A stretch of DNA of 64,000 nucleotides from Hypanus sabinus. Lineage: Eukaryota. The translations under genes were made by a program, and so were the position numbers. Location: the NCBI RefSeq assembly GCF_030144855.1, contig NC_082709.1:140306001-140370000 (forward strand), in the 5' to 3' direction. A model generated the notes under the pieces. It searched no databases, was not told the DNA's origin, and saw nothing but the letters and a program-made list of their open reading frames with translations. Of the stretch, positions 1 through 64,000 are shown one piece after another; positions within the stretch are counted from its first letter, which is position 1; every line of letters begins with the position of its first letter.

Positions 1-990
1 GTTTCAGATGTTTTTCACGTTAAAAGACCTGAAGAAAGCTTCCAGCTTGGGCGGTTTTTGTGAAGGTGTTTAAATCCCTGTGGAGTTTTGTACAAATGAA
101 CTGCAAGGGCAGTTGAGTACAATATTGCCTAGAGTTTTTAGTGGAGCTGCTCGGGATGTTTCACACAAGTATTGGACCCATTCCCCTTAACAGCTTTAGT
201 CCCTTGATGTATTTGTTTTTGGCAATATTGTAAAGCACTGGGAATTTTACTTAACTTCATCATAACACACAAGTAACAGTATATGTTTTCCTGTAATGCA
301 GGCTGCAACCTATTTATCCTAACATTTATAAAGACGAGTGTTCCTACTTTTATAGTTAATCTGGATGCTTTTGAAAACATTCATGCATGCGTTCTTCATA
401 TTCATTAACATCATTGTCTCCTGTCCAACACTGATTCTTTATGCCCGTCTACAGTCCAAGGGATACAATTTCTTTGGGCTCTCACTGGATCAGTTCAAGG
501 TACGTTTAGATCGATATTTCATTCATCCTCCACCTTCAATAGAGGTGTTGGGAACTACCACCTGTGGCAGGACTCCGGTTGAAGCCAACCTCACCAAACA
601 CTAAGAAGCGTCTCTTGGCATGGGCCTTGTTCAAACAGGGCCTGGGAAAGGCAGGGGTACAGCATCTAGTTCGTCTTCAGACTCTGGTGCTAATTGTTCC
701 TTTTCAATCACTGAGGTGTTTATACTTCGCCTGTTCTTCCTGTGTTTTTCTCTTCTTTTACTTTTGCTCATTTTCTCTACTTTTTACAGGATTTATCTGA
801 CTTTTTGCATTTCAAGTCAACACAGATCACCCTACAATCTTCTCACAATTACTTTCTCTAAAACACACCCGCAGACACTCACACAGTCCATTCTGCCATA
901 CAATTATTAACAAGCTAATTGGTCTCTCGTCCATAATGTACAATCATGGCCACTAATGGAGTCCTTCAGAGGTCTCGGATAGGGAACTGA

Positions 991-996
991 CACAAA

Positions 997-1084
<88 letters not shown>
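991..1084. repeat. (CA)n microsatellite
   Basis: Near-pure CA run. Confidence 0.98.
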
Positions 1085-1085
<1 letters not shown>

Positions 1086-1109
1086 TCTTCTATGCTTATT
1101 TTTAAACAA

Positions 1110-1330
1110 TACTTTTCATACTATCAGAGGTAGGTTTATTACACAGCAAGAGGTAAATGTCTGCAATGCATTTCAGGGGGTGATGGTAAAGGCAGATACA
1201 TTAGGTACTCTTTCATGTCAGCTTGATAAACACATGGATGAAAGAAAAAAGAAGAGATTTTGGTTGTAGAGAATGGAATATTGTGGGCTGAATGGCCTGC
1301 ATTGTGTTCTGCTCTTCTATCTCCTATGCT
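1110..1330 (+). mobile_element. CR1 LINE 3' tail fragment
   Basis: Resembles the 3' ends of the longer CR1 copies (e.g. 19850-20110, gggctgaatggcct...). Confidence 0.6.
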
Positions 1331-1689
1331 CACTCTTTTCTGTTCTTTGCTGTCTCTCTACTGGTGTGTTTTCACATTAAATCTCTTTTGGAAAATCTAT
1401 TACTTCCAACAACTCCCAAATTTTGTTCCCGTAAAACTTTTTCATTGATCCTGCCAGAAAGTAGAAGGGAAACCACAGAATGAATAATCCATGTTCATCA
1501 TCAACTAGGAGGAACTATTCAAAGTTCTCAACACTGACTGAAGCCTTGACCTAAGTGCTCTGCAATTCCTACTGAAGATCTAGACTTCAGTAGAGCTGAA
1601 CTCCCCTGTCAACTGTCCAAAGAGAAAGACCTGCCAGAACACCACAGGGGTTTTGTATTTGTGACCGTGTTACAGACATTGGACATTAC

Positions 1690-2212
1690 TTCTCAAGTTG
1701 TCACACCTGCTGGGAAAATTCCCAAACCTCACCAACTCCCCATTTTCCATCACAGTAACAAAGCCTGGGGGTGAGCATCACATTTCCACAACTGGCTCAC
1801 CGGTCCATGCCTTTGTGCATAGGCTGGACTCAGAAAACCTGGCCAGCATGAAGGCTGAGTTTGCTGACATGGAAATGCTTGGCACTGTACACAAGTTGAA
1901 AAGTCCTTGGGCTTCACCTCGCCACCTGGTCCACATGGTCCATAAACTGTACATATGGCGGTCACCACCACCTTAATGAGACCAGCACCTCCAGGCATTA
2001 CACAAACCCACCGTCACTTTACAACATATTTAACCAGAAAGATATTTTTTTCTAAAGTAGACATAGTCACCAGCTGCCATCAAGTGCCTGTGTGTACTGG
2101 GACTGCTCTCAAAATTGCTGTTGGAACCCTGTTTGGCCTACTTTAGTTTCTGTGCATGCTGCTTCAGCTGAAAAATAGGGCACAGACATTTTACCGACTA
2201 ATGACTCTGTTG
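1690..2212 (+). mobile_element. Gypsy RT N-terminal fragment (copy 1)
   Basis: TKPGGEHHISTTGSPVH...SPWASP, IFFSKVDIVTSCHQVPV and LKNRAQTFYRLM are Gypsy RT motifs; frameshifted. Confidence 0.85.
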
Positions 2213-3320
2213 CTTGACCGAGACACCATCCCTGCACATCAAGTACGTGAACAGTGCATTAGTTCAGTATGCACCTTATGCCCAAATAATGGACCTGGTT
2301 GGGTCATAGTCAATGAAGTCTGCCTTGATTGTGCTCATCAGCCTACTGTCAGCGTATTTAAAACTAATGTCCTGGAGAATGGGTGCCAAAGTCACTTCAG
2401 GCCCTATGGGGGTAGTTCCTATATGACAGTGAATATTGTAGAGGTTGCCAAAGACAGTCTTTGGAGCGGTTGGCTCATTTGTAAGCAACCTCCCAGCGCA
2501 GAGTAACTGAATCACAAAAAGGTGAGAATCCTGAATGTTCTTCAAAGACAAGTTTATGCGGAGGAAGCACAGTGCATCACAAAGCGGGAACTTCTCCCAA
2601 TTCAAAGTTAGTGAACCCTTAGTGAACCTTGTTGACGCTGAAGAATTACTAGGAATTGGAGGATGTGTTAAAAGAGCACAATGTACTTCAAAGTTACCTC
2701 ACCAAGATTTATTCTGGATTAGCACTGTGTCACCGGTCTGCTCATCGGACATTACCGCGAACAGGTATTTCATCAAGGGTGATATTTTCGAAGTAAGTCT
2801 GGTTAAAGACTGTGTGGTGAGACTGTTTTCAAGTTTTGTCTCTTAGACTGTCCTTCTGTTGCCAAAGACATCATGGAACAACCATCTGCCTTTTAGTTTC
2901 AGTTGTTAAGCTGACATCGCTTGAATGCTAGGGCGGTACTGTATGTTTTGTATGAACATCACTTCCTGTATGTTATTTTTTTTTACCTTATGTTTTGCGT
3001 GGGTCAATTCTGATATTGCCTTGAATCATGAGGTGTAGAAAGATATCCATCTCCATCTGCTCTTTATTTGCCCCTGAACCAGCAATATCTGTGTCTTAAG
3101 ATTTCTTAATATTGTAAACATTTAGGAGATGTATTTTGAAGGAAGTATTACATTTATCATTGCACCACAGGCTCACTCTGATCTATATGGCCGAGTTATG
3201 GAATGTAGCATGAATGTATTACCTTGCTTAACATTGATCCGGAGAATAATTGATAGTTTTGGTATATTTAGGTGTAGTTTGATTTGGTATTGAACCTAAT
3301 ACGTATTTTACTTAAATTTA
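2213..3320 (+). mobile_element. BEL/Pao LTR retrotransposon fragment, internally deleted (copy 1)
   Basis: LDRDTIPAHQVREQ...GWVIVNEVCL...FKTNVLENG (post-protease region), then VLQRQVYAEE, VDAEELLGIGGCVKRA and HCVTGLLIGHYREQVFHQG (RNase H to integrase zinc finger). Confidence 0.75.
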
Positions 3321-4350
3321 AGTAGTTTCACAAGCTTATCACATTAAAAGACCTGTAGAATGCTTCCATCTCGGGTGATTTTTCAGAAGACATTCAACTA
3401 CCTGCCGAGCTTTGTACACATGAACTGCGGGGGCAGTTGTGTACAATATTGACCAGAGGTTCTAGTGGAGCAGCTCGGGATGTTTCTCTCTATTATTGGC
3501 CCCATTCCCCTGAACAACTTTAATCCCTTGATGTTGTCCTTGATTTAAGCAATATTGTAACGTTGGGAATTGTACTTAATTCTCTCGTCTCACACAGGAG
3601 ACAGTACATGTTTTCCTTTAATCTAAGCTACAACTTATTTATCCTAATATTTATTAATTTGGGCATCCCCACTTGTAGAGTTAATATAGATGCTTTTGTA
3701 AACATTCATGCATGCGTTCTTCATATTCATTAACATCATTGTCTCCTATCCAACACATATTTTTTTATGCCCATCTACAGTCCAAGGGAAACAATTTCTT
3801 TGTGCTCCCAGTGGATCAGTTCAAGGTACGTTTAGATCAATATTTCATTCATCCCCTCTGCACTCATCCACCTTCAGTAGTGCTGTTGGGAACCACCGCC
3901 TGTGGCAGGGCTCCGGATGTAACCAACCTCACCAAATACACTGAAAGCATCTCTTGCAATGGGCCTTGTTCAAACAGGGCCTGGGAAAGGCAGGGGTACA
4001 GCATCGAGTTCATCCTCAGACTCTGCTGCTAATTGTTTCTTTTCAATCACTGAGGTGTTTTATACTTCACCTGTTCTTCCTGTGTTTGTCTCTTCTTTTA
4101 CTTCTGCTCATTTTCTCTGCTTTTTACAGGATTTATCTGACTGTTTTTGCATTTCACATAAACACAGATCACTCTCCAGTCTTCTCACAGTGTCCATTCT
4201 CTAACACATGTCTGCAGACATTCCTCCATACACAGTCCATTCCTCCATACAATATAATTATTAATATGCTTATTGATCTCTCGTCCATAATTTACAATCA
4301 TGCCCATTACTGGAGTCCTTCAGAGTCTGGGACAGGAGACTGACGCTAAC

Positions 4351-4424
4351 ATTCACACACATGCACACACACAAATCACATTCACACACATGCACACACA
4401 CAAATCACATTCACACACATGCAC
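4351..4424. repeat. 29-bp CA-rich minisatellite (~2.5 units)
   Basis: attcacacacatgcacacacacaaatcac at 4351, 4380 and 4409 (partial). Confidence 0.9.
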
Positions 4425-4960
4425 TTCTCAAGTTGTCACACCTGCTGGGAAAATTCCCAAACCTCACCAGGCCCCCATTTTCCACCACAGTAACAAAGCC
4501 TGGGGGTGAGCATCACATTTCCACAACTGGCTCACCGGTCCATGCCTTTGTGCATAGGCTGGACTCAGAAAAGCTGGCCAGCACGAAGGCTGAGTTTGCT
4601 AACATGGAAATGCTTGGCATTGTACACAGGTCAGAAAGCCCTTGGGCTTCACCTAACCACATGGTCTCTAAGCCCATTCTTGGTTGCAGTCCATGTAGCA
4701 ATCACCACCACCTTAATCAGACCTCCGCCCCCCCCCCCCCCCCATCATTACCCAGTCCTACCAACACTTTTCAGCACGTTTAGCCAGAAAGATAATGTTT
4801 TCTAAAGTGGTCTTAGCCAGGAGCTAACTTCAAGTGCCTGTGTGCACTGGGGATATTCTCAAAACTGCTGCTAGAACCCTTTTTGGCCTATTTGAGTTTC
4901 TGTGCATGTTGTTTGAGCTGAAAGGCATAGCACAGACATTCCAGTGACAAATGGACTCTG
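4425..4960 (+). mobile_element. Gypsy RT N-terminal fragment (copy 2)
   Basis: TKPGGEHHISTTGSPVH...ANMEMLGIVHRSESPWASPNHMVSKP; paralogous to 1690-2212. Confidence 0.85.
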
Positions 4961-7900
4961 TTGCTTGACCGAGACAACATCCATACACTTAAGGTATTTG
5001 AACAGTGCATTAGTTCAGTATGCACCTTATGCACAAATATTGGTCCATGTTGGGTCATAGTGAATGAATTCTGCCTTGATGATGCTCATCATCATGCTCA
5101 TGATGTCAGTGTACTTAAGCCTAATGTCCCGTACAATGGGTGCCAAAGTCCCTTCATACTCTATGGGAGTTCTCCTTCTTCTGCTTTGTTGTCCATCGAA
5201 ACCCCATGATGACGTCCACTCCTTTAATGGTGAGATCTTTGATGACTGTACAGTCCTATCCTGGACCCACAAGCTCTATTGCAGGTGGGACATGTATATG
5301 TGGTAGTGGTGGTAGTGATGGCAACCGTGGCTGCATTTCTCCTGGCTCTCTTCTGCTGTCTTCTGGTTGTTCTTTCCACCTCCAGAATAGGAACCCTGTC
5401 CCTACATAACTGTCGCCAATTGATGCAGTCAGCAGCAACATCCTCCAGGTCTTCGGGTCAGATCTTGCACTTACTTAAAGCATTCTTCATCTGATCCTTA
5501 TAGAGCTTCTTCAGCCCTCCTGCTGAGCGTCGACCGTGATGTAGCTGTCCGTATAACACTCAGCGGGGCAGCCGACATGGGGGCATCCTTATCACGTGCC
5601 TCAGCCACTGCAACTGACGCTGGGTGATCACGGCCTCAATACTTCTGCAGTTGGCCTTTACAAGTATTTTCAGTGTGAGGCACCCACTCACGCCAGGTAA
5701 TTCCCAGGATGTGCTGAAGGCAGCTTATGTGGAAGCACTCCAAGGAGCGTAGGTTACCCTGGCTTCACAGCTATAAAGGAGGTCGGTGACACAGACTGCT
5801 TGGACCTTTGTGGAGGGACGAAGGCTCCTGTTCTGAAAGACTCTATGCCGAAGTCTCCCAAAGGCAGCTGATGCCTGTTTAATGTAGCTCTGGATGTCAA
5901 TGTCAATGCCGCTATCCTCAGAGAGAATGCTCCCCAGATATTTGAAAGATGGCACTAGTGACAGCTTTTCATCACTACAGTGAAGGCAGGTAGGGTGGGT
6001 GGGACACTAGCACTCCATTGGCAAACCACTTCTGTCTTGGTGGTATTGACGGTCAGCCCCATCCTGCTGTACGCTCTCGCTGCCACAGCAAGGACAGTCC
6101 AAAGATCCTCCGGAGTATGGGCCATAACAATACAGTCATCGTCATACTGCAGCTCCAAGACCCACTCCCTACAGAGTCTGGTGGTTGTGTGGAGCCTCCT
6201 GATGTCAAAGAGGTTGCCATCTAATCTGACGTCCACTGCCACACCGCTGCTGTCTTCAATCTCGTTGTGGAGAAGCTTGGTAACACACACAGGAGGAAGA
6301 TGTTAAAGAGCACTGGCGCTAGCACATGCCCCTGCCTCTCCCCTGTGCGTTCAAGGAAGGGCTCGGACTCTTGTCCTCCTATGATCACCTGAGCAGTCAT
6401 CCCATCATGTAACTGGCAGAGGATGTTAGCAAATTTATTGGGACAGCCAAACCTGAGGAGAACATCCCATAAGAGCTCTCATTGCACAGTGTTCAATGCT
6501 TTGGAGAGGTCGACAAAGTCCATAAACAGGTCCTGATATTGCCCCTGGCAATTCCTGAAGCTGCCATGCTGTGCAGATCATGTTAATCGTGCTCCTGTTC
6601 TTCCTAAATCCACACTGTGATTCAGGCAGCATTGACTCGACGATGTTGCTGATGAGCCTCTGGAGCATCACCTTAGCCAGGACCTTTCCAGCAAAAGGAA
6701 AGAGAGATATGCCCCGACTATTGCCGCAGATGGCATTGTCACCCTTGTTCTTATAAATGACAACAATGTTTGCATTTCTCCATTGCTGTGGGATGTTCTC
6801 ATCAGTCCAGGCCTTAGTGATGTACTGGTAGAGGGTGCACATACACATGTAGCCTCCGTTCTTCAGTAACTCGGCAGGGATATTGTCAGTGCCAGGTGAC
6901 TTACTGTTCTTAAGGGAATGGACCACTGATAGAACCTCCTGGAAGATTGGTGGTAGACTGAGGTCGAGGATAGAAGGAAGTTCAGGCAGTCCGTCCAGGA
7001 TGGTGGGGTCTGCGTCAGAATCCTGATTAAGCGGAGTGTTAAAATGCTCAGCCCACCTCAGCAGAATGGTATTCTGATTCTTCAGAAGTGTTAGACATCT
7101 GCTGTTTTCAGGAGATTAACGCATCGATTTATTGGGCCATAGATGGTTTTGACAGCAATGTAAAAATTATGCATGTCATTATTATCGGCAAAGGACTGGA
7201 TTTCATGTGCCTTTTCAGTCCACCACTCATTTTGTATGGCCCGTTTTGCCTTTTGCACTTTCCCCCAAGCTGCCTGCCAATGCTGCCTGATGCTGGTGGA
7301 TGAAAGGTTATCTAAAGTTGCACGGTGTACTTTCTGCATGTCCTTAAGCAAGTTGTGGATGGTATCTGAGTTATCGTCAAACCAGACTTGGTGGTTCCTG
7401 GCCTTATGGCCAATAGTTTGGGCTGCTGTCCCATAGAAACTACTATGGGAGTAGTTTCTATATGACAGTGAATATTGTAGGATTAGCCAAAGACAGCCTT
7501 TGGAGAGGCCGGCAAATTTGTAATCAACATTTCAGTGTAGAACAATGGAATTAGGAAAAGGTTAGAATCCTGCTTGATGTTCAAAGACAGTTAATGCAGA
7601 GTAAGTACAGTGCATCACAAAACGGAAACGTCTCCCAATCCAAAGTTACCTTAATGAACCCTGTCGACTCTGAAGAATTGCTATGGGTTGGATGTTGTAT
7701 TAAAAGAGCACAATTCACTTCAGGGTTACCTCACCCAAGCATCATTCTGGGTGAGCACTGCGTCACCAGTCTGCCCATCAGACATTACCACGAGCAAATA
7801 CATCAACAAAGGTGACATTTTTGAAGCAAGAATGGTTAAAGACTGTGTAGTAAGGCTATTTTCAAGTCCAGTCTTGGAGACTGTCCTTTTGCCAAAGAGG

Positions 7901-8367
7901 TAATGAAATAACCATCTGCTTTTTAGTTTCAGCAATTAGCGGGACATCCCATAGATGCCAGGGAGAAGCGTTTTTTTGGCTTCTAGAAGCAATGTTTGTT
8001 TTGTATGAACATCACTTACTGTAGGTAATCTGTTTTTTAACATATTTTCGTGGGTTAATTCTGATGTTGACTTGAAGCACGTGATGTAGAAAGATATCCA
8101 TCTCCAACCGCTCTTTATTTGCCCTTGATCAGCAATATCTGTGAGTCTTAAGCTTTCTTGACATTAGTAAACAGTTCAGAGATATATTTTGAAGGAAGTA
8201 TTACATTTATCATTTATTGCTATTAAACTATTGTTGCACCACGGGCTCACTCTGATCTACATGGCCTAGTTACGAAATGTTGCATGAGTGCTTTACCTTG
8301 CTTAACATTGATCATGAGAATAATTGATGGTCTTGAATCTAGTGTGTATTTTACTTCACTTTATGCA
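4961..8367 (+). mobile_element. BEL/Pao fragment (copy 2), split by an RTE insertion
   Basis: 4961-5170 and 7443-8367 align to 2213-3324; HPSIILGEHCVTSLPIRHYHEQIHQQ near 7730-7810. Confidence 0.75.
5171..7432 (-). mobile_element. RTE-clade LINE, 5'-truncated, with 10-bp TSD
   Basis: KSPGTDNIPAELLK, RGISLF, PESQCGFR and FKYLGSIL RT motifs; GAA-rich 3' tail; TSD CTATGGGAGT at 5161-5170 and 7443-7452. Confidence 0.93.
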
Positions 8368-9449
8368 GTTTCACAAGCTTTTCTCATTAAAAGACATGAA
8401 GAGAGCTTCCAGCTCATCCCCAGCACAGACTGGTGACAAGCAAAGCCACACCATTATCCCAATGCTTTACACAATTATTCTCAAAGTCGACAGGTTTCCT
8501 GCTGGAGTAGGGCTAATGAGCAGTGCAAACGGGTATAAAGTCCAAACTACACCATCTCCACTCCAAAACCAAGTGTACTATAGATACTGTTAACAAGACC
8601 CTGTATGCAGAAAATGTTACTGTATATGCACACTTGGAGGCCAAATTCCATCTCCTCCTACTCTAGTAAAAAGATATATCTCCTCCTCCTCTCTTTTTAC
8701 ATCAACACTTTAGAAGAACATCTGAAAACTGCGATATGCCTTGAGTCATTTGTAAAATGTCAGTCATAATCACTTCAGCCTCCTACTGTTAACCACTTGT
8801 GAAATCAGAATTTGGCGCTGGGGTGCTGTTCATCCTAGGCTGGCACTGAAATCATAATTAGCACAAGTATACTTTCCAGTCTGCAATGAGTTGATGGTGA
8901 TATTTATGGCCATTTGGGGGAACCTAAATCATGGAACTCCCCACCCTCAAAGCAAAAAGGTATTTCCACCATAAGGTTCACATGATTCAGAAGGCAGTTC
9001 ACCATTAACTTCTGACAGGCAATCAAGAGTAAGCAATAAATACTGATCTTGTCAGTCACATCTACATTCTGTAAATGAATAATGTATAAAAATTTCCTAT
9101 CCGATGACTGAACTTTATATTTCCCACTCAAAGACAGAAACCAGACAGGTACAAGATTAAGAGAGCATGAGAAGGTAGTCCGCGAAGGTCTCCCTCATGA
9201 CTTCCATGCTCAGAAATACTACCAAAGAACAAGTCAAGAATTATAACTGCAGCTCATCTGTTATTGGTCTGCCCGCTGCTATAGGCTGACCACACAAAAA
9301 TAATACAGAATTGTGAAACAATGAACAAACTGTTAGAGGAACTCTGGGTCAAACAACATCTGCATGGGGAAAGGAAAATTTCTGGTCAAAACCAGAAACA
9401 TGACCTGAGTTCTTCCAGCAGATTGCTACTCTATATTCCAGTATCTGAA

Positions 9450-9660
9450 GTCTCTTTTGTCTCCACACTGCTGCCAGAATTGTATGGGTCAGGCAGCCTC
9501 TGTGGATAGAAATAAATAGTGGATGCTTCAGGGTTGATTCCCTTCATCTGGTCCAGATAAAGACCTGAAATGTCACTGTTCATTTTACTCCACAGGTGCT
9601 GCCTGACCCAATCAGTTCCTCAACCCCTTGTTCTTTGCTTCATATTCCAGCATTTACAGT
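9450..9660. mobile_element. Penelope-derived foldback mini-element
   Basis: Inverted arms 9486-9506 and 9589-9609 (19/21 match) flank two opposed degenerate hammerhead-like motifs. Confidence 0.6.
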
Positions 9661-10194
9661 GATTTGTGTCTTTAGAATTGTGAAAACTCAGTCTAATTTC
9701 CAGAAGATCATTGAAATGCTGGTGGCAGATTGTGGATGATCATTGTTGTATGAACTATGCACACCAAGTGAGAGTTTCAATGGAGTGAAAGTATGGATGG
9801 ATATTTGTGGAGGGAAAATCTCTTAAAGTAATTGGATGAGGACTCTTAGAGTGTTCATGTTAATTAATATATTAATAGTGATTTGCTTGTAAATCAGTTG
9901 CAAAAATTATATGTACTTAAAGCAACAAATCAGGTGCATGACTCTTCACACATTTGATGAATAATTCACCTTGGGCATCCCTTTGCTGAAGTCAAGTAGA
10001 ACAATCATAGCACATGCAGTACACTCTGCGATATTCAGATAGACCTGCCTTTAAAGCTGCTAAGCAAAGCCACTTCAAATATAAATTAGAGCTTGCCGTG
10101 AGCAATCGAAAACAGAACTTGAGGCTAAAACTCAAAGAAAGTGAAATCAAATAAAATATAATTAATATTTTCTGTACTCTTTTCTTTACCAAAT

Positions 10195-10475
10195 GGACCA
10201 CATACGATACTCAAGGGAAGTCCTTCCCAAGTTGAGAATCCTTTTTGCAAGGGGATATGTAACCCTTGGTTTTGGAACTTGATCATGACCTTGGAGAGGT
10301 GGTTGTGCTGAACTCCAAGCTTCAGCCTGTTGTGTGTGTTCCGGTTGTCCAGCTGATCCAGAGAACTCACATCTGCTCTTGACCTGTTGTAACAGGAGGC
10401 AAACTGAAGTGGATCCAGGCAACACTGAGGCAGGAGTTGAATCGTGCTGCAACCAGCCCCTTGAAGCATTAATTA
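10195..10475 (-). mobile_element. Rex1/Babar LINE RT fragment (left half, interrupted by LTR element)
   Basis: CLDPLQFASCYNRSRAD...LDQLDNRNTH resembles Rex1 RT LDPLQFAYR.NRS; continues at 15876. Confidence 0.8.
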
Positions 10476-13400
10476 TTTTACAACTGCACACAGTGCCGCA
10501 AAGTCTGGGCACTCTCGCAAGCGGGTAGCTGGAAGAGGCCGGCAATTAAGCACATGCGAAAGCACATTCCAGTCAATGAGAGTTTTTCTTTTATAATTGT
10601 ATTTAACTCCCTTCCTTTTGTTTCAGTCTTGTCAAGCCTTGACTGAAGCATGGTGATGGCAATGCTCTCTGACTACCATGTCCACATTTAGGGAAAGAAG
10701 ATTAATGACTTAGAAAGACACTGTAAAAGAGCAGTACTATTTTAGTGTTGAGTTATTGATTCTGAGCTGATGGCATTAGTTTTTAGTTAGCAGCACTGTT
10801 GATTCTAGCATTTACTAGTTTTCTTTGTTCTGTACAGTTTTTATTAAAACTCAGTGAACTGTTCATTCCACTTCTGAGTCTCTCCCTCTGCATTTGGGAA
10901 GTCATTGTATTCCTGTCAGCAAGACTTGTCCATTCAAAATGGACTCAGTGGAGAGACAGCAGCTGAAATCAGCCCTGAGCTTCATTCATCAGGTAAGGCA
11001 GAAGTTAAAATCAGCGGAGGCTGGGTAGCCAGAAATGGCTCACACAGTACGACAACTATTCTCAGAGCAGCAAGTCCTGCCCAAGCTGGAAGAATATACG
11101 TCAGCACTTGCAATGATGGTTCAGCAGATAAACACAGTCAGTTGGCAGCTATTACTGCTCTCACTGTCTCTATTCAGCTCTCTGCCGGGACAGTCCCACG
11201 TCTGGTACCAGCTCCTCCCCCACCTTCCTCCATCACACTCACGTCAGCCTCAGCCACTGACGCCCTGATACCCTTGCTGCATCCTGACTGAAGCAAGCAT
11301 TCCTCCACCAGGCAGAAACTCCAGTGACTCCGAAGGCTGCAGAAACTTTATTACCGAGTGTGAGCTGACTTTCCAAGCCCATCCAGGTCGGTTCAGTGAT
11401 GATCATGGTGAACCTTTGAGATGGATCCCAACTCAGCCTGTTCAATGCTCTATGAGAGCAAGTTCGTCCTGCAGCCCAGTCTCTCCAGCAATTTGTAGTT
11501 GTATTCAAGCACAAGGTCAGAAGGCTGCACTCCAGCTCCTGAACGTGTGCCAAGGACAACGGTCAGTAAGAGACTATGGAGTAAAGTTCCACACTCTTGT
11601 AGTTGAGATAGATGGAATGAGAGATTGTTCATCACTGCTTTCCAGCATAGGTTGAGCACAGAGGTCGGGCATGGGATTGAAGTGCATGATGAATAGTATG
11701 GCCCAGACAACCTGATTAATCTGGCCATTTGAATTGACAACTGAAGGAAAATACCCTGCATCCCCTACTCATCAGATCACCGCCTGACTTCCCCACCTCT
11801 CTCAACACCTAGTACACAGTCCACAGGGGAGCCCATGCCGGTGGGGGGACCCGCAGCTATCTCAGGAGGAGCTTGATCAGTGCAGAAGAATGGATTGCTG
11901 CCTCTGCTGCAGCTCTCCAGGACAAATCCATGCATCATGCCTAGTAAAAGAGAAGACTTGCCAGCAAGAAGGCAAGATGTGTTAATTCTCTCTGCAAGCA
12001 TCTTCCCCTAATGAAGAATTGATCTCTTCATCTCTGTCCTGTGGGTCCCAGACCTGAGCTTCTGGCATTTATTGACTCCAGGGTAGGCAGGAGCCTCATA
12101 GATATCTCTCAGGCTCAAAGATGGGGAGTTCCTGCGCAACAAGTGAGAGGGAATATTAATATCAAAGCCCCGGGCACTGGCAGGATCCACCTTTCCATCG
12201 TTCCCCTCCAACTTGTGCTAGAGGTCAGCCATAGGGTACAAGCCTCCTTCTGTCTTGTTGATTCACCCAAACTGTTGCTGGTGCTTGGCCTTCCCTGGCT
12301 CTCTCAACACAAATCATGGATCAATTGGTTCCTAAAGTCCCTCCAAGAATGGGAACCGCATGCCCATCTACCTGTCTGGGTACAGCACCAGCCGCTATCA
12401 GTGCACTTTTTTCTGGAGACAACTGCGACTGTGGACCTGTCTGGTGTTCCAGCTGAATATATTGACCTACACAAGGTCTTCAGTAACAAGAAAGCGATCT
12501 CCATGCCTCTATGTCGGCCATACGACTGCACCATTGTCCTCCTACCAGGTTTTAGTCCTTCTTGGGCGGGCTCTTTACCCCTTCCTGTGCTGAATCGATG
12601 ACCATGAAAGAATACATCAAGGAAACGTTGGTCTGAGCATTTATCCATCCATCTACCTCACCAGCAGAACTCGTTTTTTTGTGAGCACGAAGGATGACAA
12701 GCTCTGTCCCAGCATTGATTATCAGCTGCTAAAAACATCACAATGAAGAACCACTACCCACTTCCCCTGCTTGCTTCCACAGTTTCACATCTCCAAGGAA
12801 CAACTGTATTCTTTAAGTTAGATTAGAGCAATGCTTACAGCCTGGTCTGCATTCGAGAAGGAGCGAGTATAAGACAGCCTTCACACCTCACTGGCCACTA
12901 TGAGTTCCTCACGATGCCATTTGGTCTGGCCAGTGCTACTGCTGCTTTTCAAGTCAACGATGTGCTCTGGGACATGTTAAAACAGTTTGTTTTTGTGCAT
13001 TTGGTCAACATTCTTATCTATTCCTGCTCTCACCAGGAATGTGCCCAGCATGTCTGGAGGGTTCTTGGGTGGCTCCTTGAGAACAAACTTCATGCCAAGC
13101 CAGAGAAGTGTACGTTCCACAAACAGCAGGTGTCATTCTTGGGCTACATCCTCACCCTTCCAGTGTTCACACAGACCCAGTTCAGCAGTCACAGAGTGGC
13201 CCAAACCATCCACTGTCAAACAGGCAGGCACTTCATGGGGTTTGCAAACTTCTATCATCCCTTCATCCCTTCTTCATCCCTTCATGGAAACTTCACTTCC
13301 ATGGTGACTCCAGTAAATGTACTCACCAAGAAGACCTCTGCAGGGATCCTATGGACAAGTGAAGCAGACCAAACATTCTCTGAGCTAAAGCGATGCTTCA

Positions 13401-15875
13401 CCACTGCCCCATTGCTGCATCGTCCAGATTCCTCCCGTCCACTCATCAACAAAGTTGATGCATCAGGTATCAGCATTGAAGCTGTACTCTCCCAGCACTC
13501 TTCTGTAGATAATCAGCTAAGTGATTTTCTTTCCCATCACTTAAGTCCTGCAGAGTGTAACTATAATGTCAGGAACCAAGAGCCTCTAGCTGTTAAGGAG
13601 GCCCTGGATGCACGACGACACTGGTTGGAGGGGACAGAGCTCCCTTTTCTGCTATGGACAGATGACAAGAACCTCTCCTACATCCCTGATGCCATGAGAC
13701 TAAACTCCTGACAGGCCTGCTGGGCTCCCTTCTTCATCTGGTTTAATTCCATCCTCACCTACCATCTAGGCATCAAGAAAACCAAGACTAATGCTCTCTT
13801 ACACTGGTTTGATATCTCTGAGGAGAACAGCAATCCAGAGCCTATTCTTGCTCACATATGCATAGCTGCTCTGGTGATTTAGAGAATAGGAACAGAGACA
13901 AGGACTGCCCCACAGTTGGATCCAGGCCCCTGTGGGGGACATCACAACCAGCTGTGTTCCCAGACTGTTGCAATGGAGTCACTTATCTCATCTGATTGGT
14001 CACCTGGGGATTCAATGGACCCTGGAATTTATAAAGAGATATTTCTGGTGGCCGTCTATACCCCATGATATCTATGAGATTGTCTCTGTCCCACTTGTGT
14101 CGAGAATGTCACGTCAGCACCCTGCTTGTCTGCTCTGCTCACTCACCACCCTTGGTCAAACCTCTTGGTGGATCTCGTCGCTGGTCTGCCCCTGTCAGAT
14201 GGGAACACCACTGTCCTGGCGGATGTGGACTAGTTCTCTAAAGCAGCCCACTTCATTGCACTCCTCCAGCTCCTGTCAACTCACGAAACTACTATCGTCA
14301 TTGTTCAGCATGTGTTCAGGCTGCCCAGCTTTCCTCAGGACACTTTGTATGATCAAGGACCACAGTTTACATCCTGTTTTAGTGGGAGCCATAGCCAGCC
14401 TCTCATTAGGCTTCCAACCCCAATCTAATGGACAGGCTGAGAGAGTGAATCCGGAACTTGTGACAGCCCTGCACTGTCTTGACTCTTCCAACTACAGAAT
14501 CTAGTGCTCCCAACTGCTTTAGGCAGAGACTGCTCACTGTAATCTCCAGTCGTTCTCCATTGGCATGTCCTCCTTTGACAGAAAAGTTTTCAGCCACTGC
14601 GCTTTCCTGACCAAGAGATTAACTTGGATTGATTTAGAAGTCCCTACTGCCGTTCAGTTGGTCCAGTGCTACAAGCGCAGATGGGGAATGGCCAGGGTTG
14701 CTCTGCTGCGCATTCAGAAACAATATGCCCAGTAGCTGATCAGATCTGCTGAAGGGTGGGGCGTCTCAAGCCAGGGAAAGAAGTCTGGTTGGTACCTTGG
14801 GATCTTCCTTTGAGAGTCGACAGCTGCAAATTGCCCCTATGCTACGTAGGGCCACTCATAGTGGAGAAGGCTATCAACAGGTTCTCCTATAGACTGCGCC
14901 TGCTGTCATCCATGAAGATTCAGCCTGTTTTCCAGGTTTCCAAGCCAAACTGGTGATTTCCTCCCCACTTGCTTCAGCCATACCCCCCCCCCCCAGCCCT
15001 TCCTCACCACTTAGTGGATGGTTCCTTGGTCTATAGTGTATGGTGCATCCTGGCATCTCGCTGGATGTAGGGCAGTATCCAGTACCTTGTGGATTGGGGA
15101 GGGTATGGCCTAGAGGAACATACTTGGTTTCTGGTTCAACAAATCCTGGACAAGCTTCTCAACTGAAACTACCAACTGGCACAAGTTTTTGTCATCTCGG
15201 GATCTGTGGCTAGGGAGGGCGAGGGTCTGTCACAGTAATGGACACTGCCTCAGAGTCCAGGTGCTCTTGTAGGTGGGTAACTGGAAGAGATCAGTAATCA
15301 CTTACGTGAGAATGGATATTCCAGTTAATTATGATTTTCTTCATAATTGTATTAACTCCCTTCTTTGCATTTCAGTCTTGTCAGGTCTTGACTGAAGCAC
15401 AACAATAGCAATGCAACCTGCTTACTGTGTCCACACTGAGGGAAAGAAGATTAATGATTTAGATAGACTCTGTAAAGAAGCAGTATTAATTTAGTACACC
15501 ATACACAAAATGCTGAAGGAACTCAGCAGGTCATGCAGGACCTCAGGGAGGGTCTCAGTCCAAAATGTTGACTGGTTATCCATTTCCGTAGATGCTGCCT
15601 GATCTGTTCAGTTCCTCCTGCATTTTGTGTGTGTTGCTTTCCATTTCCAGCTTCTGAAGAGTTTCTCATGGTTATTAATGTAATGTTAAGTTACTGCTCT
15701 GAGCCACAGGGACCACATTAGTTTTTAGTTTGAGGGGTTTTAGCTAGCAGCCCTTTTGTCCTAGTATTTATTATTTTTCTTTGTTTTGTACATTTCTTAT
15801 TAAAAACTCAGTCAACTGTTCATTCCACTTCTGTATCCCTCCCTCTACACTATAGCCTTTACTGAATTTCTGTCA
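10476..15875 (+). mobile_element. Full-length degenerate Gypsy chromovirus (sushi-like) LTR retrotransposon
   Basis: 5' LTR 10476-10918, 3' LTR 15228-15875 (starts TGTCA), PPT 15212-15225, gag ATG 10939. RT MPFGL...KPEKC...FLGY, RNase H VDASG, integrase PQSNGQAERVN, chromodomain QYLVDW..YG.EE.TW at ~15015-15165. Confidence 0.92.
15496..15675. mobile_element. Penelope-derived foldback insertion in the 3' LTR
   Basis: Absent from the 5' LTR; inverted arms 15503-15533 and 15600-15630 (26/31 match). Confidence 0.7.
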
Positions 15876-16095
15876 CTTTATGGTGGATGTATGTGCAACA
15901 GGACAATAGTGTATGAGGCACATCACAGAGATCTTCTTGGGAACCGGTACAACAGATGCCTTTCTGAAACAGATGGGAACCTTAGACCGCTGAAGCAAGG
16001 GTTAAATATACCAATGCACATTCCTGCCACTCGTTGTGCAGGGATCTTGAGTACTCAATATGTACACGATTTTGTGGGTTTACTGTCTTGAAGGA
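15876..16095 (-). mobile_element. Rex1/Babar LINE fragment (right half)
   Basis: Sequence continues the Rex1 RT region broken at 10475. Confidence 0.7.
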
Positions 16096-16579
16096 AGTAC
16101 ATATATCAGCCTCAGAGACTAAGATTATGGAGTAATCTGGAGATGTGTGGTTTGTGTATGTGTGCCATAGTTCTCCCTATCAAAATGTGCATAAAAGGCA
16201 TTGAAAATATGGGAGCGACAGGTTGTTGCCACTTTTGCTAACTAATCTCACCTTGTAGGAAGTAATATTGCCCAAGCCCTATTAAAACCATCAAGAATCT
16301 ATCTGTGATTCCAATTTAGTCTGAAATTGGCTCTTTGAGCTTGCATTGGCCTTCCAATCATATATGAACTTCTTATATGACTCTGGATCACCAGCCCTAA
16401 ACACTTCAGTTCTAGTCCTCAGAAGATCCCAAATCGCCTGGTTTTGGGATTACTAATTGAGAACTACTAATTGAGAAAGAATATTTTTGTGGTTATACAC
16501 TCACCCATACACATTCTTATGAAATCAATGATGATTGTGACATATTAATTTAGGTCCACTGATAAATCCTTGAACATGG

Positions 16580-17715
16580 TCTAGTCCACTGATTCAATGC
16601 AATCCCAAGTTTGCTCCCCCACCCCTCCCAGCCATTTCTTTGTAGTCCTCTTTAATGGTACTGTTACCACCTTCTGACTAAAGTAATTTCTTTGCATCTC
16701 TCTTCTAAATGGACATCCTTCAATCCTAAAGTCATGCCCTCTTGTCCTGGACTCCCCTACCATGGGAAATATCTTATCTATTCAAGCCTTTTAACATTCT
16801 GGATGTCTCTATGAGATCCCCCCTCATTCGCCTGAACTCCAGCGAATACAGCTCAAGAGCTGCCAGATGTTCCTCATACTGTAACACTTTCATTCCTGGA
16901 ATCATTCTCGTGAATCTTCTCTGCACCCTCTCCAGTGTCAGTATATCCTTTCTAAAATAAGGAGCCTAACATTGCACACAATATTCCAACTGTGGTATCT
17001 CGAGTGCCTTATAGAGCCTCAACATCAAATCCCTGCTCGTATATTCTATACCTCTAGAAATGAATGCCAACATTGCATTTGCCTTCTTCACCACTGACTC
17101 AACCTGGAGGTTAATCTTTAGGGTATCCTGCACAAGGACTCCCAATTCCCTTTGTATCTCTGCATTTTGAATTCTCTAAATAATAGTCTGCTCATTTATT
17201 TCTTTTACTAAGTGCATGACCATACACTTTCCAACATTGTATTTCATTTGCCACTTCTTTGCCCAGTCCCCTAAACTATCTAAGTCTCTCTGCAGGCTCT
17301 CCGTTTCTTCAACACTACCCGCTCTTCCACCTATCTCTGTATCATTGGCAAACTTAGCCAGAAATCCATTAACCCCATAGTCCAAATCATTGACATACAT
17401 CATAAAAAGCAGTGGTCCCAACACTGACCCCTGTGGAACTCCACTGGTAACCAGCAGCCAGACAGAATAGGATCCCTTTACTCCCACTCTCAGTTTTCTG
17501 CCAATCAGCCAATGTTCCACCCATGCTAGTAACTCCCCTGTAATTCCATGGAATCTTATCTTGCTGAGCAGTTTCCTGTGTGGCACCTTGTCAAAGGCCT
17601 TCTGAAAATCCACATACACCACACCTACTGCATCTCTGTTTACCCTGCTTGTAATTTCCTCAAAAAAAATTGCAGGAGGTTAGTCAGGCAGGATTTTCCT
17701 TTCAGGGAATCATGC
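16580..17715 (-). mobile_element. CR1 LINE (RT and 3' end)
   Basis: VYVDFQKAFDKVPH, SGVPQGSVLGPLLF and KFANDT motifs. Confidence 0.93.
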
Positions 17716-17959
17716 TGGCTTTGACCTAACTTGACATATGCCTTTTCATCATTGTGTCCACACTTTCAAAACAACTGTGTATTCTAGACATTATTTTATG
17801 AGTAGTCATTACATTAGCTTTGTTTTAAAAGGTCAGTTTTTTCAATTTTTGTTTCATAGTTGGATTATAATGTGTGTTGATGTACTATTTGCAAAACAGC
17901 ATTGGCATGGATATCATTTGACAATAGTTCCAAGCCATCCCCATTAATGGGATAGCGTT

Positions 17960-20110
17960 ACGTGCCCTCCACTAAAGCTGAACATTGTAAAGGGAGTAAA
18001 GAGAACTACAGAGGCATCAGAGAGGAGTTATCCAAAATTGATTGGAAAAAAAAACACTGGCAGGGATGACAGGAGAGCAACAATGGCTGGAATTTCTGAA
18101 AGCAATTTGTAAGGTACAGGATATACACATCCCAAAGAGGAAGAAGTATTCTAAAGGCAAGATGACATGACAATGGCAAATAAAAGATGTCAAAGCCAAC
18201 ATAAAAGCCAAAGAGAAGGCATGTAATAGAGCAAAAATTAGTGGGAAGAGGATTACACACCAACAGAAAGTAACTATGAAGGTTGTTAAGAAGGAAAAGA
18301 TGGAATATGAAAGTAAGCTAGCTAGTAATATTAAAGAGAATACCAAAAGAATCTTCAGATACATGAAGTGTAAAAGAGGGGCAGGAGTGCACATCAGGCC
18401 ACTGAAAAACAATGCTGCAGAGGTAATAATGGGAACAATGAAATGGCTGATGAGTTAAATAAGCATTTTGTATCAGTCTTCATTTTGGAAGGCACTAGCA
18501 GTATGATGGAAGTTCAAGAGTGTCAGGAGTCAGATGTGCGTAGTTGCCACTACTAGGGAGAAAGTTCTTGGAAAACTGGAAAATCTAAAGGATATAAGTC
18601 ACTTGGACCAGATAATGTACACCCCAGTATTCAGGGGGAGAAAACTGAAGAAATTGTGCAGGCATTATTAATAATCTTCCAGGAATCACTAGATTCTGGA
18701 ATGGTTCCAGAAGACTGAAAAATTGTAACATCATTCCACACTTCAAGAAGAGGGAGAGGCAGAAGAAAGGACATTATAGGCCAATTGGTCTGAACTCAGT
18801 GATTGGGAAGATGTTGGAGTCAATTATTAAGAATGTGGTTTTGGGGTACTTGGTAGCACATGATAAAATAGGCCATAGTCAGCATGATTTCCAAAAGGTA
18901 AAACCTTGCCTGACAAATATGTTAGAATTATTTGAAGAAATAACTAGCAGAATAGGCAAAGGAGAGTCATTTGATGTGGTGTACTTTGATTCTCTGAAGG
19001 CTTTTGATAAGGTGTCACACATGAGGCTGCTTAACAAATTAAGAGCCAGTGGTATTACAGGAAAGATACTAGCATGGCTAAAGCAGTGATTGATTTGTGG
19101 GAAACAAAGAGTGGGAATAAAGGGAGCCTTTTCTGGTTGGCTGCTGGTGACTAGTGTTGTTCCACAGGGGTCTGTGTTGGGACTGTTTCTTTTTATGTTA
19201 TATATCAATGACTTGGATGATGGAATTGATGACTTTGTTGCAAAGTTTGCAGACAATATGAAGATAGGTGGTGGAGTAGGTAGTTTTGAAGAAGTAAAGA
19301 GGCCCACAGAAGGATTTAGATGGATTAGGAGAAGGGACAATGAAGTAGCAGATGGAATACAGTGTCAGGAAGTGCACAGTCATGCACTTTGGTAGAAGAA
19401 ATAAAAGGGGAGACTATTTTCTAAATGGAGAGAAAATTCAAAAATCTGAGGTGCAAGGGGACTTTGGAGTCCTTGTGCAGGATTCCCAAAAGGCTAATTT
19501 GCTGGTTGAGTCTGCAGTGAGGGAGGAGTTAGATTTAATTTGAAGAAGACCAGAATATAAAAGCAGGAGTGTAATGTTGAGGGTTTATAAAGTACTGGTG
19601 AGGCATCACTTGGAGTATTGCCGAGCAATTTTGGTCCCCTTATCTTAGAAATGATATGCTGTGTCTTATGAAGGGTGTTTGGTAGTTTTGGGCCTGTATT
19701 CACTAGAATTCAGAAGAATAAGAGGTGACCTAATTGAAACCTTTTGAATGGTGAAAGGCCTTGATAGAGTGGATGTGGAGAGGATGTTTACTATGAAAGG
19801 AGAGTCTAGGACCAAAGGACACAGCCTCAGAATAGAGGAGTCTCCTTTTAGAACAGAGAGGAGGTGGAAATTCTTTAGCCAAACAGTAGTGAATCTATGG
19901 AATTTATTGCCGAGGGCAGTTGTAGAGGCCAAGTCTTTATGCATATTTAAGACAGAGGCTGATAGATTCTTGATAGCTCAGAGCATGATGGAGACATCCA
20001 GAAGACAGAAGAATGGGGCTAAGAGGAGGAATGCGTCAGCCATGATGGAATGGTGGAGTGGACTCAAAGGGCCAAATGGCCTAACTCTGCTCTTGTGTCT
20101 TATGGTCTTA
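17960..20110 (+). mobile_element. CR1 LINE, 5'-truncated
   Basis: DSLKAFDKVSH, VPQGSVLG, KFADNMKIGG, then 3' tail; frameshifted. Confidence 0.92.
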
Positions 20111-20479
20111 TAATCTTATTGTCTTATATTGTTTGAAGTTGCAGAACCTCCTGTGTGAATGTATCCTTGTACACAACGCAAATGATTGTCTGAATCAGCA
20201 GATTTTGCTGCTTCTAGCAGTTCAATTTTGGAGGTTTGATATTCCACAGGAACTCATCACCCTTTTCACAATAACTTCAACTGAATTTTTGCAGAATTAT
20301 ATTATTTCCCCAAGTCTCAGCTGATACTTCCAGTTGGTGATAAAGAGAATGCACAGGGAAAACATTAGAGTGGGTGATTGACAGTGTTCCTATCCTGGAT
20401 AACTTTGCTGCTCCACCTAGTGAATATCCAAAAGGATCCATATTTGTCAAGTTTATGTGTTGATGTTATTTTCAACTCT

Positions 20480-20810
20480 ACCTATAAACCATCGTCAAAG
20501 TCCCCCACCATCCAGGAGATGTTCTCTTCTCGTTACTATCCTCAGGTAGGAAGTACAGAAGTCTTAGGTCCCACATCAGCAGATCCAGGAACAGTTATTA
20601 GTTTACAATCATCAGGCTCCTGAACTGGTGTGGATAATTTCATTCACTACTATTCTGAGCAGATTCAACGACCTACAGATTCACTCTCAAGGACTCTTCA
20701 CAACTCGTGTTCTCAGTATGTTTTTATTTGCATATTGGTGTTAATTGGTCTTTGTTTATGTATTTTATTTGTAAAATTCTATTGTATCTCATTTTTCCCT
20801 GTGAATGCTT
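20480..20810 (+). mobile_element. Rex1/Babar 3' end fragment
   Basis: Similar to 35498-35707 (HP..LFSLLPSGRRYRSL) followed by the 3' UTR. Confidence 0.7.
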
Positions 20811-20879
20811 GCAAGAAAATAAACCTGAAGAGTATATGCTAATTTATACATATTCTGAACTTACAATTTTTGACAACTT

Positions 20880-21320
20880 GGTAAATAGACTACAAGGCAT
20901 AGAAGCAGAATTAGATTATTCAGCCCATCAAGTCTGCTCTGCTATTCCACTATCTCTCTCTCTCAACCCCTTTCTGTTATCAGTTATCAACTCCATAGGC
21001 AAACCAACAAGATCCATTGTCATAAGCACAACATTTTATATTGAGGAGCATTGGTAAAGCGAATGGTCACAGTCCTTTCCCCGGTTCGAAGTTTCTAAAA
21101 TTAGAGGATGTAATTTGACATGAAGAAGGGAAGGTTTAAAGGGGATGTAAGAAGCACATTTGTCATTACATTTGGTGGAGGCTATATGAAAGGAGCTGCC
21201 CAAAGAATTGGTAGACAGCTTTATGGAAAACTTTCGAGGGGTAGGGGCCAAATGCAGCCAAATGGTTCTAGTTCAGCCCTTGGTCAGGGATAAGTTGGGT
21301 GAAAGAGCGTTTTTTGTGTT
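20880..21320. mobile_element. CR1 3' tail fragments
   Basis: Similarity to the tails of other CR1 copies in the window. Confidence 0.55.
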
Positions 21321-21656
21321 GTATAACTCTACGGCTCTGTACTGATCTGGAGCGATTTATGTCAGAGCTGGGGATTAAGTTTTTTTGGATTGTGTTACCC
21401 CATTCAGAATGAATGGCCACTCTGCAGGCTGTTTGAGTGGAAACCCACTGGTAGCGGGAACATACAGGTTACTCAGAAGCACAGAATGAACCTAATAAAC
21501 CAGGGCTCTAGAACAAACTGAACAATAATCCCAAGTGTCTCAGGTGGTCCTAGAATCCTTGATGCCAAGGCATTTGCTATAACCTTCAAATAATAGGATA
21601 TGTTATAGTTGTGTGTGGAGAACTTTCTCCTATCTCTTGTTTTGGCTTAGCAAAAA

Positions 21657-22297
21657 CACTGGACATCATTATTTTTGTACCTATTGCTTCCTCAGAACTT
21701 CTTTTTATGATAGACCTCATGAGGCTGAACACAAATATCATTTCAAACTATCAGGTGGAAATTTGGAGTGTATCAAGCAGGAATTTGGAGAAATGAGTAA
21801 TTAGCTTTTATTGAATATAATGCATTTAATTGCACAATGGTCCTGACACTTTGCTATATTGCAACTAAGCTAAAATGTTTTTTTGGTGATTTCTGTTTTT
21901 ACTCAAGTGTCTGAGGCTTCTTGCTTTTGTGTTCATCCGTAAACAGCTGTTGTTGATGGATTCCAGTTACCCTGATAGCATTTCTCCATGACCACAATAT
22001 CCCAGTGAAACCTTTCTTCTGCCCAGCACTGACAGCGCCCAGATTTGCAGGGATGAAGGCTAAATGGGAATGCAGAAAATTAATCTTTACTGACATGTTA
22101 CACTTAATGGTTCTGTATGGCTTGAAACATGTTTGGTGCTCTGAACTTGCAAAGTAAGTTATTCAGCAGCATCTTTGGATGGCTTCCGTGCAAATTTCTC
22201 AGGTCCCTCTAGAAATTCTTCTAATTACCTGTCCTTGATGACCTTTTGATTTGTGTACCAACAAAGGTGTTTCCTTAATCTTGGCATCAGTTATTCC
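21657..22297 (-). mobile_element. Chapaev-like (CMC superfamily) transposase C-terminal fragment with one terminus
   Basis: ITDAKIKE... and CNMSVKINFLHSHLAFIPANLGAVS resemble Chapaev3-type MSLKIHFLHSHLDFFP.NLGAVSDE (from recall); terminus CACTGGACAT at 21657. Confidence 0.65.
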
Positions 22298-22299
22298 GA

Positions 22300-23900
22300 T
22301 TTGAATTATTAATTGAAATAACATATTGGCGAATTGTTTAAAAATGGTGCGTGATGGGGGTATTTCATCGTGAAATCCACTGCTGCCCAAAATCCATGAG
22401 CCACCCAAAAGTATACAGGAATGAAATCTTTGTTGACCAGCGGAATCGTTTAGCGACCCCTGTAACTCCAAGCCTTTTGCTTCCCGCGGTACAGACGTAA
22501 ATTAACTGTTCTACAGTTTGAAGTTGTGAACTAATAATGATAACGAAAGTATTGTTCAATGCTCCCTCAGAAGTAAGGAAGTTTTTAATGTGATCGGGTT
22601 TACGAACACACGCACACGTACTCACATTCCTCTATTGATGTAAGTTGAGAAAGGGGCGTGCACGTTACTTCCTTCGAGCAATTTAGTATTCATTTCGGGA
22701 ACTGAAGTAAAAGGCATGTGGGTGTCGGTAATTCTAACAGAGTGTGCGTAAACTGATTCTGGGCCAAATTCACTTTCAAAATAACTTCCCAATAAAGTGC
22801 AGACATCCAGCTGGCTGCGCTCAGTAGAAATAATTTTACGCGGAAAACTAGTTTTACCTTCTACGGCAAATTGGAACCGGATCTTCGAACCGCTTGACAA
22901 TCTACAGATGAAACTGCTTGCGCTCGCTCTGCTGGTCTTTCTGGCCGACGGTGAGAATCATAAAAGTTTTCATTAGCCCAGTATGTTCTGCCGAATGGCT
23001 TAACAGGGTAGGGAAATGGGTAATCGGGGTCTGCTGAGGTTGAGTTGGAAGGGAGGAATGTTAAAGAAAGTGGACTGGTAAGTAATATACAGCCTCACAA
23101 AGGCATGCAAAAAACAACGCGTTTGAATTGTTTGTTGCAAGCAGTTTAATTAAAAAGAATGCGACGGTGTAAAGAGCTGAAATAACAGTAAGTGTATTGA
23201 AAATAATGACTCAAACTGATGCATTCGACATCGGCTTGGCGATTTGTTTCTTTAAAGTGGAGTACGCCAATATATTTGTTCTGCCCTCTGTACCTGGTGC
23301 TCAATTTCGTTGTGGGAAGGTACGTATTCGAAAGGGAGAAGCATTTGCTGGGGCTCGGGGCGAGACCCTGAATGATATGCATTTCTGGAACGTATTACGA
23401 TAAGCATTTCTCTTAGTTTGCCGATTGTCGGGGTTCAGATGGGAGGTTGGACGTGTAGCTTCTTCTTGTCTGTTGCTCAATCGAGCTGATGGACAGAGCA
23501 AATAGGGAAAGTTCTGTCCCAGAATCAAGGTTGCCACAATTTCAGTCAAGTTGTAATGTGCAGGTAGTATTTGTGATTTCCAGATTATTGCTAAGTCGTT
23601 CACTGAAGGAAGTGAGCGAACGAGCCGTATACTAACAACTGCAAAGCTCCACTACCAGCACTGTGCTCCAACAGTAAAGACTTGGGAAAAATGTAATAGT
23701 TACAGTAAATCAAGAGTTATCACGTACTGAAGGCAGGTATTGCTTTCAGTGAACCAGTAGCGCCTTGCTGAGGGAAAGAGTCCCCGAGGATCAGTAAATC
23801 GAATCTGGTGCTGGGTTCCACTGAGACGCAGCGAGCTCTGCCGTCCAGTATAACTCTGAACTACTGACGGCTTACAACAACCACCTCAAAGCCGGGGGGC
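22300..23900. promoter_or_regulatory. CpG-rich island / probable promoter of the CD200-like gene
   Basis: CpG density is visibly high against a CpG-depleted window and the region spans exon 1. GC-box-like GGGGCGTG 22653-22660, ETS cores ACTTCC 22667-22672 and 22784-22789, IRF-like ATTCACTTTC 22768-22777. Confidence 0.6.
22908..22950 (+). CDS. CD200-like: Exon 1 (signal peptide) of CD200/OX-2-like gene
   Basis: ATG AAA CTG CTT GCG CTC GCT CTG CTG GTC TTT CTG GCC GAC G|gtgag encodes MKLLALALLVFLAD with a phase-1 donor. Splicing to 38655 completes an A-D-A signal-peptidase motif. It lies in the CpG-rich island. Confidence 0.85.
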
Positions 23901-23929
23901 GGGGAATAACACCAATATAGTTTTGCAAA

Positions 23930-24420
23930 ATACTTATAAATCCACCAGCAAGGTCCTCTCCTACTCTAATCTCTACAGCTCTGACTGCATTCCAGCAGTT
24001 CTGTTGGACAGGCTACACGATTGGCATGCCGACTACACTCTTTCTGAAACAAACACCCCAATCTACCATGGGAAGAAAGTGTTGGGTGCACAGTGGAAGG
24101 AATTCAATGGTGTTCTCAAGGACATCTCCTTGAAGAAATGCAACACTTCACTTGACCAATGACCACTTCTAGTTGAGAAGGACCATTCAGAATTATTTGA
24201 CAGGAGCAGCTGACAACCTGGTGAAAAAATAGCAGAAGGAGAGCATGGACATCAAACTATCCACCCATCCCAGTAAGCCCTTCCTGCAGAATCAGGAGGT
24301 CCCACAATGGCTTCATAGGCCATATTACATATCAGACCACAGGACCCTCAGAATTTGATCAGAAACAAGCCACCCGCACCCTGAAGGACTGCCTAGAAGA
24401 GAGATGCCATGCTTAGCAAG
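23930..24420 (+). mobile_element. RTE LINE 3' fragment
   Basis: Degenerate post-RT region comparable to 5300-5600 on the opposite strand. Confidence 0.55.
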
Positions 24421-24949
24421 ATTTTATGTTCATACCCTGAATGAAAACTAAGTGTAGTCCATCCCCAAAACTGCAATGCCTGTCCAGGAATTAGCAGTTT
24501 ACGGGCTTAAGGGGGAAGCACCAGGATTTTCATAGATGGGAAATGTTTGAAAATACTTTTTGGGGTTTGCAATTGGGAGTAACAATGGTCTGACTCCAAA
24601 CATTGCCTAAAATTTTGATATCTTTGTGATCTCACATTCAAGTGACTCATTCAACAACAGTATAACCACAAGCCTACATTACCAGACTAGGTTTTATATT
24701 ATTTTTCAAAGCTATCCTTGATAGAGTCACAGAGTCTTTGGCCCATCTTGTCCATGCTAAAACCATTTAAACTTCCTATTCCCATCAACCTGCACTGGGA
24801 CCATAGCCCTCGCTACCCCTACCATCCATGTACCTATCCAAACTTCTCTTAAACAATAAAATCGAGCTCACATGCCCTACGTGCACCGGCATATTCGTTT
24901 GATATCTCTAAGTTTTATACTGAAGCTTTATCGATGAAACCAGGCTTAT

Positions 24950-25440
24950 CACAAAAATTAAATAGATGGATGTATCAAGGTAACAAAAAAAAGCTTGTGT
25001 TGTACACCATTCGTACAGATCAATTTATGACAACAGTGCATTGAGATAAAGCCACAGCAGATTGCAGAATAAAGTGTAGCAATTACAGAGAAAGTCATGT
25101 GCAATTGGACAATAAAGTGCAAGGTTGTAAAGTAGATTGTGAGGTCAAACACCATTCTTATCATGGTAAGGAACTGTTCACTAGTTTTCTAACAGTGGGA
25201 TAGAAGCTTTCCTTGAGCCTAATGGTGTATGCTTTAAGGCTTTTGTATCTTCTACCTGATTGGAGTAATGAAAAGAGAGAATGTCTGAGGTTGATGTGTT
25301 GATCTTTATGCTGGCTTCTATATTGAGGCAGTGAGAAGTGTAGACAGAGTCCATTGAGGGGAAGCTGGTTTCTGTGATGTGCTGAGATATATGCATAGCC
25401 CTCTGCAGTTTCTTGCGGTCATGGACAGAGCCGTGTCAAA
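24950..25440 (-). mobile_element. Rex1/Babar 3' fragment
   Basis: ETSFPSMDSVYTSHCL...SIK Rex1 C-terminal motif plus 3' UTR. Confidence 0.7.
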
Positions 25441-25599
25441 CTACCTCTGATTTTAACTATGTGAAAATGAGATAACAATAAAACAGAACAGTGTATTAGG
25501 AATCTGTAATTAGCTTCTTAATAGATTTAAAGATTATATACTCAAATACATTCATAATTTATTTGTAGCTAAAACAATTGAGTATTCACATTTTGCAAA

Positions 25600-25925
25600 T
25601 AGGACTTTCAATCACTTGGAAAGACAGAATATTTAGGTGGGATCAGTATGGTTTTGTGTATGAGAAATCCTGCCTCACAAATCATATTTTTTGAGACTGA
25701 TGAATTTAAGGCAGTAAATGTTGCATACACAGAATTTTGACAAGGCCCGGCATGAATGGCTGGTCCAGAAAGTTGGGCAACGTGGATCCAGAATTAGTCT
25801 GGTAATGTTTATGATATCTTACTGACTGCAAGTGTGTAATCAGTGGTGTACCACAGGGTGTGTAGATTTACTGACTGAAAGTCACGAAGCAATGGTATAC
25901 CACAGGGTCAGTGCTGGGACCTGAA
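25600..25925 (+). mobile_element. CR1 RT fragment
   Basis: Degenerate HGF...SCLTN, FDKA and GVPQGSVLG-coding DNA. Confidence 0.65.
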
Positions 25926-27654
25926 ATTAACTTTCATTAATGTAGAGAGTATAATGAATTAAAGCTGGAACTACTGATGCTTAGAAAAGTAAAAAATGTT
26001 GTAGAAGTAACAACCTGTTTGGAAGAAGATAATGGTTGATGGTTAAGAAATAAATTTTCAATATTCAGTGCTTGTTAAGAAGCATAAGGGAAATAAAGCA
26101 GGAGAAGAGAATCAATATTCATCTGAAACAATTGAATTAGAATGGAATTGAATGGTGAAAATAGTACTACTTCAGTTGATAACATTTAAAGTGAAGGACT
26201 GAACTTACTTCAAAAGCATCTGATTGGAAACATTAAGGTAAAAGTGTAGCAAGTCATCATGACCCATTCTCAGTCAGTAGTTTTCACTTTTCTTGAAGGA
26301 AATTACTACTTTCGCACTCTCTGTAAAATTTGAGTCCACCCCCCACCCACATAGACACCTGATGTAGTCATGGGTCAGTCCTGACAAGAATTTGGACTGT
26401 CCCAGAGAACTACAGCAACTGTTGGCAGTGGGTAGGGCAGATGTCGTAACAGGTTCATTTTTAATTATTTCATGCTTGGTGAACTTTCTAACTAACTAAA
26501 TTACTTCAATAATATTAACATTTTTGGAACCATAGCAATATTTAGCAGACTCCCAAATTGGAAACTATTGTACGAGGGGGTTTCAGTCTTCCTCATGGGG
26601 ATCAAAATGCAAAATATGAGTGAGAAATTATTGCATCTGAGGGAGAATTTACTGAAATAATGAGACACTAATTTCTGGAATAGAATATTAAGGAACCACA
26701 ACGGGCTTTTACTTTCTTGAAAATGAGGTTGGAACAATAAGCAAAGTCAATGATATCTCACGTACAGTATAGTCCATAAAAATGATGGTAGACACCTGAA
26801 AAATCATTGCTTTATTTTAACAACTGATTTTAAGACATTATGCCAATAAAAGCAGAGATTCTACAGGAAGAGAAACATTTGAGACCAACTGCACAACAAA
26901 GCGATTCTTTTTCTTAAAATTTAACATTAGCTTCTTGTAATTTTTGTATTTCTAAACTGAATTCGGCCAGGTGCTTTGCTCCAAAAGCATGTTCTTTCTT
27001 ATATGGGATCAAAATATTAGTAAATTAACAGATTTTGAAGAAACTAAAAAATGAAATGTAAATGAGAAGTAGTTGTTGCAAATAGTTTAAGTTAATTTCA
27101 TATTGATCTAGAAAGCTGAAAATTACACAATTCAGTGTATGATTTTAAAAATCAATCATTTCTAAAATCCGAGAAATACATAAATTTTAATTATTTGATC
27201 AATTTCAGATTGCATTTGGGTATCAGTTCTGTCAGGAAACATAATTATCTGGGATGAAATTAGCAGTGATAAATGGCTTTTAGGTGAAAAGAGGGGGTGG
27301 AAAGTCATCTTCAGCCAACTGTAAAACTAACTATGAATGAATTAGCAATTTATGTAGCACTGGTTTTATTTTCTATTCACTAGAGAGAACTAGCGCATGA
27401 TAAAAGGGGAAATTTGCCCAAGAATAAGCATAATGGACAAGAATATTAAAGGTTAAAAAAGAAATGTCTTCTGTAAAGGAAAAAGTGGGTTGATGTGAAC
27501 TGGAAATTCACTTCCACAAAAAGTACACAACTAAGCAGACATTGTAAATTCATGGGGTAGATGACATGTGGAGTGCAAGAATAAATTTAATAGTGAAAGT
27601 CTATTTTTCTTTCTCTTTTATATTACAGTAGGTGAAAAGGAGAGATACTGATAA

Positions 27655-28880
27655 CTTCACCTTGCAGTAAAGAATATAGGAAAAATCAATGTATTTAGAT
27701 GTAAAACATCAAAAGATGCCTTTTGGTGGATTGTAAACGCTTCCCAATCATCCAACTTTCCACCTACTTTTGCTACCTTATATGCCCTTTCCTTTGCTAT
27801 TATGCAGTTCTTAATTCCTCTTGTCAGCCATGGTTGCCTATCCCTGCCATTCGAGAATTGCTTCTTCTGTGGGATATCTCTCTCCTGTGCCTTATGAACT
27901 TTTCCCAGAAACTTCAGCCATATCTGCTCTAGCATCATTCCCCACCCCTATCCTTCTCCAATCCAGCTGGGCAAGGTTCTCACTCATGCCTCTGTAATTC
28001 CCTTTATTCCATTGCGATACTGATACATGTAACTTATGCTACTCCCTCTCAAATTGCAGTATGAATTCAATCATATTATTAACACTACTCTTAAGTGTTC
28101 TTTTACATTGAGCTTCCTAATAAGATCTGGGTTATTATACAGCACCTAATCTAAGCCTTCCTCGAATAGGCACAAGCACAAGTTGCTCTAAAATGCCATC
28201 TTGTAGCGTTCAACAAATTCCTCTCTTGTGATCCGATACCAATCTGATTTTCCCAATCCCCTTGCATATTGAAGTCCCCTTTTACAATTGTGTCATTACC
28301 CTTATTATATGCCTTTTCCGGCTCCCATTGCAGTCGCAACCCCACATCTTGGTTACTATTTGGAGGCCTATATATGATTCCCATAATGGATTTTTCACCT
28401 TTGCAGTTTCTTAAGTCCATCCACAAACCTTTGACATTCTCTGACCCTATATCACCTCTTTCTAAAGATATAATTCCATCTCTTACCAACAGAACCACAC
28501 CACCACCTTTGACCTCCTGCCAGTCCTTTTGTTACAAAGTATATCCATTGATGTTAAGCTCCCAACAATGGCCTTCTGTCAGCCACAATTGATGCCCACA
28601 ACATCATACCAACCAATCTCTAATTGCTCCACAAGTTCTTCCACCGTACACCAAATGCTAAGCACATTTTAATATAGTACCTTCAGTACTGCATTTGTTG
28701 GCCTTTTGAATTTTGCCTCTGTTGTCCAATTTAACTCTTTGCTCTGTCTGCAATTGTCCCCAATCATTGACATGTCCTTCCTTACATTCATGTTACATCC
28801 ATCATCTACTTGTAAACCTGCAGGCTCCTCCTCAGCTCTATCATCCTGATTCCCATCCCCCAGCCATATTAGATTAAACC
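27655..28880 (-). mobile_element. CR1 endonuclease / ORF1-ORF2 junction fragment
   Basis: GIIYRPPN and KGDFNMQGDW APE motifs. Confidence 0.85.
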
Positions 28881-29699
28881 AGTACATATGGCAAACAAAG
28901 AATTGTTGAAACTTATTCTGTTGTTATGCTCTGATGTTATACAAAGTCCATAAAAATTACAGCAATGGCAATAGGGTCAATCCATTTGAAATCAGTTTTA
29001 AAACTTACAGTGTAGGAAGATATAAAGCAGCTGCAATGAATTAAATGAGCAATAAACTCTGTAGTTTGCTGTAGGTCACATTCAGGCTCCCAGTTCAGCA
29101 CAAGATTAGGTTCACAAATGAACCATAATAGGAAAGACCATAAGGAAATAGGATGGGTAGGGCAGCATTTGCTCACTGAAGAAAATTAATGTATATGTTG
29201 AATGATTACACATCAAATATACCATGTCAAAATATTGATCCAAGGGCAACCATTGATACATCAACTTGAAAATTCTGCTCCATTAATGTTGCCCTGAAGC
29301 AAGCTATCAACCTTGAGACAATGCAGTTGAAACCAACCTTTGTCATTGATTCTTGCCAAATGCAGGCAACGGGACGAGAAGGGAGGATGCTGGGCTCAGC
29401 ATGACCATTTAGGCTGAACGTTCCGTTTTTATTCTGTATTACACTATGACTTCAATGTACATCAAAGTTATGTGAAAGCTGGTTAGGAGAAGGTAAAACC
29501 AAGGTACTATGGCCTGAAACATTGACTGCTTACTCTCCTCCATAGATATGGCCTAACTTGCTGAGTTCCTCCAGCATTTTCTGCGTGTTTCTCAAGATTT
29601 CTGGCATCTGCAGAATGTGTGGTGTTTCTGAGCAATGCTGCGAATTTTATTGAGGCATATCAGAAAGCTTGTTTGGAAGTTTTACAATACAGAGATGTG

Positions 29700-30200
29700 A
29701 CTGACGAAGATACATCAAGGCAACATTGGGAAGATAGTGTTGATGCAGTTACCATGTGATTAGAGCAGTAAAGTCAGAGCCCCAAGAAAGTGTAAGTAGG
29801 CAGCTGGGGACAGGACAGGCAGAGAGCTGCAAAAAGTATGATGCCACTAAATGTGGAGACCCAGTGAAGTCAGGCCAACCATCAGAAAGATGCTGAATAT
29901 GACAGAGATCAGCAGTGATTCCACCCTCCTCATCATGCATCAAATGCATTCGCAATGAAGATGGCGTTCCTTTATCAGTGGAACAAATACAGAGCCAACA
30001 ACCCAAATATCCAGACGACCTTGTGCTATGAGGCAGACAAATGTTTTAGACTTGCATCTTTACTTTTTGTTTTTCTCTGTTCAAGCAGGGGTGTAACATG
30101 TGGAATATTATGAGACATTAAGAAATTTAAGCGTGACTAACTGCAGGTTACCTACGTGCTTCATTCCAGAAGCTATCAGAGAAACTGAGTGTTTATGTCA
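29700..30200 (+). mobile_element. Rex1/Babar fragment
   Basis: Degenerate pre-RT region joined to the 3' end (RLPTCFIPEAIR). Confidence 0.5.
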
Positions 30201-30819
30201 AGAACATTGTCATTTCCTTTCTATAAATAAAGTACAAGTGTTTGTTAGTTTAAATTGCTGGCTATCCTCCGGTATTCTCTAAATGAGAAGATTTGAAAGT
30301 ACCAAGAAATTGTGGTACTTTCAGACAGAAAGGATTGAGAACAGAACAACAATGTACAATCAGAAAAGCGGAAAGCCGCTTTTGGGGGGATAATTCTTGC
30401 CTCTCAGATGGGAAGCCAGTGAATTCACTTCTGAGATAAACAGAATCAAAGAGAATTTCATAAACTTCCATAATATTTTAGAAGCAAGGGGGGAGCTAGG
30501 AAAAGAGAAAGTCACCTTGGGGGCTAACTGGAAGTCCTTGTGAAGGACCAGCAGATATGTATGGTGTCCTGAATGGATACTTTGTACTAGTGTTAAGCAT
30601 CGTGGAGAGAATGAAAAGTTGAGAATGGTAGCTAATGTTGTTCCATATTCAAGAATGATGATGGGGGCCTTATGTCATTTTATGTGCATTGGTTATACAA
30701 TCAAGACTTCCGATAAATCTGAAACCTATTATTGTACTCAGCAATGGTCTTTTCATGATTACACAAGCAAAACAATTTCCAGTTTCCTGAGCATAAGTTT
30801 CTACAAATGTTAAGGGAAC

Positions 30820-32826
30820 TGGAGATGCAGTTCAATGACCCTCGCTTGGTAAGGGAGAGCGAGGAGGTGATAGAGAGGAGGTGGTCACACCGGGGCCATG
30901 GGAGACAGACAAGTGGGTCATAGCCAGGAGGGGGAAGGGGAAGAGTCAGGTACTAGAGAGTACTCCTGTGAATGTACCCCTTGACAATAAGTACTCCTGT
31001 TTGAGTACTGTTGGGGAGGGACGGCCTACCTGGGGGAAGCGACAGTGGCAGTGCCTCTGGCACAGAGTCCAGCCCTGTGGCTCAGAAGTGTAGGGAAAGG
31101 AAGGGGAAGGCTGTAGTGATAGGGAACTCTATAGTTACCTGTGGACACAGGAAAGAAACTCAGATGGTAGTTTGCCTCCCAGGTGCCCGGGTCCGGGATG
31201 TTTCAGATGGTGTCTAAGATATCCTGCAGTGGGAGGGAGAACAGCCAGAGGTCGTGGTACATATTGGTACCAACGACATAGGTAGGAAAAGGGAAGGAGT
31301 CCTGAAAAAAGACTACAGGGAGTTAGGAAGGAAGTTGAGAAGCAGGACTGCAAAGGTAGTAATCTCAGGATTACTGCCTGTGCCACGCAACAGTAAGTGT
31401 AGGTATAGAATGAGGTGGAGGATAAATGTGTGGCTGAGGGATAGGAGCATGGGGTAGGGATTCAGATTTCTGAACCATTGGGACCTCTTTTGGGGCAGGT
31501 GTGACCTGTACAAAAAGGACAGGTTGCACTTGAATCCTAGGGGGACCAATATCCTGGCAGGGAGGTTTGCTAAGGCTACTGGGGAAAGCTTAACCTAGAA
31601 CTGTTGGGGGTTGGGAACCAATCTGAAGAGACTGGGGAAGAGGAGGTTAGCTCACAAATAGCGAAAGCTTGCAGACAGTGCAAGAGGGAGGATAGGCAGG
31701 TGATAGAGAAGGGATGCGCTCAGACTGAAGGCTTGAGATGCGTCTATTTTAACGCAAGGTGTGTTGTGAACAAAACTGATGAGCTTAGAGCATGGATCAG
31801 TACTTATGATGTGGTCAGACAAGTTAGAAAAGCGTTTAATTGGAGTAAGGGGAATTATGAGCTATCAGGCAAGAAATTAGAAGCTTAAATTGGGAACAGA
31901 TGTTCTCGGGGAAAAGAACAGAAGAAATGTGGCAAATGTTCAGGGGATATTTATGTGGAGTTCTGCATAGGTATGTTCCAATGAGACAGGGAAGTTATGG
32001 TAGGGTGCAGGAACCGTGGTGTACAAAGGCTGCAATAAATCTAGTCAAGAAGAAAAGAAAAGCTTACAAAAGGTTCAGAGAGCCAGGTAATGTTAGAGAT
32101 CTAGAAGATTATAAGGCTAACAGGAAGGAGCTGAAGAAGGGAATTAGGAGAACCAGAAGGGGCCATGAGAAGGCCTTGGTGGGCAGGATTAAGGAAAAGC
32201 CCAAGGCATTCTTCAAGTATGTGAAGAGCAAGAGGATAAGACATGAAAGAATAGGACCTATCAAATATGACAGTGGAAATGTGTGTATGGAACCAGAGCA
32301 AATAGCAGAGGTATTTAATGAATACTTTACTTCAGTATTCACTATGGAAAAAGATCTTGGTGATTATAGTGATGATTTGCAGCAGACTGAAAAGCCAGGG
32401 CATGTAGATATTAAGAAAGAAGATGTGCTGGAGTTTTTGGAAAGCATCAAGTTGGATAAATGACTGGTACCAGATGAGATGTACCCCAGGCAACTGTGGG
32501 GGGCAAGGGAGGAGATTGCTGAGCCTCTGGTGATGATCTTTGCATCATCAATGGGGACGGGAGAGGTTCCAGAGGATTGGAGGGTTGCGGATGGTTGTTC
32601 CTTTATTCAAGAAAGGGAGTAGAGATAGCCCAGGAAATTATAGTCCAGTGAGTCTTACCTCAGTGTTTGGTAAGTTGATGGAGAAGATCCTGAGAGGTAG
32701 GATTTATGAACATTTGGAGAGGTATAATATGATTAGGAATAGTCAGCATGGCTTTGTCAAGGGCAGGTCCTGCCTTATGAGCCTGATTGAATTTTTTGAG
32801 GATGTAACTAAACACATTGATGAAGG
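30820..32826 (+). mobile_element. CR1 LINE with SGNH-esterase ORF1 and internally deleted ORF2
   Basis: VVIGNSIV, CLPGARVRDV, VVHIGTNDIG and LHLN.RG (esterase); YFNAR start of APE; RT up to SCLMSLIEFFEDVTKHIDEG. Confidence 0.92.
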
Positions 32827-33770
32827 TTAGGTGGAAGAGATAAAGGGCTGTAGAAGGAATCTAATATGAAAGGACAGTGGATCATGGAAGAAAGGGAAGG
32901 AGGAAGGGAACCAAAGGGAAGTGATGGGCAACTGAGGAGAAGGGGTGAAAGTGTAGCCAGAGTGGGGAATAGAAGGTGGGATGGGGCAGAGATTACTAAA
33001 AACTGAGTTTGGCCTAATCACTCAGGGCTACACCTGGTCCTACACCTCCTCCCTCACCACCATTCAGGATCCAAATGATCCGTCCAGGTGTGGCAGTACA
33101 TCATCTGTAAGTCTGTCAGGGTCATCTATTGTATCCATTGCTCCCAGCATGGCCTCCTTTACATCAGTGACACAGACTGGGGGACTGCTTTGTCAAGCAT
33201 CTTTACTCTGTTAGCCGCAAAAGGCAGGATTTGCAGGTGGCCCTCCATTTCAATTCAACTTCCCATTCCCATTCGAACTTCTCTGTTCATGGCCTCCTGT
33301 ACTGCAACAAAAGGGCCACACTCAAGTTGGAGGAGCAAGTAGCCTCCAACCTGATAGCATAAACATTGATTTCTTCAACTTCTGGCAGTCTCTCCCCCCT
33401 CCCCTTCTCTCTTTCTCGATTCCCCACTTTGGCTACCCTCTCACCTGCCCATCACCTCCCTCTGGTTCCCCTCCTTCCTTTTCCTCCAAGATCTACTGTA
33501 CTGTCCTATCACATTCCTTCTTCTTTGGCCCCTTGCCTCCTCCCACCTATCCCCTCCCTGCTTCTTACTTCATCCACCCTCCCCAACCCACCCGCCTTCC
33601 CCCTCGCCTGGTCTTACCTTCCACCTGCCAGCATGTATTCTCCTTCACTGCCCCCCCCCCTCCACTTTCTAATCTGGCTTCTGACCCCTTTCTTTCCAAT
33701 CACAATCAAGTTATCAGCCCAAAGTGCTGATTGTTTACCCATCTCCATAGATGGGGCCTGACCTGTGGAT
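32827..33770 (+). mobile_element. Penelope-like element 3' end (GIY-YIG) with inverted upstream tail copy
   Basis: VIYCIHCSQHGLLYISDT and NIDFFNF at 33030-33385; pyrimidine-rich tail to ~33770; 32827-33007 is a reverse-complement homolog of the tail. Confidence 0.85.
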
Positions 33771-33826
33771 ACAGGGTGGGATAGGTCTTACTGGCCCTTC
33801 TAGTTGCACTGCCTTGCAAACTCTGA

Positions 33827-34327
33827 CAGAAATCCCACCCTGCAAAAACTCATTTCAGGGAGGTAGCACCATCAATTTGCGGGAGATTCCCAGAATTTCT
33901 GGGAGAGGTGGGATGTCTGCAATACAGTAGCTCCTTAGCAGCTAGCCAGCTAGTTGAAATAACGTTAACTATGCTATAGAACGAATGATACCTGTTAATC
34001 TCACCTCAACATGTCTTTTACATTTTAACCCACCATGGGCAATAGAAAAGTCACTGTTGCAAACAGTGCAGTGAGCAACACTGCCATTATTTTTGACCCC
34101 TATTAGGCAGGGGTACACTTTAGTGTAGTCTGGGATGAGCAACGTTTTTTATTTTCCTTTTTTGGAACACTCTGCCATGGTGGGTTTTTTTCTCTCTCCC
34201 CCTCTCCCCCCTCACTCACTCTCAAACAAACAGATTTCTGGGATATTGTACATAATTTGTAGGCGTCAGGGAGCCACTATCAATATGCGGGAGACTCCCG
34301 GAACTTCTGGGAGAGGTGGGATGTCTG
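33827..34327. mobile_element. Non-autonomous DNA transposon (MITE) with 13-bp TIRs
   Basis: CAGAAATCCCACC ... GGTGGGATGTCTG (12/13 match); ~60-bp internal direct repeat 33857-33919 ~ 34267-34327. Confidence 0.75.
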
Positions 34328-34339
34328 CCCTGACAACCA

Positions 34340-34562
34340 GATTTAATCCTAACCTAATCACAGGACAATTTACAATGACCACTGAACCTACTAATCAGTA
34401 CGTGTTTGGGCTGTGGGAAGAAATGGGAGCAGCTGGAGAAAACCCATGCATTCCACAAGAATGTGGACATAAAGATTCCTTACGGAGGATGCCAGGATTG
34501 AACTGTAATCTCTGACACCCAGAGCTGTAGAGCATCGCACTAACTGCTGTGCCACCGTGGCT
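34340..34562 (-). mobile_element. tRNA-derived SINE
   Basis: A box TGGCACAGCAGTTAG and B box GTTCAATCC on the minus strand, followed by a vertebrate-SINE-like core. Confidence 0.8.
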
Positions 34563-35289
34563 CTGTGGTTCCTCCAGCATTTTTGTATGTGTTCCAACTT
34601 CCTAGTTTAGACTTACATTGAAATGTCAATAAAGCTTCCATTTTATAAATATTTGTGTGAAACGAAATCTTTCTTAGGATGCTTCATCTAAATCTACTCT
34701 ATGTTGTTGGAAGTGGAGTATATTATGGTCCTTCTAAATGAATTTTATTGTAAGAACCTAAATACAAATTCAAAACTTCCCACAAAATTCAAAATACCAA
34801 GGCACCATTAACTAAATGGGCAAGTGATAAATTTGGGTCGGCTGCCAGTTCTATAGATCTCCAGTTTGTGCCGCAGCAGAGGTATTTGTAACATCCCCTA
34901 TGCACTTTGAAGTGATCATCAAAATTGTGTGGAAACCCATATAGAAAAGAAGTTACTTGCTATGCCGACTGACCTCATGACCCAGTACCTCTACAACAGG
35001 AACAGGTCTTTTGTTCTAGTTATTTGTTCGTGAGATGTAAAGAAACTGGTAAAGCTAACATTTAGTCTCCATCCCTAGTTGAAGTCAACACAGGAGAAAG
35101 TTAGTCAGACTGAAATCACACATGCTGATCAGTAACAAGTAGGCAGGGGTTCTTTACCTTAAGTGCACGAGTAACTTCATGCTAACCATTAATAATTATA
35201 GCTTTAGTAAATTACATTTTACTTCGCAGCTGATGTGTTGGAGCTCAAACTTGTGTTCTTGAGTCACTGTCTAGGCCTGTGGAAGCTAG

Positions 35290-35815
35290 TTCAGAATCAG
35301 GTTTATTATCACTGGCATGTGATGTGAAATTTGTTAACTTAGCAGTAGCAGTTCAATGCTGCACGTAATCTAGCAGAGGAAAAAAAAGTAATAAATATAC
35401 CACTAATTCAATTACGTATAGAGAATAGATTTTAAAAAAACATGCAAAAACAGAAATGCTGTATATCTTAAAAAAAAAGTGAGTAGTGTCCAAAGATTCA
35501 ATGTCCATTTAGGAATTGGATGGCAGAGGGGAAGAAGCTGTTTCTGAATTGCTGAGTGTGTACCTTCAGGCTTCTATACCTCCTACCTGATGGTAACAAT
35601 GAGAAAAGGGCAAGCCCTGGGTGCTGGAGGTCCTTAATAATGGACACTGCCTTTCTGAGACACCACTCCCTGAAGATGTCCTGGGTACTTTGTAGGCTAG
35701 TACCCAAGATGGAGCGGATTAGATTCTGCAGCTTCTTCGGTCCTTTGCAGTAGTCCCTCCATACCAGACAATGATGCAGCCTGCCAGAATGCTCTCTACG
35801 CCATAACCATAGAAG
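35290..35815 (-). mobile_element. Rex1/Babar 3' end
   Basis: SIIKDLQHPGLALFSLLPSGRRYRSLKVHTQQFRNSFFPSAI; AATAAA plus CTGATT tail. Confidence 0.88.
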
Positions 35816-36399
35816 TTTTTGAGTGTATTTGTTGACATGCCAAATCTCTTCAAACTCCTAATGAAGTTTAGCTGTTCAGTTGACTTTTATGCTCCTGTAC
35901 TCACAGTAGCAAAAAAATATTATTGGCAAGAGTCTGTGCAAAGTTTATTACAAGAAAGAATAGGTTCCTTATTAATAACAAACAGCATTCCAAACACAAT
36001 TGGATTAGCTATATTAAAAAAAAAGCTATTTACTATTTCATTGGATGTAATACTGAAGTTCATTTCCCATCTCATACAATCGTTGAATTGTCAGCATAGG
36101 AACAGGTCCTTTTTGGCCCATGATGTCTAATTACATTAATCCCATTTGTTTATATTTGGCCCTTATCCTTCTATGCCTTTCCGATCTAAGTATCTGTCAT
36201 TTAGCCTTTCAAATGTTGTAATTCTATCTGCCATACTACCTCCTCCAGGTAACCACCACTCTCTGTATGGAAGACCATAAGATATAGGAGCAGAATTAGG
36301 CCATTTGGCCTATCGAGTCTGCTCCATCATTTGGTCATGGCTGATTTATTATTCCCCCTCAGCCCCATTCACTTGCCTTAATCCCATAATTTTTGTACT

Positions 36400-37270
36400 C
36401 TTTTGAGTTACTGTGGATCAGAATGGAAGAGGAAGAAGGAAGGAGTGGTGATGATAGGAGATTCAATATTTAAGGCAACAGAGAGGAGATTTTCTGGATG
36501 TGAAAGAGACTCCCATATGTTTTGTTACCTTCAAGGTTCTAGGATCAGAGACATCTCCGATCGAGTCCATAGCATTCTTAAGGAGGAGGGCAAGCAGTCG
36601 CAAGTCGTATATATCGATACAAATGACATAGGTAGGAAAAGGAATGTGAAGTCCTGAAGAGCAAATAGAAGGAGCTAGGTAGGAATATGAAAGCAGAACC
36701 TCATGGCTGATAATCTCTGGATTGTAGCCTGTGCCATGCACTGGTATGGATAATAATAGGATAATTCAACAAGCATATGTGTAGCTGAAGAGCTGGTTTC
36801 AGTTTTGCAATTCATTGAAAACTCTCCCAGAGGAGGTATATCCTGTACAAAAGTGACATGTTATACCTTAATTCAAGGGAGACCAATATCCTTGCAGGCA
36901 GATTTGCTGGAGCTATTGGGAAGGATTTCAACTAGTTGGGCAGGGGAGTGGGAAGCAGAGTGATAGGTCAGAGAATAGGCAGAAGGTGTAACGGTAGTTA
37001 TAGCATATAGAGAGACTGTGAGGAAGGATAGGCACTGGATGGGGTATAATTGCAGTCAGTGGGATGTGTTGAAGTGTGTCTATTTTTAATGCAAAGAGTA
37101 TCAGGAACGTGGGTGATGCACCTGTAATATAGATCAGCACATGAAGATACGATGTTGTGATATTATAGAGACTTGGCTAACAGAATGGCTGTTGGCTGCT
37201 CCGAGATTTAGATGTTTCAAAACATACAGGGACAAGGTAAAAGAGAGGGGAAGAGACATTATGAGAAGAA
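36400..37270 (+). mobile_element. CR1 ORF1 esterase fragment and start of ORF2
   Basis: VVMIGDSIFK, YLQGSRIRDI and YIDTNDIGRK. Confidence 0.85.
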
Positions 37271-37460
37271 GATTACGTTTTTATATGTAACAGGGTGGTA
37301 AGAGGTATAGTCCAGGTAGCCATAAGATTCCATGGGTTTATAATGGACATCAGTAGATACGCTTTCTCCAGAGATAGAGACAGGGAGATTGAGAAAGGGG
37401 TGGGAGGTGTCAGAAATGGACCAGGTAAATTTGAGAGCAGGGTGGAAGTTGGAAGCAAAT
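37270..37460 (-). mobile_element. Penelope RT C-terminal fragment
   Basis: Degenerate DIFYKPTDSHGYLDYTSSH-type coding DNA. Confidence 0.6.
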
Positions 37461-37494
37461 TTACATATATTACATTATTACATTACAATATTAC

Positions 37495-37913
37495 ATGTAT
37501 TTGTTGGTGAAAGTATGTGAATCTCTGGGGTAATGCCTCCTACAAAAGCTATTTGAGTCAGGTGTTCCAATCAACAAGAGACGATTAGAGGTGGGGGCTG
37601 TAGATGTGCCCTGCTCTATAAAAAAGACACACCAGGTCGGGTTGCTGACAGAGCCTGCTCTTGTCAAGAAAGATCTGTTTATGTGCACCATTCCATGATC
37701 AATACAACTTTCAGAGGACCTTAGAAGAAGAATTGTAGAGATCATTTTTCTCAATAAGTAAATGAACAAGTACAATATTTTGTGTCATTTATTTCATTGA
37801 GTTCTCTTTATCTCATTTTAGGACTTAATCTGAAGATCTGATCACATTTTAGGTCATATTTATGCCAAAATAGAGAAAATTCTACGGGGTTCACAAACTT
37901 TCTAGCACCACTG
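37495..37913 (+). mobile_element. Internally deleted Tc1-like element
   Basis: Right TIR ...TTCACAAACTTTCTAGCACCACTG followed by TA; degenerate left TIR; N-terminal QLSEDLRRRIVE remnant. Confidence 0.75.
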
Positions 37914-37934
37914 TATGTTCCAGTAAGAATAAAC

Positions 37935-38390
37935 CCAGCTATTCAATTTCATTGTAGCCTGCCATTCCAGGCAACTATCTGGTGAATCTTTTCTGCATTT
38001 TTTCTATTGTGATAACACCCTCCCTCCAGTGTGGCAAATGGAGCTGTACCCAACACTCCAATGGGGTCTAACCAATGTTTCATACAGCTATAACATGACA
38101 CTATAATTCTTATACTCAATACCTCAGCCTATGAAACCAAGCAGATAAAATGTTTTCCTATACAGCTAGGTTACCATTTTCAGTGAGCTATAGACATGCA
38201 CCCAAAGGTCCCTCTATACATCAGTGCTCCTAAAGTTCTTACTATTTACTGTACATATCCTACAAGGATTTGCTTTCCTAGGTGCATTAGCTGATTTCAT
38301 TTACCATTTCTCTGCTTAACTTTCTGGCTGACCTGTGTCCCGCTACACACTTAGGCAACCTTCTTTGCTATCTACAACCTCCACAATTTT
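37935..38390 (-). mobile_element. CR1 3' RT fragment
   Basis: Degenerate reverse match to the CR1 post-RT region. Confidence 0.6.
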
Positions 38391-38654
38391 TTGCAACACA
38401 CACAAGCTGCTGGAGGAACTCTAGAGGCCAGGCAGCATCTGTAGAAGAAAGTGCAGTTTACATTTCGGGCCGAGACCCTTCAGCAGACAAAAATTTATAC
38501 CTCTTCTGTAAATATGCTATCAGACACCTGCATTCTCATCCAAGTTATATATTTCAGTTATAATTAGCATACTTTTGAGTGTTTTGTGAATAAATAATTG
38601 TGAAATGGTTGATTAGTTTTCTTTACACTATTCTATTTTATTTCTGTTTCACAG

Positions 38655-38990
38655 CTGAAAATCCAATTGTGAAGACAAAGGTAAAAGTAACTGCGGTTTT
38701 AGGACAAAATCTTTCCATCACCTGTACAACAAATTTAAATGATATTCTACAGGTGACCTGGCAAAAGTTGAATGGTCAATCAGAGGAAAACATCGCCACC
38801 TATCATTTAAAATTTGGACGCAAAGTGTTTGGAAAATTTGTTGATAGGGTGTCTATTTTGCCATCAAACTTGCAAGAATCCACCCTTGTATTTTCTGAAG
38901 TGAGACTTGAAGATAAAGGATGTTATCAGTGTCTCTTCACGACATTCCCAGATGGATCTAATATTGGGAAGACCTGCCTGAATGTACTTG
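38655..38990 (+). CDS. CD200-like: Exon 2, IgV domain 1 of CD200-like gene
   Basis: Acceptor tttctgtttcacag, donor G|gtaag, 336 nt, phase 1-1, open. Has ITC, VTWQK and LEDKGCYQCLFTTFPDGSNIGKTCLNVL, matching the CD200 V pattern (LEDEGCYxCLF...TxCL) with the extra F-G strand Cys pair. Confidence 0.93.
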
Positions 38991-39799
38991 GTAAGACTTG
39001 TACAAATAAAAATAAAGCATGTCTTAAACCACAGAAGTCCACTTGCCTCATTAAATTATCTCCTTCCACATTCCCTATGTGACTATTTAATCATGAATGC
39101 AAACTCGTGCAAGATTCCAGAATTCTTCTTTTAATTCTTGCATAATTCAAGCAAACTTATTCAAACTAAACTCAATCTTTTTTCATTAATTGTTACCTTG
39201 AAATAGAATTGATGAATTAAAACCATCTGTGATAGTCTATTCTGTAACTTTATTATCTCATATAAAAGAGACTAAAATATTTATTATTACTTAAAAATAT
39301 TACTGACATTTACTTACCTGAAGTTGATGTTAATTAGTAAGAATAAGCAATAAGTTAGGTCTAGTTGATAATATGTATTGTTTATTACTACTGAACATTC
39401 AGTTTGGATCATTTTGAAACACATATCTCATGATGTGTTGATTAATTAAGATGTTTTCTTTCCCATGAAGCTGGCCTTGCAGCCGAGAAGCAATCAGGCT
39501 ATTTAGCAGTCTACAGTTCATGGGTAACTTGATCATGGATGGGATGTTGCTCAGTTACGTGCTTAGCATTGTATGACTTAAACCATTTTACTTTCCTTGT
39601 TGCACTGGCAGGTATTTTGCCTGGATCAGTAGTTATGTCAGTACTTTGTGTTTTGCTAAGGAAATCATGTGGTCAGTTGTTAAATTGCAGGACTAGGAAG
39701 GTGAAATAGAAGTTAATTCAAATTTGATTTGAGGACTTGAGGTAAATAGTGAGTTAAATAATCTAGAATCAAAATAATGCTATCCACAACATGTGCTAA

Positions 39800-40075
39800 T
39801 AAAGCTGTTGCCCCAGTGCTGCAGTGCCCGGATTCAATCTTGACCTCAGTTATTTTGACATTCTCTCCATGACCACATGGATTTCCTTTGGTTGCCATGG
39901 TTTCCACTCAGAAAACCAAAGATGGGCAGATTGATAGATTGGCCGCGGTAAATTGCATGAATGACAGGAGTGTTGAGGGGAGAATAAAATGGGACTACTG
40001 TGAATGAATGCTTGCTGCTTAGTGAAACTTGGTGGGGTGGAAAGCTTGTTTCTGTGCTGTAATCCATCGATAGCA
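39800..40075 (+). mobile_element. Degenerate tRNA-derived SINE
   Basis: B-box-like GGATTCAATC and a core similar to 34340-34562. Confidence 0.55.
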
Positions 40076-41353
40076 TTCGAATGGATTTCAAGGCAGACTA
40101 TCACATAATTAATGTAATATATTTCATATATTTCCTGGGTTAAGAACTGTCAATTTATGAACATCCCTACATACAGGCATACTCACAAAATTTAAATTCA
40201 AAAATTCAATGTACGTACTTAAATTCACTCCTACAAACAGCAGAATTAGTTTCTTCTCACACCATTTTTAAAAATTTTTCTTTCTTTATCAGTTTTATGT
40301 GCTTTTGATGCCACTCCTTGTAGTACTGTGGAGGTATGGTTACCAAGAGATTTTTACTTTGTTGTTTATTTTCCAACATGGACAAAATCAACTTACGGAC
40401 TTCTATAAAAACACGATGACCTGTAGCGTCTGGGGATAAACTTCCATGCATGTAGTTTTCTGGTAGTTCCCTGACAATGTTTTACCAAACTATAGCTGTT
40501 TTTACCCCAGAGAATATCACAGATATTGCCCTTTATCTTTCGGACTTAAAATAATGAGTAACAACGGGAGTTCAAGAATTCAGATGAGTCATTTCTGGCA
40601 TTCTTGTTATGAAACGTGCAAAGGTTGTATTCATGATGATCCAGAAATAAGGCATTGCTGTTTAAAGTACCAGAGATAGATAATGGTGCACTGACTGGGA
40701 ACCAAATACATAGTCATGGGCTTTTTCATCCAGAAGAAATGTCAGATGTGAACCTTGCAGGAAAAGTAAAGTGCAGTACCAAAAGGATTTTACTGTACAT
40801 AATTGACCCTTGCATGTAATCAGGAAATAATGGGTGTGGTATCTGCAGTGCTACAGAAACCAATATGATAGATCCACTGAGATAAAGATCAGCTATCTTG
40901 CATCTTCTGACATGATATTCAGGTAAATAAAAAATATTTTTGGTACTATCCTGCAACAAATTCTTCTAGTTTTCCAGTTCAAGTGCTGTTGCCTATGAAA
41001 ACTTATTACAAGATGAGGTGTCAGTTATTTAAGGATTAGTTTAATAATGTTATTAATAATAAATGATTTGGCAGTCACTATTGGCCAGGGTCATGAGAAA
41101 ACTTACCCTGTCCACTGTAAAGAGCTTTCAGAGTTTCAATTTACCACTTCAGTTGAAAAGTACACTTCCAATACAGTGCTGCTCCTTCAAATCAGCACAG
41201 AAATACAAGTCCAGGTTTTGTGCTTTCGGCTTTGGAATGGAACAAAGCTGATGAGAATCATTTTACCAAACTGTGGTCAAATCATCCATACCAATTTGAA
41301 AACCTCAAAGTCTTGGCAGGAAATTTTAACTGTATTCTTTTTCTGTTTCACAG

Positions 41354-41683
41354 CAAAAAGTCCACATGAAGAGACTCAGGAGAATAAGACAGCAGTTATA
41401 AGTGCAAACGTTAACTTCAGCTGCACAACGCAATTAGAAAATATTCAACAGGTTATCTGGAAAAAGCTAAGTGGTCAATCTGAGGAAAATGTCATCAAAT
41501 TTAATGTAATATCCAATTCATTTGAGAAACGTCATGAAAGAGCTACTTTTATACCAACAAATGGGCAAATGTACACAATAGATCTATCTGGAATAAAGCT
41601 TGAAGATGAAGGATGTTATCAATGTTTCTTTAGTACATCTGAGATTGATTCAAGCTCTGGCAAGACGTGCCTCACTGTAATTG
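41354..41683 (+). CDS. CD200-like: Exon 3, IgV domain 2 of CD200-like gene
   Basis: Acceptor tttctgtttcacag, donor G|gtaag, 330 nt, phase 1-1, open. Has FSC, VIWKK and LEDEGCYQCFFSTSEIDSSSGKTCLTVI. Confidence 0.92.
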
Positions 41684-42229
41684 GTAAGTATAATACATTA
41701 ATGAGCATAAAAATGAAACAAAGACATGGGCAACATTTCCATCAATGAATTATTAGATTTTGAACAATGCTGAAAACACTTAGCAGATGGGGTAATAACT
41801 ATAGAGGGAGAAAATGAGTTTTCATTTCAGTCAAAGACCTGGGCAAATTAATTGCCTATAGTAAATTTGCAAGAAGGTCAGAGGTAGTAATTCAGCCCAG
41901 TATGTATCATTTAAACAAACAAAAGTAAGGATTATTGGAGTTATACTTTAAAGTTTCTAAAATTCATTCCACTGAAGTTAATGGAAGTAAATTTACCCTA
42001 GGGAAAATTATGTGCCTAGAGAAATGCTCCAAAAGTCAACAATTTGACAATTCTGAAATCACACAAGTTTAATCTCTAGCTCATCAGTTAATACGTGCCA
42101 AGCTCCCTACAATTTCACCTTTCAACCCCATCTGCAAAGACCCGAGTTTCCCGGCTTTCTTCCCACTCACCAGGACTCTGATCTTGGTATCTTTATCAAC
42201 CATAGGTGAGGCACAGGACGATAGTTAAT

Positions 42230-43950
42230 ATTGTGCCTTTATTTAAGAAGAGCAGCAGGAATATTTTAGCAAACTACAGGCAAGTGAGTCTTGCATAAGT
42301 GGTGGGAAAGTTATTGGAAGCGATTCTAAGAGGAAGAGTTTATTTGCATTTGGAAAGATGATGACTGATTAGCAGAATCACGTCTCACAAATGGAATAGG
42401 TTTTCATTGAAGATGCGACCAAGAGACACATGTGAGTGCAGCAGTAGATGTTTTCTGCATGGACATTATAGCAAAATCTTCCACATGGTAGACTGCTACA
42501 GAAGGTTAGAACACATGGATCCAGAGTGAGAAGGTCAATAGATAGGAGGCAGAGAGTGATAGTATAGAGTTGCTTTTCCAGATCGGAGGCCTGTGATCTG
42601 TGACATGCTGCAGGGGTCATTGGTGGATTCTCTGTTGTTTGTCAAATAATGATTTGGGTGAAAATGTAGGTAGTATGATTGCGTAAGTTTGTAGAAGGCG
42701 TAAAAAATGGTGGCGTCATTGATACTGAAGAAGGTGAAGCTACAACAGGATAGAGATCAACTGGGAAAGGGAATGGCAGATGGAATTTAACTTGGACACA
42801 GAGATTCTGTAGATGCTGGAAATCTGGAGCAAAACATCCAGTATGCTGGAGGAACTTAACAGGTCAAGCAGCATCTCTGGAGGGAAACAAACAGTTGACA
42901 TTTCAGGCCAAGACCCTTCATCAGGACTGGAAAGGAAGTGGTGAGGGGGGAGGAGAAGACAGCAGAATGAGAAGGTGGGGGAGGGGGGACAGTAAGCTGT
43001 GAGATGTTAGGTGAGGCCAGTTGAGTGGGAAGATAACTGGGCGAGGAAGGGGGATGATGTGAAAAGTTTGGAGATGATAAGTGGAAGAGGCAGAGGACTG
43101 AAGGAGGAAATGATCGGTGAATCTGGAATTAAGGGAGGAAAGTGGGGAACCAGAGAGAAGTGATGGACAGGTCATGTGTGAAGTAACAATTTTGAGAATC
43201 TCAGCTGGGATAGGACATGCATGGTGAATGGTAGGGCCCTCAGGAGTGTTGTTGAACAGAGAATTAGTGATACAAGTACATAGTTCCTGAAAATGGGAAT
43301 ACAAGTAGTGAGGGTCGTGAAGAAGGCATATGGCATGCTTAGATTCATTGGCTGAGGGACTGAATAGGGATGTTGGCACTGAAGGTGGCAGTTGTTCAAA
43401 AGTTTGTTTAGACCGCACTTGGAAAATGATGTGCGGTTCTGGTCAGCATGCTACAGGAAAGATGTAATTAAAACAGAGGCTGCAGAAAAGATTCACAATG
43501 ATGTTGCCTGGGGTGGAGAACTTGAGTTAGGAAAAGGAATTGGATGCACTAGGTCTGTTTCCCCTAGACTGTAGGGAGCTGGGAGGACACATGATTGGAG
43601 GTATATAGAATTATGAACAGCATATATAGCATAGATAGCAATGTCTGTTTCGTGGTGGAAGTGACTAAATTCAGAAGCATAGATTTATAGTGACCAAGAA
43701 GAGGTTTAAAGGGGATCTGAGGAGCCCATTTTTCATGCCTAGAATAGATGGTAAATGGAATGAACTGTCAGAGGAGGTGATGAAATATATATAACAGGCA
43801 TCTTGACAGGTACTTAAATGAGCCAGGGAAAGAGGGATATGGAATTCATGCAAGCAAATGGAATTACTATAAATAGGCATGATGGTGAGAATACGTGTGA
43901 CAGGCTGAAGGGCCTGTTTCTATTCTGTACAACTCTGACAATGACTTTAG
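42230..43950 (+). mobile_element. Fragmented CR1 LINE interrupted by a minus-strand Penelope tail (~42800-43200)
   Basis: CR1 RT pieces at 42230-42800 and 43200-43950 (LFRPHLENDVRFWS); purine-rich inverted PLE tail between them. Confidence 0.75.
42892..42929 (-). ncRNA. Minimal hammerhead-ribozyme motif (Penelope pseudo-LTR derived)
   Basis: Minus strand CAGUC-CUGAUGA-AGG GUCUUGG CCU-GAAA-U-GUC-AACUG: core intact, stem II 3 bp, stem I 4/5 paired. Confidence 0.6.
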
Positions 43951-44214
43951 TAGACAGGTTCTCTAAAGGCAGAAGGTGGTTAATAATTACCCATAAAGTA
44001 TTAACTGTAGTTTATTAATAATGAAGATTATGGGATTAAAAAGTCACATAAACTATTTAAAATTGCAGAAATGTATAGATGGAACCATAAAATTACAAAA
44101 ATGATATTTACAATTTGAAAAATTACCAAAACCGCAGCAAATAGATCTCACATTTGAATCCTCCATACCTCAGATAAAAATCCTTTACTAGCAGTTTGAG
44201 AGTGAGAAGTTAAA

Positions 44215-46330
44215 ATCAGATGTATTAATATTGCAGTGGAGTAAAGAGAATTACAGAGGCATGAGAGAGGAGCTGCCAAAGCAGATTGGAAAGTGATACT
44301 AGCAGAGGTGACAGCAGAACAGCAATTGGTGGAATTTCTGGAATCAATTCAGAAGTCACTGAATCAATACATCTCAAAGAAGAAGTATTCTAACGGGAGG
44401 ATGAGGCAACTGTGGCTCTCAAGGGAAGGAAAGTGGATGACATCATAAGAGAAAAACAGAAAGTGTATAATACAGGAAAGCTTACTGGGAAGTTAGAGAA
44501 TTGGGAAGGTTTTAAACACCAACTGAAGGCAACTATAAGGAGAGAAAAGTTAAGATATTAAGGTAAGCTGGCCAAAAATATAAAAATGGATACAGAAAGA
44601 TTTTTTTTAATATGTAAAGAGTAAAAGAGAGGCAAGAATGGATATCAGACTGCTGGATAATGAGTCCTGAGATGTCATGGGGCAGAAACAACTGCAGACG
44701 AACTTAAGAAGTATTTTGTTCACTGTGGAAAACACAAGCAGTATGCCAAAAATTTGATAGCGTCAAAAGGCAAGTGTCAGTACAGTTGCTCTTACTGAGG
44801 AGAAACTGAAAGGTTTGAAAGTTGATAAAACAGCTGGACCAGATGGACTAAACCCCAGGGTTCTGAAAATGGTACCTGAAGAGATTGTGGAGGCAGTTTT
44901 AATGACCTTTCATGAATGGTTAGGTTCTAGGATGTTTTCAGAGGACTAGATAATTATAACTCTCTCTCTACTCTTGAAGAAGGGAAATTATAGACCAGTT
45001 AGCCCTACATTAGTGGTTGGAAATATGTTGGAATTCATTATTAAGGAGTCTATTATCTGGAGTACTTGGAAGAATATGGTAAAATAAGCAAAAGTCAGCA
45101 TGGTTTCCTTCAGGGGAAATCTTGCCTGACAAATCTGCTGGGATTCTTTGAGGAAATAACAGCCAAGATAGGGGAAGGAGAGTCAATAGATGTTGTTTAC
45201 TTGGATTTTCATAAGGCCTTTGACAAGGCTGCTAAACAAGATAGAAGGATCTTGTTTATAGGAAAGACAGAAGATTGATTGAAGGCAATAAATTGAGTAG
45301 GATTAAAGGGTGTCTATACTGACTGACTGCCTGGGACTAGCACTGTTCCATAGGGGTCGGTGTTGGGATAACTTTTCACTTGATATATCAATGATTTGGA
45401 GATTGAAAGTGATAGTTTTCTGGCTAAGTTTGCTGATGATACAAAGATAGGTGGAGGGATAGGTACTGTTGAGGAAACGGAGAGAGCAGAAGGATTTGGA
45501 CAAATTAGGAGAATTGGCAAAGAAGTGGCAGATTGATACAGTGTTGGAAAGAGTATGGTCATGCACTTTGGTAGAAGGAATAAAAGTGTAGACTATTTTC
45601 CAAATGGGGAACAAATTCAGAATTTAGAGGTAAAAAGGGACTTGGGAGAACTCATGCAGTGTTCCCAAAAGATTAAATTGCAAGTTGAGTCAGTGGTAAG
45701 GAAGGCAAATGCAGCGTTAGCATTCATTTCAGGAGGACTGCAATATAAAAGTAAGAATGCAAAGTTGAGGCTTTATAAGACATTGGTCAGACTGCACTTG
45801 AAGTATTGTGTACAGTTTTGGGCCACTTATCTATGAGAAGATGTGATGCTATTGGAGACGGTCCAGAGAAGATTCACAAAAATGATCCCAGGAATGAAAG
45901 AATTAATATGAGCAGAGTTTGAAGGCTCTGGGCCAGTACTCACTGGAGTTTAGAAGAATCAATTCCTCTTTCATTGAAACTTATTGAATATTTTAAGTTT
46001 TAGATTGAGCAGACGTTTCCTTGTGCGGGAGTCTAGGCCCAGAGGGCACAGCCTCAAAATAGAGGGATGTCCCTTTAGAACAGTTATAAGGTGGTGAATC
46101 TGTAGAATTCATTGCTACGGACAGCTGTGGAGGCCAAGTCGTTTGGTATATTTAAAGTGGAGAATGATAGGTTCTTGAGTAGTAAGGTCATCAAAGGTTA
46201 CAGGTAGAAGGCAAGTGAATTGGGAGGGATTGGGAGGGATAATAAATCAGCAGTGATAGAATGGTGGAGCAGACTCAATGGACCAAATAGCCTAATTCTG
46301 TTCCTATCCCATATGGACTAATGGCCTTAA
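44215..46330 (+). mobile_element. CR1 LINE, 5'-truncated
   Basis: QHGFLQGKSCLTNL, YLDFHKAFDK, KFADDTKIGG and LVRLHLKYCVQFW, then tail. Confidence 0.92.
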
Positions 46331-46379
46331 TCAATCTATAGAGATTCCAGTTGGAGAGAGTGTGGTACTGACTGAATGA

Positions 46380-48555
46380 GTCAGGGCGGGTGACTGAAGT
46401 AAGTATAGGCGAATGCTTTGGATCTTGTGATCATAATGACATTAATTTCAGGATAATGGTACAGAAGGATAGGACTAGCCCTTGGTTTGAGATTTTAAAC
46501 TGGAGAAAAGCCAATTTTGATGCCATCGGAAAGGATTTGGCAAGTGTGGATTGGGTTAGATTGTCTTCTGTCAAAGGGATCTTTGGTAAAAGGGGGACCT
46601 TCAAAAGTGAAATATTGAGAGTACAGAGTTTGTATGTTCTTTGTAAGAATGAAAGACAAGTCTAACAGGTTTAGGGAACCTTGGTTTCAAAGGATATTGA
46701 GGCCCTGCTTAAGAAGAAGGAGAAGTTGTTGCATACCAAGTATAAGCAGCAAGGGACAAATGAGATGCTTGAAAAGAATAAGGGGGCTGAAAGAAGGCAT
46801 TAGCTTGCTCTGACAGACCATGTGAAGGAGAATCCCAAGGGCTTTTACAGATATATTAAGATCAAAAGGATAGCAACAGACCAAATTAATCCACTTAAGA
46901 TCGGTGAGGTAATTTATACAAAAGAGATTAAGGGTGTGTTAGATCTTAAGTAGAGTTTTTGATTATTTATTCTCTCTGGAGATGGATGCAGAGATTATAG
47001 AACTGAGACAAAACATTAGTGAATTCATAGACTGTATCTGAATTACAGAGAAGGACGTGCTTGCTGCCTTGAGGAAAATTGTGCTAGATAATTCCCAGGG
47101 CCTGATAAGGTGTCCTCTTGGTCCATATGCGAGGCCAGTGCAGAAATTGCAGAGACCCTGCCAGAGGTAGTTAAAGCATCCTTAGCCACAGGTGAGGGGC
47201 TGGAGGATAGCTAATGTTGTTCCATTGTTCAAGAAAGGCTCTTGGAATAAGCCAGGAAATTATAGGCTAATGAACCTGACCTGAATAGTGGGTGAATTAT
47301 AGGAAGGTATTGTAAGAGAATGGATATACGTGTGAGTATTTGGATAGCCAGGGCCTTTGACAAGGTCTGGCATAGAAGGCTGGTCCAGAAGTATCAGTTG
47401 CTTGGCATTAGACCATAAGGGTATTAGATGTGAGAATACAATTAGGCCATTCAGTCCATCGAGTCTGCTCTAGCATTTCAACATGGCTGATCCCAGATCC
47501 CATTCAACCCCATACACCTGCCCTCTCACTATATCCCTTGATGCCCTGACCAATCAGGAATCTATCAGCTTCTGCTTTAAATATACCCAAGAATTGGCCT
47601 CAACTGCAGTCTGTGGCAGAGCATTCCACAGACTCGCCACTCTCTGGCTGAAAAAATCCCTCCTTTCAGGATGAAATAGTAAATTGGATTCAAGGTTGAC
47701 TTTGCAGAAGAAGCCAGGGTAGATGGTTACCTCTCTGACTGGAGGTCTGTTACTGGCGGTGTGCTGTAGAGATTAATGCTGGGTCCGTTGTTCTTTGTCA
47801 TCTAAATGATCTGGATGATAAAGTGGCAAACTGGATCAGCAAATCTGTGGATAACATTAAGAATGTGAGCATAGTGGACAGTAAAGAAGGTTATCAAAGC
47901 CTACAGTGGGATGTATAAAAGCTGGAAAAAAATGGGCTGAAAATGGCAGATGAAATTAATGCAGACAAGTGTGAGGTGTTGCATGTTGGGGTGGTCAAGT
48001 AGGGTTGGATATACACAGTAGGGCACTGAGGAGTGTGGTAGGAAAAAAGGATCTGAGAATTCAAATGTTGAAAGTAGTGTCACATGTAAATAGGGTCGTA
48101 AAGAGAGCTTTTGGCATGCTGGCTTTAATAAATGAAAGTACTGAATACAGGAGTTGGTATGTTATGTTTAAGTTGCATGAGATGTTGTTGAGGCCAAATT
48201 TGGAGTACTGTATGAAGTTCAGGTCACTTACCAACAGGAAAGATATCAATAAGATTGAAAGAGAACAAAAAAACATATTACGAGGATGCTACGGTGACTT
48301 GATGATCTGAGTTACGGGTACAGGTTGAGTAGGTTAGTACTTTCTCCGGGCCTGTAGGAAAATAAGGGAAGGTATGAAAGAGCTATACAAAATTATGAGA
48401 TTCATAGATATGGTAAGTGAAAGCAGGCTTTTTTCCACGGAAGTTAGGCAAGACTAGAAGTAGAGGTTATATGTTAAGGCTGAAAGGCGAAATATTTAAG
48501 GGAACTTGAGGGAGATGTTCTTCACTCAGAGTGGGGGGGGGGGGAGAGAGAGAGA

Positions 48556-48602
<47 letters not shown>

Positions 48603-48790
48603 GAGCTTCTAGCAGAAGTAGTGGATTTCAACATTTAATAGTAGTTTGGATAAGCATATGGATAGGAGGGGTACAGAGGGCTATGGTCCAGGTGCAGGTT
48701 GTGGGAACTAGGCAGAATGACAGTTTGGCACAGGGTTGATGGGCCAAATGGCCTGTTTCTGTACTTTAGTGCTCTGTGACTCTATGACTA
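46380..48790 (+). mobile_element. Fragmented CR1 LINE with nested CR1 tail (~47410-47670)
   Basis: GECFGSCDHNDINF APE end; LRPNLEYCMKF; 3' tail. Confidence 0.85.
48531..48598. repeat. Compound G-run / (GA)n / (GT)n microsatellite
   Basis: Seen directly. Confidence 0.95.
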
Positions 48791-49989
48791 AGCTATGGAA
48801 ATCCTTAATTGGATTAGTACAGAGGTAGTGTGAGCAATTCTGGGTGCCACACCTTGAAAATAATGTATTGACCTTTAGTAGAATGCACCATAAGTTTACC
48901 GAAATCATACATGAACAAGAAATTCACTAGAATTTACACAAACGATGTTGTGTTATCTAAAACTTAGAAAGTTAAGCTATGATTTGATCAAAACTTCCAT
49001 GCTAATAATGGGAATTCATGGGGAAAATAGAGTGCAGCTACACGTGGCATGTTCTAAACAATTAGGGGTCCTTTCAGAAGTGAAGTTAGGAAATGCATCC
49101 ATACGCAAAGATATTGTGATATCATTTTATAAAAATCATGCGTTCTTTGGTTTATTTTAAGTTATAAGCCAATAGATAAACATGGTCATCCGTTTAAATG
49201 CCAGAAAAGCTCGGGAGGCTACTGATGTTCCCATGTCGCTTAGTTCAGTGCTCTGGTTGAAGTCTCCTGAATAAAGGGAACTTCACCTGGAAGTGTAGGC
49301 AGTGGAAGAAGTTCTCAGTATCATGTTGAGCTTGAAATGATTGCAATATAGAAATGGGTGGTTGAAGCTGAGGCCTTTGCTGAGGATGGACTATTCAAGG
49401 TCTCAAAGGAGAAGCTGAAGATCTGAAGAAAAGATGTAAGGCAGCATCTACTGAAGAAATGGAAGGACCAGGAGCTTGAACTTCATTCAAGAGTCATTTT
49501 CTTGACTTTTATTTGGTTTTACTCTCGTGTAAGCTCCTTAGACTAAAACTGAAACTCTGATTTTTGTCTTTGCTACCTGACCTGCTGAGAATCTGCATCA
49601 TCATTTAACCTCATTTTAGATTCAGAGCATCTGCAGTATCTTGTTTCAGCTGCTTGAAACCCCAGAATCATATGGCAAGCATGGAGCTTGCTTCCCCGCG
49701 CTGTCTGAAAAGTATGACATGTTCTTCAGCTGAAGCGTTGGTTTTAAAAGTATTCTATGAAGAGCAGATGTGTCAAGCAGCAATCTTCTTAGAGGTTCTA
49801 GGTGGATGTATCATTTTGTCATTTATTGGTAGACACAAAATTTCATCTCAACCAACTGCGTACATGGTTATTATCATGCTTTGTCTCCAAGAAGTTTCCT
49901 TAACTATCAAAATCACACAGTTGCTGTCTGAGGCTTTGGAAGCTGTCCAATAAATACAACACTTTGACTCACTTTCATCAATACCAGGG

Positions 49990-50368
49990 CAGATGGAACT
50001 TAGCAGCCGTGCCTGACAGCTTATCTACGAGAAGGGAAACTCTGATCTCAAACCTCTGCTGCCTTCCAGGTATAACCCCTGATGGGGAAGGTTTTGGGAA
50101 TAAACTCCAAGAAAATTTCGGAGCTGGGATCTCTAATGCAACCCTATGCTGTGTTCAATATTGACTGGCAACTCTGGCAGTGCTATTCCTGTTATCAAAC
50201 CGTATTAGTCTCTGCCGTTCCTGTAAGTTCAACAGCCACTTGGAGAGAGGGGGCCTGCTGCATGAACAACAGCTTGTTCTCCATATTGTACTGTCCTGGC
50301 TTGCTTATCAACTATGTTGATAGCTAGGATGCGACATCCATGGTCATTCTCAACCAGTGGAGGCCCTC
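49990..50368 (+). repeat. Unclassified interspersed repeat (copy 1 of 3)
   Basis: Homologous to 53765-54317 (-) and 58255-58535 (+). Confidence 0.75.
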
Positions 50369-50504
50369 ACATCAGTGAAGGAAATAGAAATTCATCTTGA
50401 AGAATAACCCAACTGCCCTGGGCATTTGCAAACTTTGGGTATCAGCCTCTATAATCTTTGAAAGATCTTGCAGAAAAGCAATATTTCAGGCATATCCTTT
50501 ATGA

Positions 50505-51300
50505 CAAATGCACAGGGTCAAGTAAAGTAAGAGCAGTAGGTCATTCAGCCTTTCTGTGCCTTCTCCACCATTCCATACAAACTCAGCTGATCATTATCTT
50601 AATATCAGATTCCCGCTCTCTCCCAATACCTTTAATGCCTTTTGCATTAAGAATTTTCTTTCTCTACTAAAATATATTTATGACTTTTCCTGTATAGCCC
50701 TTCATGCTGGTGGATTCCACAGGTTCATCATCTTCTGAGTGAAGAAATGTTTCCTCATCTCAGTTTCAAGTGCCTCACCCCTTATGCTGAGACTGGAACT
50801 CCGTACAGCCCACAGCCAAGAACACATTCTTGCTTGCAGTCTATTTTGCCTTGTCAGATTTCTTATTATTCTGCTGAACTACCATGGATACAAACATAGT
50901 TCACCTAATATCTCCTCATTACATTAACCTTCACTGCACTCCCTCTGTGGCAAGTGTATCGTTTCTTAGTTGAGGAAACCCAAAACTGTACACAAGGTTC
51001 TAAGCGCAGTTTCACCAAGGTCTTGTATAATTGTATCAGGGCATCCTTGTTCCTGTATTCTATCCTCTTGCTTTCAAGGCTAAAATACTTTGCAGTCTTA
51101 AATACTTGCTGCATTTAGTTGATACTTTCTGTAATTGGTGTACAAGGATACCTAAGTTTCTTTCTACCTCGACACCTCCCAATCTAAAACCATTTAACAT
51201 GTCTTTCTGTTTTCTTGCTGAATGGAAAACATGTCCATATTATACCACACCTAGTAAGATACTGTCCACTCGCTCCATCAACTTCAGCTGCCCTGAAGCC
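50505..51300 (-). mobile_element. CR1 3' fragment
   Basis: LYKTLVKLRLEPCVQFWVS motif and tail. Confidence 0.8.
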
Positions 51301-52771
51301 TCTTTGCATCCTCCCAGCAACGTGGTTCAGTTTCACCAGCTTACTCTGAAATGTTATGTTTGGTTTCTCACCCAATATGTTAATATACATGGCGCCTGGC
51401 ATTCTGAAGTCCCACTTATTACGAGGAAGGGTACTTTATTTGTAACATTAACTGGCGTCTCTTTCTACAGATTTTGCTTGACTGGCTATGATCTTCCAGC
51501 ATTTCTATTTTTGTTTCAGATTACAGCATTCACCAGTTTATTTGCTTTCCATCCATTTATTCCTGTTCTGTTTCCTGTATACTTATTTGTACCAATACAA
51601 TGTTCCCAGTACATATTAAACGCTTTTTAAGGACCAGATGCATCACATCCACTGATTTTCCCCTTATCAATCCTAACAGCTACATTCTCAAAACCTCCAG
51701 TGGGTTTGTCAAACATAATTGACCTTCCAAAAATATGTGTTGACTGTAATCCCATTCATATTTTCCAAGTATTCTGATATCCGTTTCTTTTTAATTGTAT
51801 CTATCATTTCCCTCATAACTAATGTTAGGCTAAGCTGTCTGCACGTTCATGCTTCACCTCTTTGTTTTTTTACCAATATTCATTTCCTTCTTTGGTCATA
51901 CCTCAGAATCAAGGACAACTTGCTTCTGCTTCATCTTTATAGATTCCAGCATGACAAATGTGTGGGAACCAGCAACTCCTACAGTTGGAGCAGGAGGTAG
52001 CTTATGGGATGGTCAAGCAGTCATTGGGATCAGAAGGTCACACAGCATTTGAGGGGGAGAGAAAGAAACACATTTAATGTTTCAGGTCACAGACCTTGAA
52101 GTCAGAACAGCAAGGGAGAGAAAGTATATATTAAATTATGGGATGGAGTAGGGGAGGGCTTATTGGATAGGACAACAAATTTTACAACTTGTGTCACTGA
52201 CAATAAATCTGATTCTGACAAAGATTATATCTCTGAAAGGGTGATGCGCTATTGATCAACTGGAAACTACATAATCGAGTTGATGAGTTAATGGAAACTT
52301 TAGGGAGAGAAATAACATGGTCCTTTTCTCAATAAAATTATGAAATGTTGACAGTAAAGAGAGTGAGACACAGACAAAGGAAGATAAATGTCAAAAACTG
52401 AAGGGCTGCAGAATATACTTGCCAGATCAGATTGTACTGAGAGAGAAAAACTGATTCCATATCACAGATGGATAGATGACCCATTAATTTCAACTCCCTC
52501 TGGTTTTGAAACTCAACTCTTGAATTTCAAAATCACTCTACATATTTCTCCACTCTTCACTTGCCTCTGATTCCATATCTCCTGCCAGTTCAATTTTATG
52601 CTGTTTACATCATCCCTTCTGAACTTGTCCTCTTTTTTTCCCTAATGGTCAATCATGAGCAAAAATGCTAGTTAAACATCCTTCTTTCCATTAGACTAAT
52701 TAATTGCAATTTCAACAGAGAGCACCAAATTTCAACATAAAACCAGCTGCAATTTCTTGAAATTCCTTTGA

Positions 52772-53020
52772 TCCTTACATACTGTTTGGGTCAAATTTGA
52801 CCCATTTTGACATTTGACAGTGGTGAAAACACCCTAAATGCCATTTTTTAAAGCTGAAATATGATGACTTTTCCTAAAGTGACACAAAATGTGCAAAAAT
52901 GAAAATATTTTAAAATTTTGCACAGGTGCTACAAATTTTTGTACTTTGAGGCTGTACTGGGTCAAATTTGACCCATATCTATTAAAATGGATTTTAAATC
53001 TCTGAAACATTAATTAAGGA
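52772..53020. mobile_element. piggyBac-like MITE
   Basis: TTGA|TCCTT ... AAGGA|TTAA ends; two perfect GGGTCAAATTTGACCC palindromes (52788-52803, 52959-52974). Confidence 0.65.
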
Positions 53021-53377
53021 TTAATCACCCATTTATTAATGTCAGATAGGCTATTTACACATTCTAAATAGATTTGTGGTTCAAAATTTGGTATAGACAT
53101 TTGTTATGAGGGAATTCTTGGGCCAGGTCTAAACGGACCCAGACCTTACTGTGAAGGTATAGAATATGACCAGTATGTAAGGGTAGAGAAGTTTCAAATT
53201 GCCAGGAAAATGTCAGAGGAAACGAACATGCTCTGTGTGTTTCAGAAAAAGAATAGCATTTCACAGTCTTCCAGACTTAACAGTAATCTGAATCCAAACT
53301 TACTAATTCTGCAAATGAAAATAAAAAGGTTAATCTGGTATTTTCAATTAATTAATACTTCTTTTTTTGCTTTTCAG

Positions 53378-53454
53378 CACGTGCATCACAATTTAGATCA
53401 GAACATTATTTTTGGATTATTTTAGGACCACTGGCAATTTTAATTGTTTTTTAA
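53378..53454 (+). CDS. CD200-like: Exon 4, membrane-anchor exon of CD200-like gene (in-frame TAA at 53452-53454 as assembled; exon runs to donor at 53498)
   Basis: Acceptor ctttttttgcttttcag. The phase-1 reading gives (A)RASQFRSEHYFWIILGPLAILIVF*. Strong donor AG|gtaagg at 53498/53499. Confidence 0.8.
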
Positions 53455-53764
53455 TTTTCTGTTTCCACTGGAATAAGAACACAAGATGCTAAAAAAAGGT
53501 AAGGAAATTATTTTTTTTTTGCACAGAATTACAAATTTAATGCCGACTGCTAAAGGGAGACATTTTTAGTATGTTTTTGACAGGTTCTTTTCCCATCATA
53601 TTTCAGTTGAAAAAAGTTTGTGTAACAGCTCACTGGAAGTTGAATTATTGATGACAGTGTGGCAAGGTCCAATTATTGATGATAGTGTGGCTAGTAAAAA
53701 TTCAGATAGTGAAATAATACAAGGAAGTAAAAAAAAGTGAACTCAAGTCAAACTGGAGGAGGTA

Positions 53765-54317
53765 TTCTGTTGGTTGGGGTCGACCATGGACGTTGTGTCC
53801 TTGCTGTATATGCAAGCCAGGGCAGTACGATATGGAGAGCAAACTGTTGCCCGTGAAACCAAAGGAGCAGCAGAGATCAATACAATTTGGCACCAGTAGT
53901 GTTGACAGGAGTTGCCAGTCAACATTGAACTCAATGCAGGGCTGTCTTAAGTACTACAGCTGTGGAATTTTCCTCGGGGTTTATGCCTGACACTTTCCCC
54001 ATGAGTGGCTATAGGTGCAAGGCGGTGGAAGTTTGAGATCAGAGTTTTCCTTTTCTTAGATGATCTGCCATTCCTAGCTGATGAGAGCCATCTGCCCGGA
54101 GCAACTGGTTTTAAGGCACCAGTAACCCACCTTTGCCTCATCTCCTGTCAGTAGAAATAGTTCTGCTGGGCTTTGAAGCTAAACCACATGTGAAGGCCAG
54201 AAGATAGATTTGGTTGTCAGGGACTACTTGAGAAGCATGCCATTGGGTTATTTTAATAGTTAGTGGGAGCTCTTCACCACTACATCTTCCCCTAGCTGTA
54301 CCAACCTTAAGGAACCA
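53765..54317 (-). repeat. Unclassified interspersed repeat (copy 2 of 3, longest)
   Basis: Reverse-complement homolog of 49990-50368 and 58255-58535. Confidence 0.75.
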
Positions 54318-54329
54318 CAAGGCAAATTA

Positions 54330-55625
54330 GGTGAGGCAAAATAAGACAGGCTCAACGAGAGTCTGCTTTGCCATTCCATCATGGCTGATTAATTTTCACT
54401 CTCAGTCCCATTCTCCTGCCTTCTTCCTTTACTAATTGAGAACCTATCAACCTCTGTTTTAAGTACACCCAGTAACTTTGCTTCCATAGCCATCTGAGGC
54501 AATAAATACCATAGATTCAGAACCCTTTTTGCTAAAGGAATTCCTTCTTATCTCTATACAAAAGGGACAATTTTCTATTGTAAGGCTGTGTCCTCTGAAT
54601 CTAAGGTCTCCCACTATTGGAACATCATCTTGACATCCACTCTGTATACTACTTTAAATATTTGGTGGATTTCAATGAGATCCCTTCCATGTTTCTCAGT
54701 TCTTTTGTGTTATTTTGAGTACAGGCCTACAAATGTTTCTTCTATGTTAACCCTTTCACACCAGAGATTATTCTTCTAAACTTTCTCTGGACTCTCTCCA
54801 ACACCAGCACACACTTTCTTAGATAGGGGGCCCAAAACTGCTCACTATACTTCAGATGTGGTCTGACCAATGCCTTATAGAGTCTCAGCATTACATCCTT
54901 GATTTTATATACTAGTTTTCTCACAATTATATTGCATTTGCCTTTCTTACTACCAATTCAATCTGCAAGATAAAATTTAGTTAATCTTGCATGAGGACTC
55001 CCAAGTCGCTTCACACCTCTGATTTCTGATTTCACTCCTCATTTCAAAATAGTCTCTGCTTTTATTATTTCTACCAAAGCACATGACATAAATATTCCAA
55101 CAATGTATTCTATCTGGCACTTCTTTGCCCAATCTCCTAATCTGTTCAAATCCTTTTGCAGACTCCTGCTTCCACAACACAGCCCACCCCTCCTATCTGT
55201 GTACATCTGCAAACTTGGCCACAATGCCAACAGTTCCATCACCTAGATCATTAACATATAATGTGAGAAGTAGAAAACCGAATACTGAGCCCCTACAGAA
55301 CACCATTAGTAACTGGCAGCCAATTAGAAAACAGCCCCCTTATTCTCAGTCTTTGCCTTCTGCAAGAGAACTAATATTCTGTCCATGCTAGTGTCTTTCC
55401 TGTAATACCATGAGTTCTTATCTTGTTTAGCAGCCTTGTAACATTGCGCTTTTACATCACGTTTCTATCTCCCTGTGTAACTTGTACACCCTGGCTACTG
55501 TTCGGAAGCCTGTTTATAACTCCCGTCAGGGTAATTTTACCCTTGCAGTTTCTTAACTCTTCCCACATGGATTCTACATCTTCTGGTCTTCTGCCACTTC
55601 TTTCTAATGATTTGAATTTTTCTTA
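54330..55625 (-). mobile_element. Fragmented CR1 LINE
   Basis: LRLYKALVRPHLKYSEQFWAPYL and LQKDLNRLGDWAKK. Confidence 0.88.
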
Positions 55626-55759
55626 ACCAACAATTGTTGATGTGTACTGCTTCTTTGAATGCTATTGTTGACATTTTGGGTCAAATCTTGTATCAGTATC
55701 TGACACAGTGTTTCAACTGAAGCGCAGACTGATTAATTGTCAGTGTTAAACGGAGGTGG

Positions 55760-56345
55760 AAACTGGGACTCCAGTGTGTTGAAAGTTCAGGTTCCTGTTC
55801 AAGTGGTCATATCAACTGTATACGTGTCTACCACCAAACGAAACAATGTTCCTCCAGATCAAGGTGCACAACACAGTACATATAACTCACACACAACACA
55901 TGAAGTAATATTACCACAGATGAATTAACAAATAACAAGGTACATTTATGACACAAATTAAAAGATAAACAGTATAACACGACTGGTGCTTTGTACAGTT
56001 TGTGCTGAGACCTGAGTGGCGGCAGGGTGTTCAGTAGTCCTACGTCTTGGGGGAAATTTTCGTTTGTCATCCTAACAATGCTTGTCCTAATGCTATACCT
56101 CCCGCCTGATGGTAGGGGGTCAATGAGATTGATGAATGGGAGGGATCATTAACAATGCTAAGTGCCCTGCGTACACAAGCACTCCTGGTAAATACCTCAG
56201 ATGGGTGGAAAAGAGATCCTAATGATCCTCTCAACAGTCATTGCAGTCCTTTGTAGAGTCTTGCAGTGAGATGCCTTGCAGTTTCCATCACAGATGATGA
56301 TGCAGCTGGTCAGCCCACTCTCAATGGTGCTACTGTAAAAATTGA
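55760..56345 (-). mobile_element. Rex1/Babar 3' end
   Basis: Degenerate match to 35498-35815 plus 3' UTR. Confidence 0.7.
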
Positions 56346-57770
56346 TTGGAGGGGTGGTTTAGGGTGCAGGTAAGATCATCTGTTAGAAACTTGCTGCTGT
56401 TAACTCTCTCCACAGAAAAGCCTGCACCTTCCAAAATCCAGAAGCATCTCTTTTGTGTGACATGCATTACTCAGTGAGCTAGATGCTGAACTATTTGGAT
56501 TTCTGACCAGTCAGAGAGTTAATTATTGAAGTTTTATTGCATGGTCGCTAATATCTGGCTGCAGATCAGACACCAGGAAGTTGCATCATTACTCTGAATT
56601 AATGTCTACTTTCACTGAGATCTATATAAGATAAGGCATGTCATCAGTCTTCACATGGAAATCTGACTCTTCCAACTTTGACTATTGTTGTGGTCTTTTT
56701 CTGTCACTTTTCCTAGTAGAGACTGCCATGATTGATGGGGGAGAATGTTTCAGAGCTCACCCAAAATTTTCATCATTTTTAACCAATACGTTCTTTTCTT
56801 CTGGGTGGCTTTCTTGATGCTTTAACAACTTTGATTAGGGGAAGTGAGTACAAGTGAAAATTAAATTACTTCTGAATTAATTTGCATATTCCAAAGGAAT
56901 TAATAATGATAACCTAACATGCAAAACCAATAGACTTCTGAATAAACACACTTGGAAGTAATTGAAAAAGCACCTTTTTTTGGTGCTGTGATAAATTGCA
57001 GAAGGAGCAGAAATAAATTTGAATCTAACAAGTTAACTGCAATTGCATTTCTTGTACAATTCTGTTGGTTATCCTAACTTAAAAGAACAATCCTAATGGC
57101 CAAGCATGATACCTCTATTATACTAGAGCCATGAAATGAGAAAAGAAATTATATGGATAGTTGGAAATGAATACTCTATTTCGCAGATACTGATTATTTT
57201 TTGTTAAGAGGTCTAAAACTCACACAAACAACAGAAAGGAACATTTGGAGAGAAAATCTAACTGGTATATAGTCTGAGAAATTCAGTGCACACCTCTTTA
57301 GAAAGCCCCAGTACAGAAGTCCCAACAAGTTGAATGCACAATTGCCTGCCTGTCTGAAGCTAATTTAGGTTGATAGATATATTGATGGAAATTCTGTAAA
57401 ATCACTTAAGAAACTCAGAAAGGGGAATAACTAGGGGCTTGGGCCTATTTTGATTGTTAAAGTTATTTGGAGTTTAACATGAGCTCATGCACTTCCATAG
57501 GAAGAATTGAATAGCAGATTATTATCTAACCCAGAGAGAGATTCTGCATATGTTGTGTTCCTATTGATTCTTATGGAGATAGTTTTAAGTATTTTTCAGC
57601 ACCAGATTTTGTCTTTGTTTCTGGTGCCACATTCTCTTCGGAATTGCATCTGCTGTTATCAGAATGTAATGGGATTTGGATGAAAATTTGAAAAACTGTA
57701 AATTTTGGAAGTATAAAATAAAACCGTGAATGCTGGAAGTACTCATTAGAACAGGTTACGCCCATTGTAA

Positions 57771-57797
57771 GAGTTTCAGGTTAGGAACCTTCATCAG
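57771..57797 (-). ncRNA. Hammerhead-like core remnant (Penelope derived)
   Basis: CUGAUGA-AGGU UCCUA ACCU-GAAAC-UC: perfect 4-bp stem II, but stem I is not recoverable. Confidence 0.4.
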
Positions 57798-58254
57798 AGC
57801 TGAGAAAAAGTTAACATAAACTTATTAAGCTGCAGGGAGAAAAAGATGAAAAGAGTTGATAAGGAATAAAACCATAGAGTCCAGGGCAATAAACTATAAA
57901 GTTAGGTTATCTAGAAAATGAGTAAATGTATGCAGTTGAAAGTGAGAACCGAGATGAATGATTGTGAAAGTTTCAAAATGCAGAGCAGATCAGGCTGGGC
58001 ATGTCCTCAATAAATACAAGATAAGAAATAAAGAAAAGATTAAAAAAATAAACAAACTGAGCCACTATCAGAGATGGATAAGTGACATGGATATAAATAT
58101 AAAGTTATCTGAAGAGGTAGAATTAATATAGAGTCCAGAAGGCTGCAGTATACCTAGGTGGAAGATGAAGAGATATCTCTCAAGCATGGTATTGGGCTTC
58201 ATTGCAACAGTAGATTTCACTGACTGTATCAGTTCTCCACTTTCATTGCCTTGC

Positions 58255-58535
58255 AGCTATACCTACTCATGGAGAAGGCTTTGGAAGTAAACCCTGTAGA
58301 AAAATACAGAGCTGGAGTCCCTGAGGCAGTCCTACATTGAGTTCAACGCTGACTGTTAACTCCTGTATTGGTCTCTTCTGTCCCTTTGGATGCATCAGCT
58401 GCATTGGTGGGGGGGGGGGGGGGGGGAGCTTGGTACATGAGCAACATCTTGCTCTTCATATTGTGCTGCCCTGGCTTGCATATCATGCGGACAGCTGGGG
58501 TGCAACATCCATGGTTGACCCCAACCAACGGTGGA
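58255..58535 (+). repeat. Unclassified interspersed repeat (copy 3 of 3)
   Basis: Homologous to copies 1 and 2; contains a long G run. Confidence 0.75.
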
Positions 58536-61500
58536 CCTCAAATTCATTCTCAATGTATTAGAATGTCTTTGTTCTCTTCATTTTACAACTCCTACATTCT
58601 TTGTTCTATGCTGTCACTCTCTAATTGCACCTATTCGCTCATCAACCACTTATCCTCTTTTTGCAGCTTATCCCTATGGGCAACCCAGTTTTACCCTATT
58701 TTAGACATCCCACTCCCCACACTCCCTACAACTGTACAAGCTTCATTCATTTTTTTTCCCAATTCTGATGTAGTGTCATCGACCAGAAATGTTAACTCTG
58801 TTTCTCTTTGACTTGGTTGGACCTGCTGAGTATTTCCAATGCTTTCTGCTTATATTTTGAGTGATGGTTATTAATACTAACCACATGCAATGTGCAGTTC
58901 TCAGAAATTGGGCATTTCCTCAAATGTGATACATCTGTAATCTTTTGGCAATATTTTTCTTTCTGTGGAAAGTGTTTGGCTCTTGGGAAGAATACATATA
59001 CCAAAATACTTAGGTAGGTATTTCTTGTGGTGTTTGTTGTAGGTATATTTCTAAATAGATCTAATTAAACATGTCATAATATTTTAAAAACATTGTGTAC
59101 AATTGAAACGTGCAACAGCTGGCTCCCATGGTGATTCATTAATTACTAATTACTAATCACTAATCCTACAGATTAGCTGAGCTAATGTAGATCAGCAAGA
59201 GTAACCAACCAACCATACTGCAGTTGGTCTACCATTCAGTGTCCAAGCAGCTAGCAAAAACGCAACTGAACTTATCCAGGCACAACATACAACAACAGGA
59301 AGCTGGCAGAAACACTCAGTACATAAACAGCAGCCTGCTGTCAAAGCCACGCACTCAGTAAAATCTGCAAACAGACTGAAGTTTGGCACCAGAAACACTC
59401 CCTAGCCCATTAGAGGTGGGGGCAGAAAGCGTCCCAGGGAGACTACTGGACATTTATATACAGAAGCTGTTGAAAAGTAACCTGCAAAATAGGTGGCTGA
59501 TATATCTACACAGATAATAGAAGTACTATTCTGAAGATGACTTTCAAAGGCTTTAGGAAATAGTCTGAATCCTTTTTCAGTAGCTGGAAGACAACAAAAA
59601 TAAAATGGCTTTGCACAGATTGAATGGTTAAGACTGCTGAACCATGAACATTTGCTCAAGGTTTCCATGCACTAAATGAAGCCATAATGATAATGCAGTG
59701 AATAATTTTGGCCTCTGTACTTCCCACGTGGTGAGGTGCAGACACCAGAATAAATAAATCTTTTTCCTCCTCCTCATTTATCTTGGTGCCTCCCCAGTCA
59801 CTGCTCAACCACCAGTTGCTGGCCCCTCCCTTCCACTCCACCAATGTGTTTCTGTTCTTCGTATCAACCCTGCTCCTCAGTCTTTCTCCGCTTTTTCCAC
59901 CAAAGAAACAACAGATAATAACGTTTTGCATTCCTATAGCAAAACTCTTGAGTTCAGATTGCCACATTACGTACTGCAGTCGATGTACTTTTGAAGGGTA
60001 GTCATTATGTTAATGCAGTATATGCAACAGCCAGTTAGCGCAGAACAAACTGAAACAAATAGCAGGGAGCCTCTATGGAAAGTCTTATCCTTGGAATATG
60101 ACTATCAGGGACAGGGGAACTGAGGGAATTGAATGGAGTCCTTGTTTGAATAAGGTGGGAGGAAGTTTAGTGAAGGTAGTTGTGGAAGCCTATGGGTTTG
60201 TAATTGTTTATAGTTAACTTATCCCATGAGGTGGAAACAAAAGGATCCATCAAGGGAACAGAAGAGTTAGATGACAGAACACAGAACAGTATGGCATGGG
60301 ACAGGCCATTGGCTCCAGAACTTCGTGCTGATCTTGATGGCAATTTATATTATACTCAATGTCCTCCACCTCCTCCTTTTTATCATCATGGTCATATGTC
60401 TATCTAAAACCCTCTTAAACTTTACCAAACTGCTTGCTTCCACAATTCTGTTAACGCATTCCAGGTATATACTAATTCCTCCATTTCAAAAAAAAAATTA
60501 ACCGACTTTTCCTTTAAACTCCTCTCCAATCTTAAAAGCATTAAGATTTTAGAGATTAATTTCTCTTAAGATTAAGAGAGAGTAACAATGAGAAATTGAT
60601 ATAAATTTTTTTGACGAGGACAAGAAGAACATAAATCTACCTCAGCAGTAAAGTATTGTTTACTAACTTCAGTTGGACTTTCAAAAAGCTAGTCTGTGTG
60701 ACAGCTTTTCCAGCGTAGACACAAGACCCCCAGATGTTTATGAGGAGCAGTTCACAAGTTAGTCTGTATTGGGAGAATCTTTGTCTTGTCTAAATTTGAT
60801 ATCTGGGTCTGATTTTGTTCTTGTTTTTTTTTTGGCATAATGGCCATAAGTGCCTTGCTTGCCTACTTCTGCATTGGGTTTGGAGTCATATATTGTATCA
60901 TAGGTTTCCTACAGTAAAAGGCATGAGTGAAACAAATAGGACTTCATGATATTCTGGCCATATTGTGACCCGCCTTTCTAATAACTACCTTGCTTAAAAA
61001 GTCTAGGATATTAACTGAGTTTTAAGTTTCACTTTTGCCAAGGTGGGACTTGAACTGCAGCATCTCAAGTATTAGTACAGGCCCGATGAATGGCAGGTCC
61101 AGTTACTGAACAGCTGCACTCCCACCACCTGCAGTCTCATTGCAGCTTCTGAGGCTTCAGAAAAGTGTATTTTAATATTTGCAGAAGGTCTAAACACTGA
61201 AAATAACTGAATGTAAATTCAATGGTATTTTTGGAAGGCAAAACAATTTATTTCAGTGTGAAAATACAGTAAAAGTGAAAAACAACAATTATTTTGGACT
61301 GGGTCTCATAAAGTGAGCAGTGCGTGCAGTAATTTAGGTACAGCACTTACTTCTAATCACAGTTTATTGGTATGGTATTACTTTTCTTCTGCTTGATGAT
61401 TCTGGGCTCCATGGCTAATTGGCTGTCTATGGGCCCCATACAAGCAGGGTCCACATCAATTGAAGAATGAATTAGGCAATACATGAATGTTACACACAGT

Positions 61501-62643
61501 GGGTGGGGAGGAAGGGTTAAAGTAAGAAAATGTTTCACGTGGGAGAGAAACACTGGTAGAGGTGATGAACTTAGTACTATATGATTATATTGTTTCAGTG
61601 TTTCTTTAAAAGTGCTTAGAATAAATCTGGTATCATAAGGTACTATCAGTAATGATGATGGTAACGAATAGTTTGTAATAAAAGTCACTTTGTTCACTGA
61701 TGCATTTCAGGAAAGGAAATACATTGCCCTCACCCATTCTACTTTAGTTGTTAGACCCTCCAATGTGATTGATACTCAGTTGCCCACTGAAATGGCCTGG
61801 GAAACTATTTGTATTAGAATGCATTTGTGGTGGATAATACATGCTAGCCTCACTAACAATGCCCAAATGCTGTGAACAAACAAACAAACAAAAGCAGGCT
61901 CAGATAAAAATCTCAGTGATTGTACAACTTGTTCTACATTATATGTGGTGGTCTAGAATTCATGCTTTTGCAGCTGGACACCGTGTTTAACTGTGATCTT
62001 AGTTCTAAAGCACATGCGCACAACACTTAGCTTGTTGCCATGCATTAGGCTGCACAGTTATTTTCATGCTATACTACACTTCAGCTCTCATTTCTTCATT
62101 ATTAGATGTCAGATCGAAAGACACCTGTAGGAAGTCTTATTTGCTTGTTGATTTCTGATAGCTGGAAAGGAAGTTGTGCAAAAGAGAGAATGTGACCCAC
62201 TCTTTGTAGGTGGAGACCCTTGTATGCTTGCAGGGGAGGTGTTGAGGAACAGACATGTGCTCTGCAATGTGTGGCAAGATGGTCCCCAGAGCTGAAATCA
62301 AGTAACAGGAAATGAATGAAATCACACCCACAAGTGAACATCCCAGACTTGGCAACAGTGTAAAATAGATTCCACCGTCTCACTCATTCTTTTAATTTTA
62401 TGTAATAAATGTAGCCTTCTATCAGCAATTGCATGTGTAGAACTCATAGAGTATCTGAACTACTTCTATACACTGCACACATAACCAGACCACACACTCA
62501 GTGAACTATCTCAGTAATACAGCCATGTCTCTTTAAAAACTTATTTCCTTTTAACTTCTGCAGTTCACAACTCACATGACAGACATACTATTGAAGTATG
62601 TAGTCACATGACAATATGGTAGAAATCGGCTATCTAACCCCCA

Positions 62644-63554
62644 ATTCAGATTCAGATTCAGATTCAGTTTATTGTCATTTAGAAACCACAAATGCAATGC
62701 AGTTTAAAAAATGAGACGACGTTCCTCCAGAATGATATCACAAAAGCACATGACTACACTAGAAAATCCACATAACATTTGGCAATCCTCAATCCAGAGT
62801 CCGGAGGGGCTGCTGCGTATTAATATCACGCTACCGACTAGCGCGTTCCCCGGAAAGGAGCTCCAAATCCACCAGACAAACAAGACCAAAAACTAAAGCT
62901 ACAAGACCTGCACAAAACCACATTGTTACAACATATAGTTACAACAGTGCAAACAATAGCATAATTGATTAAAAAAAAGACTATGGACACAGTAAAAAAA
63001 AGACCAAAGATGTTAAAGGACTATAAGTGCAAAAAGAAACCACCACACAGTTTCCACAAGTCCCCAGGGTCCCGACAGACTTGCCAGCCCACGCCGGCGG
63101 CAGAAGAGAATACCTCCGCTATGGACTTCCACAGCGCTGCCCCACTCAGCCTCGCAGACGCAGCACACACCAAAAGCTCCGTCGAACCCAGCCTCGCAGA
63201 CACAGCACACACCAAAAGCAATCTAACCACAGCGGATTCCAAGTCCGTCGAACCTCTGACCATCCCCTCTGGCACAGCTTCTCCGAGCACCATCCTCTGC
63301 CAAGCGTATTAAGACGGCCCTGCCAACAGCCATCGGCAACGCGACCCCGAGAACTGGGAGCCTGTTCTTCCCAGCAGAATCCCAGACCTCACAGAAGCAG
63401 CAGCAATGAAGAAGGTCTTTCTGGAGATTTCCAGATGTTCCTCTGTGCTCCCACATCCATTTTCAATCGATTATGATTGTGCACTGCACCCTACTTCACA
63501 AATAACAGATAATCAGTTCAGGAGTGGCCGCTGCAAGCTGCGTCGCGCCATCTT
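62644..63554 (-). mobile_element. Young non-coding Rex1/L2-tailed retroelement (SINE-like)
   Basis: Starts AAGATGGCGCGACG, retains many CpGs, ends AATAAA plus (CTGAAT)4; the tail type is shared with the Rex1 copy at 35290. Confidence 0.7.
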
Positions 63555-64000
63555 ATTTCCATGTCTCAATGAAGCTAAAGGCACACTGAACAGTGAAGAA
63601 AAAGGTGCTGGATGTTCTCTATAGAAAGGTGCTTTGGACCTTAGACCCAGCCACTCCCCCCCCCCCAAAGAAAACTAATGTAGTTATTACTTCTCTTTTA
63701 TCGCATAGGCCAAGTAATAGATCACAACTAATCCAAAGAAAGAGCATGTCACTGCGCAGGATTCCCATGTCTGGCCATTTACCTATTGCTTCTGTGCTGC
63801 CCCCACACTCCACTTACATCATCAGCACCTTTGCCTCAGTAATGTCTCAAAGCTAAGTAGGCAAATAAAAATGTAATGCATAAGATAGTGTTTTGAGTTA
63901 CTGTTGCCTTTCTGCCAGTGCCCATTCCATAATTTTATGTGTGATTTGTATTAGTATCTTTATGTAGAGTTGAACAGTGTGGAAAAAGGCTAATTGGCTC

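What the first reader, a model, noticed from the sequence alone, without database searches (positions are those of the whole stretch)
22908..53498. CD200-like gene with a V-V ectodomain instead of V-C2
Seen: SP, IgV, IgV and anchor exons splice in phase 1 into a 261-aa product (introns 15.7, 2.4 and 11.7 kb). I found no C2 exon in the non-repeat parts of intron 3. Established: mammalian CD200 and CD200R are V-C2, whereas V-V is the CD226 layout, and CD200, TIGIT, CD96 and nectin-3 are linked relatives. Inference: a lineage-specific CD200-family receptor or ligand in a cartilaginous fish, with no signalling tail in any reading I can derive.
Basis: partly seen in the sequence, partly recalled or inferred. 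Interest (0 to 1): 0.75.

Follow-up and report, generated by a model that had tools for sequence, protein, structure and literature searches.

The report
Stingray CD200 gene with two V domains
This is a real, already auto-annotated stingray gene of the CD200 immune-checkpoint family in which the usual second (C2) domain exon has been replaced, at the same place in the gene, by a copy of the first (V) domain exon, a change shared by rays and many sharks but not described in the papers I could search.

Summary
Four phase-1 exons (22908-22950, 38655-38990, 41354-41683, 53378-53498) splice into a 261-aa product. It is identical to RefSeq XP_059824193.1, 'OX-2 membrane glycoprotein-like' of Hypanus sabinus, so the gene model already exists. 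Both Ig exons are V-set. No C2 exon is found in the window or in the sawfish locus.

V-V models occur in at least ten batoid species and many galeomorph sharks. Skate transcript contigs join V1, V2 and anchor exactly at the window's exon borders. Squalomorph sharks and the chimaera keep V-C2-TM. In Heptranchias the C2 exon sits where batoid V2 sits, and there is no second V.

A V-domain tree pairs V1 with V2 within batoids and within galeomorphs. The AU test against one V2 clade gives p 0.003, or 0.047 without Heterodontus. So either two independent replacements or concerted evolution occurred.

Both V exons are under purifying selection. V1 keeps the binding motifs and batoid V2 has lost them. 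All batoid models end in a 14-15-residue hydrophobic tail, which looks like a GPI signal (inferred).

Verdict: a new variant of a known kind, of moderate interest. The same scan's notes s1-178228 and s1-178250 cover V1 and the anchor exon of this window.

The parts
22691..22950 (+). Exon 1: 5'UTR plus signal-peptide coding part. CDS is 22908-22950 (MKLLALALLVFLAD plus the first base of the next codon).
   Evidence: ATG and donor read. Skate mRNA contigs align to 22691-22809 and 22887-22957. The 5' limit is a minimum.
22951..38654 (+). Intron 1 (15.7 kb), rich in LINE/RT fragments
   Evidence: ORF list. Collinear blocks with Pristis.
38655..38990 (+). V1 exon, phase 1-1: CD200-type V-set domain with the extra Cys pair and the AX6G and TFP motifs
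   Evidence: Pfam V-set 7.6e-14. 48-58% identical to the single V of Callorhinchus, Heptranchias and Pristiophorus. dN/dS 0.34 against Pristis. Motifs.
38991..41353 (+). Intron 2 (2.4 kb). In the sawfish (Pristis) orthologue, the first part of this intron is homologous to the V-to-C2 intron of Heptranchias.
   Evidence: Pristis 20195-21904 is collinear with Heptranchias 19401-20381. No TM-like segment in this intron, and four SP-like candidates, all weaker than the annotated signal exon.
41354..41683 (+). V2 exon, phase 1-1: diverged duplicate V-set domain occupying the position of the C2 exon
   Evidence: Pfam V-set 3.5e-10. 44% identical to V1. dN/dS 0.45. Keeps GCYxC and the G-strand Cys but lacks AX6G at the homologous position and lacks TFP.
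41684..53377 (+). Intron 3 (11.7 kb), with no C2 exon or remnant
   Evidence: tblastn and profile HMM negative. Skate mRNA joins V2 directly to the anchor exon.
53378..53498 (+). Anchor exon. It codes ...ARASQFRSEHYFWIILGPLAILIVF and stops at TAA 53452-53454. The 44 nt after the stop are a relic of the shark TM end and KKRR stop-transfer in the -1 frame. The donor follows 53498.
   Evidence: Every batoid model whose C-terminus I read ends at the same point. dN/dS 0.19. Skate mRNA continues past the equivalent donor into a 3'UTR exon not found in the window.

Best explanation
The locus is the Hypanus sabinus member, probably the pro-orthologue, of the CD200 (OX-2) family. The ancestral chondrichthyan gene was SP / V / C2 / TM(+short tail), as still seen in the chimaera and in squalomorph sharks. 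In batoids a duplicate of the phase-1-1 V exon came to occupy the position of the C2 exon, and the C2 exon was lost. The mature protein therefore has two V domains. V1 is the conserved, ligand-type binding domain. V2 is a faster-evolving copy that has lost the binding-face motifs. It most likely serves as the membrane-proximal stalk that keeps the two-domain height of the molecule. In the batoid stem a one-base frameshift in the T-rich part of the TM exon cut the anchor to a 14-15-residue hydrophobic C-terminus preceded by a small-x-small motif. The product is therefore most likely GPI-anchored and has no cytoplasmic tail. Like mammalian CD200 it would act as a non-signalling ligand for a CD200R-like receptor on another cell. 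What is shown: the exon structure, identity to the RefSeq model, V-V splicing in a related batoid's mRNA, absence of C2, positional replacement, and purifying selection. What is inferred: the ligand role, the stalk role of V2, and the GPI anchor.
For: The product is identical to XP_059824193.1. V-V models without PF08205 occur in Hypanus, Hemitrygon, two Mobula species, Pristis, Narcine, Leucoraja, Amblyraja and Rhinoraja, and in many galeomorph sharks. Skate Logan contigs of 1.2-1.7 kb carry the whole ORF. They map to 38990|41354 and 41683|53378 without extra sequence. The Heptranchias locus has SP, one V, C2 at 21107-21409 and TM, with no second V. Its V-to-C2 intron is collinear with Pristis intron 2. 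There is no C2 in the window, Pristis or Rhincodon. The CD200-type cysteines align with mouse CD200 chain 4BFI_B, whereas nectin-3 lacks them. The closest relatives named by their sources are OX-2/CD200 of Callorhinchus (RefSeq NP_001279700), Latimeria and Amia. dN/dS is 0.34, 0.45 and 0.19 for V1, V2 and anchor. Batoid V1 is 79% and V2 70% mean pairwise identical, and V2 lacks AX6G and TFP. The AF2 model shows two V-type sandwiches, and the top fold matches are CD226, JAML and scFv.
Against: No synteny test was possible, since no neighbouring gene lies in the window or within 10 kb in Pristis or Hemitrygon. One-to-one orthology with mammalian CD200 is not shown: tetrapods carry at least two tandem paralogues, and the tree has no nectin or CD226 outgroup. 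No CD200R-like partner was looked for in elasmobranchs. The GPI anchor rests on rule-of-thumb features only. PDB E-values for nectin-3 (6e-16), CD200 (2e-14) and CD226 (2e-13) are close together.
Confidence: 0.72

Rival explanations
1. Single ancient origin. The elasmobranch ancestor already had V-V (or V-V-C2). Batoids and galeomorphs inherited V2, squalomorphs lost it, and gene conversion between the V exons makes V1 and V2 look like within-lineage sisters.
For: V2 lies 1.9-2.4 kb after V1 in both lineages. Both Pristis and Rhincodon lose alignment with the Heptranchias intron at nearly the same point (about 20381 and 20431). Heterodontus V1 and V2 are 89% identical, which shows that conversion or very recent duplication does occur. 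V-V-C2 forms exist in newts and a teleost. The AU test without Heterodontus is only borderline (p 0.047).
Against: The tree pairs V1 with V2 within batoids (90/69) and within galeomorphs (93/84). The AU test with all rows rejects one V2 clade (p 0.0034). Heptranchias has no V2 remnant although its introns still align with those of batoids. The sequences just upstream of V2 do not align between Pristis and Rhincodon.
Confidence: 0.3
2. It is a separate CD226-like or nectin-like receptor or adhesion molecule rather than a CD200-type ligand, as some RefSeq names suggest.
For: The V-V ectodomain matches the CD226 layout and CD226 is the top fold match. Nectin-3 is the best PDB sequence hit. V1 keeps the AX6G and TFP motifs typical of the PVR/nectin/TIGIT group.
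Against: The extra Cys pair is shared with CD200 and absent from nectin-3. Gene structure, signal peptide, V and TM are collinear with the V-C2-TM 'OX-2-like' genes of squalomorph sharks. The nearest relatives in the protein searches that carry a source name are mostly called OX-2. There is no cytoplasmic tail, hence no CD226-type tyrosine or serine motif. There is no third Ig domain as in nectins.
Confidence: 0.1
3. V1 and V2 are alternative exons or belong to two genes, or the locus is a decaying pseudogene, and the 261-aa product is an annotation artefact.
For: Both V exons are phase 1-1, so either could be skipped. Short isoform models exist (Mobula hypostoma 191 aa and 140 aa; Hemitrygon X2 without the anchor).
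Against: Skate mRNA contigs from several runs contain V1, V2 and anchor in one ORF. Intron 2 holds no TM-like exon, and its four SP-like candidates are all weaker than the annotated signal exon. The ORF is intact in every batoid model retrieved, and dN/dS is below 0.5 in each exon.
Confidence: 0.04

Closest known systems
CD200 (OX-2 membrane glycoprotein) of mammals, Latimeria, Amia and Callorhinchus
   Same: Signal peptide, then an N-terminal V-set domain with the canonical disulfide plus the extra GCYxC...xCL cysteine pair. Each domain is one phase-1 exon. There is a single membrane anchor and no signalling motif. The V domain is 48-58% identical to the V of chimaera and squalomorph CD200.
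   Different: The membrane-proximal domain is a second V-set domain instead of C2-set. In batoids the anchor is a truncated hydrophobic C-terminus (GPI-signal-like) rather than a TM plus about 19-aa tail. V1 keeps the TFP and AX6G motifs, which mouse CD200 has partly lost.
CD226 (DNAM-1)
   Same: A two-domain V-V ectodomain, the best structural match (Foldseek E 1e-16), and membership of the same nectin/PVR/CD200 superfamily.
   Different: CD226 has a TM and a signalling cytoplasmic tail and lacks the CD200-type cysteine pair. Sequence similarity is lower than to CD200-named proteins. The V-V layout here arose by a separate, later exon duplication.
Squalomorph shark 'OX-2 membrane glycoprotein-like' genes (Heptranchias perlo XP_067848935.1, Pristiophorus japonicus)
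   Same: Orthologous by signal peptide, V, TM and tail sequence and by collinear introns. The exon order and spacing are the same.
   Different: They carry a C2 exon where the stingray carries V2, and they have a full TM plus a KKRR tail.
IgSF molecules with GPI-anchored forms (CD48, CD58 GPI isoform, NCAM-120). From general knowledge, not tested here.
   Same: A short C-terminal hydrophobic segment preceded by small residues and no cytoplasmic residues.
   Different: For the stingray protein the GPI anchor is only inferred. It arose by a frameshift inside a former TM exon rather than by an alternative exon.

Membership tests
CD200 (OX-2) family | N-terminal V-set Ig domain with the canonical Cys pair plus the extra F-strand/G-strand Cys pair (GCYxC ... 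xCL) | tested here: met
   Pfam V-set. The alignment to mouse CD200 4BFI_B shows both extra cysteines conserved, while nectin-3 lacks them. These cysteines are invariant in the 17 batoid and galeomorph V-V sequences of alignment A3, in V1 and V2, and are also present in the squalomorph and chimaera V domains checked.
CD200 (OX-2) family | Membrane-proximal C2-set domain (V-C2 ectodomain) | tested here: not met
   No C2 exon in the window, Pristis or Rhincodon. Skate mRNA joins V2 directly to the anchor. The second domain is V-set.
CD200 (OX-2) family | Single-pass anchor with a short tail that lacks signalling motifs | tested here: inconclusive
   There is no tail at all. The C-terminal hydrophobic stretch is only 14-15 residues. 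Sharks have a full TM plus a short KKRR tail. This fits 'non-signalling' but not a classical TM.
CD200 (OX-2) family | Orthology with recognised CD200 genes | tested here: inconclusive
   Collinear exon and intron structure with the Heptranchias V-C2-TM gene. All chondrichthyan V domains form one clade with Callorhinchus CD200 (98/94). The closest relatives named by their sources are OX-2. There is no synteny and no nectin or CD226 outgroup, and tetrapods have at least two paralogues.
CD200 (OX-2) family | Binds a CD200R-type receptor through the V domain | not testable with these tools
   Needs binding assays. No elasmobranch CD200R was sought.
CD226 (DNAM-1) | V-V ectodomain | tested here: met
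   Two V-set domains. CD226 is the top Foldseek hit.
CD226 (DNAM-1) | TM plus a cytoplasmic tail with phosphorylatable Tyr/Ser signalling motif | tested here: not met
   The protein ends inside the hydrophobic segment.
Nectin / PVR family | V-C2-C2 three-domain ectodomain and an afadin-binding tail | tested here: not met
   Only two Ig exons, both V, and no tail. The similarity is limited to the V domain motifs.
GPI-anchored IgSF proteins | C-terminal signal: small omega and omega+2 residues, a 5-10-residue polar spacer, and a 12-20-residue hydrophobic end with no charged tail | tested here: inconclusive
   The pattern A-R-A / SQFRSEHY / FWIILGPLAILIVF is conserved (A-H-A, D-G-S) in all batoid models whose C-terminus I read. 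No GPI predictor or assay was available.

The most novel reading that the evidence does not exclude
The CD200 checkpoint ligand swapped its C2 domain for a duplicated V domain twice independently, once in the batoid stem and once in galeomorph sharks, at the same exon position. Batoids then turned the transmembrane anchor into a GPI signal by a one-base frameshift that has been kept for more than 200 million years. This would be a case of convergent domain replacement in a conserved immune ligand.
Probability: 0.4. Interest if true: 0.65.

Novelty: new variant of a known kind. Interest (0 to 1): 0.5.

Why it matters
CD200-CD200R is a conserved inhibitory checkpoint. Its two-domain V-C2 ligand is usually taken as fixed across jawed vertebrates. 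This locus, with its relatives, shows that the membrane-proximal C2 domain can be replaced by a second V domain while the gene stays under purifying selection for hundreds of millions of years. The replacement may have happened twice, and the anchor type may have switched from TM to GPI. That gives a natural experiment on what the second domain of such ligands is for: height and spacing, or specific contacts. It also warns that the current RefSeq names for these genes (CD226-like, nectin-1-like, nectin-3, OX-2-like) are inconsistent. It is not a new kind of system, and the gene model itself was already predicted.

Tried and rejected
There is no Hypanus transcript evidence.
- DNA of the Hemitrygon and Scyliorhinus torazame loci was not delivered because the files were too large. 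Heptranchias isoform X2 was not on record, but isoform X1 worked.
- A C2-only protein search found only squalomorph sharks. That search has low sensitivity, so I did not use it as proof of absence.
- Literature searches for CD200 with 'cartilaginous fish', 'shark', or 'teleost' plus 'evolution' returned nothing on domain architecture.
- Synteny: no neighbouring gene lies in the window or in the 10-kb flanks. The N-terminal 345 aa of the Mobula fusion model P0013 had no Pfam hit and no match in the window.
- Programmed -1 frameshifting or slippage at the T run before the stop was considered and rejected. The T run is T6 in Hypanus and skate but interrupted in Pristis. The post-stop segment differs by 1-nt and 7-nt indels among batoids, and the -1 frame stops at different places.
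- A shared duplication breakpoint between batoids and galeomorphs could not be tested, because the V2-proximal intron sequences do not align.
- I looked for an exon encoding the LQII end of Hemitrygon isoform X2 in the window and found none.
Full report
**What is in the sequence**

- Exon 1 has its ATG at 22908 and its donor after 22950.
- V1 is 38655-38990.
- V2 is 41354-41683.
- The anchor exon starts at 53378, has a TAA stop at 53452-53454 and a donor after 53498.

Spliced together they give 261 aa. This is letter-for-letter P0170 = XP_059824193.1, 'OX-2 membrane glycoprotein-like [Hypanus sabinus]'. Both Ig exons are V-set by Pfam (7.6e-14 and 3.5e-10). An AlphaFold2 model built on 17 orthologues (mean pLDDT 76) shows two V-type sandwiches. 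Its best structural matches are V-V molecules: CD226, JAML and scFvs.

**Is there a hidden C2 exon?**

I searched the whole 64-kb window, repeats included.
- tblastn used C2-bearing relatives from sawshark, chimaera, teleost and newt.
- A C2 profile from 12 species was run over all six-frame ORFs with HMMER filters off.
- Nothing scored better than E = 1, while the V profile found exactly the two V exons.
- The same C2 profile finds the Heptranchias C2 exon at E 1.9e-32, so the method works.
- The sawfish locus (L001) and the whale-shark locus (L005) also lack C2.

**Are V1 and V2 really joined?**

Indirect evidence is strong.
- V-V models of 259-316 aa exist in Hypanus, Hemitrygon, two Mobula species, Pristis, Narcine, Leucoraja, Amblyraja and Rhinoraja.
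- V-V models of 272-298 aa exist in Heterodontus, Carcharodon, Cetorhinus, Mustelus, two Scyliorhinus species, Stegostoma, Rhincodon, Chiloscyllium and Hemiscyllium (same calls).
- The skate protein cluster contains seven Logan contigs of 1.2-1.7 kb that carry the complete ORF. Contigs that short can only be spliced mRNA.
- Two of these contigs (L002, L003) map onto the window with junctions at 38990|41354 and 41683|53378 and no extra sequence. They continue past the equivalent of the 53498 donor into a 3'UTR that is not in the window.
- Intron 2 holds no TM-like exon, and its four SP-like candidates are all weaker than the annotated signal exon.
- Between Hypanus and Pristis, dN/dS is 0.34 (V1), 0.45 (V2) and 0.19 (anchor). 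The exons are 83-88% identical in DNA, against roughly 64-85% (mostly 67-77%) for the blocks of flanking and intronic DNA that align.

The locus is therefore a functional gene, and both V exons are coding.

**What it is related to**

- The closest relatives that carry a source name are called OX-2/CD200. V1 is about 50% identical to the RefSeq-curated (NP_) Callorhinchus CD200, to Latimeria CD200 and to Amia CD200.
- Against solved structures, nectin-3 (6e-16), mouse CD200 (2e-14) and CD226 (2e-13) are all close, so E-values alone do not decide.
- The alignment does decide. V1 and V2 both have the extra cysteine pair (GCYxC ... KTCL) that mouse CD200 has and nectin-3 lacks.
- No CD200R chain appeared at E <= 0.01.

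**The key comparison**

Squalomorph sharks (Pristiophorus P0182, Heptranchias P0280) and the chimaera have the classical SP-V-C2-TM-tail protein. Their signal peptide, V, TM and KKRR tail closely resemble those of the galeomorph V-V proteins.

The Heptranchias locus (L004) has:
- the SP exon at 10001-10096;
- one V exon at about 19041-19400;
- C2 at 21107-21409;
- TM at 30291-30398;
- no second V or relic of one.

Its V-to-C2 intron is collinear with the first 1.7 kb of the sawfish V1-to-V2 intron and with the whale-shark one. The spacing SP-V-X-TM is the same in all. Batoid and galeomorph V2 therefore occupies the slot of the C2 exon. This is an in-place domain replacement in the CD200-family gene, not an added paralogue. 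In a profile search with V-C2 forms, no batoid or galeomorph protein with a C2-set domain appeared among the 120 listed hits of 938.

**One origin or two?**

- In a maximum-likelihood tree of 54 V domains, all chondrichthyan V domains form a clade (98/94).
- Batoid V1 (100/99) and batoid V2 (100/100) are each monophyletic and pair with each other (90/69).
- Galeomorph V1 and V2 pair with each other (93/84).
- Forcing all V2 into one clade is rejected with p-AU 0.0034.
- Without Heterodontus, whose V1 and V2 are 89% identical, the test is borderline at p-AU 0.047.
- Within-species V1/V2 identity is 42-50% in batoids and 59-89% in galeomorphs.
- The whale-shark V2 copy still carries about 50 nt of the intron upstream of V.

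These results favour two separate duplications, an old one in batoids and a younger one in galeomorphs. One ancient event followed by gene conversion is not excluded. The V2-proximal introns do not align between sawfish and whale shark, so breakpoints could not settle the question. V duplication is recurrent in this family: newts and a teleost have V-V-C2-TM. What is special to batoids and galeomorphs is the loss of C2.

**How it probably works**

- V1 is the conserved domain: 79% mean identity among batoids, against 70% for V2.
- V1 keeps the C-strand ILQVTW, AX6G and TFP motifs of the nectin/PVR/CD200 binding face.
- Batoid V2 has lost AX6G at the homologous position and has lost TFP. It carries more N-glycosylation sequons and sits on a longer branch.

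From this I infer that V1 binds the partner and V2 acts as the stalk that preserves a two-domain height.

The anchor exon codes ARASQFRSEHY-FWIILGPLAILIVF and then stops. Every batoid model whose C-terminus I read (five orders) ends at the same residue, whereas sharks continue with IFIFSFNWYKKRR. In the -1 frame the 44 nt after the stop still read:
- IFCFHWNKNTRC* in Hypanus;
- IFCFNWNKKRRCKK in Pristis;
- RFYFHWNKRK* in skate.

This is a relic of the shark TM end, so a one-base frameshift in the batoid stem truncated the TM. Indels of 1 and 7 nt among batoids in that stretch argue that it is no longer translated. A 14-15-residue hydrophobic C-terminus with a small-x-small motif 8-10 residues upstream and no charged tail is the pattern of a GPI signal. 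That is an inference, and it agrees with the scan's own note s1-178250. With no tail in batoids and only a short KKRR tail in sharks, the protein is best read as a non-signalling ligand, as CD200 is.

**What remains open**

- Hypanus transcripts.
- Synteny.
- One-to-one orthology with mammalian CD200. Tetrapod models show at least two tandem paralogues, and my tree has no nectin or CD226 outgroup.
- Whether a CD200R-like partner exists in elasmobranchs.
- The GPI anchor.
- Single versus double origin of V2.

Three literature searches found no description of this architecture, though the library is limited to open-access papers.

**Verdict**

The gene model is already in RefSeq under inconsistent names. 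The in-place C2-to-V replacement, its phylogenetic pattern and the batoid anchor change appear undescribed. I rate it a new variant of a known kind with moderate interest.

Noticed in passing
window 53455-53498; L001 29273-29332; L002 1166-1205: The 44 nt between the stop codon and the donor of the anchor exon keep, in the -1 frame, a recognisable relic of the shark TM end plus the KKRR stop-transfer sequence. Batoids differ there by 1-nt and 7-nt indels, so the stretch looks untranslated. Its DNA conservation is nevertheless as high as in the coding part.
   Followed up: partly
window 22866-22907: The sequence just upstream of the ATG is open in frame and reads ...EPLDNLQ. The same residues appear in N-terminally extended models of Leucoraja and, in closely similar form, of Narcine and several sharks. 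Skate transcripts start their ORF about 55 codons further upstream. The true start codon may differ between species.
   Followed up: no
P0171 (Hemitrygon isoform X2), P0172 and P0009 (Mobula hypostoma), P0013 (Mobula birostris): Alternative models exist. One is a form without the anchor, ending CLTVIGLQII, and may be secreted. Others lose part of V2. A 486-aa fusion model carries a second, slightly different V1-V2 copy, which hints at a duplicated locus in Mobula.
   Followed up: no
P0005 (Heterodontus), L005 15960-18601 (Rhincodon): Galeomorph V1 and V2 are 59-89% identical within a species, and the squalomorph V is closer to galeomorph V2 than to V1. In sharks the N-terminal V is thus the faster-evolving copy, the opposite of batoids.
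   Followed up: partly
P0016, P0244 (newts), P0012 (Anoplopoma), P0021 and P0206 (ostrich, gecko): Other vertebrates show V-V-C2-TM CD200-like models. Sauropsids show fused models of two tandem V-C2-TM genes. V-exon duplication and tandem gene duplication are recurrent in this family.
   Followed up: partly
window 12023-14501 (+), 27657-28498 (-), 31604-32830 (+), 45066-45836 (+), about 48558: Upstream of the gene lie retrotransposon-type ORFs (gypsy-like, 12023-14501). Introns 1 and 3 hold LINE RT and endonuclease fragments and a (TG)n run. No host exon was recognised among them.
   Followed up: no
window vs L001, whole length: Much of the locus, introns included, aligns between stingray and sawfish in blocks of mostly 67-77% identity. 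Evolution is slow enough that conservation alone does not mark exons in this genome.
   Followed up: partly
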